From Actinomycetota bacterium (lineage in GTDB: Bacteria > Actinomycetota > UBA4738 > HRBIN12): DNA of 64,000 nt. Below are positions 1 to 64,000 of the stretch, piece after piece; position 1 is the first letter of the stretch; every line of letters starts with the position of its first letter. The position numbers were made by a program, and so were the translations under genes. The DNA lies in contig JBDTNY010000127.1 in NCBI GenBank assembly GCA_039933515.1, forward strand, positions 7,160 to 71,159, in the 5' to 3' direction. The notes beneath the pieces are model-generated. The model searched no databases and was not told where the DNA came from. It was given only the letters and a program-made list of their open reading frames with translations.

Positions 1-1448
1 TCCTCGACCTTGCGCATCCGATACCGGAGCGTGTGCCGGTGCACGAAGAGCTGGGCGGCCGCGGTCTCCCAGCGCGCGTTGTGTTCGAGGAACGCCTCGA
101 GCGAGCTCAAGAGCTCCCCGTTGTGCTCGCGGTCATAGGTGTCGAGCGGCGCGAGCATCGAATCCGCGAAGGCCCGGAGCGCATCGGGATCGGCCATCGA
201 CAGGAGGAGCCGATAGGTCCCCAGATCTTCGAAACCCGCCTGCGCCCAGCCCTCGATCCGACAGACCTGCAGCGCATAACGCGCCTCGCGCAGCGATCGA
301 GCCACGTCGCCCGGCGCGACCGCCGACCCCCGGCCCGCGCGGAGCTCGGCGCCCAGTCGCGCGCCGGCCGACCGGATCATCGGCTCGAGATCGGCCACCG
401 GCTCGGCGGGGAGCAGCAGGTGGACCCCTTGCTCGAAGGCCGAGGCGAGGAATCCCCCGCCCGCGCGCGACCGCTCGTCGGTCAGTACCTGGGCGAGCGG
501 CTCCGGGTCGCCGCCTTCGATCGCGACCACGATGACGGCCGCTTCCCGTTCGAAACCGAAGCGAACGAGCCCGCGCCTGGCGTCAGAGGCCGTGATCGAA
601 CCCCGGGCGAGCTCGTCGAAGAAGTCTCCCTGCAGACGCCGCTGCGCATCGGCGACCGCCCGGGACTTGGCGAGCTCGATGGCGAACAACGAGAGGGCAT
701 GGCCCGCAACGATCCGGTCGAGCTGGCTGGGCTGCTCGGGCTTGCCGACGGCGAGGAAGGCCTCGACCCGACCCTGAGGCCCGACCGGCTGCACCCAGAT
801 GTGATGCCCCCGATCGACGAGGGTCAACGAGAACGAGGTGCCCTCGGGACGCGAGCCTCGCAGCTCGTGCCACACGGCGTCGACCCGGAGGGTCGCGGCG
901 CGACCGGTTGATGCCAGGGGCAGGCCGTGAAGGTCGAGCAGGAGCGCCCAGCCCTTGATCACACCGGCGAGCGAGGCGGCGATGCCCTCGACCCCTTGAC
1001 CGTCCATCACGGCGCGGGTGAGGACGTGCTCGGCGTCGACGGCGCGCTGCAAGGTGTCGTACTGCTCGGCGAGGATCCGCGTGAAGATCGCTTCGGTGAT
1101 CGCGATGAAGGGCACGGGGTACGGCACCTCGAACAACGGGAGGTTCGCCGCCTCGGCGGCTGCCACCAACGCCTTCGGGGTCTTCTCGTGCGAGAAGCCG
1201 AGCCCGAACCCGAGCCCGGCCACGCCCGCGCCCGCGAGCCGCTTCACGTAGGCCCGCTGCTTGGCTGGTGTGGCGCCGATCCCCATGCCGGTGCTGAGGA
1301 TCACCTCCCCGCCCTTGAGCCATGGGGTGGGGTCCTCGAGCTCGCTCGCGTGGACCCAGCGCACGGGCCGATCCGCGGATCCATCTCCCGCCAGCAACCG
1401 CAGCGGCATACCCGGATTGCCCATCAGGTCGCGGACGGTGACGGCCAT
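1..1448 (-). CDS. PucR-family transcriptional regulator (partial; C-terminal HTH runs off the left window edge)
   Basis: Minus-strand frame absent from the ORF track. Hand translation from the ATG at 1448-1446 gives MAVTVRDLMGNPGMPLRLLAGDG, a PucR-type N-terminus. The window-edge codons read HTLRYRMRKVE, the PucR C-terminal HTH signature. It sits divergent from gabT, a common PucR-gabT arrangement. Confidence 0.65.
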   Translation of the reverse strand, partial: MAVTVRDLMGNPGMPLRLLAGDGSADRPVRWVHASELEDPTPWLKGGEVILSTGMGIGATPAKQRAYVKRLAGAGVAGLGFGLGFSHEKTPKALVAAAEAANLPLFEVPYPVPFIAITEAIFTRILAEQYDTLQRAVDAEHVLTRAVMDGQGVEGIAASLAGVIKGWALLLDLHGLPLASTGRAATLRVDAVWHELRGSRPEGTSFSLTLVDRGHHIWVQPVGPQGRVEAFLAVGKPEQPSQLDRIVAGHALSLFAIELAKSRAVADAQRRLQGDFFDELARGSITASDARRGLVRFGFEREAAVIVVAIEGGDPEPLAQVLTDERSRAGGGFLASAFEQGVHLLLPAEPVADLEPMIRSAGARLGAELRAGRGSAVAPGDVARSLREARYALQVCRIEGWAQAGFEDLGTYRLLLSMADPDALRAFADSMLAPLDTYDREHNGELLSSLEAFLEHNARWETAAAQLFVHRHTLRYRMRKVE

Positions 1449-1638
1449 GGCGACGATTGTACGGAATGTATAGCCAGGGCGGTAGGCTGGGCGAGCGACC
1501 CCACCCGCGATGGACGGACCGTACAAAACTGAACGGCGTTCATGGTCCCCCGTGGGCCTGACACCGGGAGTGGCGCGGGCGGAGACTCATCGGTGGCCGC
1601 GAGGCGGCCCTCAGTCCGCGCGAGGAGGCGACCGCCCG

Positions 1639-2979
1639 ATGGATATCCCCCAGGAACGCAAGCTCGTCACCGAGGTCCCGGGCCCGAAGTCACGCGAGTG
1701 GTTCGCTCGCCGAGACGCGGCCGTTCCCCAGGGCGTCGGCGCGATCCACCCGATCGTGACCGCCCGTGCATCGGGCTCGATCATCGAAGACGTCGACGGC
1801 AACCGGCTGATCGACTTCGCGACGGGGATCGCCGTGCTGAACGTCGGACATACGGCCCCCGAGGTCGTCGCGGCGATCCAGCGACAGGCCGAGCTCGACA
1901 CGCACACCTGTTTCCACGTCACGGCCAGCGAGCCGTACATCGAGTTGGCTGAGCGCCTGAACTCGCTCGTCCCGGGGGATCACGACAACCGCACGATGTT
2001 CGCGAACTCGGGCGCCGAGGCCGTCGAGAACGCCGTGAAGATCGCGCGCAAGGCCACCGGTCGCAGCGCGATCGTCGCGTTCGATCACGCGTTCCACGGC
2101 CGCACGCTGTTGGGGATGACGCTCACGGCCAAAGTGATGCCGTACAAGCAGGGCATGGGGCCGTTCGCCCCCGAGATCTACCGGCTGCCGTTCGCCTATC
2201 CGTACCGCTGGGTCTCCGGTCCTGAGCACTGCACCGAGGAGGCCCTCGGCTACGCGCTCGACGAGATGCACAAGCACATCGGTGAGGAGAACATCGCCGC
2301 CGTGATCTTGGAGCCGATCCAGGGTGAGGGCGGCTTCATCGTTCCCTCACCGGGATTCGTGAAGGGCATCGCCGAGTTCTGCGCCGCGAACGGGATCGTG
2401 TTCATCGCCGACGAGATCCAGTCCGCGATGGGGCGGGCCGGCCGCTGGTATGCGATCGAGGACGAGCACGTGGTGCCCGACCTGGTGACCACCGCCAAGT
2501 CGATGGGCGGCGGGATGCCGATCAGCGCGGTCACCGGACGGGCCGAGCTCATGGATGCGGTCCATCCCGGCGGCCTGGGCGGCACGTACGGCGGGAACCC
2601 CGTCGCCGCCGCGGCGGCGCTGGCCGTGCTCGACAAGATCGAGCGGGAGGATCTGCTTGCACGCGCCCGCGAGGTCGGCGAGACCGTGATGGCGCGGTTC
2701 GCAGCGATGGCGGAGCGGTTCGAGGTGATCGGCGAGGCCCGCGGGCGCGGCGCGATGTGCGCGCTCGAGCTCGTGGCGGATCGCGGGACCAAGGAGCCGC
2801 TCGCCGCCGCCACGATGAACGCGATCTCGACCGCATGCCTTGAGCGGGGCGTGATCGTGCTCACCGCCGGCACCTACGGCAACGTGCTGCGGCTCCTCCC
2901 TCCGATCAACATCGAGGCCGCCTTGCTCGACGACGGACTCGACGTGCTCGAGGCCGCGATCGCCGCCGCCACCGGATGA
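1639..2979 (+). CDS. gabT: 4-aminobutyrate aminotransferase (class III PLP-dependent aminotransferase)
   Basis: ORF 1510..2979 carries class-III aminotransferase/GabT motifs (IHPIVTARASGSIIEDVDGNRLIDF, GRTLLGMTLTAKV, IADEIQSAMGRAG). Start placed at the internal ATG at 1639 (MDIPQERKLVTEVPGPKS), which is preceded by GAGGAGG. The 1510 start is an upstream extension. Confidence 0.85.
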   Translation: MDIPQERKLVTEVPGPKSREWFARRDAAVPQGVGAIHPIVTARASGSIIEDVDGNRLIDFATGIAVLNVGHTAPEVVAAIQRQAELDTHTCFHVTASEPYIELAERLNSLVPGDHDNRTMFANSGAEAVENAVKIARKATGRSAIVAFDHAFHGRTLLGMTLTAKVMPYKQGMGPFAPEIYRLPFAYPYRWVSGPEHCTEEALGYALDEMHKHIGEENIAAVILEPIQGEGGFIVPSPGFVKGIAEFCAANGIVFIADEIQSAMGRAGRWYAIEDEHVVPDLVTTAKSMGGGMPISAVTGRAELMDAVHPGGLGGTYGGNPVAAAAALAVLDKIEREDLLARAREVGETVMARFAAMAERFEVIGEARGRGAMCALELVADRGTKEPLAAATMNAISTACLERGVIVLTAGTYGNVLRLLPPINIEAALLDDGLDVLEAAIAAATG

Positions 2980-2997
2980 CGCTGCTACCGTCGTCCG

Positions 2998-4287
2998 ATG
3001 ACCTCTGGCGGCGGTGAGAAACCCTCGCGGCTCCGAGGTCTCGTTCTCGACATCACTCCGCTCCGTCGCTCCCACGACTTCCGGCTGCTGTGGGGCGGAC
3101 AATTCGTCTCCGAGCTCGGGTACCAGTTCGCCCGGGTCGCGATCTACGTGCAGGTCTGGGAGCTCACGAAGTCGCCCGCGGCCGTCGGGCTGACGGGGCT
3201 CACGGGGCTCGTCGCACTGTTCGGCGGGACCCTGACGGGGTCGTCGTTCATCGACGCGAAGGATCGCCGATCGATCCTGCTCTGGGCTCAGGTGGCCTTG
3301 GCGGTCTCGGCCGGCATCCTGCTCGGCGGCGCGATCGCCGGGCATCCACCGCTCGTCTTGATCTACGGCGCGAACGCCCTCACCGCCTTCGTCGGCGCGA
3401 TCGAGGATCCCGCGCGGTCCGCGATGATCCCCCGGCTCGTGGGCAAAGACCTGATCCCGTCCGCCCTGGCCCTGAACCAGGTGCTGTGGCAGACCGTCCA
3501 GATCGTCGGACCCGCGATTGCTGGCGTGTTGATCGCCCACTACGGGTTCGGGCTCGCGTACGGGGTCGACCTGGTCACGTACGGCGCGCTCTTCCTCGCC
3601 GCGTTCCTGATGGCGCCGATGCCCCCCGAACACGACCCGGACTCGGCGTCGGGATGGGCGGCCGTCAAGGAAGGGTTCGCCTTCGTTCGTGCCCACCGGC
3701 TGATCTCCTCCACGTTCGCGATCGACCTGATCGCGATGGTCTTCGGGATGCCGGCGGCGCTCTTCCCGGTCCTCGCGATCTCCCAGTTCCATCGCGGCCC
3801 CGAGGTCGTGGGGCTCCTGTTCGCCGCGCCGTCGGTCGGCGCCTTGGCCGGGGCTTTGTCGGGCGGCTGGGTCCGCCATGTTCGCCGGCAGGGCGAGGCC
3901 GTGATCTGGGCCGTGGCGGCCTGGGGCGCCGCGATCGCCGCGTTCGGGCTCGTGGGATCACACCTATGGTGGGCGCTCGGGTTCCTCGCCGTCGCGGGCG
4001 CGGCCGACGTCGTGAGCGCGATCTTCCGCTCCACGATCACCCAGGTGAACACGCCCGACCGATTGCGTGGGCGGCTCTCGGCCATCTTCATCTTGGTGGT
4101 GACGGGCGGGCCGCGGCTCGGGGACTTCGAGGCGGGCGTCGTCGCCACGCTGTTCTCGCCGACCGTCTCGGTGGTGAGCGGCGGGCTCGCCTGCATCGCG
4201 GGCGCGGGACTTGTGGCGATCGTGTACCCCCAGCTCCGCGCGTACCGCCCCGGCGTCGATGCGCCTCGCACGCCCGGCGAGCCATGA
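2998..4287 (+). CDS. MFS transporter (EntS/MFS_3-like)
   Basis: 429 aa, about 12 predicted TM helices. N-terminus RSHDFRLLWGGQFVSELG is typical of the enterobactin-exporter-like MFS family. Confidence 0.75.
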   Translation: MTSGGGEKPSRLRGLVLDITPLRRSHDFRLLWGGQFVSELGYQFARVAIYVQVWELTKSPAAVGLTGLTGLVALFGGTLTGSSFIDAKDRRSILLWAQVALAVSAGILLGGAIAGHPPLVLIYGANALTAFVGAIEDPARSAMIPRLVGKDLIPSALALNQVLWQTVQIVGPAIAGVLIAHYGFGLAYGVDLVTYGALFLAAFLMAPMPPEHDPDSASGWAAVKEGFAFVRAHRLISSTFAIDLIAMVFGMPAALFPVLAISQFHRGPEVVGLLFAAPSVGALAGALSGGWVRHVRRQGEAVIWAVAAWGAAIAAFGLVGSHLWWALGFLAVAGAADVVSAIFRSTITQVNTPDRLRGRLSAIFILVVTGGPRLGDFEAGVVATLFSPTVSVVSGGLACIAGAGLVAIVYPQLRAYRPGVDAPRTPGEP

Positions 4288-4372
4288 GTAGGCTTCGCCC
4301 GATGATGCCCACGACTGCCGAGGGCGGGGCCAGCACGGCGAACTCCGAGACCCTCCCGGCCCGGTCAGCCCC

Positions 4373-6076
4373 GTGACCGAGGCTGTCCGGGGGGTGGAGC
4401 TCCGCGTGCTCGACGGGCCCAACCTCTACTTCCCACGCCCCGCGATCAAGCTCACCCTCGCGGTGCCCGGCTGGATGCGCGCGTCCGAATCACGCGTCTC
4501 GGAGGTGGCCGGGCGACTTGGGCTCGAGGGGGCGGCGACGCCCGGCGCGCCCGGGTCCCAGCACCGGCGCCGGTTCGCCGCGCGGATCGCGGCCCAGCTG
4601 ACACGACGCCAAGCGATCGCATCGGGCGCGCGCCGGCTGGCCGTCAAGGCATCCCCGGGCAGCGGGCTCGATGAGATCGTGATCGCGTTCCCCTGGCGCC
4701 GGCGCGGCGCGGCCGAGGCGCTCGCCAGGGAGACGGCCCGCGGCATGGAGGCGATCCTTCGCCGCTCCCCCGACCGATGGGTCGCCGCGTCGGGACGCCG
4801 GCTCTCCGGCGCCGATCCTGGCCCCGAGCCCGCGGTTCCCGATCCGTCAGTCCCCGTGATCCAGGTCACGGGGACGAACGGGAAGACGACTTCCGTGCGC
4901 CTGCTCGCGCACCTGGTCCGCGCGGCGGGCCGAACAGTCGCCTACTCGACGACGGACGGGGTTTACCGCGACGACGGCGTGATGGTCGAGGCCGGGGACT
5001 ACAGCGGCTTCGGTGGCGCGGGGATCGCGCTCGCCCAGCACCCGGACGTCGCGGTGCTCGAGACCGCGCGCGGGGGCTTGTTGCTGCGGGGTAGCGGGGT
5101 GCTTCACAACGACGTCGCGGTCGTGACGAACGTGAGCGCCGACCACCTGGGGCTCCACGGGGTGGACACGGTCGACCAGCTCGCCGAGGTGAAGGCGATC
5201 ATCACGAAGACGACCCGGCCCAGCGGGTGGAGCGTGCTGAACGCCGACGATCCGCGGGTGCTGGCCATGCGGCGGCGCGCGACGGGACGGCTGTGGCTCT
5301 GCTCACCCTTCCCCGACCAGCCTGCGCTCCACGAGGTCCAGCAGGAGGGAGGGCGGGCGATGACCGTCCTCGACGGGTCGCTCACGTGGTTCGAGGATCA
5401 CGTCGCCCATCCCCTGCTGCCCGTCGAGGATGTCCCGGTCACCCTCGCGGGGATCTCTCGCACCAACACCCAGAACGCGCTCGCGGCCGCGGCCGCGGCG
5501 CTCGCCGTCGGGCTCGCCGAGCGCGCGGTCGTCCGGGGCCTGCGGGGCTTCGTCCTGGACCCCGAGCGCAATCCCGGGCGCACGAACCTGTTCCGGCTCG
5601 ACGGCAGGGTCGTGGTGATCGACTACGCCCACAACGAGGCGGGGATGCAAGGGCTCACCGAGGTGATGGACGGGTTGCGCAGCCTCGGGCGCGACGTCTG
5701 GCTCGCGATCTGCACCGCGGGAGACCGCACCGACGAGATCTTGCATGCCTTCGCGCTCCGCGCCGCGCTCGGATCCGATCATCTCGCGGTGGCCGACCTC
5801 TTGCGCTACCTCCGTGGACGCCATCGGGATGACATCGTCGCGCATCTCCGGGCCGGGGCGCGAGAGGCGGGGGTCGACGATGTGCCCGCGTACGAAGACG
5901 AGCTGCACGCGCTGCGCGGCATGCTGCACGAGAGCCACCGCGGCGACGTCGTGGGCGTCACCGCGCTCGGCATGCGGGCCGAGATCTTCGCTTGGCTCGA
6001 AGAGGCCGGCGCACGGCCGCTGGGTCCAGGGGACGTTCGGCGGATCGTGCGCGGTGCCCGGGCTTCGCGGACATAG
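4373..6076 (+). CDS. Cyanophycin-synthetase-like Mur ligase family protein (CphA N-domain plus M-domain, no ATP-grasp G-domain)
   Basis: The N-terminus ELRVLDGPNLYFPRPAIKLTLAV resembles the CphA N-domain start of the canonical CphA in this window (VFRGPNYWSYEPSIRLLVDLG). It has a Mur-ligase P-loop (VIQVTGTNGKTTS) and a DYAHN motif, and its C-terminal region aligns with the CphA C-terminus. No ATP-grasp segment lies between the N-domain and the ligase domain. The start could instead be the GTG at 4394. Confidence 0.65.
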   Translation: MTEAVRGVELRVLDGPNLYFPRPAIKLTLAVPGWMRASESRVSEVAGRLGLEGAATPGAPGSQHRRRFAARIAAQLTRRQAIASGARRLAVKASPGSGLDEIVIAFPWRRRGAAEALARETARGMEAILRRSPDRWVAASGRRLSGADPGPEPAVPDPSVPVIQVTGTNGKTTSVRLLAHLVRAAGRTVAYSTTDGVYRDDGVMVEAGDYSGFGGAGIALAQHPDVAVLETARGGLLLRGSGVLHNDVAVVTNVSADHLGLHGVDTVDQLAEVKAIITKTTRPSGWSVLNADDPRVLAMRRRATGRLWLCSPFPDQPALHEVQQEGGRAMTVLDGSLTWFEDHVAHPLLPVEDVPVTLAGISRTNTQNALAAAAAALAVGLAERAVVRGLRGFVLDPERNPGRTNLFRLDGRVVVIDYAHNEAGMQGLTEVMDGLRSLGRDVWLAICTAGDRTDEILHAFALRAALGSDHLAVADLLRYLRGRHRDDIVAHLRAGAREAGVDDVPAYEDELHALRGMLHESHRGDVVGVTALGMRAEIFAWLEEAGARPLGPGDVRRIVRGARASRT

Positions 6077-6127
6077 GCTGCCTCGCACGGTTTCGGCGTC
6101 CCTGGAGGCGGGTACCGGTTCGCGCAC

Positions 6128-7633
6128 ATGCGCGCCCAACTAGACTCCGCCCCGATGGCATCGCCGCGAGGGTCCCGTTCCACCTCCGCCATGGAGGCCA
6201 AGGTCGTCGTCGCGTCCAACCGCGGGCCCGTGAGCTTCGACAAGGACCAGCGAGGCAGGCTCGTGGCTCGCCGGGGCGCCGGCGGGCTGGTCACGGCGCT
6301 GTCCGGGGTGTTCTACCGGGACGACACCTCGTGGATCTCGGCGGCGATGACCGACGGCGACCGCGCGGTGGCCCTGAAGGGCCGAACGGTCACCTCGGAT
6401 TCCCACCAACGCATGCGCTACGTGGTGATCCCCCCGGAGCGCTACGACGCCTACTACAACGAGATCGCCAACCGGATCCTGTGGTTCGTCCACCACAGTC
6501 TGTGGGACACGCCGCGCAGTCCGATGTTCGACGACGCGACGCAGGAGGCCTGGCATCACTACGTCGAGGCGAACCGCGCGTTCGCCCTCGCCCTGGCCGA
6601 CGAGGCGGCCGACGATCCCGTGTACCTGATCCAGGACTACCAGCTGTGTCTCGTGCCCGCGATGCTCCGCGAGCTCCAGCCCGACGCGAAGATCGCGCAC
6701 TTCTCGCACACCCCGTTCGCGGGGGCGACCTACCTCCGGATCCTCCCCGTCGAGATGCGCACAGCGGTGATCCGGGGGATGGCCGGCGCGGACGTCCTCG
6801 GATTCCAGTCGAAGCAGTGGGCGGAGAACTACCTTCTGTCGGCACGGAGCCTCAAGGGGATCCGAGTGCTGCGGGGGGGCCGGCTCGACGTTGACGGGCG
6901 GGTGGCGGCCGTACGGGCGTTCCCGGTGGCCGTGAGCGCCGAGCCGATCCGGGAGAGCGCCTCCCAGCCCGAGGCCGAGTCGGTGCGGGAGGAACTCCGC
7001 GCATGGGCCGGCGACCGTGCCGTGGTCCTGCGGGTGGACCGTCTCGAGCCCTCGAAGAACATCCTGCGAGGGTTCCTCGCGTTCGGGCTGTTCCTTCGCC
7101 GCTTCCCCGAGTGGCGTGAGCGCGTGCAGTTCCTGTGCCTGTTCAGCCCCTCGCGCGAGGAGGTGCCCGAATACCAGACCTACGGGGAGGAGTGTCTCGC
7201 CGAGGCCGAGCGCGTGAATCGGGAGTTCGGCACGAAGGACTGGACCCCGATCGAGGTCAAGGTCCAGGAGGACTATGCCTACGCGGTCGCCGCGTACGAC
7301 CTCTACGACGTGCTGTTCGTGAACCCCACCTACGACGGCATGAACCTGGTCGCGATGGAGGGACCGCTCGTCAACCGCCATGACGGCGTCGTGCTGCTGT
7401 CGCGGAACGCTGGTGCCTACACCAGGCTCGGCCGGCACGTGATCGGCGTGAACCCCTTCGACCTGGCCGAGACCGCCGAGGCGCTCGACGAGGCCCTGAC
7501 GCTGGCACCCGAAGACCGGGCGCGGCGGGCGCGCGGACTGGCGCGCACCGTGCAGGCACACACGCCTGCGAGCTGGCTCGCGAGCCAGCTCGAGGCGGTC
7601 GACCAGGTGCGGCCCCCCGGCCGTCCCCGCTGA
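6128..7633 (+). CDS. otsA: alpha,alpha-trehalose-phosphate synthase (GT20)
   Basis: GT20/OtsA signatures (VVVASNRGPVSF, LIQDYQLCLVPAMLRE, HFSHTPF, NPTYDGMNLVAMEG). The true start is probably the ATG at 6191 (MEAKVVV...). Confidence 0.85.
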   Translation: MRAQLDSAPMASPRGSRSTSAMEAKVVVASNRGPVSFDKDQRGRLVARRGAGGLVTALSGVFYRDDTSWISAAMTDGDRAVALKGRTVTSDSHQRMRYVVIPPERYDAYYNEIANRILWFVHHSLWDTPRSPMFDDATQEAWHHYVEANRAFALALADEAADDPVYLIQDYQLCLVPAMLRELQPDAKIAHFSHTPFAGATYLRILPVEMRTAVIRGMAGADVLGFQSKQWAENYLLSARSLKGIRVLRGGRLDVDGRVAAVRAFPVAVSAEPIRESASQPEAESVREELRAWAGDRAVVLRVDRLEPSKNILRGFLAFGLFLRRFPEWRERVQFLCLFSPSREEVPEYQTYGEECLAEAERVNREFGTKDWTPIEVKVQEDYAYAVAAYDLYDVLFVNPTYDGMNLVAMEGPLVNRHDGVVLLSRNAGAYTRLGRHVIGVNPFDLAETAEALDEALTLAPEDRARRARGLARTVQAHTPASWLASQLEAVDQVRPPGRPR

Positions 7634-7643
7634 ACCCAGATCC

Positions 7644-8381
7644 CTAGAGCCTGCGGAGCAGTCCGACCAGCCCGGCGGGCCCGTCCACCACGAGGTCGGC
7701 CGCGGCCGTGAGCGCCGGCGGCGTTTCCGGCCCGTGCACGGCGACCTTGACCGTCACGATCCCTTTGTCCGCGAGCTGGTCGAGGGTCTCGAACGCGCGG
7801 AGATCGGCGAGGTCATCGCCCGCGTAGAGCACCGCCTCGAGCTCCGCCTCAGCCACGATCGCCGCGACCGCACCTCCTTTGAGGGGGCGTCCCGCGGGAA
7901 CGAGCTCGAGCACCTTCTTGCCCGCGATCAGCTCCATGCCGGCCTCGGCCGCGATCGGGGCGAGCAGCTCGGCAAGCCGGGCCTCGGCGTCGGACGGGTC
8001 ACTCGTGGCCCGGTAGTGGGCCGCGATCGAACCGCCCTTGGGCTCGACCCGGACGCCCGCGATCGCCGATACGATCTCGCTCACCCGCTGCTCGAGCCCC
8101 TCGGGGAGCATCGCCTCGTCCTCGATCCCGTAGAGGGCGGCCAGCCGGACCCCGGGGACGCCGATCAGATCTTCGAGCTCGCGGCGGGTTCGTCCCGAGA
8201 CGACGGCGACCACCGCGTAACGCAGGGCAAGACGGGCGAGCGCATCTCGCGCGCCCTCACGGATCTGTGCGAGCTCGGGGCGGGCGACGATCGGGCTGAG
8301 ACTCCCGTCGAAGTCCACGAGGATCCCGACGCGCCCCTCGACGGCGGCGAACGCCTCGAGGGCGCGAGGCCTGGGCGACTC
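7644..8381 (-). CDS. otsB: trehalose-6-phosphate phosphatase (HAD-IIB)
   Basis: The C-terminal 246 aa of track ORF 7644..9287 is OtsB-like (ILVDFDGSLSPIV, LAGKKVLELVPAGRPLKGGAV, YAGDDLADLRAF). Start ATG at 8381 has a GGAG 7 nt upstream. The upstream 300 codons of the track ORF are antisense of the GH15 gene. Confidence 0.8.
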   Translation of the reverse strand, partial: ESPRPRALEAFAAVEGRVGILVDFDGSLSPIVARPELAQIREGARDALARLALRYAVVAVVSGRTRRELEDLIGVPGVRLAALYGIEDEAMLPEGLEQRVSEIVSAIAGVRVEPKGGSIAAHYRATSDPSDAEARLAELLAPIAAEAGMELIAGKKVLELVPAGRPLKGGAVAAIVAEAELEAVLYAGDDLADLRAFETLDQLADKGIVTVKVAVHGPETPPALTAAADLVVDGPAGLVGLLRRL

Positions 8382-8459
8382 CATCGATACTCCTGTCGTG
8401 GCGGTCGGGTGGCGATCTCCGCCAAATCCTAGTAGGCGGGGAGACCACCGATAGAGTGG

Positions 8460-10406
8460 GTGCCCGTGAGCAGCGCGTCCATCGTCCCCTTCCCCGGCGT
8501 AGCTGAGCCGCCTCCCGGCGGCGAGGTGTCCCCTCTGCAGAGCCGGCACGGCCCGTTCACTCCGATCGCGGAGTACGGGTTCTTGTCCGACCGCGAGGTA
8601 TCCGCGCTGATCGGCCCCAGCGGCAGCGTCGAGTGGCTCTGCCTGCCCAGGCCCGACAGCCCGAGCGTCTTCGGGGCGATCTTGGACCGGTCGGCGGGCG
8701 CCTTCCGGCTGGGGCCCGCCGAGCTCCTCGTGCCGGCGGGGCGCCGGTATCTCCCCGGCACGAACGTGCTCGAGACCACATGGCAGACCCGGACCGGATG
8801 GCTGCTGGTCCGCGATGCCCTCGTTCTGGGGCCTTGGCAGGACGAAGAACGACCCGAGGACTACACGCGCCCCCCCGGCGACTATCGGGCCTCGCACATG
8901 CTGCTCCGCGCCGTGCGCTGCGTCCAGGGCCAGGTCGATCTCGTGCTGAACTGCGAGCCGGTGTTCGACTACGGGCGCACCGATGCCCGATGGGAGTACA
9001 CGGGTCCCGGCTGGAGCGAGGCCCTCGCCACCGGCGGCAGCGGCGACCCGCATCTGCGGCTCACGACCGACATGCGCCTGGGCCTCGAGGGGCGCGCGGC
9101 GGTCGCGATCACCCGGCTGAACGACAACGAAGCCGCGTTCGCGGCCCTGTCGTGGGATGGCGACGTGAACCCGCCGCCGGCCGACGCCGAGGAAGCGTGG
9201 CAGATGATCCACGCGACCTCGGACTTCTGGCGCGGCTGGTTGAACAAGGGCGAGTTCCCCGACCATCCCTGGAGGAGCCATCTCCAACGAGCGGCGCTGA
9301 CCTTGAAAGGTCTGACGTACGCCCCGACGGGAGCCCTGATCGCCGCCCCGACGACCTCGCTCCCCGAGTCGGCGGGCGGCGAGCGGAACTGGGACTACCG
9401 CTACAGCTGGGTGCGCGACGCGACGTTCGCGCTCTGGGGCCTCTACTCGCTGGGGTTCGACTTCGAGGCCAACAGCTTCTTCTACTTCATCGCCGACCAG
9501 ATCCGCGATGGTTCGCCATTACACGTGATGTACGGGGTGGGCGGCGAGACCGAGCTCGAGGAATCCACGCTGGACCACCTCACCGGCTACGACCACGCGC
9601 AGCCCGTGAGGATCGGCAACGCCGCGTGGTCGCAGGACCAGCACGACGTGTGGGGCGCGCTGCTCGATTCGGTCTACCTGCATATGCGCTCGGGCGAGTT
9701 CCTCTCGGGCGTGACGTGGTCGGGCCTCGAGCGACAGGTCGAGCGCGCGATCGAACGATGGCGCGAACCCGACCGGGGGATCTGGGAGGTCCGCGGCGAA
9801 CCCCAGCACTTCACGATGTCGAAGATCATGTGCTGGGTGGCGTGCGACCGGGGCGCTCACCTGGCCGACGTGATGGACCGTCCGGAGCTCGCCGAGCGCT
9901 GGCGCACCGAGTCCGAGACGATCAAGGCTGACGTGCTCGCGCACGGGCTCGACGCGCGCGGCGTCTTCACCCAGGCTTACGGCTCGACGGCCCTCGACGC
10001 CTCCCTGCTCCTGGCTCCGCTGATGCGGTTCCTGCCCCCCGACGATCCACGGATCCGCGCGACCGTGCTGGCGATCGCCGACGAGCTCACCGACGACGGA
10101 CTCGTGCTGCGATACCACGTGGACGAGACCGACGACGGGATGCAGGGTCCCGAGGCGACGTTCGCGATCTGCTCGTTCTGGCTCGTGTCGGCGCTCGCCG
10201 AGATCGACGAGCTCGAGCGGGCGCGGGCGCTGTGCGAGCGGATGCTCGCCTACGCGAGCCCGCTGGGTCTCTACGCCGAAGAGATCGACCCGCGCACGGG
10301 ACGGCACTGGGGCAACTACCCGCAGGCCTTCACCCACCTGGCGCTGATCAACGCGCTCACGCATGTGATCCGGGCCGAGGAACGCCTGACCGAACGCCCG
10401 GGCTGA
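8460..10406 (+). CDS. glycoside hydrolase family 15 protein (trehalase/glucoamylase-type)
   Basis: GH15 catalytic-domain motifs (GALIAAPTTSLPESAGGERNWDYRYSWVRD, DVWGALLDSVY) and an N-terminal beta-sandwich (DREVSALIGPSGSVEWLCLPRPDSPSVF). Start uncertain: GTG at 8460 or a downstream GTG near 8527. Confidence 0.75.
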   Translation: MPVSSASIVPFPGVAEPPPGGEVSPLQSRHGPFTPIAEYGFLSDREVSALIGPSGSVEWLCLPRPDSPSVFGAILDRSAGAFRLGPAELLVPAGRRYLPGTNVLETTWQTRTGWLLVRDALVLGPWQDEERPEDYTRPPGDYRASHMLLRAVRCVQGQVDLVLNCEPVFDYGRTDARWEYTGPGWSEALATGGSGDPHLRLTTDMRLGLEGRAAVAITRLNDNEAAFAALSWDGDVNPPPADAEEAWQMIHATSDFWRGWLNKGEFPDHPWRSHLQRAALTLKGLTYAPTGALIAAPTTSLPESAGGERNWDYRYSWVRDATFALWGLYSLGFDFEANSFFYFIADQIRDGSPLHVMYGVGGETELEESTLDHLTGYDHAQPVRIGNAAWSQDQHDVWGALLDSVYLHMRSGEFLSGVTWSGLERQVERAIERWREPDRGIWEVRGEPQHFTMSKIMCWVACDRGAHLADVMDRPELAERWRTESETIKADVLAHGLDARGVFTQAYGSTALDASLLLAPLMRFLPPDDPRIRATVLAIADELTDDGLVLRYHVDETDDGMQGPEATFAICSFWLVSALAEIDELERARALCERMLAYASPLGLYAEEIDPRTGRHWGNYPQAFTHLALINALTHVIRAEERLTERPG

Positions 10407-10473
10407 CGCCCGGCTGGATCGGCCCAGGCTCGAGGCCGCGCCACGAACGCGGCGCATGAGCCGCGCCGGGGCA
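10407..10473. terminator. possible weak bidirectional terminator between convergent GH15 gene and gnd
   Basis: Imperfect GC-rich inverted repeat cGGCGCatgagccGCGCCg in a 67-nt convergent gap. No U-tract. Confidence 0.2.
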
Positions 10474-11490
10474 TCAGGCAGGCTGCTCGTCGTGCCCGCC
10501 GAACCCCTTGCGCATCGCCGAGAGCACGCGGTTGGCGAAGTCGTCGTTGCCGCGCGAGGCGAAACGTGAGAACAGCGCGGACGAGAGCACCGGCGTCGGC
10601 ACGCCCTCGTCGATCGCGGCGATCGCGGTCCAGCGCCCTTCGCCGGAGTCCGAGACCCGGCCCTCGAATCCCTCGAGGTCCGCAGACGCGTTGAGGGCTG
10701 CCGCCGAAAGGTCCAGCAGCCAGGACGCCACCACGCTTCCCCGGCGCCACACTTCGGTGATCTCGGCGACGTCCAGGTCGTATCGGTAGAACTCGGGATG
10801 GGCGAGCGGCGCGGTCTCGGCGTCCTTCGCCCGTTCGGCGGTGCCGTCGTTCGCGTGATGCAGGACGTTCAAGCCCTCGGCGTAGGCCGCCATGAGGCCG
10901 TACTCGATCCCGTTGTGCACCATCTTCACGAAGTGGCCGGCGCCACCGGGGCCGCAGTGCAGGTATCCACGCTCGGCGGGCGTCGGGGCGCCGACGCGGC
11001 CCGGGGTCCGGGGGGCGGCGTCCGGTCCCGGGGCGAGTGAGGCGAAGATCGGTTCGATCCGCGCGAAGACCTCGGGCTCGGCCCCGACCATGAGGCAGAA
11101 GCCGCGTTCGAGCCCGAACACCCCGCCGCTCGTACCGCAGTCGACATGGTGGACCCCCCGCTCGGCCAGGAGCGCGGCGTGCGTGAGGTCGTCACGGTAA
11201 TAGGTGTTGCCGCCGTCGATCACCACGTCGCCGGGGTCCAGATGGCCCGCGAGCTCCGCGATCGTCGCCGACGTGATCTCGCCCGCCGGCACCATGACCC
11301 ACACCGTGCGCGGCGCGGTCAGCGCGTCGACGAGCTCGGCGATCGACGTCGCACCCGTCGCACCCTCGGCGGCGAGCAGGGTCACGGCGTCGGGATCGAC
11401 GTCGTAGCCCGCGCAGCGGTGCCCGTCGCGCATCAGCCGGCGAACGAGGTTGGACCCCATCCGGCCGAGCCCCACCATCCCCAGCTGCAT
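10474..11490 (-). CDS. gnd: 6-phosphogluconate dehydrogenase (decarboxylating), short YqeC/Gnd-like form
   Basis: The C-terminal 338 aa of track ORF 10474..12762 is Gnd-like (MQLGMVGLGRMGSNL Rossmann start, GGAGHFVKMVHNGIEYGLMAAYAEG). Start ATG at 11490. The rest of the track ORF reads through pgi in another frame. Confidence 0.8.
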   Translation of the reverse strand: MQLGMVGLGRMGSNLVRRLMRDGHRCAGYDVDPDAVTLLAAEGATGATSIAELVDALTAPRTVWVMVPAGEITSATIAELAGHLDPGDVVIDGGNTYYRDDLTHAALLAERGVHHVDCGTSGGVFGLERGFCLMVGAEPEVFARIEPIFASLAPGPDAAPRTPGRVGAPTPAERGYLHCGPGGAGHFVKMVHNGIEYGLMAAYAEGLNVLHHANDGTAERAKDAETAPLAHPEFYRYDLDVAEITEVWRRGSVVASWLLDLSAAALNASADLEGFEGRVSDSGEGRWTAIAAIDEGVPTPVLSSALFSRFASRGNDDFANRVLSAMRKGFGGHDEQPA

Positions 11491-11504
11491 CGGTCGGTCG
11501 GTCG

Positions 11505-13184
11505 TCACTGGCTCAGCTCCTTCCCGCCCCCGTCGCCGTGCTCCGCCGCACGCATCGCACGGTACCGGCGGATCAGTGCGTTCGTCGAACCGTCGTGAGC
11601 CAGGGCGGGCTCGTCGCCGGCAACGAGCTCGGGGACGATCCGCTGCGCGAGCGCCTTCCCGAGCTCGACCCCCCACTGATCGAACGGATCGATCCGCCAG
11701 ATCGCCGCCTGGGTGAACACGTCGTGCTCGTAGAGGGCGACGAGCGCCCCGAGGATCCGCGGGGTCAGTCGTTCGGCCAAGATCGTCGTGCTGGGCCGAT
11801 TCCCCTCGAAGACGCGGTGCGGCACCAGCCACCTGGGCGTGCCCTCGGCCCGGACCTCGTCGGCGGTCTTGCCGAACGCGAGCGCCTCGGCCTGGGCGAA
11901 CACGTTCGACATCAACAGATCGTGATGCCCTCCGATCGGGTTCAGGCTCTGGGCGAACCCGATCAGATCGAGTGGGATCAGCTGGGTCCCCTGGTGCAGC
12001 AGTTGGTAGAACGAGTGTTGCCCGTTCGTCCCCGGCTCGCCCCAATACACGGCGCCTGTCGGATGATCGACCGGCACGCCGTCGACGGTCACGTGCTTGC
12101 CGTTCGATTCCATCGTGAGCTGCTGCAGGTACGCCGGGAAGCGCGCGAGGTATTGGTCGTACGGCATGACGCCCCACGACGTGGTGCCGAAGAACCCCCC
12201 GTACCAGACCGCGAGCAACCCCTTGAGCACCGGCAGGTTCCGCGCGAACGGCGCCGTCCGGAAGTGCTCGTCCATCGCGTGGAACCCCGCCAGCATCTCG
12301 TGGAATGGACCGGGGCCGATCGCGAGCATCGTCGACAGCCCCACGGCCCCAGCCATCGAGTACCGGCCTCCCACCCAATCCCAGAACCCGAACATGTGGT
12401 CCGGGTCGATCCCGAAGGCCCGCACGCTGTCGAGCGCGGTAGAGACCGCCACGAAGTGCCTGGCGACCGCTGCCTCGTCGCCGAGCCCCTCGACGATCCA
12501 GCCGCGAGCGGTGCGCGCGTTCGTCATCGTCTCGAGCGTCGTGAACGTCTTCGAAGCGATGATGAACAGCGTCTCGGCGGGGTCGAGGTCGCCCGTCGCT
12601 TCGTCGAACGCCGTCGGGTCGACGTTCGAGACGAACCGGAACGTGAGGTCGCGCCTCGCGTAGGCCCGGAGCGCCTCGAACGCCATCGAGGGACCGAGGT
12701 CGGAACCGCCGATCCCCACGTTCACGATGGCGCGGATCGGCCGCCCGGTGTGGCCGAGCCACCCGCCGGAACGGACACGATCCGCGAACGCCGCCATGCG
12801 ATCGAGCACCTCGTGCACCTGGGCGCCGACGTCGACGCCGCCGACCTCGAGCGAGGTGCCCCGCGGCAACCGGAGGGCGGTGTGGAGCGCCGGCCGATCC
12901 TCCGAGACGTTCACGTGGTCTCCCCGGAACATCGCCTCGATCCGCTCACGGAGCCCGCGCGCCTCGGCCAACGCCACCAGCAACGAGATCGTCTCGTCGG
13001 TGACGCGATGCTTGGCGTGATCGAGGTACAGCCCCGCGCCCTCGGCCGCCATGCGCTCACCACGGCCGGGGTCTGCGGCGAAGAGCTCACGCAGGTGCCT
13101 CGGGCCGATCTCGGCATGGTGTGCCGCGAGGGCTCCCCACTCGGCCGTTCGGGTCAGCGGGGACGTGGCTCCCGGCGTACCCAC
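11505..13184 (-). CDS. pgi: glucose-6-phosphate isomerase
   Basis: 559 aa with PGI signatures ([43 protein letters not shown]). Confidence 0.9.
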
Positions 13185-13191
13185 GTGCAGC

Positions 13192-13536
13192 TCACGCCTC
13201 CAGGGACGCGCAGGTCACGCACAGGACCGACCAGGCCCTGGCCTCGAGCCGCCCTTCGCCGATCTCGTTCCCGCACCGGTCACAGCGTCCGTAGGTGCCT
13301 TCGTCGAGCTTGGCGAGCGCGCGCGTGACATCGGCGAGCTTGGCGGCGAGCGCATCGGCCTGCCCGACCTTCTCGATCCGATCGACGGCCTGGCTCGTCC
13401 CCTCGCCCACGCGCTTGCCGAACCCGATCGTGGCCGCGGGATCGCGGTTCACGGTCGTCAGATCCCCGAGCGCTTCGATCAGTCCGGCGTGTTCGGCTTG
13501 GAGCCCCGCCCGCACAGCGTCGACGTCGATCGCCAT
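13192..13536 (-). CDS. DksA/TraR-family C4-type zinc-finger protein
   Basis: 114-aa product. Coiled-coil N-half plus [25 protein letters not shown] (CxxC-17-CxxC). Start ATG at 13536 is preceded by GAGG..AGGAAG and lies 10 nt after the cphA stop (13547). The track ORF 13192..13806 is over-extended. Confidence 0.6.
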
Positions 13537-13546
13537 CTTCCTGACC

Positions 13547-16312
13547 TCAGCCGACCATGTCGGGGTCGCCGCCCGAGCCCTGGATCCCGCCCTCGTCCTG
13601 CGCGCGCAGCACCTCCGGCGAGGCGACACCTCGCCGCTGCTCGAGCTCCTTGAAGACGGCGGTCGCGTAGTCGACGCAGAGGACGACGAGGTCGCCGGGG
13701 CGCGAGCGATCCAATGCCTTGCGGGCGGCCTCCATCTCGTCGAGCTCGACCTCCACCGAGCCGGCACGCGCACCGCCCGCCGCCATCGCCTGCTCCACTC
13801 CCTCACGGATCAGCTCGGCGGTATCGCCCCGCTTCCTCCCGCGGGCGTGGCGATCCTCGCGCACGATCACGTCGTCGAAGTAGCGGGCGGCCACCCGGCC
13901 CAACTCGCGCATGTCCTCGTCGCGCCGGTCGCCGGCGGTCGCGACGACCGCCACGCGCAGGTTCGCGGTCCACGATGCCTCGCCGGGGCGCTCGCCGGAA
14001 GGCGCGTCGGCCGTGAGCCGTTCCACGAAGTCCCCCAGGGTATCGAGGCCCGCGGCGTTGTGGGCATAGTCGATCACGACGGTCACCCCGTCGATCTCGA
14101 ACACGTTCAAACGCCCGGGTGCCTGATAGATCGAGGTCGTGAAGGACCGGAGTCCCTGCCGGATGTCGTGGAGATGGGCGCCGCCGGCATGCGCGGCTGC
14201 GGCGGCGGCCATCGCGTTCTGCACCATCATGCGGGCCTTGCCCTCGAAGGTCGCGGGAAGGGTGTGCACCCAAGCGATCGGCATCGTCCGGCGCCCTTCC
14301 TTGATGACCATCATCTCGCCGCGGGGACCCTTTTCGAGCACGACAGCCTTGCGCCCCCGCCTGATCCACCGGTCCACGAACTCGTGCTTGTCGCGCATCG
14401 TGAACAGGATCACGTTGCCCGCGCAGTGGCGGCGCATCTCGAGCACCAGGGGATCGTCGGCATTGAGCACCGCGGTGCCGTTGCGCGGGACCGCCTCGAC
14501 CGGCACCTGTTTGACCGCCGCGAGCTGCTCGAGGGTCTCGATCTCGCGCAGGCCCAAGTGATCGCCCGTGACGTTGAGGACCACCGCGACGTCGTTGCGC
14601 TGATAGCCCAGTCCCTCCCGCAGGATCCCGCCGCGTGCGATCTCGAACACCGCGAGATCGACCCGGGGATTCTGCAGCACCATCTGCGCCGACTTCGGAC
14701 CGCTCGCATCCGCGCGGCGCACGAGGCGCTCGTCGATGTAGATCCCGTCCGTTGTGGTGACTCCCACGTCGTGGCCGATCCCCCGGAAGATGTGGGCGAT
14801 CATCCGGGTCGTCGTGGTTTTGCCGTTGGATCCGGTCACCGCGATGATCGGGATCCGGCTGGGCGTCCCGGGCGGGAACAGCCCGTCGACCACGTGCTTC
14901 GCGACGTACTGAGGCTCGCCTTCGGTGGGGTGCGTGTGCATCCGGAAACCGGGCGCCGCGTTCACCTCGATGATCGCGCCACCCGCCTCCCGCACCGGCT
15001 GCGAGATGTCGATCGCGAGGAAGTCGATGCCGGCGACGTCGAGCCCGACGACCCGGGCTGCCTCCTCGGCGATCTCGACGTTGTCCTCGTGCGCCTCCCA
15101 GGTTCGGTCGATCGAGATCCCCCCGGTCGACATGTTGCCGGTGGCCGCCAGCAGCACGCGCTCGCCCTTGGGCGGCACGTCGTCGATGCCGAACCCCTGC
15201 TTCCTCACCAGCTCAAGCGCGGTCTGGTCGACCTTGATGCGCGTCAAGACTTTCTCGTGGCCGATCCCCCGGCGCGGGTCCTGGTTCTCCTTGTCGACGA
15301 GCCATCGGATCGTGTGCTTGCCGTCGCCGGTTACATGGGCAGGCACACGCTCGGCGATCGCGACCATCCGTCCGCCGATCACGAGCACGCGGTAGTCGCT
15401 CCCCGTCACGAACGACTCCACCACGACGAAGCCGCGCCGCGACTCTTTCTGCGCGCGGCGGAACCCGGTGCGGACGGCGCGATCGGTGCGCAGGTCCAGC
15501 GCCACGCCGCGACCGTGGTTGCCGTCGAGCGGCTTCGTGACGACCGGGAACCCGATCCCGACCGCGGCCGCGACCGCGGCGTCCTCGTCCCGGACGACCT
15601 CGCTCCTGGGCACCGGCAGGCCCGCCGCCGCGAGCAACTTGGTCGTCATCTTCTTGTCGCTGGCGATGTCGACGGCGAGCGCGCTCGTCATCGACGTCAT
15701 CGTGGCGCGGATCCGCTGCTGATACTTGCCCTGGCCGAGCTGCACGAGCGAGTTTTCGTTCAACCGCATCCAGGGGATGTCGCGCGTCACGGCCTCGTCG
15801 ATGATCGCCTGCGTCGAGGGCCCGAACTGACGACGCTCCGCGAGCAGGATCAACCGCTCGAGCTCGGCGTCGAACTCGAAGCCGAGCTCCGCCTTGATCA
15901 GGTGGTTCACGAGCCGGACCGCGAGCTTGCCGGCCTCGACCCCGACCGTCTCCTCGGCGTAGCCGTAGATCACGTTGTAGTGGCCGGGCTGCCCCGCGCT
16001 CCGCGTCTTGCCCCGCGAGATGTGGGCGCCCGACTCGCGTTGCAGCTCGAGCGCCACGTGCTCGGCGACATGCCCGAGCCACGTGCCGTCTTCGAGTCGC
16101 TCTCGGAACCCGCCGCGCTTGCCGAGCGAACAGGAGTGTTCCCCGACACCGGGGAGGGCCTTGAGGAGCTTCGTGTTGAAGCCCCGGATCGTGTTAGAGG
16201 GCCAGTGTTCGAGCGACCCGAGGTCGACGAGCAACCGGATGCTGGGCTCGTAGGACCAGTAGTTCGGCCCGCGGAAGACCTGGGCCTGCACGATCGTGAG
16301 GTCGGGCCGCAA
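13547..16312 (-). CDS. cphA: cyanophycin synthetase
   Basis: Full three-domain CphA: N-domain (VFRGPNYWSY), ATP-grasp G-domain (DKKMTTKLLAAAGLPVP, PVVTKPLDGNHGRGV, IEVNAAPGFRMH) and Mur-ligase M-domain (IIAVTGSNGKTTTT, VIDYAHN). The track ORF 13547..16459 has no ATG near the N-domain. Start placed at in-frame TTG 16312 (or GTG 16291) so it follows the cphB stop. Confidence 0.85.
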   Translation of the reverse strand: MRPDLTIVQAQVFRGPNYWSYEPSIRLLVDLGSLEHWPSNTIRGFNTKLLKALPGVGEHSCSLGKRGGFRERLEDGTWLGHVAEHVALELQRESGAHISRGKTRSAGQPGHYNVIYGYAEETVGVEAGKLAVRLVNHLIKAELGFEFDAELERLILLAERRQFGPSTQAIIDEAVTRDIPWMRLNENSLVQLGQGKYQQRIRATMTSMTSALAVDIASDKKMTTKLLAAAGLPVPRSEVVRDEDAAVAAAVGIGFPVVTKPLDGNHGRGVALDLRTDRAVRTGFRRAQKESRRGFVVVESFVTGSDYRVLVIGGRMVAIAERVPAHVTGDGKHTIRWLVDKENQDPRRGIGHEKVLTRIKVDQTALELVRKQGFGIDDVPPKGERVLLAATGNMSTGGISIDRTWEAHEDNVEIAEEAARVVGLDVAGIDFLAIDISQPVREAGGAIIEVNAAPGFRMHTHPTEGEPQYVAKHVVDGLFPPGTPSRIPIIAVTGSNGKTTTTRMIAHIFRGIGHDVGVTTTDGIYIDERLVRRADASGPKSAQMVLQNPRVDLAVFEIARGGILREGLGYQRNDVAVVLNVTGDHLGLREIETLEQLAAVKQVPVEAVPRNGTAVLNADDPLVLEMRRHCAGNVILFTMRDKHEFVDRWIRRGRKAVVLEKGPRGEMMVIKEGRRTMPIAWVHTLPATFEGKARMMVQNAMAAAAAAHAGGAHLHDIRQGLRSFTTSIYQAPGRLNVFEIDGVTVVIDYAHNAAGLDTLGDFVERLTADAPSGERPGEASWTANLRVAVVATAGDRRDEDMRELGRVAARYFDDVIVREDRHARGRKRGDTAELIREGVEQAMAAGGARAGSVEVELDEMEAARKALDRSRPGDLVVLCVDYATAVFKELEQRRGVASPEVLRAQDEGGIQGSGGDPDMVG

Positions 16313-16383
16313 CGGCGGCTTCTTGACCGCCGGCTCGGTCTTGCGCTCGCGGCGGTCGGCCCGGGTCCGCGTGACCTCCGACG

Positions 16384-17253
16384 TCACTCCGACGCCTCCC
16401 GCTCGGCCGCGAGCGCCCGCGGCCCCGCCAGCAACTCGCGTCGCCGCAGGTCGAACCAATACCCGCTCGGAAGGGAGTGCAGCACCGCGCCCGACACCAT
16501 GAGCGGTTTATACCCCTTCCCCCGATAGGCGTCGGTCTTGACGTGCCGGCCGTCGACGATCGTCACGGCGCCGCGACCGATCACGTGCAGCGTCCCGTCT
16601 TCGAAGACGATCGCGCTGGTGTCCTCGTCGAGGCCGAGGCCTAGGAGCGCGGGGGATTGCGCCACCAGGGCCATCAACCTGCCGATCCGGCCGCGCTGTT
16701 CGAAGTGCTGATCGACGACGAGGCCGCTCAAGATCCCGAGCCCCGCCGACAGCTGCACCATCCGGTGCTTCGGGGTGGGGCCGGCCGCCCCGAAGGCCAG
16801 CATGTGGCTCGCAAGCGCGCTCGCGCCGGCGCTCGTGCCGGCGAGCACCGCGCCTCGATCCCGCGCGAGGAACAGCCCATCGCCCACGCGCGTGCCGGCG
16901 ATCACCTGCGTGAGCCGGGACTGGTTCCCGCCGGTCAGGAACACGCCGGTCGCGTCGCGCAGGGCCGCCGCGGCGTCGGGATCATCGGCCTCCTCGCGCT
17001 CTTCGGGGTGGAGGCCGCTCACCCGGCCGATGCCCAGCCCGGTGAAAAGCTCCCGATACATCTCGGTGGCTTCGCTGCCGAGCGAGGACGCCGTCGAGAT
17101 CACGACGACGTGGCCGTCGGCGCCGCCCGCGAACTTCGCGAATCGGGACAGGATCACCTTGTCGCGGAACTTGTCCTCGGCCCCGCCGATCAGCATCACC
17201 GGGCCCGCCGTGCCCAGGTTCGCGATCGACCGGAGGTCACGGCCCGTCGTCAT
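16384..17253 (-). CDS. cphB: cyanophycinase (peptidase S51)
   Basis: 289 aa with S51 cyanophycinase motifs (MLIGGAEDKF, VFLTGGNQSRL, AVLAGTSAGASAL). Immediately upstream of cphA on the same strand. Confidence 0.85.
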   Translation of the reverse strand: MTTGRDLRSIANLGTAGPVMLIGGAEDKFRDKVILSRFAKFAGGADGHVVVISTASSLGSEATEMYRELFTGLGIGRVSGLHPEEREEADDPDAAAALRDATGVFLTGGNQSRLTQVIAGTRVGDGLFLARDRGAVLAGTSAGASALASHMLAFGAAGPTPKHRMVQLSAGLGILSGLVVDQHFEQRGRIGRLMALVAQSPALLGLGLDEDTSAIVFEDGTLHVIGRGAVTIVDGRHVKTDAYRGKGYKPLMVSGAVLHSLPSGYWFDLRRRELLAGPRALAAEREASE

Positions 17254-17300
17254 CAGCGCAGTGTAGCGGCCGGGTCCGGGCAGGCCGCTATCCTGCGGCG

Positions 17301-18218
17301 ATGACGTCGTTCTCGCTGCCGCTCACCGGTCCCGCCGGCGAACCCGTGGACCTTGTTCGGACGCTCTCCTCCCATGGATTCGCCGACCTCGCCCCCCTGC
17401 GGCTCGATCAGGCCGCCCGCACGCTCGAGCTCACCCTCAGGCTGCGGCGCGGACGGCCTCGGCGGGTGCGCGTCGGCCCGGGGCCCGGGCGCCGGGCGAG
17501 CGTGGAGATCCTGGGCCCCGCGGCGGGGCCGCGAGTGGCCGCCGAGGTCGTGGCCGGGGTCCGAAACGTGCTCCGGCTCGACCAGGATCTCTCCCGCTTC
17601 TACGAGCGAGCGGAGGAGGATCCCGAGCTCGCGTGGGTCACGTATGGCGCCGGCAGGATGCTCCGCAGCCCCACGGCCTTCGAGGACGTCGTGAAGACGG
17701 TCTGCACCACCAACTGCGCGTGGAGCGCCACCGTCCGGATGGTGCACGCGCTCGTGACGCACCTCGGCGACCCGGCGGTGGCCACGCGCGACCCGCTGGC
17801 CAACGCGTTCCCCACGCCCGCGGCGATGGCGGCGGCGCCGGAGGGCTTCTACCGGGACACCGTGCGCGCCGGGTACCGGGGCGCCTACCTGCGCCGGTTG
17901 GCCACCACGGTGGCGAGCGGCGATCTGGACCTCGAGGCGCTCGCCGCGGCCTCGGCCGACGCCCTCCCCGATAGCGAGCTCGAGGCGCAGCTGCTCGCGC
18001 TGCCCGGCGTTGGGCCCTACGCAGCCGCCCACATCATGATGACGATGGGGCGGAACCACCGGCTGATCCTCGACAGCTGGACCCGGCCCACCTACGCGCG
18101 CGCGTGCGGGCGCACCGCTGCGGTGTCCGACGCCACGATCCGTCGGCGGTTCGCCCGCTACGGCGACCATGCGGGGCTTGCCTTCTGGCTCTTCCTCACG
18201 CGCGACTGGGTCGACTAA
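17301..18218 (+). CDS. DNA-3-methyladenine glycosylase II family protein (AlkA-like, HhH-GPD)
   Basis: HhH motif LALPGVGPYAAAHIMM followed by a Gly/Pro-rich loop and Asp. AlkA-like N-terminal region. Confidence 0.55.
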   Translation: MTSFSLPLTGPAGEPVDLVRTLSSHGFADLAPLRLDQAARTLELTLRLRRGRPRRVRVGPGPGRRASVEILGPAAGPRVAAEVVAGVRNVLRLDQDLSRFYERAEEDPELAWVTYGAGRMLRSPTAFEDVVKTVCTTNCAWSATVRMVHALVTHLGDPAVATRDPLANAFPTPAAMAAAPEGFYRDTVRAGYRGAYLRRLATTVASGDLDLEALAAASADALPDSELEAQLLALPGVGPYAAAHIMMTMGRNHRLILDSWTRPTYARACGRTAAVSDATIRRRFARYGDHAGLAFWLFLTRDWVD

Positions 18219-18313
18219 CGAGGGTTGCCCTGCACCGCGAACGGAGCGCATACTGAGCCGGGCCCACCGGGCCCACCCCCGAACGAAACGAGCGATCCGA
18301 TGACGGTGCCCTT

Positions 18314-19573
18314 ATGGCGGTTCCGCACCGCGCAACGAGATTGGTCCCGCGCCCTGCGCGGCGCCTCTACCGCTCCTGGCGTGCCGAGAAGCGCACCCTG
18401 CGCCAGGGCTTGGTCGCGCTCACCCTCAGCACGGCCGCATCGTTCGTCGCCGGGCTGATCCTCGCCTCGATCACTCACACGCTGTCGGCGCTCCCCGGCT
18501 TGCTGGTGCTGATCCCCGCGGCCGTGGGCATGCGCGGCACGATCTTCGGAGCGATCGGCGCGCGCCTCGGCACGGCGTCGGCCGCCGGTACGTTCGAGAC
18601 GAACCTGAAGCGCGGCGGCGTGCTCGCGCAGAACGTCGAGGTGGCCTTCGTCACGACCTTCACCTCGTCCCTGTGGCTCGCGGCGCTCGCGAAGCTGGCG
18701 ACGTCGGCGTTCGGCGAGTCGTCGATCTCCTTCTGGGACCTCGTGACGATCTCCGTCGTGGGCGGATTCCTGGGATCGGTGTTGATCCTGCTCGTCACGC
18801 TCCTGCTGTCGGTGGTCTCGTACCGGCGGGGGTACGACCTGGACTCGGTCGCCACCCCGATGGTGACCGCGCTCGGCGACATGGGCACGCTCCCGTTGCT
18901 GTTCCTCGCCACGTTCTTGATCCGCAACGACGTCGCGAACGCGGTCCTTTCGGGGCTCTGCGTCCTCGCCACCGTCGTCGTCGTGGTCCGGGTGATGCTC
19001 GGTGATCAGCCCGGCGTCCGACGGATCGTCCTCGAGATGACGGCCGTCATCGCGATCACGCCGCTGCTCGACATCGCGGCGGGTTCCCTGCTGCAGGCCA
19101 AAGAGCCGGTGCTCGCGCGTCTTCCGGCCCTCTACATCTTGATCCCGCCGTTCGTGTCGCAGGCGGGCGCCTTGGGCGGGATCCTTTCCTCGCGACTGTC
19201 GTCCAAACTCCAGCTCGGTGTCATCACGCCCCGGGGTCTCCCCGAGCGCCCGGCCGTCATCGACGCATCGATCGTCGTGATCTTGGGGCTGGCGATCTTC
19301 ACGCTGATCGCGGTGGCCGGCGCCGGGCTGGCCGCGTTGGTCGGCCTGGACGGTCCGGGAGCCCTGCGAACGATCGAGGGCACGGTGCTCGCCGGCGTGA
19401 TCGTGCTGCCGCTGATCCTGGTCGTGGGGTACTACCTCGCCGTGTCCACCTCGAGGTTCGGACTGGACCCTGACAACCACGCCGTGCCCATCATCACGAG
19501 CGTCCTCGACCTCGCCGGGGTCGTCGCCCTCCTGCTCGCTATGTCACTATCGGGAGTAGCCCTCCATGGATGA
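18314..19573 (+). CDS. MgtE-family divalent-cation transporter-like membrane protein (tandem TM domains, no cytosolic N/CBS domains)
   Basis: Two repeats of MgtE TM-domain motifs (PGLLVLIPAAVGMRGTIFGAIGARLGT; DNHAVPIITSVLDLAGVV). About 10 TM helices. Confidence 0.55.
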   Translation: MAVPHRATRLVPRPARRLYRSWRAEKRTLRQGLVALTLSTAASFVAGLILASITHTLSALPGLLVLIPAAVGMRGTIFGAIGARLGTASAAGTFETNLKRGGVLAQNVEVAFVTTFTSSLWLAALAKLATSAFGESSISFWDLVTISVVGGFLGSVLILLVTLLLSVVSYRRGYDLDSVATPMVTALGDMGTLPLLFLATFLIRNDVANAVLSGLCVLATVVVVVRVMLGDQPGVRRIVLEMTAVIAITPLLDIAAGSLLQAKEPVLARLPALYILIPPFVSQAGALGGILSSRLSSKLQLGVITPRGLPERPAVIDASIVVILGLAIFTLIAVAGAGLAALVGLDGPGALRTIEGTVLAGVIVLPLILVVGYYLAVSTSRFGLDPDNHAVPIITSVLDLAGVVALLLAMSLSGVALHG

Positions 19574-20756
19574 TCAACCCAAGAACGTCAAAGAGCTCCT
19601 CGTCGAGCTGAAGGACGCCTCCGAGCTCATGGTGGACCTCGCCTACGCGGCGGTGTTCTTCAACGAGGACAAGCTCGCGCGCGAGGTCGACCGACTCGAG
19701 GCGCGGATGAACGACGACCTGCGCCGACTGCGCATCATGGCGATGCTCGCGGCCCGCAGCCCCGAGGACGCCGAGGGCATGGCGGGGGTCCTGTGGATCG
19801 CCGGCGCGATCGAGGAGATCGGCGATGCCGCCTCCGACATCGCCCGCGTGGTGGCCGCGCGGCTCGGCATCCCCGACGACCTGCGGCGCGATCTCCGCCA
19901 CGCCGACGAGATGACCGCGCGGGTGCGCGTCCGCGACGATGCCCCCGCCAGCGGGCAGACCCTCCGCGACCTGTCGCTCCCGACCGAAAGCGGGATGTGG
20001 GTCATGGCGATCCGCAGCGGCCTGGACTGGGAGTTCGACCCAGGCCCCGACGACGTGGTGAGCATCGGCGACGTGCTGCTCGTCCGTGGTCCCGAGGAGG
20101 GCGTGAACGAGCTCCGGAAGCTCGCGGGCGCGCCCCCCTTGCCTCTGGCCCCCGACGACGACGGGCCCGCCTTGTCCGAGCTCGACCGCGCGGTCGACAT
20201 CTTGATCGAGCTGAAGGACCTCTCGGAGGCCGCCGTGGGGCTCGCCTATGCCTCGCTACTGTTCAACAACCGCGCGCTTGCCGCCGAGGTGGGTGCCCTC
20301 GAGTCCCGGAGCGACCAGCTCCACGACGAGCTCGAGTCCTGGGTCCTTCGCGCGGCCCCCGAGGCGCGCGAGCCGGATGACCTCCGCGGGCTGCTTCGCC
20401 TCGCGGCGGCGAGCGAGTACATGTGTGACGCGGCTCGCGATATGACCTGGTACGTCGAGAAAGGGGAGCCGCTCCACCCGGTCGTGCAGATGGCGCTCGA
20501 AGAGACCGAGGAGACGAGCGCTGAGACCGTGGTGCAGCCGGGATCGGCCGCGGCGGGACGCTCGCTGAAGGACCTGCGGCTCGAGACCGAGACCGGCATG
20601 TTCGTACTGGCGGTGCAGCGCGGCGCACGCTGGATCTACCGGCCGCGCAGCGCGTTCACGCTCCAGGAGGGCGACCGCCTGATCTCGGTAGGCCCCGAGG
20701 ACGGCGAGGCTGAGCTCTGGGCGCTCACGGGGGTGCCGGTCGACGTCGAGAGCTGA
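19566..20756 (+). CDS. PhoU-like / TrkA-C domain repeat protein (putative transporter-associated regulatory subunit)
   Basis: Two repeats of a PhoU-like helical segment followed by a TrkA-C-like segment (SGQTLRDLSLPTESGMWVMAIRSG..; AAGRSLKDLRLETETGMFVLAVQRG..). Overlaps the MgtE-like gene end by 8 nt. Confidence 0.6.
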   Translation: MDDQPKNVKELLVELKDASELMVDLAYAAVFFNEDKLAREVDRLEARMNDDLRRLRIMAMLAARSPEDAEGMAGVLWIAGAIEEIGDAASDIARVVAARLGIPDDLRRDLRHADEMTARVRVRDDAPASGQTLRDLSLPTESGMWVMAIRSGLDWEFDPGPDDVVSIGDVLLVRGPEEGVNELRKLAGAPPLPLAPDDDGPALSELDRAVDILIELKDLSEAAVGLAYASLLFNNRALAAEVGALESRSDQLHDELESWVLRAAPEAREPDDLRGLLRLAAASEYMCDAARDMTWYVEKGEPLHPVVQMALEETEETSAETVVQPGSAAAGRSLKDLRLETETGMFVLAVQRGARWIYRPRSAFTLQEGDRLISVGPEDGEAELWALTGVPVDVES

Positions 20757-20842
20757 GCCGGAGCGGCCGGGTCGCCCCGGCCCATGCGGCGGTTCGGCGT
20801 TGGTCCTTGTACCGGCTCGGGTGCTGACCTAGCCTGCGGCCC

Positions 20843-21394
20843 ATGGAAGCCTACGTCTATCTGCGCGTGCGACCCGGCGCCATGCACGAGGTCCTCACCG
20901 GGCTCGCCTCCACGCAAGGCGTGCGACGTGCCATCGCCGTGGTGGGCGATTGGGACGTGCTCGCGCTCGTGGACGGGACCGACTTCGCCGCGGTCGCGAC
21001 GCAGGTGCTCTCGGACTTCCAGCAGCTTCCCGGGGTCGAGCGCACGATGACCGCGCCGGTGGTCCCGCCCGATCGAGTGGGGATCGCGGGCTGGGGAGCG
21101 CCGAGCGCGCCCGCGATCATCGGCGACGCCTGCTACGTCCACATCAAGGCCGAGGCCGGCGCTGCCGCGGGACTGGCCGAACGCCTCGGCGACATGCCCG
21201 ACGTGAGCGGCGTCGCCGTGCTCGGCGGTCGGTACGACCTGGTGGCGTGCGTCGCGCAGCCCTGGGAGGTCGCGAGCGGCGTGATCCTGGAGCAGATCCA
21301 CGCGCTGCCCGGCATCCGCGACACGCACACCCTGGTCTCGATCATCTACGAGGAGCCGGGCGACGACCGCGACCAGTTCTCGACCTGGTCCTAG
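20843..21394 (+). CDS. Lrp/AsnC ligand-binding (RAM) domain protein, two tandem RAM domains, no HTH
   Basis: Two AsnC_trans_reg-like halves (VYLRVRPGAMHEVLTGLASTQGVRRAIAVVGDWDVLALV; CYVHIKAEAGAAAGLAERLGDMPDVSGVAVLGGRYDLVACV). No DNA-binding domain. Confidence 0.5.
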   Translation: MEAYVYLRVRPGAMHEVLTGLASTQGVRRAIAVVGDWDVLALVDGTDFAAVATQVLSDFQQLPGVERTMTAPVVPPDRVGIAGWGAPSAPAIIGDACYVHIKAEAGAAAGLAERLGDMPDVSGVAVLGGRYDLVACVAQPWEVASGVILEQIHALPGIRDTHTLVSIIYEEPGDDRDQFSTWS

Positions 21395-21406
21395 CGGGCG
21401 CGGCGC

Positions 21407-22351
21407 TCAGCGCTGAGCGAGCGGTATCTGCCGTACCCCCGCGGGCAGGGAGAACTTCACGCGTTCCTCGGTCAGCGTGACCTCTTCGACGCCGTCGAAC
21501 CCGCGCGCCGCCAGCCAGGCGAGCATCCGGTGGACGAGCCAGTCCGGCGCCGACGCGCCGCTCGTGAGCCCGACTGTCGTCGCGCCTTCGAGCCATGCCG
21601 GGTCGACCCGCCCCTCGTCGTCGACCAGGTACGCGGGCGTGCCCAGCTCCCGGGAGAGCTCGGCCAGCCGGTTCGAGTTCGAGGAGTTCTGCGATCCGAT
21701 CACGAGGACGACGTCGGAGGGCGGGGCGATCACCTTGACGGCGTCCTGCCGGTTCTGCGTCGCATAGCAGATGTCGTCGCGCGGGGGCCCCTGGATCGCG
21801 GGGAACCGCCCCTGGAGGATCCGGACGATCTCGTTCGTCTCATCCACGGAAAGCGTCGTCTGCGTGAGGTACGAGAGGTTCTCGGGATCGGGCACCTGGA
21901 CCGTGCGCGCTTCGTCGGCCGACTGCACGAGGATCGTGCGCTCGGGCGCCTGACCGCTCGTTCCCTCGACCTCCTCATGGCCAGCGTGGCCGATCAGCAC
22001 GATCGTGCGGCCCTCCACGGCGAACCGCCGCGCCTCGACGTGCACCTTCGTCACGAGCGGGCACGTGGCGTCGATCACCTCGAGTCGACGCTCGTTCGCG
22101 TGCTCGTACACCGACGGGGCGACGCCGTGGGCGCTGAGGACCACGACCGCTCCCTCAGGCACCTCGGTCTCCTCCTCGACGAAGATCGCCCCCTTGGATT
22201 CGAGGTCTTGCACCACGTGCAGGTTGTGCACGATCTGCTTGCGCACGTAGACGGGAGACCCGTGTTTGGCCAGTGCACGCTCGACGGCGTCCACGGCGCG
22301 TTCGACGCCGGCGCAATACCCGCGAGGTGCGGCAAGCAGGACCCGTCCCAT
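21407..22351 (-). CDS. ispH: 4-hydroxy-3-methylbut-2-enyl diphosphate reductase
   Basis: 314 aa IspH/LytB ([47 protein letters not shown]). Confidence 0.9.
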
Positions 22352-22742
22352 GCCCCCATCCTAGCCGCGAGGATCGGACCGACCGGCTCCGCGGGCGCGG
22401 CCGCATGATGTCACCACAAGTGACCCCGGGTCATAGCTCGGTTGTCGGAACCTCCACCTCGGCCTTAGGGTTGTGGCGTTCACCCCGGGCCGTTCCGGTC
22501 CGAATCCCTTCCCCGCACGTACGTGCGTCCCACCTTCCCATGGTGGTCGTCGCGCGCCTTCGCGCGGGTGGAGCAGGGACCCGGACAGCGGGGTGGACAG
22601 TAGGTCACACAGATGACACCCGACACCAGGAGGTGATGCGAAACACCCGCGACCTACCGCGCGGACGTTCGGAGTCAGGCGAGCCGTTCTCGCCGAACCG
22701 GGCCGTCGCGAGCTCGGCTGCCAGCCGGCGCTCACCGCGGGG

Positions 22743-23198
22743 GTGAACAGACCGATGACTCGACTCAACCCAACGCGCCACAACCTCCCTGTGGCGCTGC
22801 TCCTCACCGCGCTCCTGCTCATCGTCCCCGCCGCGCCGGCCACCGCGGCCTCGCAGGACACCCGGTACAGCTGGGTGCCACCGAAGATCTGCCCGATCGA
22901 TTGGCGAGCAAGCACCTGGCACGTCAAGAAGCTGATCCGATGCACGGCCGACCACTGGGATGTTCCCGGTGGGGCCGACAAGGCGCTCTACATCGCGCAT
23001 CGAGAGTCCCGCTTCGATCCCGAGGCGTACAACTCTTCCTCGGGCGCGAAGGGCATCTATCAGCACCTCAACCGCTACTGGCCCGGCCGTGCCTACACGT
23101 ATGGGTTCAAGGGCTATTCCGCCTACAACGCGCGCGCGAACATCATCGTGACGATGCGGATGGTGAAGCGCTACGGCTGGTCGCCCTGGGGCGCCTAG
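22743..23198 (+). CDS. secreted transglycosylase-like (lysozyme-like, Rpf/SLT-type) domain protein
   Basis: Signal peptide (LLLTALLLIVPAAPATAAS) and a lysozyme-like segment (LYIAHRESRFDPEAYNSSSGAKGIYQHLNRYW) resembling the transglycosylase-like domain. Confidence 0.45.
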   Translation: MNRPMTRLNPTRHNLPVALLLTALLLIVPAAPATAASQDTRYSWVPPKICPIDWRASTWHVKKLIRCTADHWDVPGGADKALYIAHRESRFDPEAYNSSSGAKGIYQHLNRYWPGRAYTYGFKGYSAYNARANIIVTMRMVKRYGWSPWGA

Positions 23199-23211
23199 CT
23201 CCCCGATCGTC

Positions 23212-23541
23212 CTAACCGACCGGACCTCCCGGGCGGGGGCTGCCCAGCACGAGCCCCCGGACCTCCTCCAGGGAGGCCGCCACGACTGTGGCTCCGGGCG
23301 CGTCCCGGTCGGTGACGATGCGCATCCCCGGGAACCGATCGGCGCAGAGCGCGACCAGCCGCTCGCAGGGCCCGAACGCCACGACGATGTGGGGGCGCGC
23401 TGTGTCGATCCGCCCGAGGGCGTCGGTCTCGTTCGTCGCCCCGGGCGCGAGCTCCCACTCCGCCCCGACTGTCGCCCGCTCGAGCTCGGCGAGCGACGCC
23501 GGATCGACCGCGACGCAGAGGACGGTCAGGGCCCGACACAT
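23212..23541 (-). CDS. hypothetical protein (109 aa) translationally coupled to corA
   Basis: High GC3. ATG at 23541 lies 2 nt after the corA stop. The track ORF 23212..23712 is an upstream extension that overlaps corA. Confidence 0.4.
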   Translation of the reverse strand: MCRALTVLCVAVDPASLAELERATVGAEWELAPGATNETDALGRIDTARPHIVVAFGPCERLVALCADRFPGMRIVTDRDAPGATVVAASLEEVRGLVLGSPRPGGPVG

Positions 23542-23543
23542 CG

Positions 23544-24515
23544 TCAGAGCCAGTCCCGGTTCTTGAACACGAGGTAGAGCGTGAGCGAGGACCCCGCCAT
23601 CAGCGCGAGCGCGAACGGATAGCCGAAGCCCCATCCCAGCTCGGGCATATGGTCGAAGTTCATGCCGTAGATGCCGGCGATGAGCGTGGGAACCAGCACG
23701 ATCCCCGCCCATCCGGTGAGCTTCTTCATCACCTCGTTCAGCCGGTTGGCCGCCTGCGCCACCCTGACCTCGAGGAGCGACGTCAGCATGTCACGGACGT
23801 TGTCGGCCAGCTCAGCGACCCGCAACGCGTGGTCCATCACGTCGCGGAAGTACGGCGCGAGCGCCGGCGAGGCCAGTGAGGGCTGCTCCTGGATAAGGTC
23901 GATGCCCTGACGCAGCGGCATCGCGAACCGCCGCAGTCGCACCACCTCACGCTTCAGGCGGAACAGCCGCTGCTGGATGCCGGGATCGTCGCCCTGGCCG
24001 TCGTGCTCGGCGAATACGAGGTCCTCGGCGTCGTCGACGAGGTCCTCGAGCCGTTCGATCGCGGTGAGATAGCCGTCGACTACCTCGTCGATCAGCAGGT
24101 AGACGGCGAACCCCGCCGATTGGAGTTCGGGCTGACGTTCCCAACGCCGCATGACCTCGTCATAGACGATCGACGGATCTGCGCGGAGCGTCACGAGGTA
24201 CCCCTCTCCCGCGAGCAGGTGCAGCTCCGAATCCGCGGCGCCGCCGGCGGCGTCGACCTCGAGAGGATGCAGCACGATGAACGTGTAGTGCTGGAAGAGC
24301 TCGATCTTGGTGCGCTGACGCCCCTTGACCATGTCCTCGACCGTCAACGGGTGGAACCCGAACTCCTCGGCGAGGGTCGGCAGATCCCGATCGTCGGGCT
24401 CCGCGACGTCGAGCCATAGGAACGCCCCGGGCTGGGCCGCGAGCTCCGCCGCGTGGGCGATGTCCACGGGTTCGTTGGAGCGGACGCCGTCCCGGTAGAG
24501 CGTGGCCGAGATCAT
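23544..24515 (-). CDS. corA: magnesium/cobalt transporter CorA
   Basis: 323 aa. C-terminal two TM helices with the YGMNFD (GMN) motif. Confidence 0.85.
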   Translation of the reverse strand: MISATLYRDGVRSNEPVDIAHAAELAAQPGAFLWLDVAEPDDRDLPTLAEEFGFHPLTVEDMVKGRQRTKIELFQHYTFIVLHPLEVDAAGGAADSELHLLAGEGYLVTLRADPSIVYDEVMRRWERQPELQSAGFAVYLLIDEVVDGYLTAIERLEDLVDDAEDLVFAEHDGQGDDPGIQQRLFRLKREVVRLRRFAMPLRQGIDLIQEQPSLASPALAPYFRDVMDHALRVAELADNVRDMLTSLLEVRVAQAANRLNEVMKKLTGWAGIVLVPTLIAGIYGMNFDHMPELGWGFGYPFALALMAGSSLTLYLVFKNRDWL

Positions 24516-24554
24516 CCGCAGAGCCTAGCCGACGCGCATCCCTAGACTGTCTCG

Positions 24555-25340
24555 ATGCCGGTGCCCGATCACGTGATCCGATTCTGGCGCGACCTCGACG
24601 CCTGCTTCGGGAACGTCGAGCCCACCTGGTGGGGCGCGGTCGTCACCGACGAACGGTTCCCGGCGATCTGGGATGCGAACTACGCCCGGATCGACGTCGC
24701 GAGCGACGACCTGAGCGCCTCGGATATCGAGCACAAGCTCGTACCGGCCCTCGCCACGGTGGGGACCCAGGTGATGCACGTCGTGAGCTTCGATCCCGAG
24801 GCGACCGGCCCGCTCCTCGCTGAGCTCTCGACACGGGGCCACCTCCTCACGTTCGACCTGGTGATGGATCTCGAGGGGCCTCCGGAGCTCGTCGCCACCG
24901 ACGCCTCGATCGAGGAGCTGCCTCCGAGCACGGCGCTCTGGGACCGAGTGTCGGAGTCGATGACGCTCTTCGGGGTGGCGGACGAGGCCGCGATCGGCCA
25001 GCTCGGCGAGATCGAGCGTGACGTGATGGCGCCGAGCGGCAAGCGGTGGTTCGGGGTGCGCGATAACGCGGGGGCGATCGTCTCGCTAGGCGCGATGATC
25101 GTGCGGGATGGGGTGGGCTACCTCGACAACGTCGCGACGTTCCCCGAGGCTCGAGGCCGTGGACTCGCCTCCGCGATCGCGACACGGTTGGCGTACGAAG
25201 CCGGGATCGCGGGTGCGCGGCATGTCTTCCTGCTCGCCGACCCGGAGGCCGGCCACGCGGCTCGCATGTACGAACGGCTTGGGTTCCGGGGCGTGGGTCG
25301 CTTGGCAGCGACGCGGGGGGCGCTTCCCGCCGCGCCGTGA
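24555..25340 (+). CDS. GNAT-family N-acetyltransferase (C-terminal GNAT fold, unknown N-terminal domain)
   Basis: C-terminal acetyl-CoA-binding motif VATFPEARGRGLASAIATRLAYEA..MYERLGF. Confidence 0.55.
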   Translation: MPVPDHVIRFWRDLDACFGNVEPTWWGAVVTDERFPAIWDANYARIDVASDDLSASDIEHKLVPALATVGTQVMHVVSFDPEATGPLLAELSTRGHLLTFDLVMDLEGPPELVATDASIEELPPSTALWDRVSESMTLFGVADEAAIGQLGEIERDVMAPSGKRWFGVRDNAGAIVSLGAMIVRDGVGYLDNVATFPEARGRGLASAIATRLAYEAGIAGARHVFLLADPEAGHAARMYERLGFRGVGRLAATRGALPAAP

Positions 25341-25380
25341 GGAACGGCGCACGCCCGAGCACCGCTCCCTAGGCCCGACC

Positions 25381-26295
25381 TCATCCAGGGGGAGCTTCGT
25401 ACCGCATCCGGACCACCTCGCCGTCGGCGCTCCGCTCGAGCACCCAGGTCGACGCCTTCTTCCAGCCCACCTCCGCCACGATCTTCGCGCCGTCTGCCTC
25501 GAGCCGGTCCACGAGGGCCGGGATCACGTCACCGTGGCTGCATAGCACCGTCGGCATCCCGGCCATCTGTTCCAGCAGGTCGAGCGCCTCGGCGAGCGGC
25601 GCTCCCTCGGCGAGCGCCTCGTGCGTCTCGAGCTCGACGCGTCGCTCGAGCGCGAGCGGACGCACGGTCTGTACGCACCGGACGTGCGGACTCGTGATGA
25701 TCCGCTCGACGACGCGGTCGCGGAGCGCCTCAACGATCGCATCGGCCTGACGGCGGCCCTTCTTCGTGAGCGGGCGGAGCCGGTCGTCCTCGGTCCATCC
25801 GGCGCGGTCCCCCGCCTTCGCGTGCCGCACGAGGTAGGCGGGTTGACCCGGCGGGAGCATCCGGCGGAGGGTTCCGACGAGCGCGCGATCGTGATGATAG
25901 GTGAGCAGGGCTTCGACCTCGCCGAAGGTGGACCATCGGAGTTCGTCGACCTCGTCACCCGGCTCGAAGGTCCCGTCGTGGGGGTGCATCACCCAGTATC
26001 GGACGATCTTCGGGCGGCCCTGATGGTCGACGTAGCGGACGGTGGGCAGCTCGGCGTCGATCGATGCGCGGATGCCGGTCTCTTCTTCGACCTCGCGCAG
26101 GGCGGTGGCCTCGTCGGTCTCGCCTTCATCGGCCTTGCCCTTGGGGAACGACCAGTCGTCGTAGCGCGGGCGGTGGACGACCGCGAGCCGGACGAGGCTG
26201 GCCTCGTTGCGCCGGATCAGCAGCCCCCCGGCCGCCCGCACGAGACCGACGCTCAACGCCAGAACCTCAGCTTGCGGCGCTCGAGCCTCGCCCAT
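25381..26295 (-). CDS. Nudix hydrolase fused to histidine phosphatase (MutT1-like)
   Basis: Nudix box (HRPRYDDWSFPKGKADEGETDEATALREVEEETG) followed by a histidine-phosphatase domain (YLVRHAKAGDRAGWTEDDRLRPLT, LCSHGD). Same architecture as mycobacterial MutT1. Start ATG at 26295. The upstream part of track ORF 25381..26790 is antisense of the CHAD gene. Confidence 0.75.
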   Translation of the reverse strand: MGEARAPQAEVLALSVGLVRAAGGLLIRRNEASLVRLAVVHRPRYDDWSFPKGKADEGETDEATALREVEEETGIRASIDAELPTVRYVDHQGRPKIVRYWVMHPHDGTFEPGDEVDELRWSTFGEVEALLTYHHDRALVGTLRRMLPPGQPAYLVRHAKAGDRAGWTEDDRLRPLTKKGRRQADAIVEALRDRVVERIITSPHVRCVQTVRPLALERRVELETHEALAEGAPLAEALDLLEQMAGMPTVLCSHGDVIPALVDRLEADGAKIVAEVGWKKASTWVLERSADGEVVRMRYEAPPG

Positions 26296-27167
26296 GTCTC
26301 GCGCCAGTCGTCGCGGCGCTCCCGGGCGATCGCCTGCTCGGTGGCGGCGAGCTCGCCTGCCACGAACGCGGTGCCGACCCCCGCGCGAGCGGCTGCTTCT
26401 CGCAGCCATGCCGACGCCATCACCGCGTCGTGATGCCGGCCGAGCACCGTTTGGAGCTCGGCGGCCGCTCGGGCGAATCGCCTCGCGGGCTTGCCGAACA
26501 CCGGCACCAGGGCCTCCGCTGCGTAACGCGCGCGCTTGGCCCGGATGCGGATCGCGTGCAGGTCGGCGTCCGAGGGATCGCCTCCCGGATCGTGGTGCGC
26601 CTGCTCGAGGTGCGCCCATGGCCGGTCCATCAGGGTGCCCAGCGTCCGGGCGTCGCGCGCCGCCACCTCGGGGGCCACCGCCGGGTTCAGCGACGCCGAC
26701 ACGAGATCGTCGAGCATCGACCGGTAGCGACGGGACCGCATCGCGGCGAGGAGCTCGTCCTGGATGTCGCCCCGCTCGCGCCGAAGCCACCCGACCAGCC
26801 GCTCCGCCTCCGGCTCGTCGCGCGGCGGCAGCGTCGCGGCGGCCGCGATCATCACGTCGAGCAGGACGTCGGCGTCGCGCGCCAGCCCCAGCTCGAGGGC
26901 GTATCGAGCGAGCTCGGCGCGCAGACCGCGCGCCCAGCCGACATCCAGCACCGGCGCGAAGAACCGGAGATCGGACCGGAGCCGGCGGGTCGCCACGCGA
27001 GCCTGATGTACGCCCTCGGGGTCATCGGCGAGCCGTACGATGGGGTCGCTGGCCAGTATCGTCGCGACCGATACACGGAGCGACGCGCCCACGAGGCCAC
27101 GGATCGATAGGTCGCCGTCCGCGCCGGGCGGCGCCATCGCGGCGAACAGGAGCCCGTCGGGCGCCAC
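26253..27167 (-). CDS. CHAD-domain protein (polyphosphate-associated)
   Basis: CHAD motifs (VHQARVATRRLRSDLRFFAPVLD, IRAKRARYAAEAL). Track start 27284 would overlap the ppk 3' end by 88 nt. Start trimmed to GTG 27167 (or ATG 27137). Confidence 0.65.
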   Translation of the reverse strand: MAPDGLLFAAMAPPGADGDLSIRGLVGASLRVSVATILASDPIVRLADDPEGVHQARVATRRLRSDLRFFAPVLDVGWARGLRAELARYALELGLARDADVLLDVMIAAAATLPPRDEPEAERLVGWLRRERGDIQDELLAAMRSRRYRSMLDDLVSASLNPAVAPEVAARDARTLGTLMDRPWAHLEQAHHDPGGDPSDADLHAIRIRAKRARYAAEALVPVFGKPARRFARAAAELQTVLGRHHDAVMASAWLREAAARAGVGTAFVAGELAATEQAIARERRDDWRETWARLERRKLRFWR

Positions 27168-27196
27168 GTGCGACGGCTCGGTCTCGCGCTCGGTGC

Positions 27197-29269
27197 TCAC
27201 CGCTCGCCTCGGGAACGCTCTCCCGCGATCTCGATCAGGCGCTGGTGGGTGTTCACCCCTCGCTCGGTGGCGATCTTCGACCACGTGCCCTCAGGACCGA
27301 GCTCCCACGCGAGGACGTCGTCGGACAGGTTGACCTCCAGTATCTCGTCGAGCCGCGCGGTGAGGTGCGGGTCGCTCACCGGCGTGAGCGCTTCGACCCG
27401 GCGGTCGAGGTTCCGGGGCATCAGGTCGGCCGAGCCGAAGTAGTAGTCGTGACCGCGATCGTGGCTCCCGAACCGGAAGATCCTGGAGTGCTCGAGGAAG
27501 CGCCCGACCACCGACCGCACCCGGATGTCGTCCGAGAGACCCGGGACGCCGGGCCGCAGACAGCAGATGCCCCGCACGATCAGATCGACCCGCGTTCCCG
27601 CCTGCGACGCCTGGTACAGCGCGTCGATCATGTCGGGGTCGGCGAGGCTGTTCAGCTTCAGGGTGATCGTGCCGTCGCGCTGTGCGGCCTCGCGCAGGAT
27701 CAGCTCGTGGATCCGCTGACGCAGGGACACGGGCGCCACGAGCAGCTTGCGGTACTCGCGCTGCCGGCTGTAGCCGGTGAGCAGGTTGAACAGATCGGTG
27801 AGGTCGGCCCCGATCGCGTGATCGGCCGTGAGCAAGCCAAGGTCTTCATACAGCCTCGCCGTGCTCGGGTTGTAGTTGCCGGTGCCGATGTGGGCGTACC
27901 GGCGGATGCCCTCGGCCTCCCGCCGCACGATCAGGCACGTCTTCGCGTGAGTCTTGAGCCCCACGACGCCGTACACCACGTGCACGCCCGCCTGCTCGAG
28001 TGCGCGCGCCCACGTGATGTTGGCCTGCTCGTCGAACCGCGCCTTGAGCTCGACGAGCGCCACGACCTGCTTGCCGGCCTCGGCGGCGCTGATCAGCGCC
28101 CGGATGATCGGGCTGTCGGCCGAGGTGCGGTAGAGGCTCTGTTTGATCGCGAGGACCGCGGGGTCGAGCGCGGCCTGCCCGACGAACGCTTCCACGGACG
28201 TCGAGAACGAGTCGTACGGGTGGTGCACGAGCACGTCGCCCTGGCGCAGGACCCGGAACAGGTCGGGAGCCTCGTCGAGGGCGTTGAGCCGCGGTTGCGT
28301 GATCGGCTTCCACGGTTCTTCTTTCAGGTCGGGTCGATCCAGCCCCACGATCGACCAGAGCCCGCTCAGGTCGATCAGGCCGGCCGTGACGTAGACGTCA
28401 CGCTCCTCCAGCTCGAGCTCCCGCATCAATAGCGCGCGCGCTTCGGCCGTCATCGTGCCGTCGACCTCCAGCCGCACGGGGTTCGCCCCCCGACGGCGGC
28501 GCTGCAAGACATCCTCGATCGCGGCGAGGAGATCCTCGGCCTCGTCTTCTTCGACCTCGACGTCGGCGTCGCGCGTCACGCGGAACGGATGGTGCGTCAC
28601 GATCTCCATCCCCGGGAAGAGCACGTCGAGGTGGGCGGCGATCACCTGGTCCACCGGGACGAAGCGTTCGCCGTCCTCGAGCTCGAGGAACCTGGGCAGG
28701 AGGGGCGGAACCTTCACCCGGGCGAACCGCCGGACCCCGGTCATCGGGTCGCGCACGATCGCCGCGAGGTTCAGCGAGAGGCTCGACACGTACGGGAATG
28801 GGTGCGCCGGATCGACCGAGAGCGGCGTCAACACGGGGAAGATCTGGTCGTGGAAGCGAGCGGAGAGCGCCGTCCGCTCGGTTTCGTCGACCTGGTCCCA
28901 CGAGACGATGCGGATCCCGGCCTTGTCGAGCGAGGGCGTCAACTCGTCGACGAACACCCGGTCCACCCGGCTCTGGAGATCGCGGACCCGGGTCTCGATC
29001 GCCACCACCTGCTCGCCGGGGGTCATCCCCTCGGGCGTGGAGGCGCCGACCCCGGCCTCGAGTTGTTCGAGCAGCCCCGAGACGCGGATCTGGAAGAACT
29101 CGTCGAGATTCTGCGAATAGATCGCCAGGAACTTCACGCGTTCGAGCAACGGCAGCCCGGGGTCCTCGGCGAGCGCCAGCACGCGAGCGTCGAAGTCGAG
29201 CCAGGACAGCTCGCGGTTGAGGTAGCGGGACCCCGGGTCGAACAGCGCGGGCTGCAGCGAAGGCTCCAT
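27197..29269 (-). CDS. ppk: polyphosphate kinase 1
   Basis: PPK1 N, H and two PLD-like C domains (RELSWLDFDARVL, VVGLKTHAKTCLIVRRE, YAHIGTGNYNPSTARLYEDLGL, GSADLMPRNLDRRVE). Start ATG at 29269 (MEPSLQPALFD). The track ORF is extended 139 codons upstream. Confidence 0.9.
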   Translation of the reverse strand: MEPSLQPALFDPGSRYLNRELSWLDFDARVLALAEDPGLPLLERVKFLAIYSQNLDEFFQIRVSGLLEQLEAGVGASTPEGMTPGEQVVAIETRVRDLQSRVDRVFVDELTPSLDKAGIRIVSWDQVDETERTALSARFHDQIFPVLTPLSVDPAHPFPYVSSLSLNLAAIVRDPMTGVRRFARVKVPPLLPRFLELEDGERFVPVDQVIAAHLDVLFPGMEIVTHHPFRVTRDADVEVEEDEAEDLLAAIEDVLQRRRRGANPVRLEVDGTMTAEARALLMRELELEERDVYVTAGLIDLSGLWSIVGLDRPDLKEEPWKPITQPRLNALDEAPDLFRVLRQGDVLVHHPYDSFSTSVEAFVGQAALDPAVLAIKQSLYRTSADSPIIRALISAAEAGKQVVALVELKARFDEQANITWARALEQAGVHVVYGVVGLKTHAKTCLIVRREAEGIRRYAHIGTGNYNPSTARLYEDLGLLTADHAIGADLTDLFNLLTGYSRQREYRKLLVAPVSLRQRIHELILREAAQRDGTITLKLNSLADPDMIDALYQASQAGTRVDLIVRGICCLRPGVPGLSDDIRVRSVVGRFLEHSRIFRFGSHDRGHDYYFGSADLMPRNLDRRVEALTPVSDPHLTARLDEILEVNLSDDVLAWELGPEGTWSKIATERGVNTHQRLIEIAGERSRGER

Positions 29270-29453
29270 GGTCGTGTCGGGCGGCGCGCCGGCGGCGATG
29301 CCGGTGCGCCTCCATGGTAGGGACGGTCCCTCCGTGCCGCAACCGGCGCGATCCAGGCAGGTCCCGTGCAGGCGGGATCCGGGCGACGCGGTACCCTTTG
29401 GGCCGCCCGGCGTCGTCAGATCGCCGCGCACCATGCCACGCGAAGGGGGAACC

Positions 29454-30077
29454 GTGAAGCTCAAGGTCTCGCAGCGGCCCGAAGCGTTCTTCGACCTGTT
29501 CGAGGAATCCGGCGCGAACCTGTTCGCGGCGACCGGCGACCTCCTCAACCTCGTGCACGAGTACGAGCACGTCGAGCTCAAGGCGCGTGCGATCGCCGAG
29601 CGGGAGCACACGGGCGACGAGATCACCCACGCGATCATCCGGTTGCTGAACACCACGTTCGTGACCCCGATGGACCGCGAGGACATCTACACACTCGCCA
29701 CCGCCCTCGACGATGTGATGGACGAGGTGGAGGCGGCCGCGGACCTCTTCGTCCTACACCACATCGAGGCACCGCTGCCCGAGATGCGGTCGCAGGCCGA
29801 GGTGTTGCACCGGGCGGCCGAGCAGACCGAGGCCGCCCTGAAGGCGTTCCGCAACCTGAAGCGAGATGAGCTCGAGCCCTACTGGGTCGAGATCAACCGC
29901 CTCGAGAACGAGGGTGACCAGCTCTACCGGCGCGCCGTCGCCGACCTGTTCTCCGGCGACCACCCGGCCATGGACGTGCTCCGCTGGAAGGCGGTCATCG
30001 AGTCGCTGGAGGAGGCACTGGATGGCCTCGAGAACGTCGCGAACGTGATCGAGTCGGTGGTCCTCAAGCACGCCTGA
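29454..30077 (+). CDS. DUF47-family protein (PhoU-like phosphate-transport regulator, TIGR00153-like), orphan copy
   Basis: KLKVSQRPEAFFDLFEE...VLKHA is typical DUF47. GTG at 29454 follows GAAGGGGGAACC. Paralog of the pitA-linked copy at 31330..31947. Confidence 0.7.
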   Translation: MKLKVSQRPEAFFDLFEESGANLFAATGDLLNLVHEYEHVELKARAIAEREHTGDEITHAIIRLLNTTFVTPMDREDIYTLATALDDVMDEVEAAADLFVLHHIEAPLPEMRSQAEVLHRAAEQTEAALKAFRNLKRDELEPYWVEINRLENEGDQLYRRAVADLFSGDHPAMDVLRWKAVIESLEEALDGLENVANVIESVVLKHA

Positions 30078-30089
30078 TCGGCGTGGCGC

Positions 30090-30344
30090 TCACCCCTCCG
30101 CGGGCGGGTCGTGCGGAGTGGTGTGGGTGACCGGACGCCGCGCCCGCGCCGCGGCCACGTCCTTCGCACCCGGGCTCCAGCGCACGAGCGAGCGTTCCTC
30201 GAGGAACAGCAGCACCGCCCAGAGCATCGCGAGACCGGCCGCGGCCAGGTTCACCCACCGATACTCGGCGGGGGTCGGCTCCAGCATCAGCATGCAGACC
30301 GCCGCGAGCCCGGTGAAGAACAGCGGCCGTCGCCCGATCCTCAT
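30090..30344 (-). CDS. small membrane protein (84 aa, 2 TM) translationally coupled to pitA
   Basis: MRIGRRPLFFTGLAAVCMLMLEP..VNLAAAGLAMLWAVLLFLEE. ATG overlaps the pitA TGA (ATGA). High GC3. It is the tail of track ORF 30090..31202. Confidence 0.4.
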   Translation of the reverse strand: MRIGRRPLFFTGLAAVCMLMLEPTPAEYRWVNLAAAGLAMLWAVLLFLEERSLVRWSPGAKDVAAARARRPVTHTTPHDPPAEG

Positions 30345-31333
30345 CCCGCCGCCTTGAAGGGCAGATAGGCGAGATAGCTGATCACGAACGCCCCCGGGAT
30401 CGTGAGCACCCAGGCCCACACCACACGACCGGCCACCCCCCAGCGAACCGCCGAGAGCCGCTGCGTGCTGCCGACCCCGACGATCGCGCCGGTGATCGTG
30501 TGGGTCGTCGAGACCGGGATACCGGCGAAGGTGCTCGCCATGATCGTGACGGCCGCCGCCGTCTCGGCCGCCATCCCTTGCGCAGGCTGGAGCTTCGTGA
30601 TCTTCGAGCCCATCGTGTGCACGATCCGCCATCCACCGAAGAGCGTGCCGAGCCCGATGGCGCTGTGCGCGGCGAGCACCACCCACAACGGCACATCGGC
30701 CTCCTTGGGCAAGACGCCGTTCGCGATCAGCAACGCCAAGATGATCCCCATCGTCTTCTGAGCGTCGTTCGCACCGTGCGCGAGGCTGAACGAGGCCGCC
30801 GAGAACAGCTGGCCCACCCGGAAACCCCGGTTCAGCCGGTCGAGGCGTCGCCGGCGGTGGAAGACCCAGTAGATCAGCACCATGAAGGTGAAGCCCAGCA
30901 GCAGCCCCACCACCGGCGAGAGCACGATGAACACCGCGATCTTCTGGAACCCGGTCGCGATGAGGGCGCTCCATCCGGAGCTCGCGACGGCGGCGCCCGC
31001 CATCGCACCGACGAGCGCGTGCGAGGAGCTCGTCGGCAGACCAAGCCACCAGGTGATGATGTCCCAGGCCACGGCGCCGACGAGGCCGGCGAAGATCACC
31101 GCGTTGTCGAAGACGGCGGGGTTCACCACGTCCTTCGCGATCGTGGCGGCGACCTGCGTCCCGAAGACCAGGAAGGCCACGAAGTTGAAGAACGCCGCCC
31201 ACACGACGGCTTGCTGGGGCGAGAGCACGCGCGTCGAGACGACCGTCGCGATCGAGTTCGCGGCGTCATGGAACCCGTTGAAGAAGTCGAACGACAGGGC
31301 GATCCCGATGATGAGCACGACCCAGATCGTCAT
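30341..31333 (-). CDS. pitA: inorganic phosphate transporter (PiT/PHO4 family)
   Basis: GFHDAANSIATVVSTR and a second GANDAQKTMGIILALL repeat. Start ATG at 31333 overlaps the stop of the upstream DUF47 gene. Confidence 0.85.
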   Translation of the reverse strand: MTIWVVLIIGIALSFDFFNGFHDAANSIATVVSTRVLSPQQAVVWAAFFNFVAFLVFGTQVAATIAKDVVNPAVFDNAVIFAGLVGAVAWDIITWWLGLPTSSSHALVGAMAGAAVASSGWSALIATGFQKIAVFIVLSPVVGLLLGFTFMVLIYWVFHRRRRLDRLNRGFRVGQLFSAASFSLAHGANDAQKTMGIILALLIANGVLPKEADVPLWVVLAAHSAIGLGTLFGGWRIVHTMGSKITKLQPAQGMAAETAAAVTIMASTFAGIPVSTTHTITGAIVGVGSTQRLSAVRWGVAGRVVWAWVLTIPGAFVISYLAYLPFKAAG

Positions 31334-31947
31334 GCGAACTTGAGCACCACCGATTCGAGCGTGTTCGCGATGTCCTCGCACTTGTCGATCGCGGCCTCGG
31401 CCTCGGACAGGAGGTCCTTCCACATGAGGACCTCCATCGCGCCGAAGTCGCCCGCGTAGAGCTCGGCCACGCCGTGGCGAAAGAGCCAGTCCCCTTCACG
31501 CTCGGCCCGGCGCACGGCGGCGCACGCCGCGACGACGCCTTGCATCCCCCGCAGGTCCCGGACGGCGAGCGCCACGGACGTGGCAGCCTGCCGGAGCGTG
31601 TCGAGCTGCAGAACGAACTGCGGCAACGGCTCGGTGATCCTCAACAGAACCAGGAGGTCGGCCATGGCCTCGGCCGAGTCCAAGACGTCGTCGAGCGTCG
31701 ACGCCAGCACGTGGATGTCCTTCCGATCGAACGGGGTGACGAAGGTCGTGTTGACCAGGTCGATGATCTGGTGGGTGAGGTCGTCGCCGGTGTGTTCGAG
31801 ATCGCGGATCCGAGCCGCGTAGCGTTCGCTGTTCGGCAGATCGGACACCAGCGCCGTCAGGTCGACCACTCCGAGGACGACGCCGTCGGCCAGCCGGTCG
31901 AACAGGTCGAAGAAGGCGAGCTCCCTCGGGATGACCTGGAACGGCAC
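31330..31947 (-). CDS. DUF47-family protein (PitA-associated PhoU-like regulator)
   Basis: VPFQVIPRELAFFDLFDRL...VLKFA. GTG at 31947 is preceded by GGAGGAG. Classic DUF47-pitA pair. Confidence 0.75.
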   Translation of the reverse strand: MPFQVIPRELAFFDLFDRLADGVVLGVVDLTALVSDLPNSERYAARIRDLEHTGDDLTHQIIDLVNTTFVTPFDRKDIHVLASTLDDVLDSAEAMADLLVLLRITEPLPQFVLQLDTLRQAATSVALAVRDLRGMQGVVAACAAVRRAEREGDWLFRHGVAELYAGDFGAMEVLMWKDLLSEAEAAIDKCEDIANTLESVVLKFA

Positions 31948-32045
31948 GGCGCGACTCCTCCCCCGACCCGCCCGGTCGGCCGAGCGCAAGCTACAGGCTG
32001 GGCCATCGGGTGTCCACCCTGGCCGGGCGGCCGCGACAAGGACCT

Positions 32046-32741
32046 TCAGTCGACGAACTTGTACCCGAGACCGCGGACCGTGACGAGATGCTCGGGCGCG
32101 TGCGGATCGCGTTCGATCTTGCGGCGCACCCGCTTGATGTGGACGTCGAGGGTCTTCGTATCGCCTACGTAGTCCGCCCCCCATATCTCCGCGATCAGCA
32201 CTTCTCTGGTCAAGAGCCGTCCCTTGCGCCGAAGGAGCGCTGCCAAGAGCTCGAACTCCTTGGGCGGGAAACCCACCCTTTCGCCCCGCACGAGCACCTC
32301 GTGCCTGATCGCGTCGAGCACGACCGGCCCGCCCGCGATCGCGTCGTCGCGGTCGCCCGGCGCGCGCATCGCGGCACGACGCAGGTGGGCCCGGACCCTG
32401 GAGACCAGCTCGCGCACCGAGAATGGCTTCGTGACGTAGTCGTCGGCCCCAAGCTCGAGCCCCGCAACCTTGTCGGCCTCCGAGTCTTTCGCCGTCACCA
32501 TGATGATCGGCACCTGGGACTCCTCGCGGATCGTGCGGCATACGTCGAGCCCCGAGAGCTCCGGCAGCATCAGGTCCAAGATCACCAGCGAGGGGCGCTC
32601 GGTGCGGAACCGCTCGACCGCGGCGCGGCCGTCGGTCGCCACCGACACCTCGTACCCCTCGCGCTCGAGGTTGTAGCGAACGGAGTCGGCGAGCGACGCC
32701 TCGTCCTCGACGATCAGGATGCGTGTGAGGGGTTCCGTCAT
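32046..32741 (-). CDS. OmpR/PhoB-family response regulator (RegX3/PhoP-like)
   Basis: REC domain (ILIVEDE..DLMLPELSGLDV..TAKD) plus a winged-helix trans_reg_C (TREVLIAEIWGADYVGDTKTLDVHIKRVRRKIE). Last gene after phoU in the pst operon. Confidence 0.85.
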   Translation of the reverse strand: MTEPLTRILIVEDEASLADSVRYNLEREGYEVSVATDGRAAVERFRTERPSLVILDLMLPELSGLDVCRTIREESQVPIIMVTAKDSEADKVAGLELGADDYVTKPFSVRELVSRVRAHLRRAAMRAPGDRDDAIAGGPVVLDAIRHEVLVRGERVGFPPKEFELLAALLRRKGRLLTREVLIAEIWGADYVGDTKTLDVHIKRVRRKIERDPHAPEHLVTVRGLGYKFVD

Positions 32742-32745
32742 GCGC

Positions 32746-33423
32746 TCAGCCGGTGTCGCCGTGAGACGCGTCGGTGAACTCGCGGAATTCTCCGGTCAGG
32801 AGGAACCCCACCTGCTCGGCGATATCGACCGCGTTGTCCCCCACGCGCTCGAGCGCACGGGCGGCCATGTTCATGTGCATCCCCCAGTCCAGCGCCCCGG
32901 GGTCGTCGGCGAGCTTCAACGCCTCGAGGTGCGTGGCTCGGTTCAAGCGATCCACCGGGTCGTCCATCGTGGGCAGCCGAAGACACAGCTCGAGGTCGCG
33001 CTTGGCGAACGATTCCATCGAGGTGCGGATCATGCCGACCACGAGCGTGCCCATCTCCTCGAGCTGCTGGCGCATCACGGCGCTCCCGGGCAGATCCTTC
33101 GTCGCCAAGAACATCTTCGCGACGTTCACGGCTTGGTCGCCGATACGCTCCAGATGAAGGCAGCTATGCAGGATCGCCGACACCAGCCGGAGGTCGGCCG
33201 CCACCGGCGACTGCAGCGCGAGGACGTGCAGCACGTCATGGTCGATGCGCAGGTAGAGGTCATCGATCGCGTCGTCGGCTTCGATCACATCGAGGGCAAG
33301 GGGTTCGTCGACGGTGACGAGCGCCTCGACCGCTCGCTGTACGGCGGCGGCGGCCAGCTCGCCTTGGGCGAGCAGGTCGAGCTCGATCCGCTCGAGGGAC
33401 TGGTGGAAGGAGGCGCGGGTCAT
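32746..33423 (-). CDS. phoU: phosphate signaling complex protein PhoU
   Basis: Two PhoU repeats ([13 protein letters not shown] ; [13 protein letters not shown]). Confidence 0.85.
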
Positions 33424-34328
33424 CCGAACCTCCCCGTCACGTAGGCCTCGGTTCGCTCATCGCTCGGGTTCGTGAAGATCGTCTCGGTGCGATCGAACTC
33501 GACCACGCGGCCCGTTCGCTGTCCCTGGTCCGACACCTCGACGGTGAAGAACGCCGTTCGGTCGCTGACGCGCGCGGCCTGTTGCATGTTGTGGGTGACG
33601 ATCACGATCGTGTACTCGGAGAGCAGTTCCTGCATCAGGTCCTCGATGCGTGCCGTGGCGATCGGATCGAGAGCAGAGCACGGCTCGTCCATCAAGATCA
33701 CGTCGGGCCTCGTGGCGATCGCCCGCGCGATGCACAGCCGCTGCTGCTGTCCACCGGAGAGCGCCAGCCCGGACTCCTTCAGCTTGTCCTTCACCTCGTC
33801 CCAGAGCGCCGCCTTGCGGAGCGACTCTTCGACGAGCTCGTCCATGTTGGCCTTGAAGCCGGCGATCCTGGGACCGAACGCGATGTTGTCGTAGATCGAC
33901 TTCGGGAACGGGTTCGGTTTCTGGAAGACCATGCCGATGCGCCTGCGAACCTCCACCGGATCCACCCGAGGGTCGTAGAGATCCACGCCGTGGTAGTTCA
34001 CCGTCCCTTCGACGCGGGCACCTTCGATCAGGTCGTTCATGCGATTGAGGCAGCGCAGGAAGGTGGTCTTGCCGCAGCCCGACGGGCCGATCAGGGCGGT
34101 GATCTCGTGCTCGAGGATCGGCAGCGTGACATCGCGGACGGCGCGGAACTCGCCGTAGTACACGGATAGATCCCGCACGTCGAACACGATGTCTCGCGTG
34201 GCTTCTTGCTCGACGGTTTCCCTCGGGGCCCTGATCGTCAGGTATCCCGCCTCCTCGGCAGCTTGGTCGGCACGGGTCGCGCCCGGCACGATCACGGTGG
34301 TCTCCATCTCATCACCACTTCCGGTCAT
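33420..34328 (-). CDS. pstB: phosphate ABC transporter ATP-binding protein
   Basis: Walker [36 protein letters not shown]. Start may be the internal ATG (METTVIV), 4 nt after the pstA stop. Confidence 0.9.
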
Positions 34329-35262
34329 ATCGGTTCCTCAGGAGGATCGCGAGCGCGTTCACCACGAGGATGGCGACGAGAAGCACGACGATAGCCGCCG
34401 CCGTGTTCTCCCGCCATCCGTCCCCGGCAAGCTTGGTCCAGGCGTAGATCTGCGTGGGGAGCGACGTGTACTGACCCTGCAAGATCTCGAGCGGCGTGCG
34501 GCCCGTCGGCGTCGAGAGATACCCGGTCACCGCCCCCACCAACAGGAGCGGGGCGGTCTCGCCGAACGCCCGAGCGAGCGAGAGGATCGCACCGGTCAGC
34601 ATGCCCGGCGCGGCGTACGGCAGCACGTGGCTGCGCACGACCTCCCATCGCGTGGCGCCGACCCCGTAGGCAGCTTCGCGGATCCCGGTCGGAACCGCGC
34701 GGAGCGCCTCCATCGTGATCAGGATGATGATCGGCATCACGAGCACCGAGAGCGTCAGGGCGCCCGAGAGGTAGCTCCGGCCGTACACGTTCGGACCGGT
34801 GACGGCCCGCAGCGCCTGCACGAACACGACGAGCCCCAGGATGCCGTAGACGACCGAAGGGACCCCCGCCAGGTTCCGGATGTTGGTGATCAGCAGGCGG
34901 TTCAACCGCGAGTCCCGCGCGTACTCCTGCAGATAGACGGCCGCCGCGATCCCGAGCGGGAGCGCGATGACCGCGACGAACCCGACCAGGATCAGCGAGC
35001 CCACGAGCCCCTGCCAGACGCCGGTGCGGGAATCCAGCCGCGACGTGTCGCTCGTGATGAAGGCGGCGCCGCGTGTCGAGAGCACGGGCCAGGCCGCTTG
35101 AAGCGTCGTCGCGAGCAGCACGAGCAGGACCCCGAGCGAGAGCAGGAGCGCGGCGATCAGGAGCCCGCTGAACAGCGCGCTGCCGACATCCCGCTTCTTG
35201 CCCCTGAGCGCCGCCTCGACGCTCGCGCGGGTGGCCGTCGTCGACGCGGCGATCTCTGACAT
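34312..35262 (-). CDS. pstA: phosphate ABC transporter permease PstA
   Basis: The C-terminal 316 aa of track ORF 34312..36381. ABC-permease EAA-like loop. ATG at 35262 overlaps the pstC stop by 1 nt (TGATG). The remainder of the track ORF is read-through into pstC. Confidence 0.85.
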
Positions 35263-36206
35263 CACCGGCTCCTTCGCATGCGTCGGACGAACCGCTCGCT
35301 GGCCATGTTCAGGCCGAACGTGATGAGGAACAGCACCAGCCCCACGAAGTACAACGCCGCGAACGGATCCACGCCGCCTGCATCGGAGCTCTTCACACTG
35401 TCGGAGCCGATCGCAAGGGAGGCGATCGCCCCGGTCATCGTCTGGCCGGGCTCGAGCGGGTTGTAGCGACGTGGCGCCTGGCCGGTGGCGCCCGCTGCAA
35501 GCGCGACGACCATCGTCTCGCCGACCGCGCGGGAGAACGCCAGCAGCAGGCCGGCCACGATCCCCGAGACCGCGGCCGGCAACACGACGCGGATCGCGAC
35601 CGTCCGCCGCTTCGCCCCGATGCCGTACGCCGCTTCGCGCAACGCCGACGGCACCGCGTGCATCGCGTCCTCGGCGACCGACGCCACGAGCGGGAGCGTC
35701 AAGATCCCGACGCCGATACCCGCAGCCATGATCGTGAACGTGCTCGTGGCTCCCATGAGGTTCTGCACGATCTGCGGGTTGATCACCTGCAGGGCGAAGT
35801 AGCCGAGCACCACGCTCGGGATACTCGCGAGGGTCTCGATGATGGGCTTGAGTCGGCGACGCGTTCGGGGGCCGGCGTACTCCGAGAGGTACATCGCCGC
35901 GCCCAGACCGAGGGGAGCCGCGATCGCCATCGCGATGACGGAGACCATGAAAGTCCCGATCAGGAGCGTCGGGATGTCGAACTCGCCACGGCGCGGCGAC
36001 CAGGTACCGCTCCACAGCGCCGGAAGGTCGACCGCGCGCAGGAACAGGAACGCCTCGCCCGCCAGGGCCACCACGATCGCGAGGCTGATCACGAGCGACA
36101 GTCCTGCGGCACCGATGAGGACGGCCCGGATCACCGACTCCTTGCGTCGGCGCCGGGCGTTGCCCCGCAGTTCGCCGAGCGTGATCTCGTCCCGTGTCAG
36201 CTCCAT
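35262..36206 (-). CDS. pstC: phosphate ABC transporter permease PstC
   Basis: 314 aa, 6 TM, permease signature (ASIPSVVLGYFAL, REAAYGIGAKR). Confidence 0.85.
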   Translation of the reverse strand: MELTRDEITLGELRGNARRRRKESVIRAVLIGAAGLSLVISLAIVVALAGEAFLFLRAVDLPALWSGTWSPRRGEFDIPTLLIGTFMVSVIAMAIAAPLGLGAAMYLSEYAGPRTRRRLKPIIETLASIPSVVLGYFALQVINPQIVQNLMGATSTFTIMAAGIGVGILTLPLVASVAEDAMHAVPSALREAAYGIGAKRRTVAIRVVLPAAVSGIVAGLLLAFSRAVGETMVVALAAGATGQAPRRYNPLEPGQTMTGAIASLAIGSDSVKSSDAGGVDPFAALYFVGLVLFLITFGLNMASERFVRRMRRSR

Positions 36207-36274
36207 CGCTCCCTGTCTCCCGTGCGGGGAGGCACCGAGCCTCGGCCCGGCCCCCCCGCAACCGCCCCTGCCGT

Positions 36275-37309
36275 CTAGGATCCCGACGCCGCCGCCCAGG
36301 CGCTCCGGGTCGTCGCGACCCGGTCGGCCGGAAGCGGCACGTAGCCCGTCTCGCTGACGGCGGTCTGCAAACCGTCGTCACTCACGTAGAAGTCGACGAA
36401 CGACTTCAGCGCGTCGCTCGTCGAGAGCTTCGCTTGGTTGACGTAGATGAAGAGCGACCGGCTCAACGGGTAGGACCCGTCGGCGATCGTGGCCGCGGTC
36501 GGCGACACGCATCCACTCCCCCCGTCGATCTGGATCTCTTTGACCTGGTCGGCCGCGCCCTGCGCATACGCGAATCCGACGAAACCGAGCGAGCTGTCCG
36601 ATCCCTCCATCGCGGTGATGATGACGTTGTCGTCCGGCGACCCCAGATAGTCGTTCCGCAGCGCCACGGCCTGCGCCTCGGGTAGCCCCTGGGCGATCGC
36701 CGTTTCGCCGATCCCGGCAAGGTCGATGAACGCGTCGTAGGTCCCCGACTCCTCACCGGGCGCCGTGATCTCAAGGGGTGCGTCGGGGAACCCGCCGCTG
36801 CCACCGACCTGCTTGGCCAGGCTGTCGGCTCCCGACCAGGTGTCGATACCCGAAGACTCGGGCCCGAACAGTGCGTAGAGGTCGCCGAGGTTCAGGCACT
36901 CAACCCCGGTGTTCGCGGGGTTCGTCATGACGGTGACGCCGTCGAGGCTGACCTCGAGCTCGGTGTATTCGATGCCGGCGTTCTTGCACGCCTTCGCCTC
37001 TTCGGGCTCGATCGGGCGGGACGCGTCGCTGATATCGGTCTCGCCCTTGCAGAAGAGCACGAATCCATCGCCCGTGCCCGGGCCGTCCACGCTAATCGCG
37101 ACGTTCGGGCTGGTCTCGTTGAACAACTCGGCGACGAACGACGAGATCGGCTCGACCGTCGATGAGCCCGAGATCACGATCGAGCCCGAGAGGGCAGCCG
37201 ATCCCGACGCACCCCCGTTCGTCGAATCATCGCTGCTGCATGCCGCGAGCGCGACCGCTCCGACGACGATGACCGCGATCGTCGCGGCCGACCTGCGGAA
37301 CCGGTGCAT
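36275..37309 (-). CDS. pstS: phosphate ABC transporter substrate-binding lipoprotein PstS
   Basis: Lipoprotein signal (AVALAACSS) followed by PBP-fold motifs (ISGSSTVEP, GTGDGF). ATG at 37309 is preceded by GAGGAGGGG. The track ORF is extended 320 codons upstream. Confidence 0.85.
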   Translation of the reverse strand: MHRFRRSAATIAVIVVGAVALAACSSDDSTNGGASGSAALSGSIVISGSSTVEPISSFVAELFNETSPNVAISVDGPGTGDGFVLFCKGETDISDASRPIEPEEAKACKNAGIEYTELEVSLDGVTVMTNPANTGVECLNLGDLYALFGPESSGIDTWSGADSLAKQVGGSGGFPDAPLEITAPGEESGTYDAFIDLAGIGETAIAQGLPEAQAVALRNDYLGSPDDNVIITAMEGSDSSLGFVGFAYAQGAADQVKEIQIDGGSGCVSPTAATIADGSYPLSRSLFIYVNQAKLSTSDALKSFVDFYVSDDGLQTAVSETGYVPLPADRVATTRSAWAAASGS

Positions 37310-37379
37310 CAGAGATCCCCTCCTCGTTGTGGACGTCGCATCGAATGTAGGGATGCCAGGTAGCCGCCCCGTAGCCCGG

Positions 37380-37401
37380 AGATGAACGGAAGATGAACGT
37401 C
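37380..37401 (-). promoter_or_regulatory. candidate PHO box: two direct repeat units GTTCATC with 11-bp periodicity in the pstS/sensor-kinase divergent promoter
   Basis: Plus strand AGATGAACGGAAGATGAACGT. Read on the pstS strand it is ACGTTCATCTTCCGTTCATCT, two GTTCATC units 11 bp apart, 70-90 nt upstream of pstS. It matches the actinobacterial PhoP/RegX3-type repeat GTTCACC. Confidence 0.4.
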
Positions 37402-37471
37402 CCGCGCCGGCATCGCGTCGAAACGCTGGCGCGTGGACCTCCCCGTGAGCACCGGCTTCTAGACTGCGGGC

Positions 37472-38626
37472 ATGGACCCGGGCGGTGTCGTCATGAGCGT
37501 GGTCGCCGCCGCAGCGGCGCTGGGCGCCGGCGTGGCGCTCGGCCGGAGATCGCACGCCGCCGAGATGCGGCGCGCCCAAGAGGGGATGAAGAGCGCGCAG
37601 GACGCGCTCGATCGCGGGGCGTCCTCGGCGCGTCAAGTTCGCCGGGTCCAGGATCTGATCCTCGGCACGATGCAGGAGGGTGTCCTCCTCCTCGATGGCG
37701 GATGGCGAACCGAGTTCGCGAACGACGCGCTCGAGCGTCACCTCGGGAACCGACCCGCGGCCTTGGCCCAGATTTTCCCTCTCGGGGCACGCGAAACGGT
37801 CCGTGCGGCCGCCGAAGAACGGCGACCCGTGACGATCGAAATTGAGGTCGGCACGCCCACCCGGTGGCTCCGCGTCGTCGCCACGCCGGCCGGCGACGAC
37901 GGTTCCGTGCTCGTGGTGGTCACCGACGTGACCGAGTCGCGCCGCATCGACTCCGTCCGCAGGGACTTCGTCGCCAACGCGTCCCATGAACTCAAGACCC
38001 CCGCCGCCGCGATCCAAGCCGCGGCCGAAACCCTCCGTGACGCCGCCGCGGACGACCCTGAGGCGGTGGTGCGCTTCGCCGCCCAGCTCGAACGCGATGC
38101 CCTGCGGCTCTCCAGGATCGTGATGGATCTGCTCGACCTGTCGCGCCTCGAGGCCGAGACCGACGGCCACGGGACCGTGGATCTCGCGGCCCTCATCGAC
38201 GAAGAGACCGAGCGTGCGGCGCCGGCATCGAACGAAGCGGGAGTGATCCTCGAGATCGCCCCGCACCCGCCGGCCATCGTGGGAGGGTCTGCCCGCGATC
38301 TCGCGCTACTGATCCGCAACCTGATCGACAACGCGATCCGCTACACGGCAGAGGGCGGAACGGTGCGCGTCTCCCTCACGACCACCGAGCGCGATGCCGT
38401 GCTGAGCGTGCGGGACACGGGGGTCGGCATCCCCACCAAGGACCTGCCGCGGATCTTCGAGCGCTTCTACCGGGTCGACCGTGCCCGGTCACGGGAGACC
38501 GGTGGAACCGGGCTGGGGCTCGCGATCGTGAAGCACGTCGCCGAGAACGTCGGAGCGCACCTCGCCGTCGAGAGCGAGCTGGGGGTTGGCTCGACCTTCT
38601 TGGTACGCGTGCCGCTCGCCGTCTGA
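37472..38626 (+). CDS. sensor histidine kinase (SenX3/PhoR-like, PAS plus HisKA/HATPase)
   Basis: PAS-like segment, H-box FVANASHELKTPAAAI, N box LIRNLIDNAIRYT, G boxes DTGVGIP and GGTGLGLAIV. Confidence 0.8.
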   Translation: MDPGGVVMSVVAAAAALGAGVALGRRSHAAEMRRAQEGMKSAQDALDRGASSARQVRRVQDLILGTMQEGVLLLDGGWRTEFANDALERHLGNRPAALAQIFPLGARETVRAAAEERRPVTIEIEVGTPTRWLRVVATPAGDDGSVLVVVTDVTESRRIDSVRRDFVANASHELKTPAAAIQAAAETLRDAAADDPEAVVRFAAQLERDALRLSRIVMDLLDLSRLEAETDGHGTVDLAALIDEETERAAPASNEAGVILEIAPHPPAIVGGSARDLALLIRNLIDNAIRYTAEGGTVRVSLTTTERDAVLSVRDTGVGIPTKDLPRIFERFYRVDRARSRETGGTGLGLAIVKHVAENVGAHLAVESELGVGSTFLVRVPLAV

Positions 38627-38644
38627 GCGGTTCTGCGCGCGGCT

Positions 38645-39352
38645 ATGCTCCCTTTCCGGATGACCACCCTCTTCCTGATCCGTCACGGCCTCACCGGGCT
38701 CACCGGCACCCGCCTGTACGGGCGCACCCCCGGCATCGACCTGGATGACCGAGGCCGTGCGCAGGCGGAAGCGCTGGCAGCTCGGTTCGAGCCGATAAGG
38801 CTCGCCGCGATCTACTCGAGCCCGCTCGAGCGATGCGTGCAGACCGTCGAACCCCTCGCCGCCCGTAAGCGGCTCGAGGTGCGCCCGTGCGACGCGCTGA
38901 TCGAGATGGACGCCGGGCGATGGACGAATCGCACGCTCACCTCCCTCCGGAGGGCCCGCGACTGGACGACGGTCCAGCGCACGCCATCGCTGTTCCGGTT
39001 CCCCGAAGGGGAGGCGTTCACCGAGGCGCACGAGCGGATCGTGGGCGAGGTGCAGCGCATCGCGGCCCGCCACCCGAAGGGCAACGTGGCGGTCGCGAGC
39101 CACGGCGACCTCGTGCGGATCCTGGTCGCGCACTACAGCGGTGCGCATCTCGACCATTTCCAACGCACGTCGATCGACGCGGCCTCGGTCTCTGTGATCC
39201 AGCTCGGCGGCGGGATCCCGCGCATCCTGCTCGTGAACGATACGGGTGGGCTCGAGCGGTTCGCCCCGACGCCGCGCGCCGCCGGGGCGAAGCGTTCCCC
39301 CGGGACGAGGCCCGCGACGAAGACGTCGTCGCGCCGGAACCTGCGAGGATAG
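38645..39352 (+). CDS. histidine phosphatase family protein (phosphoglycerate-mutase-like)
   Basis: RHG motif at the N-terminus (LFLIRHGLTGLTG) and ASHGDLVRIL. Confidence 0.65.
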   Translation: MLPFRMTTLFLIRHGLTGLTGTRLYGRTPGIDLDDRGRAQAEALAARFEPIRLAAIYSSPLERCVQTVEPLAARKRLEVRPCDALIEMDAGRWTNRTLTSLRRARDWTTVQRTPSLFRFPEGEAFTEAHERIVGEVQRIAARHPKGNVAVASHGDLVRILVAHYSGAHLDHFQRTSIDAASVSVIQLGGGIPRILLVNDTGGLERFAPTPRAAGAKRSPGTRPATKTSSRRNLRG

Positions 39353-39357
39353 CTCGC

Positions 39358-39879
39358 ATGGATTTCGGGCCCGTGGACCGCATCACCGCCGACGCGATCG
39401 GCGAGCCGGGCGCTCGCGTGTTCTACCTGCAGGCGCGCACCGGCAACGCGCTGATCTCGATCGTGGTGGAGAAGCAGCAGATCCAGCTGCTGGCGGCATC
39501 GATCATCGCGCTGCTCGCCACGCTCGAGCTCGAGACCGGCGTCGGCCCGCCCGATGCGGAGCTCGCGATCGAAGAACCGGTCGAGCCACGGTTCCGCGCG
39601 GGCAAGCTCACGATCGGGTTCGACGAGGACCGCGACATGTTCTTGCTCGAGGCCGAGGAGTTTCGGCCCGAGGTCGAGGACGACGATCCACGGTCGCTCC
39701 TGGTCGACGAGCCGGAAGTGGTCCGGATCTGGGCCACTCGCGAGCAGATGTTCGCGTGCTCGCGGTACGGGGCGTCGGTCGCCGATCGCGGACGGCCGGC
39801 CTGTCAGTTCTGCGGCAACCCGCTCGACCCGGAAGGGCACGCGTGTCCAGCGATGAACGGGCACTCCGCGCGGGACTGA
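39358..39879 (+). CDS. DUF3090-family protein
   Basis: MDFGPVDRITADAIGEPGARVFYLQA... with C-terminal CQFCGNPLDPEGHAC. Track ORF 38887 is extended. ATG at 39358 is preceded by GAGGAT. Confidence 0.6.
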   Translation: MDFGPVDRITADAIGEPGARVFYLQARTGNALISIVVEKQQIQLLAASIIALLATLELETGVGPPDAELAIEEPVEPRFRAGKLTIGFDEDRDMFLLEAEEFRPEVEDDDPRSLLVDEPEVVRIWATREQMFACSRYGASVADRGRPACQFCGNPLDPEGHACPAMNGHSARD

Positions 39880-39902
39880 GCGACCCCGCGGTCCCGGCGG
39901 CG

Positions 39903-40589
39903 ATGGCCACCGGGGACCTCGAGATCCTCGGACTCCTTCCGCGGTCCTCGAACTACACGTTCCTCGCCCGCGCCGGTGAGGGCGACGACGCCGTGCTCGT
40001 CGTGTACAAGCCGCGGCGCGGCGAGATCCCGCTGTGGGACTTCCCCGAAGGCACCCTGTGCCGGCGCGAGGTGGCGGCCTACGTCGTGGCGCGGGAGCTC
40101 GGGTGGCCGAACGTCCCCCCGACGATCCTCCGGGACGGACCCGAGGGCATCGGCTCGGTCCAGCGGTTCATGGCCTTCGATCCCGAGGCGCACTACTTCA
40201 CGCTCGAACCAGAGCGCAGCGACGACTTCCGCCGGGTCGCGCTCTTCGACCTGGTGATCAACAACGCCGACCGCAAAGGCGGCCACTGCCTGCTCGGGGA
40301 AGACGGCACGATCTGGGTGATCGACCACGGAGTGTGCTTCAGCGATGAGCCCCACAAGCTCAGGACGGTGATCTGGGAGCACATCGGCGAACCGATAGCG
40401 TCCGCACTGCTCGAGGACCTCCGCCGGTTCCGCGACGAGCTCGACGGAGGTGCAGTTGCGGCCGAGCTCGACGACCTGCTCGACCAGGAGGAGATCACGG
40501 CGATGCGCGATCGCGCCGCCGCCGTCCTCGCCGAGGGCCGGTTCCCCGAGCCGGGGCCGGGGAGACCGTACCCGTGGCCGCCCGTGTGA
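39903..40589 (+). CDS. SCO1664-family protein (PI3/4-kinase-like fold, TIGR03843-like)
   Basis: LEILGLLPRSSNYTF..VYKPRRGEIPLWDFPEGTL..NNADRKGGHCL..IDHGVCF. Conserved partner of DUF3090 in Actinobacteria. Confidence 0.6.
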   Translation: MATGDLEILGLLPRSSNYTFLARAGEGDDAVLVVYKPRRGEIPLWDFPEGTLCRREVAAYVVARELGWPNVPPTILRDGPEGIGSVQRFMAFDPEAHYFTLEPERSDDFRRVALFDLVINNADRKGGHCLLGEDGTIWVIDHGVCFSDEPHKLRTVIWEHIGEPIASALLEDLRRFRDELDGGAVAAELDDLLDQEEITAMRDRAAAVLAEGRFPEPGPGRPYPWPPV

Positions 40590-41161
40590 GCGCCGCTCTC
40601 GTGACGGCCGCGACCCCGATCGGGGCCTTCACCGCGGTGGTCACGGATCGCGGTGTCGCGGCGACCTGGTTCCACGGTGACGACATCTCGACAGCGGGGA
40701 CGCACGCAGAAGCCGCGCTCGCGGAGGCGGAAGCGATGCTGGGCCAGCGCGTCAACCCCGCGCCCCGCGGCCTCGCGTCCGTCCGGCGCGAGGTCGAGGG
40801 CTACTTCGCAGGGACATGCCGCACCTTCGAAACTCCGGTCGACCTCGCGCTCGGTCCGGGGGGATTCGGGCGGCGCGTCCTGGCGATCACCGCCTCGATC
40901 CCCTACGGCGAGCTCTGGACCTACGGCGATGTGGCCCAGATGGCGGGGAGCTCCCGGGGCGGCCGGGCGGCGGGCAACGCGCTCAACCGCTGCCGGATCG
41001 AGCTGTTCGTGCCGTGCCACCGCGTGGTGCACGCGGGCGGGACGATCGGCGGCTACGGTCGCCACACAGACCGCAAACGGTTCCTGATCGCACTGGAGCG
41101 TGGGGCCGTGGATCATGCAGGAGATCCCACCCGAGGTCGTTCACCCCGCCGCGCGAGATAG
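40574..41161 (+). CDS. ogt: methylated-DNA--protein-cysteine methyltransferase
   Basis: Active-site PCHRVV and the HTH-like IPYGELWTYGDVA segment. Start is GTG at 40574 or 40601. Confidence 0.8.
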   Translation: MAARVSAALVTAATPIGAFTAVVTDRGVAATWFHGDDISTAGTHAEAALAEAEAMLGQRVNPAPRGLASVRREVEGYFAGTCRTFETPVDLALGPGGFGRRVLAITASIPYGELWTYGDVAQMAGSSRGGRAAGNALNRCRIELFVPCHRVVHAGGTIGGYGRHTDRKRFLIALERGAVDHAGDPTRGRSPRRAR

Positions 41162-41168
41162 TGGGGGC

Positions 41169-42161
41169 ATGATTCGTTCCTCGGTCCGATGCACCGCGTC
41201 CCTGGTCGCCCTCGCTCTGCTCGGCGCCGCATGCTCCTCGGACGGATCCTCGACGAGCGGGACATCCAGCGCGTCCGGAACGGCCTCGAACCTGGCGGCG
41301 CAGGTGGCGAGCCCCGATCTCTTCGTCGGTGCTCCACAGGACTTCGAGCTGGGGATCTTCGCCTCCGATGACTCCGGCGTGAAGCTCGTGAGCTTCGGAA
41401 GCGTGACCCTGACGTTCTCCTACCTCGGCGTTGATGGTTCGGCCGCCGCACGCGGCGGCGTGCCCGACGGCACGTTCTCGGCCACGTATGTCCCTGCCCC
41501 GGGAACCGGCGAGGGACAAGACCCCGGTGTCCCGTCGCTCACCGCCCCCGCCGATGCCCGCGGCGTCTACGTGAACCAAGATGTGCGCTTCGCCGAGCCA
41601 GGCGTGTACGAAGCCCGGGTGGCGGCCGACATCGACGGGATCGGAGCGCAGACGCTCACCGCGACGTTCCAGGTGCGCCCCGAGCCGTCGCTTCCGGCTC
41701 CGGGCGACCGCGCGCTGAAGACGAAGAACCACGTGATCGGCGACAAGGGCATCGAGCCCGTCGCGATCGACTCGCAGGCCCAGGACGGCTCATCGATCCC
41801 CGACCCCGAGCTCCACCGAACGACGATCGCGCAGGCGATCGCGGCCGGCACCCCGGCGTTGGTGCTCTTCGCGACGCCAGTCTACTGCCAGAGCCTGTTC
41901 TGCGGCCCAACGCTGGAGGCGATGCAGGCGCTCGCGGCCGACCACGCCGGGCAGGCCGCGTTCATCCACGTCGAGATCTGGAGGGACTACGACAAGAGCA
42001 TCGTGAACGAAGCGGCGGCCGATTGGCTGCTCCGCGACGGTGATCTCACCGAGCCCTGGCTTTACCTGATCGGCGGCGACGGCACGATTTTCCACCGGTG
42101 GGGACCGCTGTTCGACCCGAGTGAGGTCGCCGCCGCGCTCGATGCCCTGCCGACCGACTGA
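41169..42161 (+). CDS. lipoprotein with C-terminal thioredoxin-like/TlpA-like region
   Basis: Lipobox LALLGAACSS after the ATG at 41169. C-terminal LVLFATPVYCQSLFCGP. The track start 41100 lies upstream in Ogt-overlapping sequence. Confidence 0.45.
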   Translation: MIRSSVRCTASLVALALLGAACSSDGSSTSGTSSASGTASNLAAQVASPDLFVGAPQDFELGIFASDDSGVKLVSFGSVTLTFSYLGVDGSAAARGGVPDGTFSATYVPAPGTGEGQDPGVPSLTAPADARGVYVNQDVRFAEPGVYEARVAADIDGIGAQTLTATFQVRPEPSLPAPGDRALKTKNHVIGDKGIEPVAIDSQAQDGSSIPDPELHRTTIAQAIAAGTPALVLFATPVYCQSLFCGPTLEAMQALAADHAGQAAFIHVEIWRDYDKSIVNEAAADWLLRDGDLTEPWLYLIGGDGTIFHRWGPLFDPSEVAAALDALPTD

Positions 42162-42185
42162 CGCTCGCGGCAGCGTGGCCCCGGA

Positions 42186-43037
42186 TCAGCGCTCGAGCTC
42201 GACCGTCGTGGCGATGCCCAGGTGCAGCGCGAGCGACGTGAGAAGAGCCCAGAGCATCAGGGCAACCACCGACAGGAGCGGACCGTAGGTCTGGCTCGCC
42301 GAGCTCGACACCGCGAAGTAGACGCCCAGGAGTCCAGTGAAGACCACCCACAGGACCAGGGCCACGGCCGTGCCAATCATCAGGTGTCTCGTCGATCCGA
42401 GGCGACCCAACGGTGCCGCCCGCAGGAGGAGCAGGAGCCCCGCGCCCACGATCACCAGGCCGAGCGGCCAGCGCACGACGTCCCAGGCCACCGCCCCGGC
42501 ACCCGCGAGTCCCAGGGCGTCGGGGATCGCCGCTCCTGCCCCGATCATGAGCCCGCCCGTCGCGAGCAAGGCCCCGACCGGGATCGCGAGCACGAACGCG
42601 AGCGCGTACCTGCGCGCGGTCGGCCGGTCGGTATCGATCCCTTTGATGCGGTCGGCGCTGCGCTCCACCTGCGCGACCGCGAACATCCCGGTGATCAGGG
42701 CCGCGGCCAAGCCGAGCACCACGGCGGTCGTCCCATTCGTCGCCCCCTGTGCCGCGGCCTCCTGAAGAAGCTTTCCGGATGGGCCCGGAGCCACGCTCGA
42801 CACGATGTGCTGGACGACGCTGCGGACCTCGCGGACGTGGAGCAGGCTCGAGATGCCGACGATCGCGATGAAGCCAGCGATCACGGCGAGCACCGACTGG
42901 TAGGCGAGGGCACGAGCGTGGCTCGTGCCATCGGCCGCGCGGAACCGGCGGATCACGTCGGCCACGAGGTTTCTGGCGCTCCGGGGAGCGGATGCGAGGT
43001 CGGGGGTCGTCCGATGAGTGCTCAGTGAGGTGTCCAT
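42186..43037 (-). CDS. YihY/BrkB-family membrane protein
   Basis: 283 aa, 6 TM (ALAYQSVLAVIAGFIAIVGI, RSADRI). ATG at 43037 is preceded by GGAAGGA. Confidence 0.65.
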   Translation of the reverse strand: MDTSLSTHRTTPDLASAPRSARNLVADVIRRFRAADGTSHARALAYQSVLAVIAGFIAIVGISSLLHVREVRSVVQHIVSSVAPGPSGKLLQEAAAQGATNGTTAVVLGLAAALITGMFAVAQVERSADRIKGIDTDRPTARRYALAFVLAIPVGALLATGGLMIGAGAAIPDALGLAGAGAVAWDVVRWPLGLVIVGAGLLLLLRAAPLGRLGSTRHLMIGTAVALVLWVVFTGLLGVYFAVSSSASQTYGPLLSVVALMLWALLTSLALHLGIATTVELER

Positions 43038-43088
43038 GGCGCCATCCTTCCCCCGGAACCCTGGCGGGCAAACGCACGGCTTTCTCGT

Positions 43089-43931
43089 GTGGTGACCGCG
43101 ATCTCGTGGACGATGGTTAGCTGGACGATGTTTAGCGAACGCCTTCATGGTGCACCATTGGGCATGCACACAGACGCGATCGATCCCAGCAGCCCCTCTC
43201 GCCCGGACCGTCACCCGGTGCGCTCCGCGATCGGCGTGGGCGCGGCCGGCTACCTGGTCCTCGCGTCGATCCTCGTCGGCATCGGGCTCTCGCTGACCCA
43301 CGGACTGTTACAGGGACCGCTCGGTCGATGGGACGAGTCAGTCAACGATTGGTTCCTCGCTCAGCGTACGCCCATCCTGAACGACTGGTCCCACGCCGGA
43401 TCCTTTATCGCGATGACCGGCACGGTGGTGGCGATCGCGGCCGTAGTCGTCATCGGGCTCGCGCTCCGCCGCCGGTGGCGGGACGCCGGGTTCCTGGTGC
43501 TCGCGCTCACGATCGAGGTGAGCGTCTTCTTGACGACCACCTTCGTGGTGAACCGATCGCGCCCCACGGTCCCCCGGCTCGAGCCCTCGCCCCCGACCTC
43601 GAGCTTCCCCTCGGGCCACACGGCTGCCGCCGTCGCGCTCTACGTGGGGCTGGCATTGTTGCTGAGTCCTCATCTGCGCCCCGCCCTCAAGGTGCTGCTC
43701 TGGATCGTCGCGGTCGCGATCCCCGTGGGCGTGGCCCTGGCGCGCGTCTACGCGGGCATGCACCACGTGACCGACGTCATCGCCGGCGGGCTGCTCGGGC
43801 TCGGCGCACTCGTGGTCGCGACCTACGCGGCAGGCAAGAGAGCGGAGCAACCAGACGACGGGGAGCGCGAGCTCGCGGCCATCGGCACCGGCAGGTCGGC
43901 CGAGTCGGTCGCACCCGGGGCTGCGTCGTGA
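43089..43931 (+). CDS. PAP2-superfamily phosphatase (phosphatidic acid phosphatase type 2-like)
   Basis: PAP2 motifs KxxxxxxRP-like (NRSRPTVP), PSGH (SFPSGHTAAAV) and SRxxxxxHxxxD (ARVYAGMHHVTDV). Possible later start at ATG 43164. Confidence 0.7.
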   Translation: MVTAISWTMVSWTMFSERLHGAPLGMHTDAIDPSSPSRPDRHPVRSAIGVGAAGYLVLASILVGIGLSLTHGLLQGPLGRWDESVNDWFLAQRTPILNDWSHAGSFIAMTGTVVAIAAVVVIGLALRRRWRDAGFLVLALTIEVSVFLTTTFVVNRSRPTVPRLEPSPPTSSFPSGHTAAAVALYVGLALLLSPHLRPALKVLLWIVAVAIPVGVALARVYAGMHHVTDVIAGGLLGLGALVVATYAAGKRAEQPDDGERELAAIGTGRSAESVAPGAAS

Positions 43932-44827
43932 CCACAGTCGGGGTCATCGTCCACACCGGCAAGACCCTCGGAGGCGGGCCCGCCGAGCTCCGCCGAGCCC
44001 TCGCAGCGCACGGCGTCACCGACCCGCTCTGGGCCGAGGTACCGAAGAGCAAGAAGGCGCCCGCTCGCGTGAAGAAGCTTGTGGACCGCGGCGCCGACCT
44101 GGTGTTCGTCTGGGGAGGCGATGGGATGGTGCAGCGATGCATCGACACCTTGGCGGGCTCCGACATCACGATCGCCGTCGTGCCGGCGGGCACGGCCAAC
44201 CTGCTCGCGACGAACCTCGGGATCCCCCAGGACATCGAACAGGCCGTGGTGGTGGGGCTCCATGGCGAACGCCGCTCGATCGACGTCGGCCGCATCAACG
44301 GCGAGCGATTCGCGGTCATGGCCGGCACAGGGCTCGATGCCTTCATGATCCGCGACGCCGACGCGGGCATGAAGGACAAGATCGGCAGCCTCGCCTACGT
44401 GATCAGCAGCGCGAAGCATCTGCGGGAGCGTCAGATGCGCGCACGGATCGAGGTCGACGGCCTCCGCTGGTACAAAGGGAAGGCCAGCTGCGTGCTGTTC
44501 GGCAACGTCGGCCAGATCCTGGGAGGCATCCGCGCCTTCGAAGATGCGAGCCCCGACGACGGACGGCTCGAGATCGGCGTCGTAACCGCCAAGGGGATCG
44601 TCGAGTGGGCGAGGACGATGGGACGGACCGCGGTGGGGCAGACCGAGCGGTCGCCCTTCGTGCACAGCACGACCGGCCGCACGATCAAGGTCAAGCTCGA
44701 CCGTAAGACCCCGTACGAGCTCGACGGCGGCGACCGGCCGGCCGTGCGCAAGCTTAAGGTGAAGATCGAGCCGGGAGCGATCACGATCTGCGTTCCTGGA
44801 CCGGGAACCGCGATGACCGCGCATTGA
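43928..44827 (+). CDS. diacylglycerol-kinase-family lipid kinase (DAGK_cat, YegS-like)
   Basis: GVIVHTGKT, VFVWGGDGMVQ, VVPAGTANLLATNLGIP. GTG start overlaps the PAP2 stop (GTGA). Confidence 0.7.
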   Translation: MTTVGVIVHTGKTLGGGPAELRRALAAHGVTDPLWAEVPKSKKAPARVKKLVDRGADLVFVWGGDGMVQRCIDTLAGSDITIAVVPAGTANLLATNLGIPQDIEQAVVVGLHGERRSIDVGRINGERFAVMAGTGLDAFMIRDADAGMKDKIGSLAYVISSAKHLRERQMRARIEVDGLRWYKGKASCVLFGNVGQILGGIRAFEDASPDDGRLEIGVVTAKGIVEWARTMGRTAVGQTERSPFVHSTTGRTIKVKLDRKTPYELDGGDRPAVRKLKVKIEPGAITICVPGPGTAMTAH

Positions 44828-44857
44828 GGAATCGGGTGTCGGCGACCGGGATGTCGG

Positions 44858-45796
44858 CTATCGCGCGAGGTGCATGTGCATCCGCACGATCGAGCCGCCA
44901 GGCGAGGTGCGCACCTGCACAAGATCGCAGAGCTGGTTGACGAGCCACAGGCCGAACCCGGACGTTTGCTCGGAGGTCGGGATCATGCGACCCGCTAGCG
45001 GATCGGCGATCACCCCTGCGTCACGGATCTCGCACCGCACGGCGTCGTCGGCCCGCCATACCCGCACGGTGCCGCGCCCTCCGCCGTGGCGCACGCTGTT
45101 GCTGGCGACCTCGCTTGCCGCGAGCACGAGATCGGCGGTCCTGACGGCGTCGAGCCCTGCAGCCACCGCTTCGCGACGGACCTCCTCACGCACCTGATCG
45201 AGCGAGTCGCGCCCGAAGATCAACACCGGGGCCGGGCCGGGCGGCTCGGGGAGCGGAAGGTCGAACGGGACCGACGGGTCGGGCCTCGCGAACGCCGGAC
45301 TCCCCCGCCCCACACCGTCTTCGACGACGACCGGGTGGTTCCGCTCGGCTTCCCGCACCACCTCCGGCGCGAGCGCGCTGACGTCGTACGGGCAGGCGAG
45401 CTTCCACACGGGACCGTCGACGAACGCCAGGTTGAGCAGTGCCTCGTGACGCTCGCACTCGACGAGCTCGTCGGCGGCACGGCCTACCCAGATCGGTTCG
45501 CCCACCCCGCGGAACCCCCGGCCGGCCTCGACCTGCTCGGCTCGGAACGCGCTCCATGCGGGGATGATGCGCGCGGGATTCCGACCGACCTCAGCCATGT
45601 CGGCGAAGCGAACGAGGCGGGCGTCTTCGCCCAGCTTGTCGCGGAGCAGGTCGGCTTTGGCGGCAGCAACCACGATCAAGATGACCTCGTCGAGGCTGAG
45701 GCCCTCACGGACGAACGCACCGGTGTGTTCGACGAAGCCGTCGTCGCCGTCGTAGAACAACGCTTCGTGCCGAAGTGCGGTCGTGGTGCCGGTCAC
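44858..45796 (-). CDS. MEDS-domain protein with C-terminal anti-sigma-factor-like HATPase (RsbW-like)
   Basis: N-terminal HEALFYDGDDGFVE is MEDS-like. C-terminal SEVASNSVRHG...FGLWLV resembles a GHKL ATPase fold. Confidence 0.5.
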   Translation of the reverse strand: MTGTTTALRHEALFYDGDDGFVEHTGAFVREGLSLDEVILIVVAAAKADLLRDKLGEDARLVRFADMAEVGRNPARIIPAWSAFRAEQVEAGRGFRGVGEPIWVGRAADELVECERHEALLNLAFVDGPVWKLACPYDVSALAPEVVREAERNHPVVVEDGVGRGSPAFARPDPSVPFDLPLPEPPGPAPVLIFGRDSLDQVREEVRREAVAAGLDAVRTADLVLAASEVASNSVRHGGGRGTVRVWRADDAVRCEIRDAGVIADPLAGRMIPTSEQTSGFGLWLVNQLCDLVQVRTSPGGSIVRMHMHLAR

Positions 45797-45965
45797 GCTG
45801 CAACTCCTCGCCGGTTCGGTAGACGATAGCCCCGAACCGAGTGACCCCGGGGGAACCTTTCCCCGTGTCTACCCCGGCGCATCCTCCGCAAACATCCGAA
45901 GCGATCGGCGATCCGGATGGTGCGTGCCTCCCATCGCCCGGGCGGCTCGCCCGTACGATGGTCCG

Positions 45966-46919
45966 ATGGATACTGACGCCACGTTGCCGCCGCCGCCTTC
46001 CTCGGTGGAGCAGTGCTACCGCCACCCCCAGATCTCCACCGGGGTGCACTGCACGAGGTGTGGACGTCCGATCTGCCCCGACTGCATGCGCTCGGCCCCC
46101 GTCGGGCACCATTGCCCGACGTGCGTGGATGAGGCGCGCCGGGAGTTCCGGCAGGGCCCCGGACGCCGGATCGCCGTCGCGAACGCCAAGGCGACCTCCG
46201 TGACCGTCGTGCTGCTCGTCGCGATCGGGGCGGTGTACCTGCTCGAATTGATCCAAGGGGGCGCCGCAGCGCTCCTGGAAGGGCCGCTCCCACCGGTGCT
46301 GATCAAGATGGGTGGGGCGGTCGGCCTCGCCCAGATCTCAGCCGACAGCCCGGTGATCGGGATCGCCACGGGGCAGACATGGAGGCTCTTCACCGCGATG
46401 TTCCTCCACGCGGGCCTGCTGCACCTCGCCTTCAACGCCTACGCGCTCTGGATCTTCGGCACGGTCGTGGAGCAGGAGCTCGGCCGGGTGCGGTTCGCGA
46501 CGGTCTATCTGCTGACCGGCATTGCCGCCAGCGCCGCCTCGTACGCGTTCATGCCCGGGGTCACCACCGTCGCGGTGGGGGCATCCGGGGCCGTGTTCGG
46601 GGTGTTCGGTGCGTTGGTGGCGTGCAACTGGAAGCGACGCCACACCGCGTTGGGCGCCTCGCGCCTGCGGAGCGCACTCTTCATCCTGCTGATCAACGCC
46701 TTCATCGGGTTCTCGTCGGGCGGCGTGATCGACTGGCGCGCGCACGCCGGCGGGTTCGTCGCGGGATTGCTGATGGGCTTCGCCGCCGAGGGCTACGGCC
46801 GGCCCTCGATCCGCAGATTCACCTTCGCGATCGGTGCGCTCGCGGTGATCGGCGTGACGGTGAGCCTGGTCCTGTGGCGGACCGCGGAGATCAAGCAGCT
46901 CTTCCCGCAGGTGTTCTGA
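45966..46919 (+). CDS. rhomboid-family intramembrane serine protease with N-terminal zinc ribbon
   Basis: CxxC..CPxC ribbon (CYRHP..CTRCGRPICPDC..HHCPTC). Rhomboid GxSG (AVGASGAVFG) and catalytic His (AHAGG). Confidence 0.75.
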   Translation: MDTDATLPPPPSSVEQCYRHPQISTGVHCTRCGRPICPDCMRSAPVGHHCPTCVDEARREFRQGPGRRIAVANAKATSVTVVLLVAIGAVYLLELIQGGAAALLEGPLPPVLIKMGGAVGLAQISADSPVIGIATGQTWRLFTAMFLHAGLLHLAFNAYALWIFGTVVEQELGRVRFATVYLLTGIAASAASYAFMPGVTTVAVGASGAVFGVFGALVACNWKRRHTALGASRLRSALFILLINAFIGFSSGGVIDWRAHAGGFVAGLLMGFAAEGYGRPSIRRFTFAIGALAVIGVTVSLVLWRTAEIKQLFPQVF

Positions 46920-46966
46920 CCCGGTCGCCGGTCGAAACCTGGCGTCACGTGCCCACGTGGCGCGGC

Positions 46967-48466
46967 TCAGCGTTCCGCGTCGGCGAACCCGTACAGGTAC
47001 CCCTGACGGGTCCCGAAGTAAAGCCATCCCTTCCAGACGGCCGGTGTCGACTCCACGCACCCGTTGAGATGGACCTTCCACAGAAGTGTGGGCTCCACGC
47101 TCACATCCGCGACGTCCCACGCATAAACGTCGCCGGTGCAGTCGCCCAGGATCAGCACGCCGTCGACCACGACGGGCGAGGAGATCGAGGGCGCGCTCAC
47201 CTTCAATTCGTGCACGATCTGCCCGGTCTCCCTCGAGACCTGCAGCACCCGGCCGGCCGCCGTGGAGAAGTAGACGATCGGGCCGTACAGCGCCGGGGTG
47301 GACCAGCTCCCGCCCGCACCCTCGAAGCCGATCTCGCGCGCGGAGATGGACCACACGAGCGGATCATCGGGCGAGGACGGGTCGAGCTTCAGCAGCTGAC
47401 CGACCTCGCGGGACCGATCGTTGAAACGCTGGTACTCCGCCGCCGCGTAGATGAACCCTTGGCCGTCGAGCACGAGCGACGCGTCGATGTCGTCGCCTGC
47501 CCAGAAACGGAACACCTGCTCGAACCCGCTACCTCCGGCGAGCAGATCCGAGATGTCCCACCCCTGGATCAGGCCGCCTGAGTTCGCGAAGTACACGACC
47601 CCGTCGCGGAACGCGACCGAGTTCTCGATCGACACCTCGCGGTCCCCGATATCGCTCAGGAGCTGCTGGTCGAAGCCGGGGATGGTGGCCACCACCACCG
47701 GGTCGACCGTCACGAGGCCCTTCGTATCGTAGCCGCGGTTGAGTCGGATCACGTAGCACCAGCCGTTCTCGCCCCCTTCGATCAGGTAGTCGTCCACCAC
47801 GAGGGCCGCCCCGTCCCAGTCGTTGTTGCGGAGCGGGCCGGGCGCCGAGATGTCGGCGTTGAGCTGCCACAGCACGGTGGGTTCGGCCCGGTCGAGGGCC
47901 ACCACGCGGAGGTAGTTGTCGCGCGAACCCGCGTAGTACAGCGGGAACCCGTCGGGGTCGGAGGTGGCCGACCCTTTCGCGAGATCGCGCGTCTGTAGTG
48001 AGGGACGCACGGGCAGACCCGTGAGCCCGTCGACGAAATGATAGGCCCCGTCGTACGCACCCTCGCGCACCTCGACGGAGCCGTCGCCGTGCTCGATCAC
48101 GTTCGGTTGGCCGGTCCAGCCCGTGCCGCACCACTCGTCGCGCTGGATCCCGACCACCGAGTTCATGCACATCTTGGCCGCCGGCTCGCGCCAGCGAACC
48201 ACGGGGGCGCGCGGGACTGGACCCTCGCCGTAATAGGACCGGGAGTCGTTGCCACGGAAGGTGGTCAGTCCCTCGAAGGCATGGTTGGCCGGCCCGGGCG
48301 TCCGGAACTCGGCCGGGGACGGCAGCGCCCCGCTCGGCTCACCGTCGCCCTGCCCGCCGCGCACCACGGCGACCCCCGCCGCCCCCACTACGAGCGCGAC
48401 GGCGACGGCCAGCACGACCGCGGTGCGGGGCGTGATCAACGGACGCGCCGACGACATGAGGCTCAT
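46967..48466 (-). CDS. PQQ-like beta-propeller repeat protein, N-terminally membrane-anchored
   Basis: N-terminal TM (AVVLAVAVALVVGAAGV) followed by repeated ...GxLYAxDxxTG-like blades. Confidence 0.6.
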   Translation of the reverse strand: MSLMSSARPLITPRTAVVLAVAVALVVGAAGVAVVRGGQGDGEPSGALPSPAEFRTPGPANHAFEGLTTFRGNDSRSYYGEGPVPRAPVVRWREPAAKMCMNSVVGIQRDEWCGTGWTGQPNVIEHGDGSVEVREGAYDGAYHFVDGLTGLPVRPSLQTRDLAKGSATSDPDGFPLYYAGSRDNYLRVVALDRAEPTVLWQLNADISAPGPLRNNDWDGAALVVDDYLIEGGENGWCYVIRLNRGYDTKGLVTVDPVVVATIPGFDQQLLSDIGDREVSIENSVAFRDGVVYFANSGGLIQGWDISDLLAGGSGFEQVFRFWAGDDIDASLVLDGQGFIYAAAEYQRFNDRSREVGQLLKLDPSSPDDPLVWSISAREIGFEGAGGSWSTPALYGPIVYFSTAAGRVLQVSRETGQIVHELKVSAPSISSPVVVDGVLILGDCTGDVYAWDVADVSVEPTLLWKVHLNGCVESTPAVWKGWLYFGTRQGYLYGFADAER

Positions 48467-48515
48467 GCTAACCGCGACCTCTTCGCGACCACCGAGGGCG
48501 AGCGACGCCCGGACG

Positions 48516-49337
48516 TCAGACCGGGTCGCCGGCCGAGGCGTACGAGCCGAGCACCCGCAGCAGCGACGTGTGCGCGGCCACCTCGGTGAGCGCGTCGCGG
48601 ACGTCGTTGTCGTCAGCAGCGGCCATCAGGTCGACGTAGAACACGTATTCGAAGGGCTTGCCTCGACGCGGCCGAGATTCCAGCTTGTGCAGGTTGATGC
48701 CTCGCGCCGCGAACGGGGCCAGGGACGCAAGCAAGGAGCCCGGCTCGTCGAGCACCGCCATCACGAGCGAAGTCTTGTCGGGTTCAGCCAGCCGTGGGTC
48801 GCTCATGCCGATCGCCGCGAACTTCGTGAAGTTCTCCTTCTCGGTCTGGATCCGCTCGGCGAGGACCGCGAGCCCCATCCGCGTTCCCGCTTCGACGCTC
48901 GCGATCGCGGCGTCCTCGCGATCGCCGCGCTCGGCGATCATCCGAGCCGCCCCCGCCGTGTCGTGCACGGGGACCGGGTCGATCCGCATCGACGAGAGGA
49001 ACTCCTCGCACTGCGCGAGTGCCTGCCAATGCGAGTACGCCCGCCGTATCCCTTCGAGGCGGCTGCCCGGGCTCGCGAGCAGCGCGTGGTCGACCCGCAC
49101 GACGGCCTCGCCGACGATATGCAACAAGCTGGTGTGCTGGAGGAGGTCGTAGACCTCGTTCACGGAGCCCGCCTGCGAGTTCTCGAGCGGCACCACGCCG
49201 AAGCCCGCCTCACCGCTCGTCACGCGGGAGAACACGAGGCGGACCGTGTCGCACGGCATCGGTGTCGCGTCCGGGAACAGCGAACGCACGGCGCGCTCGC
49301 TGTACGCGCCCGGCTCCCCTTGATACGCGACCTCCAT
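48516..49337 (-). CDS. pheA: prephenate dehydratase
   Basis: The C-terminal 273 aa of track ORF 48516..50600: PDT domain (VAYQGEPGAYSE, ESRP motif LHKLESRPRRGKPFEYVFYVD) plus ACT. ATG at 49337. Confidence 0.85.
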   Translation of the reverse strand: MEVAYQGEPGAYSERAVRSLFPDATPMPCDTVRLVFSRVTSGEAGFGVVPLENSQAGSVNEVYDLLQHTSLLHIVGEAVVRVDHALLASPGSRLEGIRRAYSHWQALAQCEEFLSSMRIDPVPVHDTAGAARMIAERGDREDAAIASVEAGTRMGLAVLAERIQTEKENFTKFAAIGMSDPRLAEPDKTSLVMAVLDEPGSLLASLAPFAARGINLHKLESRPRRGKPFEYVFYVDLMAAADDNDVRDALTEVAAHTSLLRVLGSYASAGDPV

Positions 49338-49526
49338 GGCGCGAGAGCCTAGCAGCGGCCCCTCGGCGCCCGGGTCGACGCGCACGCGGCTTAGGGCGAT
49401 CGGCCCCAGGGCCATCACCTGTCGCCCGATGCGCTTCGCGCAACGGGTCCGTAGCCTAGGCGGACCGGTGATACCCTCCCCTCGACCTGCGGGAACGCTC
49501 CGCCGCTGAGCGCAGCCCGTGACGGA

Positions 49527-51143
49527 ATGCAGCCCATGCAGACACCTTCTTGGACCACCCCGTCGCAGACGGACAGCGCCTTCCTCGACCTTCGCGACTA
49601 CGCGGGCGTGCTTCGCCGGCGCAAGAAGCTGGTGGGCATGGTCGCACTGGTCGCGGTCGGCTGCGCGGTGGCGTGGACCGCCGTGCAACCGCGCATCTAC
49701 TCGGCCACCGCCGAGATCCTGGTCCGCCCGCCGATCCTGGCCGTGGGCGACACCGCGTCGCCGCAGACCCTGAACGTGGAGAACGAACGGCAGATCGCGA
49801 TGTCGGTTCCCGTCGCCGCGCTCGCCGCCGAAGGCATGGGCGGGGGGCTCACCCCCCGCGAGATGGTCGCTGCGACCGACGTCACCGTTACCAAGGATGC
49901 CGACGTGCTCCAGATCCGGTTCAGCGACCGCGACGCGCGGCTCGCCGGCCGCGGCGCGAATGCGGTGGCTGAGGCCTACCTCGCATACAAGACCCAGCAG
50001 GCACGAGCGACGATCGACGGGAAGGTCGCCGTGCTCAAGGAGCGCCTCGCGGCCCTCGCCGGCAACAAGGGCAGCTCCGCCTCGATCGCCCTGCTCAACC
50101 AGCAGCTGGCCCAGGTGCAATCGACCACGATCGACGCGGGCGAGGTCCTGGCGGCAGCCGAGACCCCTGGCTCGCCAGGCAGCCCCAACCTGCCGATGAA
50201 CATCGCGCTCGCGCTGTTCGCCGGCATGCTCGTCGGGGTGTTCGGCGCGTTCGCGCGCGAGCGCATGGACGATCACCTGCACGGGCGCATGGATCTCGAG
50301 GGCACGATCGGGGCTCCCGTCATGACGATGATCCCGACCGTCCCCGGCTGGCGCGACCGCGGAGAGACGCACCTGGTGACGCTCGAGTCGCCACGCAGCC
50401 CCGCCGCCGAGGCGTATCGGACCTTGCGCACCAGCATGTTCGTCGCCGCCGCCGAACACGGCATCAAGAGTGTGATGGTGGTGTCGGCGCTCGCCGGCGA
50501 GGGCAAGAGCACCACGGCCGCGAATCTGGCGGTGACGCTCGCGCAGGCCGACAAGAAGGTCGTGCTCGTCTCGGCCGACCTTCGCCGCCCACGGGTCCAT
50601 GAGTTCTTCGGTCTGGCCGGCGACCGGGGCCTCTCAGAGGTGCTCGAAGGCGATCGGCGGGCATGGGAGTCATTGCGCAGCGGGCGCATCGACAACCTCT
50701 GGGTGATGTCGAGCGGGAAGATCTCGAGTCACCCGACCGAGCTGCTGCAGTCACACGAGATGCAGGAGCTGATCGCCGAGCAGCGTGAGGTCGTCGACTT
50801 CATCGTGATCGACTGTCCGCCGGTGCTCGCCGTGGCCGACGCGCTCGTGCTGGCGCCGCTCGTGGACTGCGTGCTGTACGTCGCCGACGCCGGCGCCACG
50901 CCGCGCGGAGCGGTCGTGCAGGCACGGGCGCAGCTCGACCAGGTCGGGGCGCGGGTCTTGGGGGCCGTCCTGAACAACGTCGACGCCGGCTCGACGGGCT
51001 ATGCCTACTACGGCGCGCAGTACGGGTACGACGAGGGCCCGGCCTCGCCCGTCACGATCGCCGGGGACATGTGGACCGCCGGGAACAAGGCCGGCAGGCT
51101 GAGCGGCCGGCTCGAGGCGCTTCGCCGCCGGTCCGCCAGCTGA
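49527..51143 (+). CDS. polysaccharide-biosynthesis tyrosine autokinase (Wzc/CpsD-like: chain-length determinant plus BY-kinase)
   Basis: Wzz-like N-terminus with 2 TM, Walker A AGEGKSTTAANLA, Walker A' VVLVSADLRRP, Walker B VVDFIVIDCPP, C-terminal Tyr-rich tail (YAYYGAQYGY). Confidence 0.8.
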   Translation: MQPMQTPSWTTPSQTDSAFLDLRDYAGVLRRRKKLVGMVALVAVGCAVAWTAVQPRIYSATAEILVRPPILAVGDTASPQTLNVENERQIAMSVPVAALAAEGMGGGLTPREMVAATDVTVTKDADVLQIRFSDRDARLAGRGANAVAEAYLAYKTQQARATIDGKVAVLKERLAALAGNKGSSASIALLNQQLAQVQSTTIDAGEVLAAAETPGSPGSPNLPMNIALALFAGMLVGVFGAFARERMDDHLHGRMDLEGTIGAPVMTMIPTVPGWRDRGETHLVTLESPRSPAAEAYRTLRTSMFVAAAEHGIKSVMVVSALAGEGKSTTAANLAVTLAQADKKVVLVSADLRRPRVHEFFGLAGDRGLSEVLEGDRRAWESLRSGRIDNLWVMSSGKISSHPTELLQSHEMQELIAEQREVVDFIVIDCPPVLAVADALVLAPLVDCVLYVADAGATPRGAVVQARAQLDQVGARVLGAVLNNVDAGSTGYAYYGAQYGYDEGPASPVTIAGDMWTAGNKAGRLSGRLEALRRRSAS

Positions 51144-51145
51144 CC

Positions 51146-53107
51146 ATGGCGACAGCCGTCGACCAGCACCTCAGACGGCACTGGCTCCGGCGGATCGTCG
51201 CGGTCGCGACGATCCTTGCGCTCTGCGCCGGAGCCCTGGTCGCGTTCGCGATCGTCGCGACCACCGGCCTGCGTCGCGACCTCGAAAGGGGTGCCGCCGC
51301 GCTTCACAAGGGCCGCCAGGCGGTGAGCTACGGCAACCTCATCGACGCCCGCGCGTCATTCGAAGACGCGGCGCGGCGGTTCGATGACGCCGCCGCCGCA
51401 GGTCACGCAGGCGCGTCCGGCATGGTGGCGGCACTGCCGATCCTCGGCCGCAACGTCGATGTGGCCCAAGGGGTGGCGCTCGCGGGGCGCGATCTCGCCG
51501 ATGCGGGCACCCAGCTCGTCGACGTGGTTGCGCAGCTCCCTGACGGACTCGGCTCGCTCGCGCCACAGAACGGCGTGATCCCGCTGGAGGCGATCTCCGG
51601 CCTGGGCGGGGACATCGCCGGCGTGGCCCGGCGAGCGCATCGTGCCGTCGAGCTGATCGAAGGCACCCCGTCCACCATGCTCTTCGGATCTGTGGCCCAG
51701 GCGCGGTTCGAGGCCGTGCGCGACGTGCGGCGGGTCGCCGACGCGCTGGACGCCACCACAGCCCTGCTCGGCGGCCTGCCTTCGTTCGCGGGCGCCCAGG
51801 GGCCTCGCCACTACTTCTTCGTGGCCGAGAGCCCCGCGGAAGCGCGCGGCACGGGCGGGATCTGGGGTGCCTGGGCGATCCTCACGGTCGAGCAGGGGCG
51901 GTTCTCGTTCTCGGAGTTCCAACCGATCCAGCGGCTTCCCGACCTCCCGCCGGGGCGGGTGCCCGCGCCGAACCCCGACTATCGGCGCAACTACGACCAG
52001 TACGGCGGGGCGGGGTTCTGGCGGAACATGAATCTCACCCCCGACTTCCCTTCCGCGGCTCGTGCGGTCCTCGCGGCCTACGAGATCGTGGACGGCCGCG
52101 CCCTCGACGGGGTGCTCAGCGCCGATCCGTTCGCGCTCGCAGAGCTGCTCGACGTCACCGGCCCAACGAGGATCCCCAGTCTCGGCGTGACGCTCGGGGC
52201 CGGCAACGTCGTCGACTTCATGACGAACGAGGCCTACATCCGCTTCCCGGGCGCGTCGCTCGAGCGCAAGGGACTACTGGGCACGGTGGCAGGAGGTGCA
52301 TTCGAACGCTTCCTCGGGATGGACGTCCACGGGGTGGCGCGTCTCCGCGCCGTCGCCGACGCGGTGGCCGGGGGGCACCTGAAGATATACACCACGGACG
52401 CGGCGATGCAGGATGGCCTCGGCCTCGCCCATGCGGACGGTGCCTTCGCCGCTCCCCGGGGCGACATGGTGGCAGTCGTGCTGAACAGCCGCTCGGGCAG
52501 CAAGGTCGACTTCTATGCCCATCGAACGGTCGACTACGACGTGGTGCTCGGTGGCAATGGCGAGGCGATCGGCACGACCTCCGTGGCGATCCGCAACGAC
52601 GCGCCCGATCACGGGTTGCCGGGATTCGTGATCGATCCGCTGGCTGCCGGCGGTGAACCCGGCGACAACATCGCGCTCCTCACCGTGAGCTGCCCCGACC
52701 CCTGCGACCTCGTCGAGGCCCAGCGTGACGGACGCGACCAGGGCATGCGCGTGGGCTCCGAACTCGGCTTCCCCTGGTACCAGGACTTCTTCACGATCCC
52801 GTCGGGGGACACGGGCACGCTCCGCCTGGTCACCAAACGCGAAGGGGTGTGGGCGGGGAACTCGTCGGAAGGGAGCTACCGCCTCACCGTGCTCACGCAG
52901 ACCTCGATCGCGCCCACCGAGGTCTCGGTCACGATCCATGCTCCCGAGGGCACGCGGATCACGTGGGCGAGCGAGGAGATGGCGGTGGACGGAGGTACCG
53001 CGGTCTGGCGCGGCACGCCGGGACCCCGGCTCGAGCTGGAGGTCCGTTTCTCTGCACCGGTGCCGCTGCGGTGGTGGCGCAACCTCGCGCGCGAGCTCCC
53101 ATTCTAG
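51146..53107 (+). CDS. DUF4012-domain protein (N-terminally anchored, EPS-locus associated)
   Basis: ATG at 51146 directly follows the wzc TGA. N-terminal TM, then a long extracellular region. This family is common in actinobacterial EPS loci. Confidence 0.55.
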   Translation: MATAVDQHLRRHWLRRIVAVATILALCAGALVAFAIVATTGLRRDLERGAAALHKGRQAVSYGNLIDARASFEDAARRFDDAAAAGHAGASGMVAALPILGRNVDVAQGVALAGRDLADAGTQLVDVVAQLPDGLGSLAPQNGVIPLEAISGLGGDIAGVARRAHRAVELIEGTPSTMLFGSVAQARFEAVRDVRRVADALDATTALLGGLPSFAGAQGPRHYFFVAESPAEARGTGGIWGAWAILTVEQGRFSFSEFQPIQRLPDLPPGRVPAPNPDYRRNYDQYGGAGFWRNMNLTPDFPSAARAVLAAYEIVDGRALDGVLSADPFALAELLDVTGPTRIPSLGVTLGAGNVVDFMTNEAYIRFPGASLERKGLLGTVAGGAFERFLGMDVHGVARLRAVADAVAGGHLKIYTTDAAMQDGLGLAHADGAFAAPRGDMVAVVLNSRSGSKVDFYAHRTVDYDVVLGGNGEAIGTTSVAIRNDAPDHGLPGFVIDPLAAGGEPGDNIALLTVSCPDPCDLVEAQRDGRDQGMRVGSELGFPWYQDFFTIPSGDTGTLRLVTKREGVWAGNSSEGSYRLTVLTQTSIAPTEVSVTIHAPEGTRITWASEEMAVDGGTAVWRGTPGPRLELEVRFSAPVPLRWWRNLARELPF

Positions 53108-53192
53108 CGGCGCCGGTCACCGCCGAACCGGTCGACGACACGCAGGAACGCCCCGGGCTACCCCCGAGGCGTTCCGAAAGCGATCGTGATGG

Positions 53193-53432
53193 TTAGGCGG
53201 CGTGGGCCGCGCGACGGCGGGCCACGAACAGCGCTACGAGCCCGACGACCACGAGGATCGCCGCCACTAGGAGAGGGGTGGAGACATTGCCACCCGTGAA
53301 GGCGGTGCCTCCGCCGCTGCCGCTCACCACGGTGGTCGGGCTAGGGCTGTTCGTGTAGTCCGCAAGCGCGGTACCCGCCAGCGTGACAACCATGACGACG
53401 GCCCCCACGAGGATTCCGGCCATCCGCTTCAT
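53193..53432 (-). CDS. small secreted peptide (79 aa): signal peptide, Gly/Ser/Thr-rich core, C-terminal TM plus basic tail
   Basis: MKRMAGILVGAVVMVVTLAGTALA/DYTNSPSPTTVVSGSGGGTAFTGGNVSTPLLVAAILVVVGLVALFVARRRAAHAA. ATG at 53432 is preceded by GAAGGGA. A 7-bp hairpin (53463..53480) sits in the leader. Confidence 0.45.
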   Translation of the reverse strand: MKRMAGILVGAVVMVVTLAGTALADYTNSPSPTTVVSGSGGGTAFTGGNVSTPLLVAAILVVVGLVALFVARRRAAHAA

Positions 53433-53611
53433 GCTGGTGGATCCCTTCTGTCGCCTGTACGGCTCTCGGACGAGAGCCTCGATACGAGACCGATGATAGG
53501 CCGTTCGGGCTAACCGTCGCAACCACCGAAGGCCCATTCATGCAGGTCCAAAGGGCTTATACCCATAGGAGGGCCTCAAGAAACACGGTTGCGCCGGTCG
53601 ATACCACCGGT

Positions 53612-53803
53612 GTGAAGTTCAGGGCCTCTACCCTCGATCGAGTCGCCACGGCGTATGCCGAAGCTGTGGCCGCGGGCGACCTCGAGGCCGCCGAGGGCTG
53701 GTTCGCGACCGCCCGCTACGTGGCCGATCGCGAGGCCGAGCGCGAACGGGCGCCCCGCGCGTCGTGGCCCCCCGCACGAGCCCGTCGCCTCTCGCTTCGC
53801 TGA
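53612..53803 (+). CDS. hypothetical small protein (63 aa) - weak call
   Basis: GTG-initiated, high GC3 (VKFRASTLDRVATAYAEAVAAGDLEAAEGWFATARYVADREAERE..). No RBS and no recognisable family. Confidence 0.2.
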   Translation: MKFRASTLDRVATAYAEAVAAGDLEAAEGWFATARYVADREAERERAPRASWPPARARRLSLR

Positions 53804-53984
53804 CGGGATGCACCATCGTTCGGACGAGGACGTTCGGCCGTTCCCGCAGGCCAGGCCCACTGCTAGGCTCGCGCTACGGCGCTTCCCCCGACCCGCGCCG
53901 CCCTCGATGCCCCTGCCCTCGTCCGACCGAGTGAGTCTTCCTGTTCGCCCCCCGTGGGCGCCCTCGGGGCCTGCCTCCGACTCG

Positions 53985-55322
53985 ATGACCCGGGTCCGGC
54001 GCCACGCGGCTTGGCCGCTCCTCATGCTCTTTCCCATGCTGCCCCTGTGGTGGCTACTGGGCGTGGCGGGCTTCATCCTGCCGCTGATGGCGGTGCCGCT
54101 CATCGCGTCGCTGCTGGTCCGCCGGCGGATCACGGCCCCAAAAGGCATCGCGCTCTACCTGACGTTCCTGGTGTGGTGCGCGTTCTCGGCCACCCAGCTG
54201 AGCGACCCGAAACAGGCGCTCTCCCTCGTCTACCATGGGGGGATCTACGTGGCGGCCGGGGCGCTCTTCCTCTACGTCTTGAACCGCACGCGGCAGGAGT
54301 TGCCGACGGCCACCGTCGTCCGCTGCCTCGCCGTGTTCTTCGTGATCACGGTGGTCGGCGGCATCGTCGGGATGGTCATCCCGGCTGTCACGATCCCGAC
54401 CCCGGCCCGCGCGATGATGCCGGCACAGCTCCTGAACGAACGCTTCGTGAGCGACCTGGTCAGGGCCTCGACGTCGTCTGCCCGCGCGTTCGGCGCGTAT
54501 CCGATCCACCGACCCCAGGCGCCGTTCACCTACACGAACCAGTGGGGGGCGGCGTACGCGATGACGCTGCCCTTCGCGATCTGCGGGCTGGCCTTCGTGC
54601 GTCGCCGGCTCCATCGTGACCTGCTGCTGCTGGTGATCGTCCTCTCGGTCTTCCCGCTGGTCTTCTCCTTGAACCGCGGCGCGTGGCTATCGGTCGCCGC
54701 GGGCCTCGCGTACGCGACGCTGCGCTCAGCCCGCGGCCGCAACGCCCAACTGCTGAAGATCGCGGCACTCGGGTCGCTCGTGGTCGGCGCGTTGCTGTTC
54801 CTGACACCGCTGGGCGAGATCATCATGATCCGTCTGACGAACGGGTACGGCGATGCCCACCGAGCGGAGCTGTACGCGCAGTCGATCGAGCTCGTGCGCG
54901 CGTCGCCGATCCTCGGGCACGGGGCGCCCGTGATGGTGTCGGGGAACCTTTCGGCGGGTACCCACGGCCAGCTCTGGAACATCCTCGTCTCGCAGGGGGT
55001 CCCCGGACTCGTCCTGTTCGTCGGCTGGCTCGGGTGGGCCTGGTGGAAGGCCTCGAGACCGCTGGCGCCCACCGCCTCCGGCGACCGGTGGGTGCGGCTC
55101 TGGTGCGAGGTTGCGATCTTCGTCGCGGTCGTTCAGCTGCCGTTCTACGACCTGCTGCCGTGGGGCCTTCCGATCGCCATGGTGGCGGCGGCGCTTGCGT
55201 GGCGCGAGGGCGATCAGCTCGCAGGTCCCGCACGGCGGGCGGCCTCAGCGGCTACGGCCGCGGCGCCGTCCGCGGCGAACCGCGGGTTCGCCGGGGCACC
55301 GCGGACGGCGGCGCCCAGGTAG
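53985..55322 (+). CDS. O-antigen ligase / Wzy-like polysaccharide polymerase family membrane protein
   Basis: Multi-TM protein with a Wzy_C-type segment (LSLNRGAWLSVAAGLAYATL). Track ORF 53655 is extended. Start ATG at 53985 is uncertain. Confidence 0.6.
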   Translation: MTRVRRHAAWPLLMLFPMLPLWWLLGVAGFILPLMAVPLIASLLVRRRITAPKGIALYLTFLVWCAFSATQLSDPKQALSLVYHGGIYVAAGALFLYVLNRTRQELPTATVVRCLAVFFVITVVGGIVGMVIPAVTIPTPARAMMPAQLLNERFVSDLVRASTSSARAFGAYPIHRPQAPFTYTNQWGAAYAMTLPFAICGLAFVRRRLHRDLLLLVIVLSVFPLVFSLNRGAWLSVAAGLAYATLRSARGRNAQLLKIAALGSLVVGALLFLTPLGEIIMIRLTNGYGDAHRAELYAQSIELVRASPILGHGAPVMVSGNLSAGTHGQLWNILVSQGVPGLVLFVGWLGWAWWKASRPLAPTASGDRWVRLWCEVAIFVAVVQLPFYDLLPWGLPIAMVAAALAWREGDQLAGPARRAASAATAAAPSAANRGFAGAPRTAAPR

Positions 55323-56521
55323 CGAAGGCCCACCTCCGCGACATGCACCCCGAGCGTGAGCTCGATCTGCTCGGGACGGCAGCCGAACGCTCGAAGGAGC
55401 ACCGCCCCAGCCTCGCGCGCTTGGCCGAACGCCTCAGCCACGGAACGGCGCGCACCGATGAATGCCCGCTGGAAGCAGAAGTGCGGCAGGTCGAGCCCGG
55501 CGGGCACGTCGTAGCCCGCGTGCTCCCAATCCCATGCGACCACCCCGCCGTCGTCGATCCCGAGGTTCCAGGGCGACCAGTCGCCGTGCCAGCCGCCGTG
55601 CTCCAGCTCGATCCCCGAGACCCGGTCGAGCGCGTCGAGGAGATCGCCGATCGCGACGGCGAGGGCGGGATCGGCTCCGGTCCGGGCCGCATCCTCCCAG
55701 GTGGCGCGGAGCCGCTCGCGCACCGGCGACTCGGCGTAGGTCGACGAGCCGGTGCTCCCGAGGCGTTCGACGACCTCTCGGGTCGCGGCAACCGGCGGCG
55801 GTGACGCGGCACGCCACCGTCGGATCGACGCGGGCAACGGCGCACTGACGACGAGGCGGTGACCCCCCCAGGCGCCTGCCTCCCTCAGTCGTGGCGCGAC
55901 GACGGTTCCCGCAGATCCCGCCATCGCGGACAACGCGATCGCCTCGGCAGCCAAACGCTCGTCGGTCGCGGTGTTCCACCCCACCTTGGCGTAGGCCAGG
56001 GTGGCGCCATCGCCATCGACGACCTGCACGACCGGCTTGCGCGAGGGGGACGGTGGGCGCACGTTCACCACCAGGGAAACCGGGACCTCGAGTAGCTCCT
56101 CGAGCGCTGCGGCGAGCCGTTGGCCGCGCGGCGCCGCGAGCGACATCTGCGCTCCCGGCGCCCCGTAAACCAGCAGCTGGTCGCGGAAGAACGTGCCGCC
56201 CATGCCCGCGCCGATCACCGCGGCCGCCGCCCTGCGCCCCAATCGTGCTCCGCCCGACCTCGTGCCGGCGCCGGCAGCGAGCGCCCCGGCGCCCGTTGCA
56301 CGTTCAGCCGGTACGAGGACCCTGGGAGCCCGGGCGTTAGGCACCACGCGGTAGCGCTCGAGGACGTCGGTGCCAGAAGGTGGCTGTTCCAGCGTCACCC
56401 CGATACCGTCGACACCCCCCCACAAGACATCGGCGATCCAGACGAGATCGGAGCTCGCGCCCGGGCCGAGGGTCGTCCGCATGTCGGTCACGGCCGCAAG
56501 GCTACGCCCCCGGAGGAGCAC
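55214..56521 (-). CDS. phosphotransferase-family protein (APH/choline-kinase-like)
   Basis: Brenner motif HGDWSPWN plus DWEHAG. The 3' end overlaps the Wzy-like gene by 109 nt (convergent). Confidence 0.55.
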   Translation of the reverse strand: MLLRGRSLAAVTDMRTTLGPGASSDLVWIADVLWGGVDGIGVTLEQPPSGTDVLERYRVVPNARAPRVLVPAERATGAGALAAGAGTRSGGARLGRRAAAAVIGAGMGGTFFRDQLLVYGAPGAQMSLAAPRGQRLAAALEELLEVPVSLVVNVRPPSPSRKPVVQVVDGDGATLAYAKVGWNTATDERLAAEAIALSAMAGSAGTVVAPRLREAGAWGGHRLVVSAPLPASIRRWRAASPPPVAATREVVERLGSTGSSTYAESPVRERLRATWEDAARTGADPALAVAIGDLLDALDRVSGIELEHGGWHGDWSPWNLGIDDGGVVAWDWEHAGYDVPAGLDLPHFCFQRAFIGARRSVAEAFGQAREAGAVLLRAFGCRPEQIELTLGVHVAEVGLRYLGAAVRGAPANPRFAADGAAAVAAEAARRAGPAS

Positions 56522-56542
56522 CGCGGCCGGAAGATCACGGGT

Positions 56543-57745
56543 TCAGCCGCGGGGCAGACCGAGCGCGTAGATCCTGCCGTCGCGCACGCCGACGAACAGG
56601 CGTCCGTCGGAGATCGCGGGCGAGGTGCTGATCCCGCGAGAGAAGAACCCGCCCTCGAACTTCCAGCCCGAGTTCCACAGTTCGCCCCCCGTGGCGGCAT
56701 CGAGCGCATATAGACGGTGATCGAACGACCCGAGGAACAGGATGCCACCGGCGTATGAGGGCGACGACGTGCTGTAGTCGGCGAGCGTCGCCCGCCATGC
56801 GATGCGGCCGTCGGCGACGTCGAGGGCGACCGCGTGGCCCGTCATCGTTCCGTTCGCCAAGGTCTCTCCCGTCGTCACGTAGACGCGGCCCTCGGCGACG
56901 GCCGGGGCCATCCGTACGACGCCGGCGGCGCCGTCGATCAGCACGTCGGCCCGCCACTGCTCGCGGCCGGTCGCCGCGTCGAACGCGTACACCCTCCCCC
57001 GGTCGGTGCCCACGAACACGCGACCGCCCGCGACGGCGGGAACGCCCCGTCCGCGCCCCCAGATGTCCGCGCTCCACTCGAGCTCGCCGGTCGTCGCGTT
57101 CAAGGCAAACACTCGCTGTTGGTCGGAAGCCACGAAGACGAGGCCGTTCGATGCGGCCGCAGCGTCCCACACGGTCCACGTGTGGTAGCTCCAATTCCGC
57201 CCACCCGTGGCCGCGTCGAACGCAGAGACGTCGCCACCTCGCGACCCCACGATCACCTGGCCCCCGGTGACGAGCGGTGGCGCCGTCACGGCGCCACCCA
57301 GATCCTGGCTCCAGCGCACCGCACCCGTCGCCGCCGCGAACGCGTACAGGGATCCGCTGTCCGAGCCCACGAATACGGAGCCACCGGCGACCGCCGGTGA
57401 GGACCGGACGGGGCCGCCGGTCTGGCGCGACCACAAGATGACGCCGGCGTTGGCACCCAGGGCGTAGAGCCGGCCGTCGTCGGAGCCCACGTAGATCACG
57501 CCGTTGACGACGGCGGCCGACGAGTTCACGCCTTCGGCTGAGGGCCGGGTCGCGCGCGACCACTTGATCTCGAGGCGGTCGAGCCGATCTGCGGGGATCG
57601 CCGGACCGGTGGCCACGCCCGTCCTCGCCGGGTTCGCGTGGTACTGGGGCCAGTCCGCCCGTGCGGGCACGGAGAGTGAGAGCGTCAACGCGCACACCGC
57701 CACCGCGGTGCGGGCGGCTGCGCGCCGGGGGGATCGACCGAACAT
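56543..57745 (-). CDS. secreted PQQ-like beta-propeller repeat protein
   Basis: Signal peptide (AVAVCALTLSLSVPARA) followed by at least 7 blades with G(R)(L/V)YA(F/L)DAATG motifs. Confidence 0.65.
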   Translation of the reverse strand: MFGRSPRRAAARTAVAVCALTLSLSVPARADWPQYHANPARTGVATGPAIPADRLDRLEIKWSRATRPSAEGVNSSAAVVNGVIYVGSDDGRLYALGANAGVILWSRQTGGPVRSSPAVAGGSVFVGSDSGSLYAFAAATGAVRWSQDLGGAVTAPPLVTGGQVIVGSRGGDVSAFDAATGGRNWSYHTWTVWDAAAASNGLVFVASDQQRVFALNATTGELEWSADIWGRGRGVPAVAGGRVFVGTDRGRVYAFDAATGREQWRADVLIDGAAGVVRMAPAVAEGRVYVTTGETLANGTMTGHAVALDVADGRIAWRATLADYSTSSPSYAGGILFLGSFDHRLYALDAATGGELWNSGWKFEGGFFSRGISTSPAISDGRLFVGVRDGRIYALGLPRG

Positions 57746-57836
57746 GGGTACCTCCAGGTACCGGGGGAAGGCCTGTCCAGGCTACCGGGAACCGTGCGGG
57801 CGGGACCGGACCGGTCTGCCTGCCGGCCGGCAGGGA

Positions 57837-59420
57837 TCAGACTTCGACAGCCTCGAGGATCTCGCTCGGCTCGGCGATCTCCGGTGCCGTTCCACCTCGG
57901 AGCGCCCCGAGGAAGGCGTCCATCCGCAACGCGCTCCGCCACCGCAGGAGCACGGCGGTGTAGGCCGCGCCCGCCGTGATGAGGAACACCGCGAGACCGG
58001 GAACGGTGGCCCCGAGCGTGAGGCGCACCGTAAGCCCGATCCCGCCCACGCAGAGCAACGCGGCCGCGACGACGATCGCATACCCACGCCCGAACGGACG
58101 CATGCCGAGGAACCACCAGACCTCGGCCAAGGCCAGCAGGTTGTCCACGACGATCGACACCGCCCACGCCACCGCCGCTCCCTCCATGCCGAACCGCGGG
58201 ATCAGCAGCAGGTTGAGGCCCACGTTCAGTCCGATCGCGACGGCCGTGTTCACGAGGTTCCACGAGCTCTTGCCGCCCATCAACAGAACCACGGTGACGT
58301 TGCCCGTCCCCAGGTTCACGAGCATCGCGACGGCGAGGATCGCCAGGGCGCCCTGGCCCGACGTGAACGCGGGCCCGAACACCCTCAACAGGAGCGGAGC
58401 GAAGCACGCGAGGGTCAGGAACAGCGGCCATGAGACGGCGATCAACCACCACGTCGCGGTCTGATACAGGGTCTGGGCTCCGTCCCGATCCTCACGAGCG
58501 AGCAATCCGGCGATCTGTGGCGCGATGGCGAGCCGCACCGCCTGGAGCGCAAAGGTCCCGACCATCACGACTCGGCTGACCGCGGCGTAGACGCCCACCT
58601 CGGCGGTCGGACGGAAGAGGCCGAGCAGGAGCACGTCGAACCACAGCACCGTGACCTGGAACGCGGCCGCGACCCCGCGGGGCGCTGAGAAGCGCCAGAA
58701 GGACCGCGCGATCGCGGCGAGCGAACGGGTCGGCACGCCCGTGGACCCGAGACGCCGGTGCAGCCGCGAGAGCGCGATCATCGCGGCGACACACGCCACG
58801 GCCTCGGGCAGCCCCCAGCCGGCGGCGATCCAAGCCGAGCCGAGACCGGCGGCCAGGGCCGGGGCGACGAGCACAGGCTTGAGCACGGGGGTGAGGACGC
58901 TGTCGATCGCGACGAACGGCACCATCGTGCCGAACCCGCGCGAGGCGGCGAGGGCGACCGTCGCCGTCGTGGCGACCGGCAGGAACGGCGCGAGCCCGCG
59001 GATGAACGCCGCTCCCTCGGCGCGATGGTCCCCCACGAACCAGATCGCGAGCCGGTCGGCGCCGAGCCACACGGCGAGTCCCATGACCGCGCCGGCGATC
59101 GCAGCAGGCACCAGGGCGACGGCGATGATCGTGCCGATCTCCTGCGTTCGACCCAGCGCGCGGGCCCTCGAGACGAACCGAACCACGCCGCTATCGGCTC
59201 CGAGCTCCGCGACGTTGGCTGCGATCGTGAATACCGCGATCGCGCCGAAGACCACCCCGGCGCCCGAGGGCCCGAGGGCCCGGGTGATCACGATCACGAG
59301 CACGAAGCCGAGTGCGCCGGCGAGCACGAGCCCCGCGAGGTTCAGCGTGCCCCCGCGGGCGACAGACCGAAGCTCGGGCCGCGGGACCGTCGAGACCGAG
59401 ACCCGGGGCTCAGACACCAC
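57837..59420 (-). CDS. polysaccharide-biosynthesis flippase (Wzx-like, MOP superfamily)
   Basis: About 14 TM protein with a Wzx-type N-terminus (LNLAGLVLAGALGFVLVIVITRALG). Start set at GTG 59420/59417, overlapping the GT2 stop. Confidence 0.65.
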   Translation of the reverse strand: MVSEPRVSVSTVPRPELRSVARGGTLNLAGLVLAGALGFVLVIVITRALGPSGAGVVFGAIAVFTIAANVAELGADSGVVRFVSRARALGRTQEIGTIIAVALVPAAIAGAVMGLAVWLGADRLAIWFVGDHRAEGAAFIRGLAPFLPVATTATVALAASRGFGTMVPFVAIDSVLTPVLKPVLVAPALAAGLGSAWIAAGWGLPEAVACVAAMIALSRLHRRLGSTGVPTRSLAAIARSFWRFSAPRGVAAAFQVTVLWFDVLLLGLFRPTAEVGVYAAVSRVVMVGTFALQAVRLAIAPQIAGLLAREDRDGAQTLYQTATWWLIAVSWPLFLTLACFAPLLLRVFGPAFTSGQGALAILAVAMLVNLGTGNVTVVLLMGGKSSWNLVNTAVAIGLNVGLNLLLIPRFGMEGAAVAWAVSIVVDNLLALAEVWWFLGMRPFGRGYAIVVAAALLCVGGIGLTVRLTLGATVPGLAVFLITAGAAYTAVLLRWRSALRMDAFLGALRGGTAPEIAEPSEILEAVEV

Positions 59421-60348
59421 GGCCGGACCGGTTCGCCCAGGCCTCGACCGTCTCGGGACGCACGAGCCGGGCCGAGACCGCGAGCGCGAGGTATGGCCGC
59501 CGTTCGAGGGGCCGGCGTCGGATGCTCCGCCACGCCCAGCCCCGCGCATCCGACGGGCGGCCGAGCGCAGCTTGCGCGAACGCGAGACGGCCGTAGAGCC
59601 GTGCCGCGTTCCTCCGATCGACGAGCACCTCCGGGTGCTTGGCGGTCAGGTAGACGATCGCGTCCGCGATCGTTTGCCAGCGTGCGGTGAAGAACGAGTC
59701 CCCCGAGCGATACACGCGGACGAATGGTTTACGCACGGCCGTGATGTCCCCCACGGCGACCGCCCGCAACAGCCACTCGTAATCCTCCCCGTAGCTTCCA
59801 GGGATCGCCTCGTCGATCGGTCCGATCGTGGTCTCGAAGGCGCGACGCCGGACGACGACCGTCGAGGGGTGGATCTCGGTCGCCCGGGACCGTAGCAGGA
59901 CCCCGGGCGTCACGCGCTCGTGGGCGCAGACGCGCGCGATGCGGCGCTCCCCCGCCACGACCTCGATCCCCGTAACCGCCACGTCGGCGCCCGATGCCTC
60001 GAGCGCAGCGAGCTGATGAACGAGCTTGCCCGGAAGCCATTCGTCGTCGTCATCGCAGAACGCAAGCACCTCGCCGAACCCGCGTTCGGCCCCGGTGTTC
60101 CGCGCACCTGCGAGTCCCGGCGTTCGATCGTTGGACATGACGCGCAGCGAGCGGTCTCCTCCGTCGCGCGGCGCGACGTCACCGAGGTCGAACGCCGGGC
60201 TCTGGTCGAACACCACCAGGCATTCGACCGTGCCCGGGTACGCCTGCGACAGCACCGACCGGATCGCGCGGCGCAACAAGGCCGGGCGTTCGCGCGTGGC
60301 GATCACCACGCTCACGGACGGCCAGGAAGTGGAAGGTACCGCGCTCAT
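59410..60348 (-). CDS. glycosyltransferase family 2
   Basis: GT-A fold (SVVIATRERP, DxD CDDDDEW). ATG at 60348 is preceded by GAGG and overlaps the upstream sulfotransferase stop (ATGA). Confidence 0.75.
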   Translation of the reverse strand: MSAVPSTSWPSVSVVIATRERPALLRRAIRSVLSQAYPGTVECLVVFDQSPAFDLGDVAPRDGGDRSLRVMSNDRTPGLAGARNTGAERGFGEVLAFCDDDDEWLPGKLVHQLAALEASGADVAVTGIEVVAGERRIARVCAHERVTPGVLLRSRATEIHPSTVVVRRRAFETTIGPIDEAIPGSYGEDYEWLLRAVAVGDITAVRKPFVRVYRSGDSFFTARWQTIADAIVYLTAKHPEVLVDRRNAARLYGRLAFAQAALGRPSDARGWAWRSIRRRPLERRPYLALAVSARLVRPETVEAWANRSGRGV

Positions 60349-61262
60349 GCGGCTCGACCTCGATAGCCGCCGACGACACGGAGGGGCAAAGTGATCGCGC
60401 CGACGATCACGCGGTCGCGCCGTGGCATCTGGCTGCGCCATGCGTCGTCGGCCACGATCTCGACCGGCCCGGTGCGGAACCGCATGGGGTTCCCCGAGAT
60501 CGAGTGGTCGATGCCGAGCAGCGCGGTGCGTTCGTCGGCGAAGATCGGGGCGGTCGATGCAGCCCCCGTCTGCACGAGGATCCGGTGGGCCCACGGCCCG
60601 GGCGTGCGGACCACGTCCTCATACCGGGCGGCGGGACGCAGGGATCCGGGCGCCAGTCGGAGGATGGCGAAGGCCGCGTTCGTGGCGAGCCAGCGGACCG
60701 CCGTCCGCACGGGGCCGGTTCTGGCCATGAAGGAGTCGGGTGCGTCGGGGCGCGCGACGGTCTTGCCCCAGGAGAACGCTACGGCCCGGGGGTCGCGCAC
60801 GAGCTGCAGCAGTCGGACGTCGATCCCGGGTACGTGCCGCAGAACGGCAGCCGTTGAGACCTGCTTGGAGGAGTCGACGATCATGCTCGCACCCGCGGTG
60901 TGGGCCACCGCTTCATACACGCGCCCCAGCAAGTCGGCGTAGGCGCGCAGTCGCCGTGCGTAGGCCGGTGCGAGCCACGGAGCAAGCATCAGCGGCAGAT
61001 ACCGGTTCCGGTCGACCGATCGCTGCAGCCGAAGGGTCGCGGCCGCGTCGAGCGCGTCCCATCCCCCGACCGCGCGCCGGCCGACCTCTTCCCAGAACCC
61101 ACACCGTCGGAATGCCTCCCCGCACCCGCAGCGCTCGTCCCGCATGAGCCCGCGATCCCACAGGAACACGAACTCGCCCACGGAACACGTGCCGGGCGCC
61201 TGCCCGAGGATCCGGTCCACGAGGGTGCTCCCCGACCGTCCGAGCCCGCCGATGTAGAGCAC
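60345..61262 (-). CDS. sulfotransferase-family protein (PAPS-dependent, Sulfotransfer_3-like)
   Basis: 5'-PSB-like loop IGGLGRSGSTL and 3'-PB-like LVRDPRAVAFSW. Also a CGCGE..C cysteine cluster. Confidence 0.65.
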   Translation of the reverse strand: MLYIGGLGRSGSTLVDRILGQAPGTCSVGEFVFLWDRGLMRDERCGCGEAFRRCGFWEEVGRRAVGGWDALDAAATLRLQRSVDRNRYLPLMLAPWLAPAYARRLRAYADLLGRVYEAVAHTAGASMIVDSSKQVSTAAVLRHVPGIDVRLLQLVRDPRAVAFSWGKTVARPDAPDSFMARTGPVRTAVRWLATNAAFAILRLAPGSLRPAARYEDVVRTPGPWAHRILVQTGAASTAPIFADERTALLGIDHSISGNPMRFRTGPVEIVADDAWRSQMPRRDRVIVGAITLPLRVVGGYRGRAA

Positions 61263-61270
61263 AGGAAGGC

Positions 61271-62767
61271 TCAGGACCTCTCACCCCACAGGGCGTACCC
61301 ATACATCGCGATGAGCGGAGCCGTGATCGCGGATACGACGGCCCATTGACGTGGGCGGAGCGACCGGCGCCATTCGTCGTCGACCGTGACCTCGACGGGG
61401 CCCTGTAGCAGCCGCATCGGGTTCCCGTCGACCGTGTGATCGACCCCGAGGTCGGCGACGCCGTCGTGCATGAACGCGAGATCCCCTTCCGCGACGTCCA
61501 CCTCGGCCCATCGCAGGACGTCGGCGACGATCTGCGCAGGGCGGGCGACCAGGTCCTCGTATCGCAGGAACCGCGAGGGGACGCGCCGCGTACGCACCAC
61601 GTGTGCGGCCGCGTTGTACAACAGGTAGCGGATCGACGCGGCCGCCACGCCGTATCGCGGCAGATGATCGCGACCGTCGCCATCAGCGCGGACGATCTCC
61701 TTCTGCCACGAGAAGACCACCCCGCGCGGGTCCCGGACGAGATGGAGCACCCGCAGGTCGACGCCAGGGATCTGGCGCAACAACAGGGAGTGCGTGGGGA
61801 GCTTCGACGAGTCCACGATCACCCGGGCGCCGGTGACGTCGGCGATCGCGCGGTATAGCTGGCCCAGGAGCTCGGCGTATCGCATCACGTCGTGGTCGCC
61901 CACCGGTGCCGCACGCGCGGTCAGGACCCGCGGGATCGAGCCCGCACGATCGACCCTCGCGCGCAGGGCGGCCACCTCCGCGGCGTCCAGGCGGTCCCAT
62001 CCGCCGAACGCGCGCTCGCCGATCCGGCGCCAGAGCTCGCAGTCGTGGAAGCGCTCCCCGCAGCCGCAGAGTCGATCCTCGACCAAGCCGCGCTGCCAGA
62101 GCTCGCGGAGCTCGCCGATCGAACACACGCCCGGGACCTGCCCGAGGAGCCGGTCCAGCAGCGTGCTGCCGCTGCGCCCCCATCCCGTGATCGAGATCAC
62201 ACGCACCGTACGTGCCGCCGAGGCTTGAGTGGAGCCGGCGCCCCGCTCGAACAGCCGGTCGACGAGCCGGCCGAACCGCTCGGTCGCCGCGGCCGCAGGG
62301 TCGTGGCCCGCGAGATCGAGCCGGAACCCCTCGTCGCCTCCGAGCGCACGCTCGAGCAGCGACGTGAGCTCGTCGGCCGTCGACGCGAGATGCACCTGCC
62401 CGGCCTGGGCGACGCGCGTCGCGAACCGCACCTGGTGGTCGTCGACGTGCTCGCCGAGACCGCTCTGTCGCGGGATGCAGATCGGCACCACCCCTGACTC
62501 GCGCGCCCCCATGATCGTGCCCGGCCCGCCGTGACAGATGACCGCGACGGCCTCGGCCATCATCGCCTCCAGTTCGGCGACGGGCAGCAGATCGTGGCCC
62601 TCTGCGTGCACGGGAGGGCGCGAGGTGCCGTACTGGATCACCACGCGGGCACGGTGGGCGTTGGCGTTGGCCCAGTCGTCGACCCACGCGACGGCACGGT
62701 CGAACGGGTGGTGGTCGGTGCCCACCACGAGCATGACGAGCGGGAGCGGGAAAGAGGTGGCCATCAT
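61271..62767 (-). CDS. fusion protein: Alg13-like glycosyltransferase (GT28 C-terminal domain) plus sulfotransferase domain
   Basis: The N-terminal ~170 aa is Alg13/PssE-like (LVMLVVGTDHHPFDR, ICHGGPGTIMGA). The C-terminal ~320 aa is a paralog of the adjacent sulfotransferase (ITGWGRSGSTL, LVRDPRGVVFSW, CGCGERFHDC). Confidence 0.6.
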   Translation of the reverse strand: MMATSFPLPLVMLVVGTDHHPFDRAVAWVDDWANANAHRARVVIQYGTSRPPVHAEGHDLLPVAELEAMMAEAVAVICHGGPGTIMGARESGVVPICIPRQSGLGEHVDDHQVRFATRVAQAGQVHLASTADELTSLLERALGGDEGFRLDLAGHDPAAAATERFGRLVDRLFERGAGSTQASAARTVRVISITGWGRSGSTLLDRLLGQVPGVCSIGELRELWQRGLVEDRLCGCGERFHDCELWRRIGERAFGGWDRLDAAEVAALRARVDRAGSIPRVLTARAAPVGDHDVMRYAELLGQLYRAIADVTGARVIVDSSKLPTHSLLLRQIPGVDLRVLHLVRDPRGVVFSWQKEIVRADGDGRDHLPRYGVAAASIRYLLYNAAAHVVRTRRVPSRFLRYEDLVARPAQIVADVLRWAEVDVAEGDLAFMHDGVADLGVDHTVDGNPMRLLQGPVEVTVDDEWRRSLRPRQWAVVSAITAPLIAMYGYALWGERS

Positions 62768-62771
62768 CCGC

Positions 62772-63221
62772 CTACAGGAGCGTGCCGATCAGCTCGGCCC
62801 TGGGGTAGAGGGCGCGCTGCTCCTCCCACTGCACGCAGAACAGGTCGGTTATCGGGTAGCAGAGCCGGCCCGTGAGCGTGCGGGAGTCGATACGGTCGTA
62901 CACCTCGAGGTAGACGGTCTTGACCCGATGCAGCTTGGCCACCACGAAGAACGGGAACGCCACGCCGGCGCCGTCTGAGACGACGATGTCGGGGCGTTCG
63001 CGGCGGATCGTCCGCCAGCTGAGCCAGAGGTTGCGCACGGTGTTCTTCACATTCCGCGTGGTGGGGTGGTAGGCCCAGATCACGCGCTCGTCGGCCAGGA
63101 GCGAAACGGCGTCGCGGGTATCGAACGTCACCCAGAACCGGTCGTGAGGCTCGTACCAATTGTGGAGTCGCCACAGTTGTCCGAGGTGCCCCCCCGAGGA
63201 GCACACCAGCGCGATCTTCAC
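62772..63221 (-). CDS. Alg14-like glycosyltransferase subunit (PssD/EpsE-type)
   Basis: MKIALVCSSGGHLGQLWRL and TRNVKNTVRN match the Alg14 family. Directly upstream of the Alg13-like domain gene. Confidence 0.7.
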   Translation of the reverse strand: MKIALVCSSGGHLGQLWRLHNWYEPHDRFWVTFDTRDAVSLLADERVIWAYHPTTRNVKNTVRNLWLSWRTIRRERPDIVVSDGAGVAFPFFVVAKLHRVKTVYLEVYDRIDSRTLTGRLCYPITDLFCVQWEEQRALYPRAELIGTLL

Positions 63222-63222
63222 G

Positions 63223-64000
63223 TCAGTATGCCCCGCGCTTGGAGACCAGGACGGGGATCGTCTTGGCCAAGATGTAGAGGTCGTAGGCCAGGGACCAGTT
63301 CTCGATGTAGAAGAGGTCGAGCCGCACGCAGTCCTCGAACGAGAGGTCGCTGCGCCCGCTGACCTGCCACAGACCGCTGATGCCCGGCGGGACCTCGAGC
63401 CGATCGAACTGCCAGTCCTCGTACCGGGTGACCTCTTCGGGCAGCGGCGGTCGCGGGCCCACGAGGCTCATGTCGCCGATCACCACGTTCAGCAGCTGCG
63501 GCAGCTCGTCGAGGCTCACCTTCCGCAGGAACCGGCCCACCGCCGTCACGCGCGGGTCGTCCTTCAGCTTGAACATCAGGCCTTCGACGCCGTGCTGCTC
63601 GCGCAGCTCGTCCACCATCCGGTCGGCGCCCACCTGCATCGTGCGGAACTTCAGCATCGTGAACGGCCGCCCTCGATGACCGACGCGCTTCTGGCGGAAG
63701 AGGACGGGGCCGGGCGAGGTCAGCTTGACGGCGAGCGCGATCGTGGCCAGCACGGGCGAGACCAAGAGCAGGCCGAGGCCGGCCACCGCGATGTCGAACG
63801 CGCGCTTGATCACCACCTGGGTCCCGGTGAGACGCGCGGGGCGCAGCGACAGCGCGGTCACGCCCCCCAGCGACTGCACGGCGACGCGGCTCGAGAGCAC
63901 TTCGGGCAGCGTGGCGGTCACCCGCACCTCGACGCCCTCCAGCCGGACCGCCTTGGCCACGTAGCCCATCTCGAAGGCCGAGAGCGCGCTCGCCGCCACG
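63223..64000 (-). CDS. undecaprenyl-phosphate sugar phosphotransferase (WbaP/CpsE-like priming transferase), partial - N-terminus beyond window
   Basis: Bac_transf C-terminal domain (KRAFDIAVAGLGLLLVSPVL, GRPFTMLKFRTM, DELPQLLNVVIGDMSLVGPRP, SDLSFEDCVRLDLFYIENWSL). The track start at 63999 is only an internal Met. Confidence 0.8.
   Translation of the reverse strand, partial: VAASALSAFEMGYVAKAVRLEGVEVRVTATLPEVLSSRVAVQSLGGVTALSLRPARLTGTQVVIKRAFDIAVAGLGLLLVSPVLATIALAVKLTSPGPVLFRQKRVGHRGRPFTMLKFRTMQVGADRMVDELREQHGVEGLMFKLKDDPRVTAVGRFLRKVSLDELPQLLNVVIGDMSLVGPRPPLPEEVTRYEDWQFDRLEVPPGISGLWQVSGRSDLSFEDCVRLDLFYIENWSLAYDLYILAKTIPVLVSKRGAY

Follow-up and report, generated by a model that had tools for sequence, protein, structure and literature searches.

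A cyanophycin synthetase paralog with an N domain and a Mur-ligase domain, without an ATP-grasp domain, accompanies cyanophycin genes across five phyla

We describe a paralog of cyanophycin synthetase (CphA) that combines a CphA-type N domain with a complete Mur-ligase (M) domain and has no ATP-grasp (G) domain. The gene lies at positions 4373..6076 on the forward strand of the window, the whole 64,000-nucleotide stretch of Actinomycetota DNA that was analyzed, and its association with cyanophycin genes is conserved across five phyla. Judging from sequence comparisons and a predicted structure, this G-less paralog is probably an ancient, catalytically competent enzyme, an ATP-dependent amide ligase that works together with CphA1 and cyanophycinase and perhaps uses an amine other than Arg. 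CphA1 makes cyanophycin from Asp and Arg, and CphA2, which occurs in cyanobacteria only, re-polymerizes dipeptides; cyanophycinase degrades the polymer, and the final step is carried out by the IadA, IaaA, and CphZ dipeptidases. This scheme may lack a step, to judge from the conserved G-less paralog in or beside the cph clusters of at least five phyla; the step could be modification, capping, priming, or salvage of the polymer. Cyanophycin is under development both as a biomaterial and as a means of recovering nitrogen, so an enzyme able to alter the makeup or the amount of the polymer would be of practical value.

Read from the GTG at 4373, the protein has 567 aa. The identical NCBI protein (P0001, from an Actinomycetota MAG) has 560 aa and begins 7 codons downstream, at GTG 4394. 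Because the latter codon is preceded by GAGG at 4379-4382, a plausible ribosome-binding site, the NCBI call is more likely to be the true start. The neighboring genes are an MFS gene (2998..4287), otsA (6128..7633), and a trehalose phosphatase gene (7644..9287, reverse strand). About 8 kb away, also on the reverse strand, are the canonical cphA1 (13547..~16312), whose product has the N, G, and M domains, scores 1166 bits against TIGR02068, and retains an intact Cx19HxxEH motif, and the cyanophycinase gene cphB (16384..17253). An earlier note on this DNA had placed the MFS gene, the trehalose genes, and CphA1 around the paralog, and all of them were found where it had put them. A promoter and terminator scan gave no usable signal at this high-GC locus.

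From its start, the protein consists of the N domain (residues 1-147, 4373..4813), a Pro-rich linker of about 12 residues (residues 148-160, 4814..4852), the Mur-ligase core (Mcore, residues 161-398, 4853..5566), and the Mur-ligase C-terminal lid (Mlid, residues 399-567, 5567..6073), all on the forward strand. Pfam assigned Mur_ligase_M to residues 165-376 (69.7 bits, cut-off 24) and Mur_ligase_C to residues 402-530 (32.7 bits, cut-off 28.4), so that both domains of the Mur ligase superfamily exceed their gathering scores. No Pfam model for ATP-grasp matched anywhere in the protein, and residues 1-160 had zero Pfam matches of any kind, even with E<=10. The NCBIfam model for cyanophycin synthetase, TIGR02068, gave 328 bits over model positions 477-846 only, which correspond to the M domain, and this is below the curated cut-off of 850 bits for the whole CphA1 protein. 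In the AlphaFold2 model, the N domain ends near residue 147 and the first strand of the M domain begins at residue 162; CphA1 has a G domain of about 325 residues where the paralog has its linker. The Pfam matches, the span of the TIGR02068 match, and the predicted structure agree with the earlier note's reading that an intact Mur-type domain follows the N-terminal part with no G domain in between. The ATP-grasp domain between the two, which it had named as evidence that would count against it, was not detected in the Pfam search, and the motifs that it had quoted were found, with VIQVTGTNGKTTS spanning residues 162-174 and DYAHN residues 417-421.

The kinship of the N-terminal region with CphA is visible to profile-profile and structural methods only. 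BLASTP against the CphA1 of the window returned a 20-residue HSP in this part (E 0.13), which is not significant by itself. An HMM profile made from 20 family members matched CphA1 from the PDB in a single stretch of the M domain (263 bits) and did not match its N domain, and PF18921, the Pfam model of the CphA N domain, matched neither the paralog nor any of 57 diverse relatives. Residues 1-147 are conserved as a domain across the family. When 49 family N-termini were compared with 16 CphA1 N domains by hhalign, a probability of 97.6% (E 3.6e-12) and a score of 74.9 were obtained over 144 columns, which is nearly the whole domain; 30 column shuffles and one reversal, serving as controls, all scored 11.3 or less. 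The AlphaFold2 model, built on a 57-sequence alignment, has a pLDDT of 96.4 and a pTM of 0.94. Foldseek aligned it to full-length SuCphA1 from Synechocystis (7lg5_A) over 884 columns with a query-normalised TM of 0.81, against 0.63 at most for alignments that cover the M domain alone. The N and M domains thus superpose jointly, placed as they are in CphA1, and the alignment passes over the G domain. The resemblance of the N-terminal region to CphA, which the earlier note had read from the sequence, is therefore not significant by BLASTP, Pfam, or HMMER and is significant by hhalign and by Foldseek on the predicted structure. Remote homology to the CphA1 N domain is supported at that level, and the architecture given in the earlier note is correct.

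In CphA1, the N domain carries the motif Cx19HxxEH of a metallopeptidase that generates primers (PMC9262961). The HxxEH part of this motif aligns, profile to profile, with R-I-A-A-Q at residues 71-75 of the paralog, so the primer-generating site is absent. The N domain includes a conserved hairpin (ELRVLDGPNLYFPRPAIK, within residues 1-147). Beyond the first hairpin, which holds the only conserved charged residues (E9, R11, D14, and K26), the domain diverges fast across the family, so polymer tethering is perhaps not conserved. The Arg-rich N domain of the window protein (net charge +11) as a binder of polyanions or of naked poly-Asp was considered and rejected as a property of the family; the net charge is +5 to +14 in the subclade of the window protein and -20 to +11 among diverse members.

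The M domain is of the CphA type. BLASTP aligned residues 153-544 of the paralog with the CphA1 of the window (38% identity, E 6e-59). The best MurE model in NCBIfam reached 78 bits, compared with the 328 bits of TIGR02068, and TIGR01085 (MurE) gave 71 bits against a cut-off of 257. All NCBIfam scores for MurE, MurF, MurT, and FolC were far under their cut-offs, and the DNPR motif is absent. Clustering with MurT, CapB, or FolC had been proposed as an outcome that would speak against a CphA paralog; both these scores and the tree described below group the M domain with CphA instead.

The residues known to be required for M-domain catalysis are in place. The TeCphA1 residues K499, T500, T522, and E558 bind ATP and Mg, and R731 and H748 are contributed by the lid (PMC9427784). 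Their counterparts in the paralog, K171, T172, T194, and E230 in the core and R403 and H420 in the lid, are all conserved. Mcore thus contains the P-loop GTNGKTT (G167-T173, 4871..4891, forward strand), the Mg ligands T172, T194, and E230, the pair D257-H258 (5141..5146, forward strand), and K274, and Mlid contains the ATP-phosphate contacts R403 and H420 and the motif D417-Y-A-H-N421. D257-H258 correspond to SuCphA1 D585/H586, and the M domain of SuCphA1 is inactivated by D585A/H586A (PMC9262961). Among the 77 positions with at least 85% conservation in CphA1 M domains, 61 are kept in the G-less family. By its sequence, the paralog has the P-loop, Mg ligands, and DH motif of a CphA1 M domain and keeps all of the known M-domain catalytic residues, and the M domain that had been described as intact is complete with its lid.

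G-less paralogs form a large, uniform family of about 555-595 aa, whose members are annotated at source as "Mur ligase family protein," "Mur ligase," "cyanophycin synthetase," or "UDP-N-acetylmuramyl tripeptide synthase." The family is found across Kribbella, a genus in culture (K. flavida DSM 17836 is among its carriers), and in Terrabacter, and these cultured carriers make its function directly testable. When representatives clustered at 50% identity were searched exhaustively, diverse full-length members turned up at 33-63% identity, together with a second class whose proteins have about 565-580 aa and their own N-terminal part of about 170 residues that opens with "RRLTGPNL." Class 2, from Myxococcota, Gammaproteobacteria, and Acidobacteriota, is like the G-less family in length, N and M architecture, and linkage to cphA1 and cphB, and it shares the Y-L-R-G-R motif discussed below, R239, and G215. 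It differs in its M domain, which is about 37% identical, and in a more divergent N-terminal part with only about 80 alignable columns; the N-termini of the two are nonetheless related (hhalign 98%, 82 columns). DUF4938 (PF16292) was matched only in a small class 2 subclade (e.g., P0181, residues 4-273) and not in the window protein.

In M-domain trees, roughly equal distances (35-37% identity) separate CphA1, the G-less family, and class 2. With MurE as the outgroup, neighbor-joining placed all CphA-type M domains in a single clade in all 100 of its bootstraps. Inside that clade, the G-less proteins were monophyletic in 31 and CphA1 in 22 of 100 bootstraps, and this tree supports neither a sister nor a nested placement of the G-less classes among the CphA1 M domains. 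The 38% identity to the CphA1 of the same genome and the three nearly equidistant clades indicate an old paralog and not a recent truncation of the adjacent cphA1.

Genomic context ties the family to cyanophycin. In 15 of the 16 informative loci, cphA1 is within about 10 kb of the G-less gene and usually convergent to it, and cphB is present wherever the flank extends to its position. These 15 loci (the window; L001, L003, L005-L009, and L011; L081-L083; L088, L089, and L091) come from Actinomycetota MAGs, Kribbella (with K. flavida DSM 17836), Terrabacter, a Nocardioides-related lineage, and Chloroflexia, with 39-74% identity to the query; the sixteenth, L010 (Sphaerobacteraceae), has no cphA in the flank available. 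In Actinomycetota, the G-less gene is convergent to cphA-cphB and is not co-transcribed with them, and the interval can hold 3-9 kb of unrelated genes. The class 2 gene is instead the last gene of a cph operon. An operon of Amidohydro_1 (an IadA-type dipeptidase), cphB, cphA1, and the class 2 gene, with gaps of 5-80 bp, was found in four of four loci that had been seeded by the G-less protein alone, and the order cphB, cphA1, class 2 gene recurs in Luteimonas, Lysobacterales, a gammaproteobacterium, Plesiocystis, and Steroidobacteraceae. The link to cyanophycin, which the earlier note had drawn from a proximity of 8 kb, is strengthened by this linkage to cphA1 and cphB across phyla. Other neighbors change with lineage: gabT-MFS and the trehalose genes accompany the paralog in the clade of the window, and two SDR genes and dodecin do so in loci of the Propionibacteriales/Kribbella type. 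The MFS, gabT, and trehalose neighbors are thus lineage-specific and uninformative on function, and we rejected gabT, MFS, otsA, and otsB as functional partners, as they recur in close relatives only.

A further departure from CphA1 is in the lid, at Y479-L-R-G-R483 (5807..5821, forward strand), a family-specific version of the nucleophile-recognition segment. CphA1 reads E-D-x-x-x-R-G-R in this segment, with an invariant acidic pair, E800/D801, just before R805-G-R807. In the G-less family the pair is lost and the family-invariant Tyr479 is inserted, giving Y-L-R-G-R. Two more family-specific changes are found in the core, S542 being replaced by Gly and an Arg following directly after the position of CphA1 R566. 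The lid segment aligns with S-D-N-P-R of MurE (sequences taken from the retrieved loci), and the DNPR motif is the part that recognizes the incoming amino acid in MurE structures. By homology to MurE DNPR rather than from a structure of CphA1 with Arg, we infer that E800/D801 form the Arg pocket of CphA1. Remodeling at the DNPR-equivalent position then suggests a nucleophile pocket different from that of CphA1, in which the incoming amine is probably not bound as CphA1 binds Arg, and the amine may be some compound other than Arg.

Having no G domain, the paralog cannot extend a poly-Asp backbone by the CphA1 route. In the mechanism we propose, cyanophycin or a cyanophycin fragment would be placed in the groove between the N and M domains, one of its carboxylates would be activated as an acyl phosphate at the expense of ATP, and the acyl phosphate would be attacked by the amine held by the lid. 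Three reactions would fit: a terminal Asp could receive a residue other than Arg, Arg could be added by way of a differently built pocket, or beta-Asp-Arg could undergo re-ligation of the Mur type. We put forward more tentatively that cyanophycin metabolism has a fourth class of enzyme, so far overlooked, in the G-less paralogs, which would either join a non-Arg residue to cyanophycin, along the polymer or at its ends, or use Mur-type chemistry to ligate dipeptides again. Should this be true, the native cyanophycin of Actinomycetota, Chloroflexota, Myxococcota, Gammaproteobacteria, and Acidobacteriota would be chemically unlike the textbook Asp-Arg polymer.

The strongest competing explanation, which we nevertheless judge rather unlikely, is the one first offered for this gene: a finishing ligase that acts in trans and adds Arg (or Lys) to bare Asp side chains left by CphA1. 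The M domain is closest to the Arg-adding domain of CphA1, the catalytic set and the R-G-R of the lid are kept, and the proposal can also draw on the N-M arrangement, which is that of CphA1, and on the preserved proximity to cph genes. Two features of the lid weaken the idea of re-decoration with Arg or Lys, however: the DNPR-equivalent acidic pair, invariant in CphA1, is lost from both G-less classes, and a conserved Tyr is gained there. Such an activity would also be redundant, as the partner CphA1s have intact M domains, with the P-loop and DH motif in 21 of 22 partners; Cx19HxxEH of the N domain was found in 19 of 22. The G-less paralog is accordingly present in addition to an intact CphA1 and does not stand in for a broken M domain, with L075, described below, as the exception.

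A backbone ligase of the Mur type, which would re-polymerize beta-Asp-Arg or add it to primers and so be a non-cyanobacterial analog of CphA2 working with another catalytic domain, is an improbable alternative that we reach by indirect reasoning. Mur ligases such as MurC, MurD, and MurF commonly activate C-terminal alpha-carboxylates of peptides, and a remodeled nucleophile pocket would suit a bulkier amine such as a dipeptide. In the class 2 operons, the gene stands with those for cyanophycinase and an IadA-type dipeptidase, which produce and use up the dipeptide, and this points the same way, as does the finding that no G-less paralog stands beside cphA in the small sample of cyanobacterial loci. 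The switch from beta- to alpha-carboxylate that this alternative entails has no residue-level sign, and the smallness of the cyanobacterial sample counts against leaning on it.

It is very unlikely that the paralog is one part of a synthetase divided over two proteins and supplies M activity in trans to a CphA with a defective M domain. One locus has the required partner: the adjacent CphA of L075 (Thermoanaerobaculia), the sole exception among the 22, is without the M-domain P-loop and DH motifs. Against this, both motifs are intact in the other 21 partnered loci and in the window, for which complementation of a defective CphA1 was rejected. A Mur-type ligase unrelated to cyanophycin (acting on the cell wall, a folate-like compound, or another polymer) or a non-catalytic scaffold, with cph proximity accidental, could appeal to the generic source annotations and to L010 (Sphaerobacteraceae), which has no cphA inside its available flank, and we give it scarcely any weight, since the linkage persists over five phyla though other neighbors change, the M domain is of the CphA type and not the MurE, MurT, or FolC type, and the invariant catalytic residues speak against a scaffold.

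Set beside known enzymes, the amide ligase we favor is nearest to CphA1 (PDB 7LG5 and 7WAC), with which it has in common the N fold, the N-M arrangement, the M catalytic residues, and the neighborhood, the M domains being 33-38% identical; CphA1 differs in having the G domain, Cx19HxxEH, and the E-D…R-G-R lid. MurE (PDB 1E8C) is unlike the paralog in its N-terminal UDP-binding domain and DNPR motif. CphA2 (PDB 7TA5) is, like the paralog, a reduced form of CphA whose N domain is non-catalytic, and both are found alongside CphA1. CphA2 is defined by an active G domain and a truncated, inactive M domain (PMC10273328), whereas the paralog has no G domain and an M domain complete with its lid. The two are mirror images, as the earlier note had anticipated in calling the architecture the inverse of the CphA2 class.

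Neither a description nor a name for a G-less CphA was found in the literature on CphA1, CphA2, cyanophycin bioinformatics, and the Mur superfamily, and papers on cph clusters give clusters of two or three genes from which the G-less gene is omitted. The component domains and their chemistry are familiar; the literature searched describes neither the architecture, nor the altered pocket, nor the conserved place of the gene in cph clusters. The name "cphA3" is used in the literature for an Aeromonas beta-lactamase. The one hint of expression comes from an activated-sludge metatranscriptome, in which Tetrasphaera MAGs had a "longer" and a "shorter" copy of cphA adjoining cphB, both of which were transcribed, the shorter one less (PMC10687191). 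This shorter copy, reported there without domain analysis, is likely a member of the G-less family.

A motif scan of CphA copies revealed complementary motif loss where Betaproteobacteria and their relatives carry two cphA genes in tandem (loci L031, L036, L038, L043, L045, L049, L059 of Nitrosomonas europaea, L066, L069, and L070). The upstream copy, of about 730-780 aa, has the N-domain peptidase motif Cx19HxxEH and lacks the M-domain P-loop and DH motifs. The downstream copy, of about 875 aa, has the P-loop and DYAHN and lacks HxxEH; the DH pattern used in the scan had no match in these downstream copies. This complementarity suggests that the tandem CphA copies form obligate heteromers.

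A Thermoanaerobaculia MAG presents a possible split synthetase, unlike the arrangement in the window. In this locus (L075:9410-14997), a G-less gene encoding N and M domains adjoins a CphA gene, followed by cphB. The same scan found the M-domain motifs absent from this CphA, and the pair may be a genuinely split synthetase.

In P0181, a member of the sister class of G-less paralogs, Pfam DUF4938 (PF16292) matched residues 4-273, and the related proteins P0282 and P0373 were matched too. Because the match spans the N-terminal part and the beginning of the Mur core in this small subclade, DUF4938 is part of the same superfamily as the G-less CphA paralogs.

Directly upstream of cphB in the window, on the same strand, lies a 332-aa ORF (17253..18251, minus strand) that matched no Pfam or NCBIfam model; a counterpart with 42% identity was found near cphB in L001, a locus carrying a relative of the G-less gene. 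Loci L081 (13967-14299) and L082 (20621-20902), which come from organisms related to that of the window, each carry a small zinc-finger gene of the DksA/TraR type immediately beside cphA.

Many genes in the long-read MAG contigs L081-L083, including those for an aldehyde dehydrogenase, an MFS protein, otsA, and cphA, are broken into pieces, consistent with frameshift errors, and the G-less gene is unbroken in all three. Two minus-strand ORFs in the window look over-extended by their database matches: 10474..12762, where 6-phosphogluconate dehydrogenase similarity is limited to residues 425-761 of 762 aa, and 7644..9287, where the trehalose-phosphatase match is limited to residues 321-546 of 547 aa, and otsB of relatives encodes 248 aa.

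Follow-up and report, generated by a model that had tools for sequence, protein, structure and literature searches.

Outside cyanobacteria, cyanophycin metabolism is known mainly through its enzymes, and almost nothing is known of how it is regulated or of its accessory factors. Among RefSeq genomes that encode both cyanophycinase (cphB) and cyanophycin synthetase (cphA), the two genes cluster in 81% (PMC10206079). Here we analysed a 64,000-nucleotide stretch of DNA (the window) from an uncultured soil actinobacterium, in which the same two enzymes are encoded as in cyanobacterial and other clusters, on one strand and with cphB preceding cphA. Scores against curated models bore out the gene content, order and strand given in an earlier note on this DNA: the five minus-strand genes cphB, cphA, ZF (a TraR/DksA zinc-finger gene), pgi and a short gnd are real. 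The locus is an ordinary operon for the breakdown and synthesis of cyanophycin, a nitrogen-reserve polymer. Its cphBA core is already known; the linkage of ZF to that core is new and of modest interest. Taken as a whole, we consider the following account reasonably probable: a three-gene operon, cphB–cphA–ZF, is conserved in a clade of uncultured soil Actinomycetota, pgi–gnd is a local addition, and ZF likely acts as a modulator of RNA polymerase.

The first gene, cphB (16384..17253, minus strand), encodes a 289-aa S51 peptidase (PF03575) that scored 236 bits against the cyanophycinase model TIGR02069 (cutoff 126.6) and 198 bits against the solved cyanophycinase 7uqv, in an alignment that includes the GTSAGA serine motif. 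No Shine–Dalgarno sequence was found upstream of its ATG. Instead, the −10-like hexamer TACACT (17260..17265, minus strand), a putative promoter of a leaderless cphB mRNA, lies 6 nt upstream, and the resulting arrangement, TACACT-N6-ATG, matches the sequence pattern of leaderless mRNAs (a TANNNT −10 element 6–8 nt upstream and no Shine–Dalgarno sequence). TA[C/G]ACT recurs 6–8 nt before an in-frame cphB ATG or GTG in 55 of 70 loci, among them those of the MAGs labelled Dormibacterota and Chloroflexi. The cphB mRNA thus appears, from its sequence context, to be leaderless, and the TACACT element would direct transcription from the first base of the cphB ATG.

The second gene, cphA (13547..16387, minus strand), encodes a type 1 cyanophycin synthetase of 946 aa, laid out as a basic N-terminal tail of ~30 aa followed by the N, ATP-grasp G and Mur-ligase M domains. 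It scored 1166 bits against TIGR02068 (cutoff 850) and covered model positions 2–860 of 862, that is, the full length; its Pfam matches (PF18921, RimK/ATP-grasp, Mur_ligase_M and Mur_ligase_C) make up the complete three-domain set, and residues 32–913 aligned with the solved CphA1 7lg5 at 826 bits. The model and domains predict a CphA1, which would make multi-L-arginyl-poly-L-aspartate. The best-supported start, as predicted from sequence, is GTG 16387, which overlaps the cphB TGA by 4 nt (GTGA) and is preceded at 7 nt by a GGGAGG Shine–Dalgarno sequence inside the cphB 3′ end (16395..16400, minus strand). The context of this start, GAGCGGGAGGC..TC.GA-GTGA, is conserved between loci, and cphB and cphA overlap in the same way (GTGA or ATGA) at 56 of 63 related loci; for one relative, the independent ENA gene calls also give this overlap. 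The added codons show a coding signature (GC3 = 0.90), and the peptide that they encode, ~30 basic residues, is conserved among relatives. Translation of cphA would therefore be expected to be coupled to that of cphB through the stop/start overlap and the internal GGGAGG.

GTG 16387 replaces the ~70-nt cphB–cphA spacing and the starts (TTG 16312 or GTG 16291) proposed in the earlier note. Its remark on the absence of an ATG close to the N domain is true but irrelevant, and its worry that cphA might have no functional start and be a pseudogene is refuted by the GGGAGG-preceded GTG and the overlap shared by 56 of 63 loci: the frame is intact, the start codon usable and the gene no pseudogene. 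The correction extends to the lineage, in which NCBI gives CphA proteins of 917–921 aa, against the 946 aa with a basic tail favoured here, and it is relevant to anyone expressing these enzymes. A specific co-occurrence of the basic tail with ZF was rejected, as ZF-less loci of other clades carry tails of 30–95 aa.

The third gene, ZF (13192..13536, minus strand), encodes a 114-aa TraR/DksA-fold C4 zinc-finger protein (PF01258, 43.1 bits against a gathering cutoff of 24.9). It lies 10 nt after cphA, as the earlier note had it, and would be translated from its own ribosome-binding site. The exact window sequence of ZF was absent from the contig index, and that of a relative (P0143) was used instead. 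ZF directly follows cphA on the same strand in 52 of 80 species-level genomes; the gap is at most 32 nt in 46 of the 52 loci and shrinks to 1 nt or to an overlap. Nowhere else within ±10 kb was ZF found in the 80 species genomes.

Such adjacency might reflect descent only, ZF being a general transcription factor of the lineage with no specific role in cyanophycin metabolism, a reading that we regard as rather unlikely. In its favour, the loci with ZF group as a single clade in the NJ tree of cphA, consistent with a single origin, and the four apparent losses within the clade were tolerated, as these members keep cphBA; nor does any of the sister clades that retain cphBA have ZF. Because the linkage comes from a single clade, its persistence may be partly inheritance, and the upstream synteny (MgtE, TrkA-C/PhoU and HhH glycosylase) is conserved in the clade too. 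The tip-loop motif of ZF, FGKRxGxGT, is furthermore present in 77 of the best 150 library representatives and thus marks a broad subfamily, so that ZF does not belong to a cyanophycin-only family, and restriction of the family to cphA loci was ruled out. Against descent alone, the tight spacing to cphA has been kept while at least 14 different genes have come to stand directly after ZF, and the position persists even where ZF protein identity drops to 46%. The nearest other ZF subfamily, sampled at 80 metagenome loci, never adjoins cphA or cphB and has no fixed context. The conserved unit, overlooked in the earlier note, is cphB–cphA–ZF.

The two genes that follow do not share this conservation. 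The product of pgi (11505..13184, minus strand), a glucose-6-phosphate isomerase of 559 aa, scored 792 bits against NF001211 (cutoff 492), with residue 10 aligned to model position 6. The gene caller's start at 13052 was rejected because the curated model aligns from residue 10 of the product that begins at GTG 13184; this GTG lies 7 nt past the ZF stop, not 8 nt as previously stated. Behind it lies a gnd-like gene for a short-form decarboxylating 6-phosphogluconate dehydrogenase (10474..11508, minus strand), which scored 419 bits against TIGR00872 (cutoff 297) and 452 bits against NF007161 (cutoff 271). Its product would have 344 aa if translated from GTG 11508 and 338 aa if translated from ATG 11490. 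The GTG is the most likely start on sequence grounds: it overlaps the pgi stop (GTGA) and stands 8 nt after an AAGGAG Shine–Dalgarno sequence inside the pgi 3′ end (11517..11522, minus strand), which removes the 14-nt pgi–gnd gap described before. At this Shine–Dalgarno site, GGAAGGAG is conserved in three relatives (L001, L002 and L020), and the gnd of L020 has ATG-ACG-ACC-GAC (MTTDTPTELGMVG) at the position homologous to GTG 11508 and no internal Met.

The junctions of the cluster (cphB/cphA −4, cphA/ZF 10, ZF/pgi 7 and pgi/gnd −4 nt, all on one strand) leave too little space for a promoter or terminator between the genes and fit co-transcription from cphB to gnd as one unit in this genome, although promoters may lie within coding sequence. 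A consensus scan, weak at 70% G+C, found no terminator-like site within the cluster. Downstream, the region between gnd and the convergent GH15 gene (10407..10473, minus strand) contains GC-rich nested hairpins and is a candidate bidirectional terminator with no U tract: its RNA fold reached −55.8 kcal/mol (z = −2.68 against shuffles), and none of 200 shuffles was equally stable. The consensus terminator scan did not flag this region. The same scan, run over 9500–18500 for sigma-70 promoters and intrinsic terminators and uninformative at this G+C content, returned no promoter match and one irrelevant match on the plus strand, and an Rfam scan of the whole window gave no match. A rearrangement would have brought pgi–gnd directly behind ZF in the window genome and in the two relatives closest to it; given the 7-nt gap and the second GTGA overlap, read-through probably yields a five-gene transcript that ends at the hairpin region. 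The single transcription unit proposed in the earlier note is therefore upheld for this genome by spacing, strand and terminator pattern, but its gene order is not conserved beyond ZF.

That note had gone further and read the five genes as one selected unit, which would couple turnover of the nitrogen polymer to pentose-phosphate entry under a ppGpp/DksA-type regulator. The two overlaps suggestive of translational coupling and the short gaps would suit such a unit; pgi or gnd also recurs somewhere 3′ of ZF in L003, L004, L020 and L023 (in L003 and L004, pgi lies ~3 kb further downstream), and trehalose genes (otsA, otsB and GH15) recur in the same slot. Nevertheless, synteny weakens the proposal, which we consider very unlikely: among the 80 species genomes, only the window, L001 and L002 have pgi and gnd directly after ZF, the full arrangement is confined to 3 genomes, closely related to one another, among 53 ZF-bearing loci, and the gnd of L023 starts from a leaderless-type promoter/start of its own (TAGGAT-N6-ATG). 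The regulator part suffers as well, as ZF scored 42 bits against a DksA cutoff of 115.5 bits. The pgi–gnd pair is a recent, local extension with no conserved functional meaning, and the proposed link between cyanophycin and sugar phosphates is not conserved and offers no sound basis for further work.

In the preferred reading, ZF would modulate RNA polymerase. The protein consists of a helix (residues 5–27), a conserved 17-residue tip loop, a second long helix (45–79) and a CxxC-N17-CxxC zinc ribbon, whose cysteines C85, C88, C106 and C109 are invariant in alignment A1. The AF2 model (pLDDT 86, but only about 60 in the tip loop) matched DksA in its RNA polymerase complex (7khi_M) with a Foldseek TMq of 0.76. 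The Pfam score, the zinc ribbon and the modelled fold place ZF in the PF01258 superfamily, and ZF is, as modelled, a minimal DksA-fold protein with a coiled coil and a C4 zinc ribbon. Conservation is highest at the tip, R31-D32-P33...F39-G-K-R-V-G-E-G-T47, which is shared across the family. ZF failed all three DksA equivalog cutoffs (TIGR02420, 42.1 against 115.5; NF033459, 40.8 against 105; NF008045, 31.8 against 289). The acidic DxxDxA motif is absent from the coiled-coil tip, and so is a C-terminal helix, the protein ending 5 residues past the last Cys. With these features missing and the scores far below the cutoffs, a ppGpp role is unsupported: the earlier label of a ppGpp/secondary-channel regulator came from the family name, and ZF is no ppGpp-dependent DksA orthologue. 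Its most likely role, as we infer, is to bind and modulate RNA polymerase, as a protein co-produced with the enzymes of cyanophycin metabolism. Literature searches found no experimental work on any member of the ZF subfamily, including under DksA in Actinobacteria or Streptomyces, and nothing relevant that ties cyanophycin to DksA. That ZF acts on a protein other than RNA polymerase, for example by regulating CphA or CphB or by partnering one of them stoichiometrically through coupled translation, would agree with the overlaps and 1-nt gaps to cphA and with a tip loop unlike that of DksA, but is highly improbable, since the fold and all structural matches are those of RNA-polymerase-binding DksA proteins, and the CphA tail shows no specific co-occurrence with ZF.

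Outside the main cluster, the window encodes a paralog of cyanophycin synthetase that has no ATP-grasp domain (4373..6076, plus strand) and consists of a 150-aa N-terminal domain and a complete Mur-ligase M domain. Over 417 aa it is 38% identical to the M domain of CphA, hhalign gave a probability of 100 at 40% identity, and TIGR02068 matched at 328 bits, over model positions 477–846 only. The best Foldseek matches of its AF2 model (pLDDT 88) were CphA1 M domains, and the P-loop (GTNGKTT), DHL, NADD and DYAHN motifs are invariant in the family. The N-terminal parts of the paralog and CphA share the start motif (V/L)xGPN(L/Y)(Y/W); hhalign matched them weakly (E 0.008, probability 5%, 18% identity), and Foldseek aligned the M domain only. 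The paralog accompanies cphBA in several phyla (Actinomycetota and MAGs labelled Dormibacterota and Chloroflexi). Most relatives carry it convergent to cphB–cphA(–ZF); of the 55 loci with 5 kb or more of sequence downstream, 45 have it there on the opposite strand. Searches for such a paralog in the literature (CphA3 or cyanophycin synthetase-like) returned no relevant paper, the matches being to the beta-lactamase CphA.

Together, the small DksA-fold gene kept in the operon in ~50 soil species provides a concrete candidate regulator, and the synthetase paralog lacking a G domain a candidate for a new polymer-modifying ligase. A bolder proposal is that both are undescribed components of cyanophycin metabolism, ZF as a dedicated regulator that acts through its RDP..FGKRxGEGT tip loop and the paralog as a stand-alone ligase; we hold this to be unlikely. 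If true, ZF would be the first non-cyanobacterial protein regulator with a specific link to cphBA, and the paralog could use ATP to ligate arginine, or some other amine, onto poly-aspartate or partly stripped cyanophycin.

Compared with known cphB–cphA clusters, then, the locus encodes a CphA that aligns end to end with solved CphA1 structures, and it differs in the leaderless-type cphB start, the 4-nt stop/start overlap, the basic CphA tail and the conserved third gene. It differs further in that no isoaspartyl dipeptidase (IaaA or IadA, the third enzyme of the pathway) was found among the Pfam-scanned gene calls, which take in nearly all of the window's calls of ~150 aa or more. ZF shares the coiled-coil hairpin and C4 zinc ribbon of DksA/TraR factors (E. 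coli DksA, 1tjl and 7khi; P. aeruginosa DksA2, 4ijj), with Foldseek E values of 2.6e-5 to 4e-5, TMq of up to 0.76 and sequence similarity in helix 2 and the zinc finger. Unlike DksA, it carries the conserved 17-residue RDP..FGKRxGEGT loop in place of the DxxDxA acidic tip and has neither the N-terminal region nor the C-terminal helix; in one ZF subclade, the fourth Cys is replaced by Asp or His. The closest parallel to the paralog is CphA2, an enzyme derived from CphA1 minus one catalytic activity (PMC10273328). Both descend from CphA1 and each is one catalytic activity short of it: in CphA2 the G domain is retained and the M domain is truncated and inactive, whereas the paralog is the converse, with no G domain and a full M domain.

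The five minus-strand genes at 10474–17253 of the window (70% G+C) were each identified with curated models: cphB (16384–17253; TIGR02069, 236 bits against a cutoff of 127), cphA (starting at GTG 16387; TIGR02068, 1166 bits against 850) with N-terminal (N), ATP-grasp (G) and Mur-ligase (M) domains, a 114-aa TraR/DksA zinc-finger gene (ZF; 13192–13536; PF01258, 43 bits against 25), pgi (11505–13184; NF001211, 792 bits) and gnd, encoding a short decarboxylating 6-phosphogluconate dehydrogenase (10474–11508; TIGR00872, 419 bits). Over their full lengths, CphA and CphB matched solved structures of CphA1 and cyanophycinase. The genes and their order are exactly those claimed in the earlier note, and the cyanophycin operon is real and correctly identified. 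The five genes are flanked by a convergent GH15 trehalase-like gene (8460–10406) and a divergent HhH glycosylase-like gene (17301–18218). The 299-position family model falls about 40 aa short of the gnd product, so that an extra segment is predicted at residues ~160–200. The source is an uncultured Actinomycetota MAG; P0002 is 100% identical.

Conservation was assessed in 80 species-representative genomes encoding a CphA relative (69–97% identity), all of them MAG contigs, by tblastn, a ZF HMM run against six-frame ORFs and clustering of our own gene calls; the resulting neighbour maps depend on a home-made GC-position gene caller and BLAST clustering. cphB and cphA were adjacent in almost all 80 loci. 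ZF was present in 52 of the 80, always on the cphA strand and directly after cphA, and it was never found elsewhere within ±10 kb. The cphA–ZF distance was within 32 nt in 46 loci; one gene is inserted in two loci, and two loci appear frameshifted. Directly after ZF stood at least 14 different genes, among them GH15, the CphA paralog described below, otsB, an oxidoreductase and an MMPL gene. Both pgi and gnd followed ZF only in the window and in loci L001 and L002 (cphA identity 93% or more); pgi lay ~3 kb away in L003 and L004, and gnd occurred alone in L020 and L023, the latter with its own TAGGAT-N6-ATG start. In a rough neighbour-joining tree of CphA, ZF-bearing loci formed one clade with four apparent losses, and no cphA or cphB was found near the nearest other ZF subfamily in 80 metagenome loci used as an outgroup test. 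The conserved unit is accordingly cphB–cphA–ZF, and the pgi–gnd extension is recent and local. As a conserved feature, the proposed coupling of cyanophycin to the pentose-phosphate pathway and ppGpp finds no support.

The AF2 model of ZF (pLDDT 86) comprises helix 5–27, a 17-residue loop, helix 45–79 and a C4 zinc ribbon, and its significant Foldseek matches were to DksA proteins only, with RNAP-bound E. coli DksA at the top (TMq 0.76). ZF scored 42 bits, where the DksA cutoff is 115.5, and lacks the C-terminal helix, ending 5 residues after the last Cys. Where DksA has its DxxDxA tip, it carries RDP..(I/V)(G/S)FGKRxG(E/D)GT, which is the best-conserved stretch in the family. These differences speak against ZF being a DksA orthologue and leave the ppGpp role suggested for it unsupported. 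The loop motif recurred in 77 of the top 150 among 889 library representatives similar to ZF at E ≤ 1e-10. ZF is thus one clade's branch of a wider, uncharacterised subfamily. Our best guess for ZF is a modulator that binds RNAP and is expressed together with the cyanophycin enzymes. In one subclade (L016, L017, L029, L032, L033, L036–L038, L040, L041, L043, L060 and L074) the second CxxC is degenerate (for example, CVDDA, CIDHA or CVGDA) and the fourth Cys lost, which suggests that zinc binding may be altered or lost in these orthologues.

Intergenic spacing along cphB–cphA–ZF–pgi–gnd is −4, 10, 7 and −4 nt. The earlier note admitted only non-overlapping cphA starts, leaving out the better supported in-frame GTG 16387, which forms a 4-nt overlap (GTGA) with the end of cphB, whose stop is TGA, and follows GGGAGG at a distance of 7 nt. 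Of the 63 related loci in which both genes were called, 56 have this 4-nt overlap (53 GTGA, 3 ATGA), in the conserved context GAGCGGGAGGC. The ~30 codons from this GTG to the canonical N domain have a GC3 of 0.90, the coding signature of the genome, and their basic peptide, T.R..R.R.KREPA.KKP.L.PDL, is kept in ~100 of 120 homologues. A composition-based gene caller and ENA gene calls on a relative also chose the overlapping start. Given these four lines of support, NCBI CphA calls of 917–921 aa are probably too short, and the concern that cphA is a pseudogene is refuted. For gnd, the start is most likely GTG 11508, as read from its overlap with the pgi stop (again GTGA), AAGGAG 8 nt upstream, and an ATG at the homologous codon in L020, where the downstream Met is replaced (MTTDTPTELGMVG). 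Low-complexity, basic Pro/Ala/Lys/Arg-rich CphA N-terminal tails of 30–95 aa (16313–16387, codons 1–25, in the window) occur in the terrestrial clade, with and without ZF, and are absent from solved CphA1 enzymes.

A TANNNT −10 element 6–8 nt before the start codon is a hallmark of actinobacterial leaderless mRNAs. In the window, cphB has TACACT 6 nt ahead of its ATG and no Shine–Dalgarno sequence; TA[C/G]ACT stands 6–8 nt before an in-frame cphB ATG/GTG in 55 of 70 loci, MAGs labelled Dormibacterota and Chloroflexi among them. We infer that cphB comes first in the operon and is leaderless. No comparable element was found before ZF or pgi in the window, and each is preceded by a purine-rich ribosome-binding site. 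The 67-nt convergent spacer after gnd has a stable fold (−55.8 kcal/mol, z = −2.7). Just upstream of cphB on its strand, ~35 loci (L006, L009, L011 and L015–L047) carry c10, a ~95-aa gene without family match (MLAFTDWAIEILSR...), between an ABATE/zf-CGNR gene and cphB; the window lacks it, and there a 47-nt spacer is all that separates the HhH gene from cphB.

Reserve-compound genes are concentrated at 6128–10406, where otsA (6191–7633) and otsB (7644–8384, minus) for trehalose group with the GH15 gene, and at 25381–37309, with polyphosphate kinase (27197–29686) accompanied by a CHAD protein and NUDIX/His-phosphatase. Phosphate genes (PHO4 transporter, PhoU, pstSCAB, response regulator and histidine kinase) join the polyphosphate group, and the neighbourhood's reserve-compound set also counts the Mg2+ transporters MgtE (18341–19573) and CorA (23544–24515).

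At 4373–6076 (plus) lies the CphA paralog, of a 560–567-aa family without the ATP-grasp domain, named 'Mur ligase family protein' by NCBI and 'cyanophycin synthetase' by JGI. Its C-terminal 420 residues share 38–40% identity with the CphA M domain, and no Mur-ligase catalytic motif varies within the family. The N terminus begins ELRVLDGPNLYFPRPAIKL, reminiscent of how the CphA N domain opens, and its homology to that domain is putative. A family member is convergent with cphBA(-ZF) in 45 of the 55 loci whose downstream flank reaches at least 5 kb, in Actinomycetota as well as in MAGs with Dormibacterota and Chloroflexi labels, in the latter two as little as 1–28 nt past the cphA stop; the paralog was also seen downstream of cphA in L004–L080. 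Upstream on the paralog's strand (1639–4287, plus, in the window; neighbour-gene clusters c14, c13 and c16 among the loci) there is usually a GABA-type class-III aminotransferase (NF004714, 646 bits against a cutoff of 639) and an MFS_3 transporter, and often a 96-aa PCD/DCoH-like gene. These genes and the paralog together resemble a further conserved operon that faces cphBA, with a possible link to arginine/GABA catabolism.

Finally, cphA1 and cyanophycinase are clustered in 81% of genomes carrying both (PMC10206079), so the cphB–cphA core is already known. Gene calls scanned across the window included no isoaspartyl dipeptidase gene. In the literature searched, we found no description of a conserved third gene after cphB–cphA, of the leaderless and overlapping cphBA architecture, of the CphA basic tail or of the paralog, and no paper tying cyanophycin to a DksA-type protein or characterising the ZF subfamily. 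The conserved ZF linkage and the paralog are leads of modest novelty. CphA2 has kept its G domain, and its M domain is dead (PMC10273328); the paralog is its converse, with a full M domain and no G domain.

Follow-up and report, generated by a model that had tools for sequence, protein, structure and literature searches.

Two PAPS-type sulfotransferase domains in a Wzx/Wzy-type locus of an uncultured actinobacterium point to a candidate sulfated polysaccharide

The 64-kb stretch of actinobacterial DNA analysed here (the window) carries, at 49.5-64 kb, what is by its domain content a real Wzx/Wzy-type surface-polysaccharide cluster of an uncultured actinobacterium. Two domains within its operon appear to be genuine PAPS-type sulfotransferases (STs), which makes the product a candidate sulfated polymer, and as glycosyltransferases are fused or tightly coupled to both STs this polymer is probably a sulfated polysaccharide, a prediction for the locus that is well supported by sequence and structural models. 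The candidate sulfated-polymer reading of the initial annotation has thus stood up in silico, with profile thresholds passed, the fold as expected, motifs conserved and fusions between STs and glycosyltransferases recurring in related loci. The locus comprises the following features:

49527..51143, plus strand: Wzc-like co-polymerase fused to a BY tyrosine autokinase, 538 aa (TIGR01007, Wzz)
51071..53107, plus strand: DUF4012 protein, 678-aa ORF, likely start ATG 51146 (PF13196)
53193..53537, minus strand: small conserved ORF, 114 aa (homologue 90% identical at the syntenic place in the close relative L030)
53655..55322, plus strand: Wzy-like polymerase or O-antigen-ligase-like membrane protein (PF04932, Wzy_C)
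55214..56521, minus strand: APH-fold (eukaryotic-like) kinase, WpsI family (by fold and catalytic residues)
56543..57745, minus strand: PQQ_2/BamB-like beta-propeller, secreted, 400 aa (PF13360)
57837..59420, minus strand: Wzx-type flippase, start GTG 59417 or 59420 (Polysacc_synt, MatE)
59410..60348, minus strand: GT2 glycosyltransferase (PF00535)
60345..61262, minus strand: standalone ST, 305 aa, WpsB family, paralogue of the fused ST domain (Sulfotransfer_3)
61271..62767, minus strand: PssE/Cps14G (Alg13-like) half fused to an ST (Glyco_tran_28_C and Sulfotransfer_3)
62772..63221, minus strand: PssD/Cps14F (Alg14-like) subunit of a split glycosyltransferase (NF041549, Alg14)
63223..64000, minus strand: WbaP-type polyprenyl-phosphate hexose-1-phosphate transferase, C-terminal catalytic domain (PF02397, Bac_transf)

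Eleven of these genes, from the Wzc-like BY-kinase through DUF4012, Wzy, the APH-fold kinase, beta-propeller, Wzx, GT2, ST, PssE-ST and PssD to the WbaP-type primer, had been named previously and all were found in place, with agreement between profile scores, judged against the curated cut-offs of Pfam, TIGRFAM and NCBIfam, and codon-position GC (GC3 0.79-0.95). None of the twelve ORFs is disrupted, and GC3 is high throughout; the 114-aa ORF gave no match in a Pfam search. From WbaP to Wzx the genes overlap or sit no more than 8 nt apart and form one tightly packed operon, as had been proposed. The overlaps of 4-11 nt described for this run are confined to two junctions, an ATGA shared by the ST and GT2 genes (the true GT2 start being ATG 60348) and an overlap of 8 or 11 nt between GT2 and Wzx, depending on which GTG starts the latter; the other three junctions are gaps of 1 nt (WbaP-PssD), 4 nt (PssD-PssE-ST) and 8 nt (PssE-ST to standalone ST). 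Beyond Wzx, gaps of 91 and 21 nt precede the beta-propeller and the kinase, respectively.

The assembly machinery is readily recognized. All features of a BY-kinase/PCP-2 protein are present in the Wzc-like protein, namely an N-terminal Wzz domain (34.2 bits), an AAA_31/ParA P-loop kinase (TIGR01007, 172.9 bits vs 108) and a C-terminal tyrosine cluster (GYAYYGAQYGY in the translation). Wzy_C (41.3 bits vs 31.7) identifies the Wzy-like protein, of which the first ~110 residues of the ORF, rich in Pro, Arg and Ala, are probably not translated. The flippase scores 46.2 bits against Polysacc_synt (cut-off 28.2) and 35.1 bits against MatE, and the GT2 enzyme 73.4 bits (cut-off 23.3). Neighbouring genes were counted in a set of 49 long related loci, where homologues of Wzc occur in 33, Wzy in 38, Wzx in 32 and GT2 in 40. 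The DUF4012 protein (110.6 bits vs 28), with an 80% identical homologue in L030, was found by tblastn with the probe from the window in only two of the 49. Likewise, conservation of the beta-propeller (PQQ_2, 187 bits; signal-peptide-like N-terminus) at its place in the locus is restricted to L002, L004 and L006, the closest syntenic loci (blastp identity 46-54%).

At the other end of the operon, the C-terminal domain of the priming enzyme matches Bac_transf with 228 bits (vs 27), the N-terminal ~250 residues lying beyond the window edge; full-length homologues in L002, L004, L006 and L030 measure 491-513 aa. The locus had been thought to continue past this edge. However, only those WbaP residues are missing, and as Tad/Flp pilus genes lie upstream of WbaP in the syntenic locus L004 and in L030, our analysis suggests that the locus probably ends at WbaP. 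PssD scores above threshold for both NF041549 (120.3 bits vs 110) and Alg14 (59.4 vs 27), and is present in 35 of the 49 long loci, each time directly upstream of PssE. The PssE-ST protein consists of a glycosyltransferase half (residues ~10-145), a disordered linker (172-183) and an ST domain (~188-495). Its first half matches Glyco_tran_28_C over residues 11-123 (41.3 bits vs 22) and the WelK and PssE NCBIfam families, falls below the NF041548 cut-off (58.6 bits vs 120), and in Foldseek resembles the C-terminal, nucleotide-sugar-binding halves of GT-B enzymes. Known counterparts are PssD/PssE of Rhizobium leguminosarum, Cps14F/Cps14G of Streptococcus pneumoniae and WelK of Sphingomonas, which are split or fused Alg14/Alg13-like beta-1,4-glycosyltransferases; as in the PssD/PssE and Cps14F/Cps14G systems, the two genes adjoin and follow a priming transferase, whereas the C-terminal ST domain on the PssE half has no equivalent in PssE, Cps14G or WelK.

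Both ST domains exceed the Sulfotransfer_3 (PF13469) threshold of 27 bits, at 38.1 bits for the standalone protein and 53.6 bits for the fused domain (residues 191-426), which provides the profile support that the initial annotation had asked for. They are paralogues (44% identity, E 2e-80), and the motifs reported for them, GRSGSTL, VRDPR(G/A)V..FSW and CGCGE-x4-C, are indeed present in each; the standalone ST, which has positional orthologues in L002-L007, reads GRSGSTL, GE, CGCG-x5-C and VRDPRAVAFSW. Across 20 homologues the PSB loop (GxGRSGSTL), the 3'-PB motif (HLVRDxRGVxxS) and a GE pair (G218-E219) are invariant, and RSG[ST] and RDxRx4S recur in 107 and 102 of 115 ST-family domains, respectively. 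The GE pair lies ~17 residues past the PSB loop, which we take to be the position of the catalytic Glu in TPST2 and CurM-ST. After it, 114 of the 115 domains carry a CxC-x5-8-C insertion, a nearly universal feature of the ST family in this locus that was not seen in the aligned stretches of TPST and CurM.

The fold comparison covers the fused domain only, taken from an AF2 model of the whole protein (pLDDT 87). Its top Foldseek matches are CurM-ST (4gbm), TPST1 (5wrj), TPST2 (3ap3), 3rnl, Stf9 (2z6v), Stf1 (2zq5) and OLS-ST (4gox), so that the nearest solved folds are all PAPS-dependent STs. With TPST1/2, CurM-ST/OLS-ST and Stf1/Stf9 the domain has in common the fold (probability 1.0, target-normalised TM 0.36-0.65), an Arg-type PSB loop (P/G-RSG-S/T-TL), the 3'-PB R-x7-S and an acidic residue ~17-20 residues downstream of the PSB loop, but identity is only 13-20%. 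These enzymes act on tyrosine (TPST), a polyketide beta-hydroxyl (CurM/OLS) or trehalose glycolipids (Stf). The very closest sulfate tyrosine or a polyketide intermediate rather than sugars, an observation that counts against sugar sulfation. Taken together, sequence and model support both domains as genuine PAPS-type sulfotransferases that are predicted to use PAPS.

The gene between Wzy and the beta-propeller, annotated in NCBI as the 425-aa hypothetical protein ABI572_11495 (equal to a start at GTG 56491), is the sole weak profile call of the locus (Pfam APH, 16.1 bits, under the 23.2 cut-off). Its AF2 model (pLDDT 93.5, pTM 0.91) nevertheless matches macrolide 2'-phosphotransferase, maltokinase, glucosamine kinase, fructosamine-3-kinase and APHs with Foldseek probability 1.0, and K169, E183, H302-G-D304-x4-N309 and D321 are invariant in 24 homologues. 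The modelled fold is therefore of the sugar/small-molecule kinase type with a complete catalytic set. Family members occur in Micromonospora, Pilimelia, Paractinoplanes and Actinoplanes friuliensis, and with a presence in 40 of the 49 long loci this kinase is, on gene content, a signature partner of the ST loci.

The only genetically studied relative is the wps-1 cluster of Actinoplanes missouriensis (AMIS_7280-7380), for which gene-by-gene knockouts were published in June 2026 in Appl Environ Microbiol and a sulfated EPS was proposed from genetics (PMC13390465). Loss of ST, kinase, Wzx, Wzy, PCP or an adjacent APS-kinase-family gene impaired sporangium formation or spore release, with a strong phenotype for the WpsH-type ST and only a mild one for the WpsB-type ST (PMC13390465). 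We made the comparison without A. missouriensis sequence, through L083 of Paractinoplanes abujensis, which we infer to be equivalent to wps-1 from its gene order and annotation. On this sequence comparison the locus and the wps-1-type cluster are homologous: the two STs share 43% (E 3e-79) and 41% (E 2e-63) identity with the WpsB-equivalent, including the signature GRSG(S/T)TL / GE / CGCG-x5-C / VRDxRGVxxSW, the kinase 32% (E 3e-17) with the WpsI-equivalent, and Wzx, the WpsA-type GT2, Wzy and PCP 37, 39, 28 and 29%, respectively. Both clusters are Wzx/Wzy-dependent with clustered STs, and for each a sulfated polysaccharide is only proposed. They differ in the early steps, with a WbaP primer and an ST-bearing PssD/PssE pair here as against a WecG-type GT26 there, and Pfam detected none of the GT26, GH26, methyltransferase or DUF4262 of the wps-1 type among the locus genes; DUF4012, the secreted beta-propeller and the BY-kinase domain on the PCP are in turn extras of the locus. 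Moreover, the locus has two WpsB-type STs and lacks the WpsH-type (Sulfotransfer_1/heparan-sulfate-ST-like) ST. Although found in 46 of 82 related loci by tblastn with L083 and L004 proteins, the WpsH-type yielded neither a hit nor a remnant in the window with the threshold relaxed to E=50; its absence, given the strong A. missouriensis phenotype, counts against the favoured explanation. The same is true of PAPS supply. An ATP-sulfurylase/APS-kinase gene adjoins L083 whereas none adjoins the locus, and the cysC, cysD and cysN genes suggested as a check nearby were not detected anywhere in the 64-kb window with E. coli CysC, CysD and CysN probes. PAPS-synthesis genes lie within 10 kb in only 2-3 of 80 related loci.

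The initial annotation had presented sulfated EPS as rare among bacteria, a claim that needs correcting. The ST family comprises 2,176 clusters (50% identity, E<=1e-30), with at least 541 loci among species-representative genomes, almost all of them from Actinomycetota, and the cluster type occurs in several hundred actinobacterial species or more, represented mostly by MAGs from soil and sediment; a homologous wps-1-type cluster had, in addition, already been studied. The cluster type is thus widespread in Actinomycetota and was first put forward in print in 2026. Among the best 120 homologue clusters of PssE-ST, all have the ST domain and nearly all the PssE domain. PssE and ST are fused in 31 of 80 loci and are neighbouring genes in a further 21, while the standalone-ST lineage is joined to the downstream GT2 in six of ten multidomain relatives sampled. 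This recurrent fusion or adjacency to the flanking glycosyltransferase argues for the lipid-linked repeat unit as the sulfation target. The locus is also evolutionarily labile, since L030 retains WbaP, PssD and PssE at 85-92% identity but not the ST domains, Wzx, Wzy, the kinase or Wzc, which it has lost. What is new here, as read from sequence, is the size of the ST family, its recurrent fusion or adjacency to glycosyltransferases, its partnership with an APH-fold kinase and the homology of the locus to the wps-1 type.

Among comparable bacterial clusters in the literature searched, a sulfated product has been demonstrated chemically only for xss (synechan) of Synechocystis sp. PCC 6803. This cluster encodes Wzx, Wzy and PCP with two ST genes, and in the published model its lipid-linked repeat unit is built and modified in the cytoplasm before flipping (PMC8205485). 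The likeness drawn here is one of gene content. By comparison with the locus, xss is cyanobacterial and diderm, requires OPX and has eight glycosyltransferases and the regulators XssQ/R/S; its STs are separate genes, and neither a GT-ST fusion nor an APH-fold kinase is reported (PMC8205485).

Could the STs act on something other than the polysaccharide, their place in the operon reflecting co-regulation only? A protein or peptide tyrosine (as with TPST or RaxST), a small molecule or a lipid might be the acceptor, given that tyrosylprotein and CurM/OLS polyketide STs are the closest solved folds (target-normalised TM ~0.6, 16-20% identity), that no carbohydrate ST appeared among the top Foldseek matches and that a PDB sequence search with the ST returned insignificant matches only. 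We regard this as highly improbable, since 31 loci join the ST covalently to a glycosyltransferase half and 21 place the two side by side, ST-GT2 fusions exist in other lineages, the fold matches also include Stf1 and Stf9, which are mycobacterial glycolipid STs, and no candidate peptide substrate gene was found in the locus. A pathway that is incomplete or decaying in the source genome, yielding no sulfated product, is very unlikely in our view; the missing WpsH-type ST of the closest syntenic relatives, the lack of PAPS genes nearby and the losses in L030 would fit decay, but the twelve high-GC3 ORFs show no disruption, the catalytic motifs are kept in both STs and the kinase, and tight translational coupling persists.

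The nature of the product leaves more room for doubt. Known actinobacterial and rhizobial STs mostly yield sulfated glycolipids or lipo-oligosaccharides (PMC11625862; PMC8205485), wps-1 works in the sporangium matrix and not as free slime (PMC13390465), and Wzy_C also describes the O-antigen-ligase family, so instead of free EPS the product might be a sulfated glycolipid or lipid-linked oligosaccharide, or else a glycan that is wall-anchored or belongs to a developmental matrix. We consider this unlikely, as the locus has the flippase Wzx, a Wzy-like polymerase and a Wzc-type co-polymerase/BY-kinase, each conserved together with the STs and as a set the signature of a polymerised surface or extracellular polysaccharide; in addition, the window yielded no LCP-type wall ligase.

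On balance, we lean toward Wzx/Wzy-dependent synthesis of a sulfated heteropolysaccharide by the locus, in which the lipid-linked repeat unit receives its sulfate in the cytoplasm. The WbaP-type enzyme would transfer a hexose-1-phosphate onto polyprenyl phosphate, and the split GT-B enzyme PssD+PssE a second sugar, by family a beta-1,4-linked GlcA or Gal. The PssE-tethered ST domain would then sulfate the nascent lipid-linked oligosaccharide from PAPS, its standalone paralogue may place sulfate at a second position, and the translationally coupled GT2 could add one more sugar. The APH-fold kinase is envisaged as phosphorylating a hydroxyl on a sugar of the unit, or else a precursor sugar. Following this, Wzx would flip the unit and Wzy polymerise it, with chain length controlled by the Wzc-like BY-kinase/co-polymerase, while DUF4012 and the secreted beta-propeller may act outside the membrane.

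Sulfated polysaccharides are customarily seen as animal, algal and cyanobacterial products. The June 2026 Actinoplanes paper describes them, among bacteria, as exclusive to cyanobacteria (PMC13390465); sulfated capsules and EPS are, however, also on record for Vibrio, Cobetia and Pontiella. More speculatively, terrestrial Actinomycetota, in hundreds of mostly uncultured species, may widely make sulfated surface polysaccharides using a dedicated and hitherto undescribed module of Cys-triad ST-GT fusions and an obligate APH-fold sugar kinase, an idea that we hold only tentatively. If true, it would overturn the view of these polymers as an essentially cyanobacterial or marine trait in bacteria. 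Sulfation would be co-synthetic on the lipid carrier with the ST physically joined to the repeat-unit glycosyltransferases. As for the kinase, either phosphate would join sulfate on the polymer, or phosphorylation would act as a gate for sulfation or elongation, in loose analogy to Fam20B in animal glycosaminoglycans. With culturable carriers such as Micromonospora sp. DT233, Paractinoplanes abujensis and many other Micromonospora species, the question of sulfation is directly testable. Should the chemistry be confirmed, GT-ST fusions would offer compact parts for sulfated-glycan engineering, and terrestrial Actinomycetota would commonly form polyanionic sulfated matrices, with a bearing on metal binding, desiccation tolerance, spore and sporangium matrices and soil sulfur cycling.

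Because the window has a G+C content of about 70%, mechanical ORF lists are rich in spurious frames, and real genes were therefore picked by codon-position GC. From 49.5 kb to the right end of the window, twelve genes are supported in this way.

Supported genes of the polysaccharide locus (window coordinates, strand, product)
49527-51143, +, Wzc-like co-polymerase/BY-kinase
51071/51146-53107, +, DUF4012 protein
53537-53193, -, small conserved ORF
53655-55322, +, Wzy-like protein
56521-55214, -, APH-like protein
57745-56543, -, secreted beta-propeller
59420-57837, -, Wzx
60348-59410, -, GT2
61262-60345, -, standalone sulfotransferase
62767-61271, -, PssE-sulfotransferase fusion
63221-62772, -, PssD
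64000-63223, -, WbaP C-terminal domain

Every domain named in the initial annotation scored above its curated Pfam/NCBIfam cut-off, save that of the APH-like gene (16.1 vs. 23.2). Going from WbaP to Wzx, neighboring genes are first separated by 1, 4, and 8 nt and then overlap, once by ATGA and once by 8 or 11 nt, consistent with one translationally coupled operon. Scans for tRNAs, Rfam families, and promoters or terminators gave nothing informative. The Wzy-like gene converges on the kinase gene, and their 3' ends share 109 nt (55214-55322); the C-terminal tail of Wzy is low in complexity and rich in Ala, Pro, and Arg. The N-terminal ~110 residues of Wzy are likewise Pro/Arg-rich, which places the probable true start close to a Met around codon 111.

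Both sulfotransferase (ST) domains pass the Sulfotransfer_3 HMM cut-off of 27 bits (38.1 and 53.6 bits), and the motifs first read in them, GRSGSTL, VRDPR, and CGCGE..C, are present in each. The two domains are old paralogues with 44% identity: in six related loci (L002-L007) each has a positional orthologue that resembles it more than the other window ST does, which suggests two distinct sulfation specificities. Searching PDB sequences with both ST proteins returned nothing beyond insignificant matches (E 0.12-0.53). The fusion was modeled with AlphaFold from a 20-sequence alignment; the model has a mean pLDDT of 87 and contains two well-folded domains joined by a disordered linker (172-183). 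In Foldseek, the best matches to the C-terminal domain are all PAPS-dependent STs (CurM-ST, TPST1/2, Alicyclobacillus ST, Stf9, Stf1, and OLS-ST), and the N-terminal domain resembles the half of GT-B enzymes that binds the nucleotide sugar. Invariant among the 20 homologues are the PSB loop GxGRSGSTL, G218-E219 some 17 residues further on, DSSK, HLVRDxRGVxxSW (the R-x7-S 3'-phosphate motif), RYE, HTxxGNP, and three cysteines (C234, C236, and C243). G218-E219 would correspond in position to the catalytic Glu of TPST2 and CurM-ST.

The cysteines recur beyond these homologues. Among 115 near-full-length ST domains from related loci (L001-L083), 107 have RSG[ST] followed by GE, 114 have CxC-x5-8-C after the GE motif, and 98 have the CGCG form. 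The triad is, at the sequence level, a signature of the WpsB-type family to which both window STs belong, and the TPST and CurM segments covered by the PDB sequence alignments did not show it. The three cysteines may form a metal-binding knuckle or serve in redox chemistry; a conserved fourth ligand was not identified. In the window the motif lies at 62047-62076 in the fusion (C234-C243) and at 61115-61144 in the standalone ST.

The relationship between ST and glycosyltransferase was surveyed by tblastn of the window proteins against 80 related loci. A PssE-ST fusion occurs in 31 of these; in 21 PssE is a separate gene with the ST immediately after it, in 3 the two lie apart, and in 25 PssE is absent. 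One WpsB-type domain occurs in 49 loci, two in 25, and three in 5. Loci 15 kb or longer number 49 and commonly carry GT2 (40), an APH-like gene (40), Wzy (38), PssD (35), Wzc (33), and Wzx (32). Ten sampled multidomain relatives of the standalone ST comprised ST-GT2 (5), PssE-ST (2), NTP_transf_5-ST-GT2 (1), PAP2-ST (1), and an ST domain alone (1). In the window, the standalone ST is joined to GT2 by the ATGA overlap. These fusions and the overlap indicate that the ST family has repeatedly been welded to the flanking repeat-unit glycosyltransferase. This is the strongest in silico argument that the ST acceptor would be the growing lipid-linked oligosaccharide at the cytoplasmic face. A literature search found no description of a PssE/Alg13-sulfotransferase fusion. 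Across the family, ST-GT2 proteins measure ~635 aa, NTP_transf_5-ST-GT2 950 aa, and tandem ST-ST proteins, with two matched stretches, ~655-665 aa (proteins listed for these three architectures: P0308, P0335, P0345, P0381, P0415, P0320; P0008, P0016, P0306); PAP2-ST is represented by P0365.

The ST family is large and uncharacterized, and it is not rare. Searched exhaustively with HMMER, the standalone ST matched 2,176 clusters (50% identity) at E<=1e-30 and 5,402 at E<=1e-10. The PF04101 + PF13469 architecture dominates the best 120 protein clusters matching the fusion, nearly all from metagenomes or MAGs named Actinomycetota. At least 541 loci in GTDB (one genome per species) encode a relative; the best 80 are almost all from Actinomycetes or Acidimicrobiia MAGs, with a few cultured strains (e.g., Nocardioides jiangsuensis and Plantactinospora solaniradicis). 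The same cassette occurs in MAGs labeled Verrucomicrobiales, Burkholderiales, and Deltaproteobacteria (L025, L050, and L067), explained either by contaminated bins or by horizontal transfer from Actinomycetota.

The closest described system is wps-1 of Actinoplanes missouriensis, published in June 2026 (PMC13390465). It encodes GT2 WpsA, ST WpsB, GT26 WpsC, DUF4262 WpsD, GH26 WpsE, methyltransferase WpsF, Wzx WpsG, ST WpsH, protein-kinase-like WpsI, Wzy WpsJ, and PCP WpsK, and is adjoined by AMIS_7390 of the sulfate-adenylyltransferase/APS-kinase family (PMC13390465). Most single knockouts, including wpsH, wpsI, and AMIS_7390, gave squashed sporangia releasing 10^2-10^6 spores vs. 10^8, while the wpsB knockout looked normal and released ten-fold fewer spores (PMC13390465). 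The product was proposed as a sulfated EPS, with verification pending according to the authors (PMC13390465). We compared the window with Paractinoplanes abujensis (L083), taken as the wps-1 equivalent from its annotation and its gene order, which is that published. The window STs are 43% (E 3e-79) and 41% identical to its WpsB equivalent and have the motif signature in common with it; the kinase is 32% identical (E 3e-17), Wzx 37%, GT2 39%, Wzy 28%, and the PCP 29%. The cultured Micromonospora sp. DT233 (L082) has a PssD / PssE / ST / GT2 version together with Wzy, kinase, Sulfotransfer_1 ST, and Wzx. From these homologies, the window locus is a homologous variant of the wps-1 kind. However, it has a PssD/PssE split glycosyltransferase with fused ST where wps-1 has a GT26, and two WpsB-type STs with no WpsH-type ST. 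It also lacks the methyltransferase, GH26, DUF4262, and neighboring PAPS genes of wps-1, and has DUF4012 and a secreted beta-propeller in addition.

The family's size and the homology to wps-1 leave the rarity and novelty originally claimed for the locus without support. Cyanobacterial xss/synechan (PMC8205485), for which sulfate is proven, is a functional analogue. Sulfation of capsules or EPS is also reported from Vibrio, Cobetia, and Pontiella, so that a restriction to cyanobacteria is too strong a statement. For chemically characterized sulfated EPS from Streptomyces, Micromonospora, or Nocardiopsis, a literature search yielded general reviews alone.

Of 82 related loci, 46 encode a third, WpsH-like ST (Sulfotransfer_1, 60 bits), among them the three closest in synteny (L002, L004, and L006); it usually adjoins the kinase (e.g., L004 17014-17916). 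Its slot in the window is a 21-nt gap (56522-56542) between beta-propeller and kinase, and a search for a degraded remnant across the 64 kb gave noise alone. PAPS synthesis genes had been suggested as a nearby feature to look for; probing the window with E. coli CysC, CysD, and CysN gave no match. A minority of related loci have genes for sulfate activation no more than 10 kb from the ST cassette.

Sulfate-activation genes near related cassettes (locus coordinates)
L023 17421-19613, cysDN
L041 214-2417, cysDN
L016 21213-21386, APS-kinase fragment
L083 5264-6784, fused ATP-sulfurylase/APS kinase

The gene adjoining the L083 cluster has 44% identity to E. coli CysC.

The APH-like gene is annotated by NCBI as a hypothetical protein (ABI572_11495). 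Its family retains K169, E183, H302-G-D304-x4-N309, and D321, and reaches cultured Micromonospora, Pilimelia, Paractinoplanes, and Actinoplanes friuliensis. The model (pLDDT 93.5, pTM 0.91) has as fold neighbors macrolide 2'-phosphotransferase, corramycin phosphotransferase, maltokinase, glucosamine kinase, fructosamine-3-kinase, homoserine kinase, and APHs, all kinases of sugar or small-molecule hydroxyls. We infer a putative active kinase acting on a repeat-unit sugar or precursor. A role as substitute APS kinase was rejected, given these sugar and antibiotic hydroxyl kinases as neighbors and the canonical APS kinase beside the Paractinoplanes cluster.

Moving left from Wzc, one meets pheA, then a second secreted beta-propeller, a rhomboid protease, and a long phosphate-regulon block, beyond which are unrelated metabolic genes; the locus therefore begins at about 49.5 kb. 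On the right it had been thought to continue past the edge, which synteny does not bear out. In the fully syntenic L004 and the close relative L030, Tad/Flp pilus genes lie immediately upstream of WbaP (L004 2602-7936; L030 997-4503), with CpaB/RcpC and a TadZ-like ATPase in both, plus TadA and two TadB/C genes in L004 and a TadE/G-like gene in L030. WbaP is thus most likely the first operon gene, just ~250 of its N-terminal residues would lie beyond the window, and a pilus locus probably follows directly.

Several surrounding genes deserve mention. The second propeller (46967-48466, -, 499 aa), past pheA, has weak PQQ_2 / Beta-prop_ACSF4 matches, and in L030 an 82% conserved counterpart also adjoins the locus; a functional link with the propeller inside the operon may exist. 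The phosphate block (26253-38626) encodes a CHAD protein, polyphosphate kinase Ppk1, PhoU_div + PitA, a PhoP-like response regulator, PhoU, a Pst-type ABC ATPase and permease, a PhoR-like histidine kinase, and a PstS-like protein of 663 aa with a long N-terminal extension. Further left are a cyanophycin synthetase (13547-17253, -, 970 aa; Cyanophycin_syn, ATP-grasp, and Mur-ligase domains) with an adjoining Peptidase_S51 (cyanophycinase-type) gene, and trehalose-6-phosphate synthase (GT20) followed by a GH15 / trehalase-like hydrolase (6128-10406). Upstream of the GT20 gene are a Mur-ligase-like gene (4373-6076) and an MFS_3 transporter.

The ST HMM scores, the glycosyltransferase-ST fusions, and the predicted fold uphold the core of the initial annotation, a candidate sulfated polysaccharide locus with two ST domains. 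We lean toward a Wzx/Wzy pathway making a heteropolysaccharide, whose repeat unit would be sulfated while lipid-linked by the glycosyltransferase-tethered ST and its standalone paralogue; PAPS produced elsewhere in the genome would be the donor, and the kinase would add a further modification. The missing WpsH-type ST and the mild wpsB phenotype in the sole genetic study count as weaknesses of this reading. The product may instead be a glycolipid, an oligosaccharide, or a wall/matrix glycan rather than free EPS, an alternative that seems unlikely in a locus with Wzx, Wzy, and Wzc genes. A non-carbohydrate acceptor, set against the welding to glycosyltransferases, seems the least probable alternative.

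That the locus is a non-functional remnant in this genome is scarcely more probable; the ST motifs and kinase residues are in place. Decay is suggested in the lineage of L030 (MAG MFD05674.bin.1.236), where 8003-13473 is collinear with window 51071-64000 (WbaP 92%, PssD 92%, PssE 85%, and DUF4012 80% identical). There, PssE is standalone (201 aa), and three separate indels account for the loss of both ST domains, Wzx, beta-propeller, kinase, Wzy, and Wzc. L030 was rejected as a natural "sulfation-minus" control, since Wzx, Wzy, Wzc, and kinase are gone too.

Overall, the window locus is a variant of the kind proposed in 2026, with a glycosyltransferase-ST fusion, a Cys-triad ST family, a kinase partner, and no WpsH-type ST. 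If sulfation of the favored heteropolysaccharide were shown, the importance of the locus would be considerably higher, because hundreds of actinobacterial species, most of them terrestrial, have the cassette and some carriers can be cultured.
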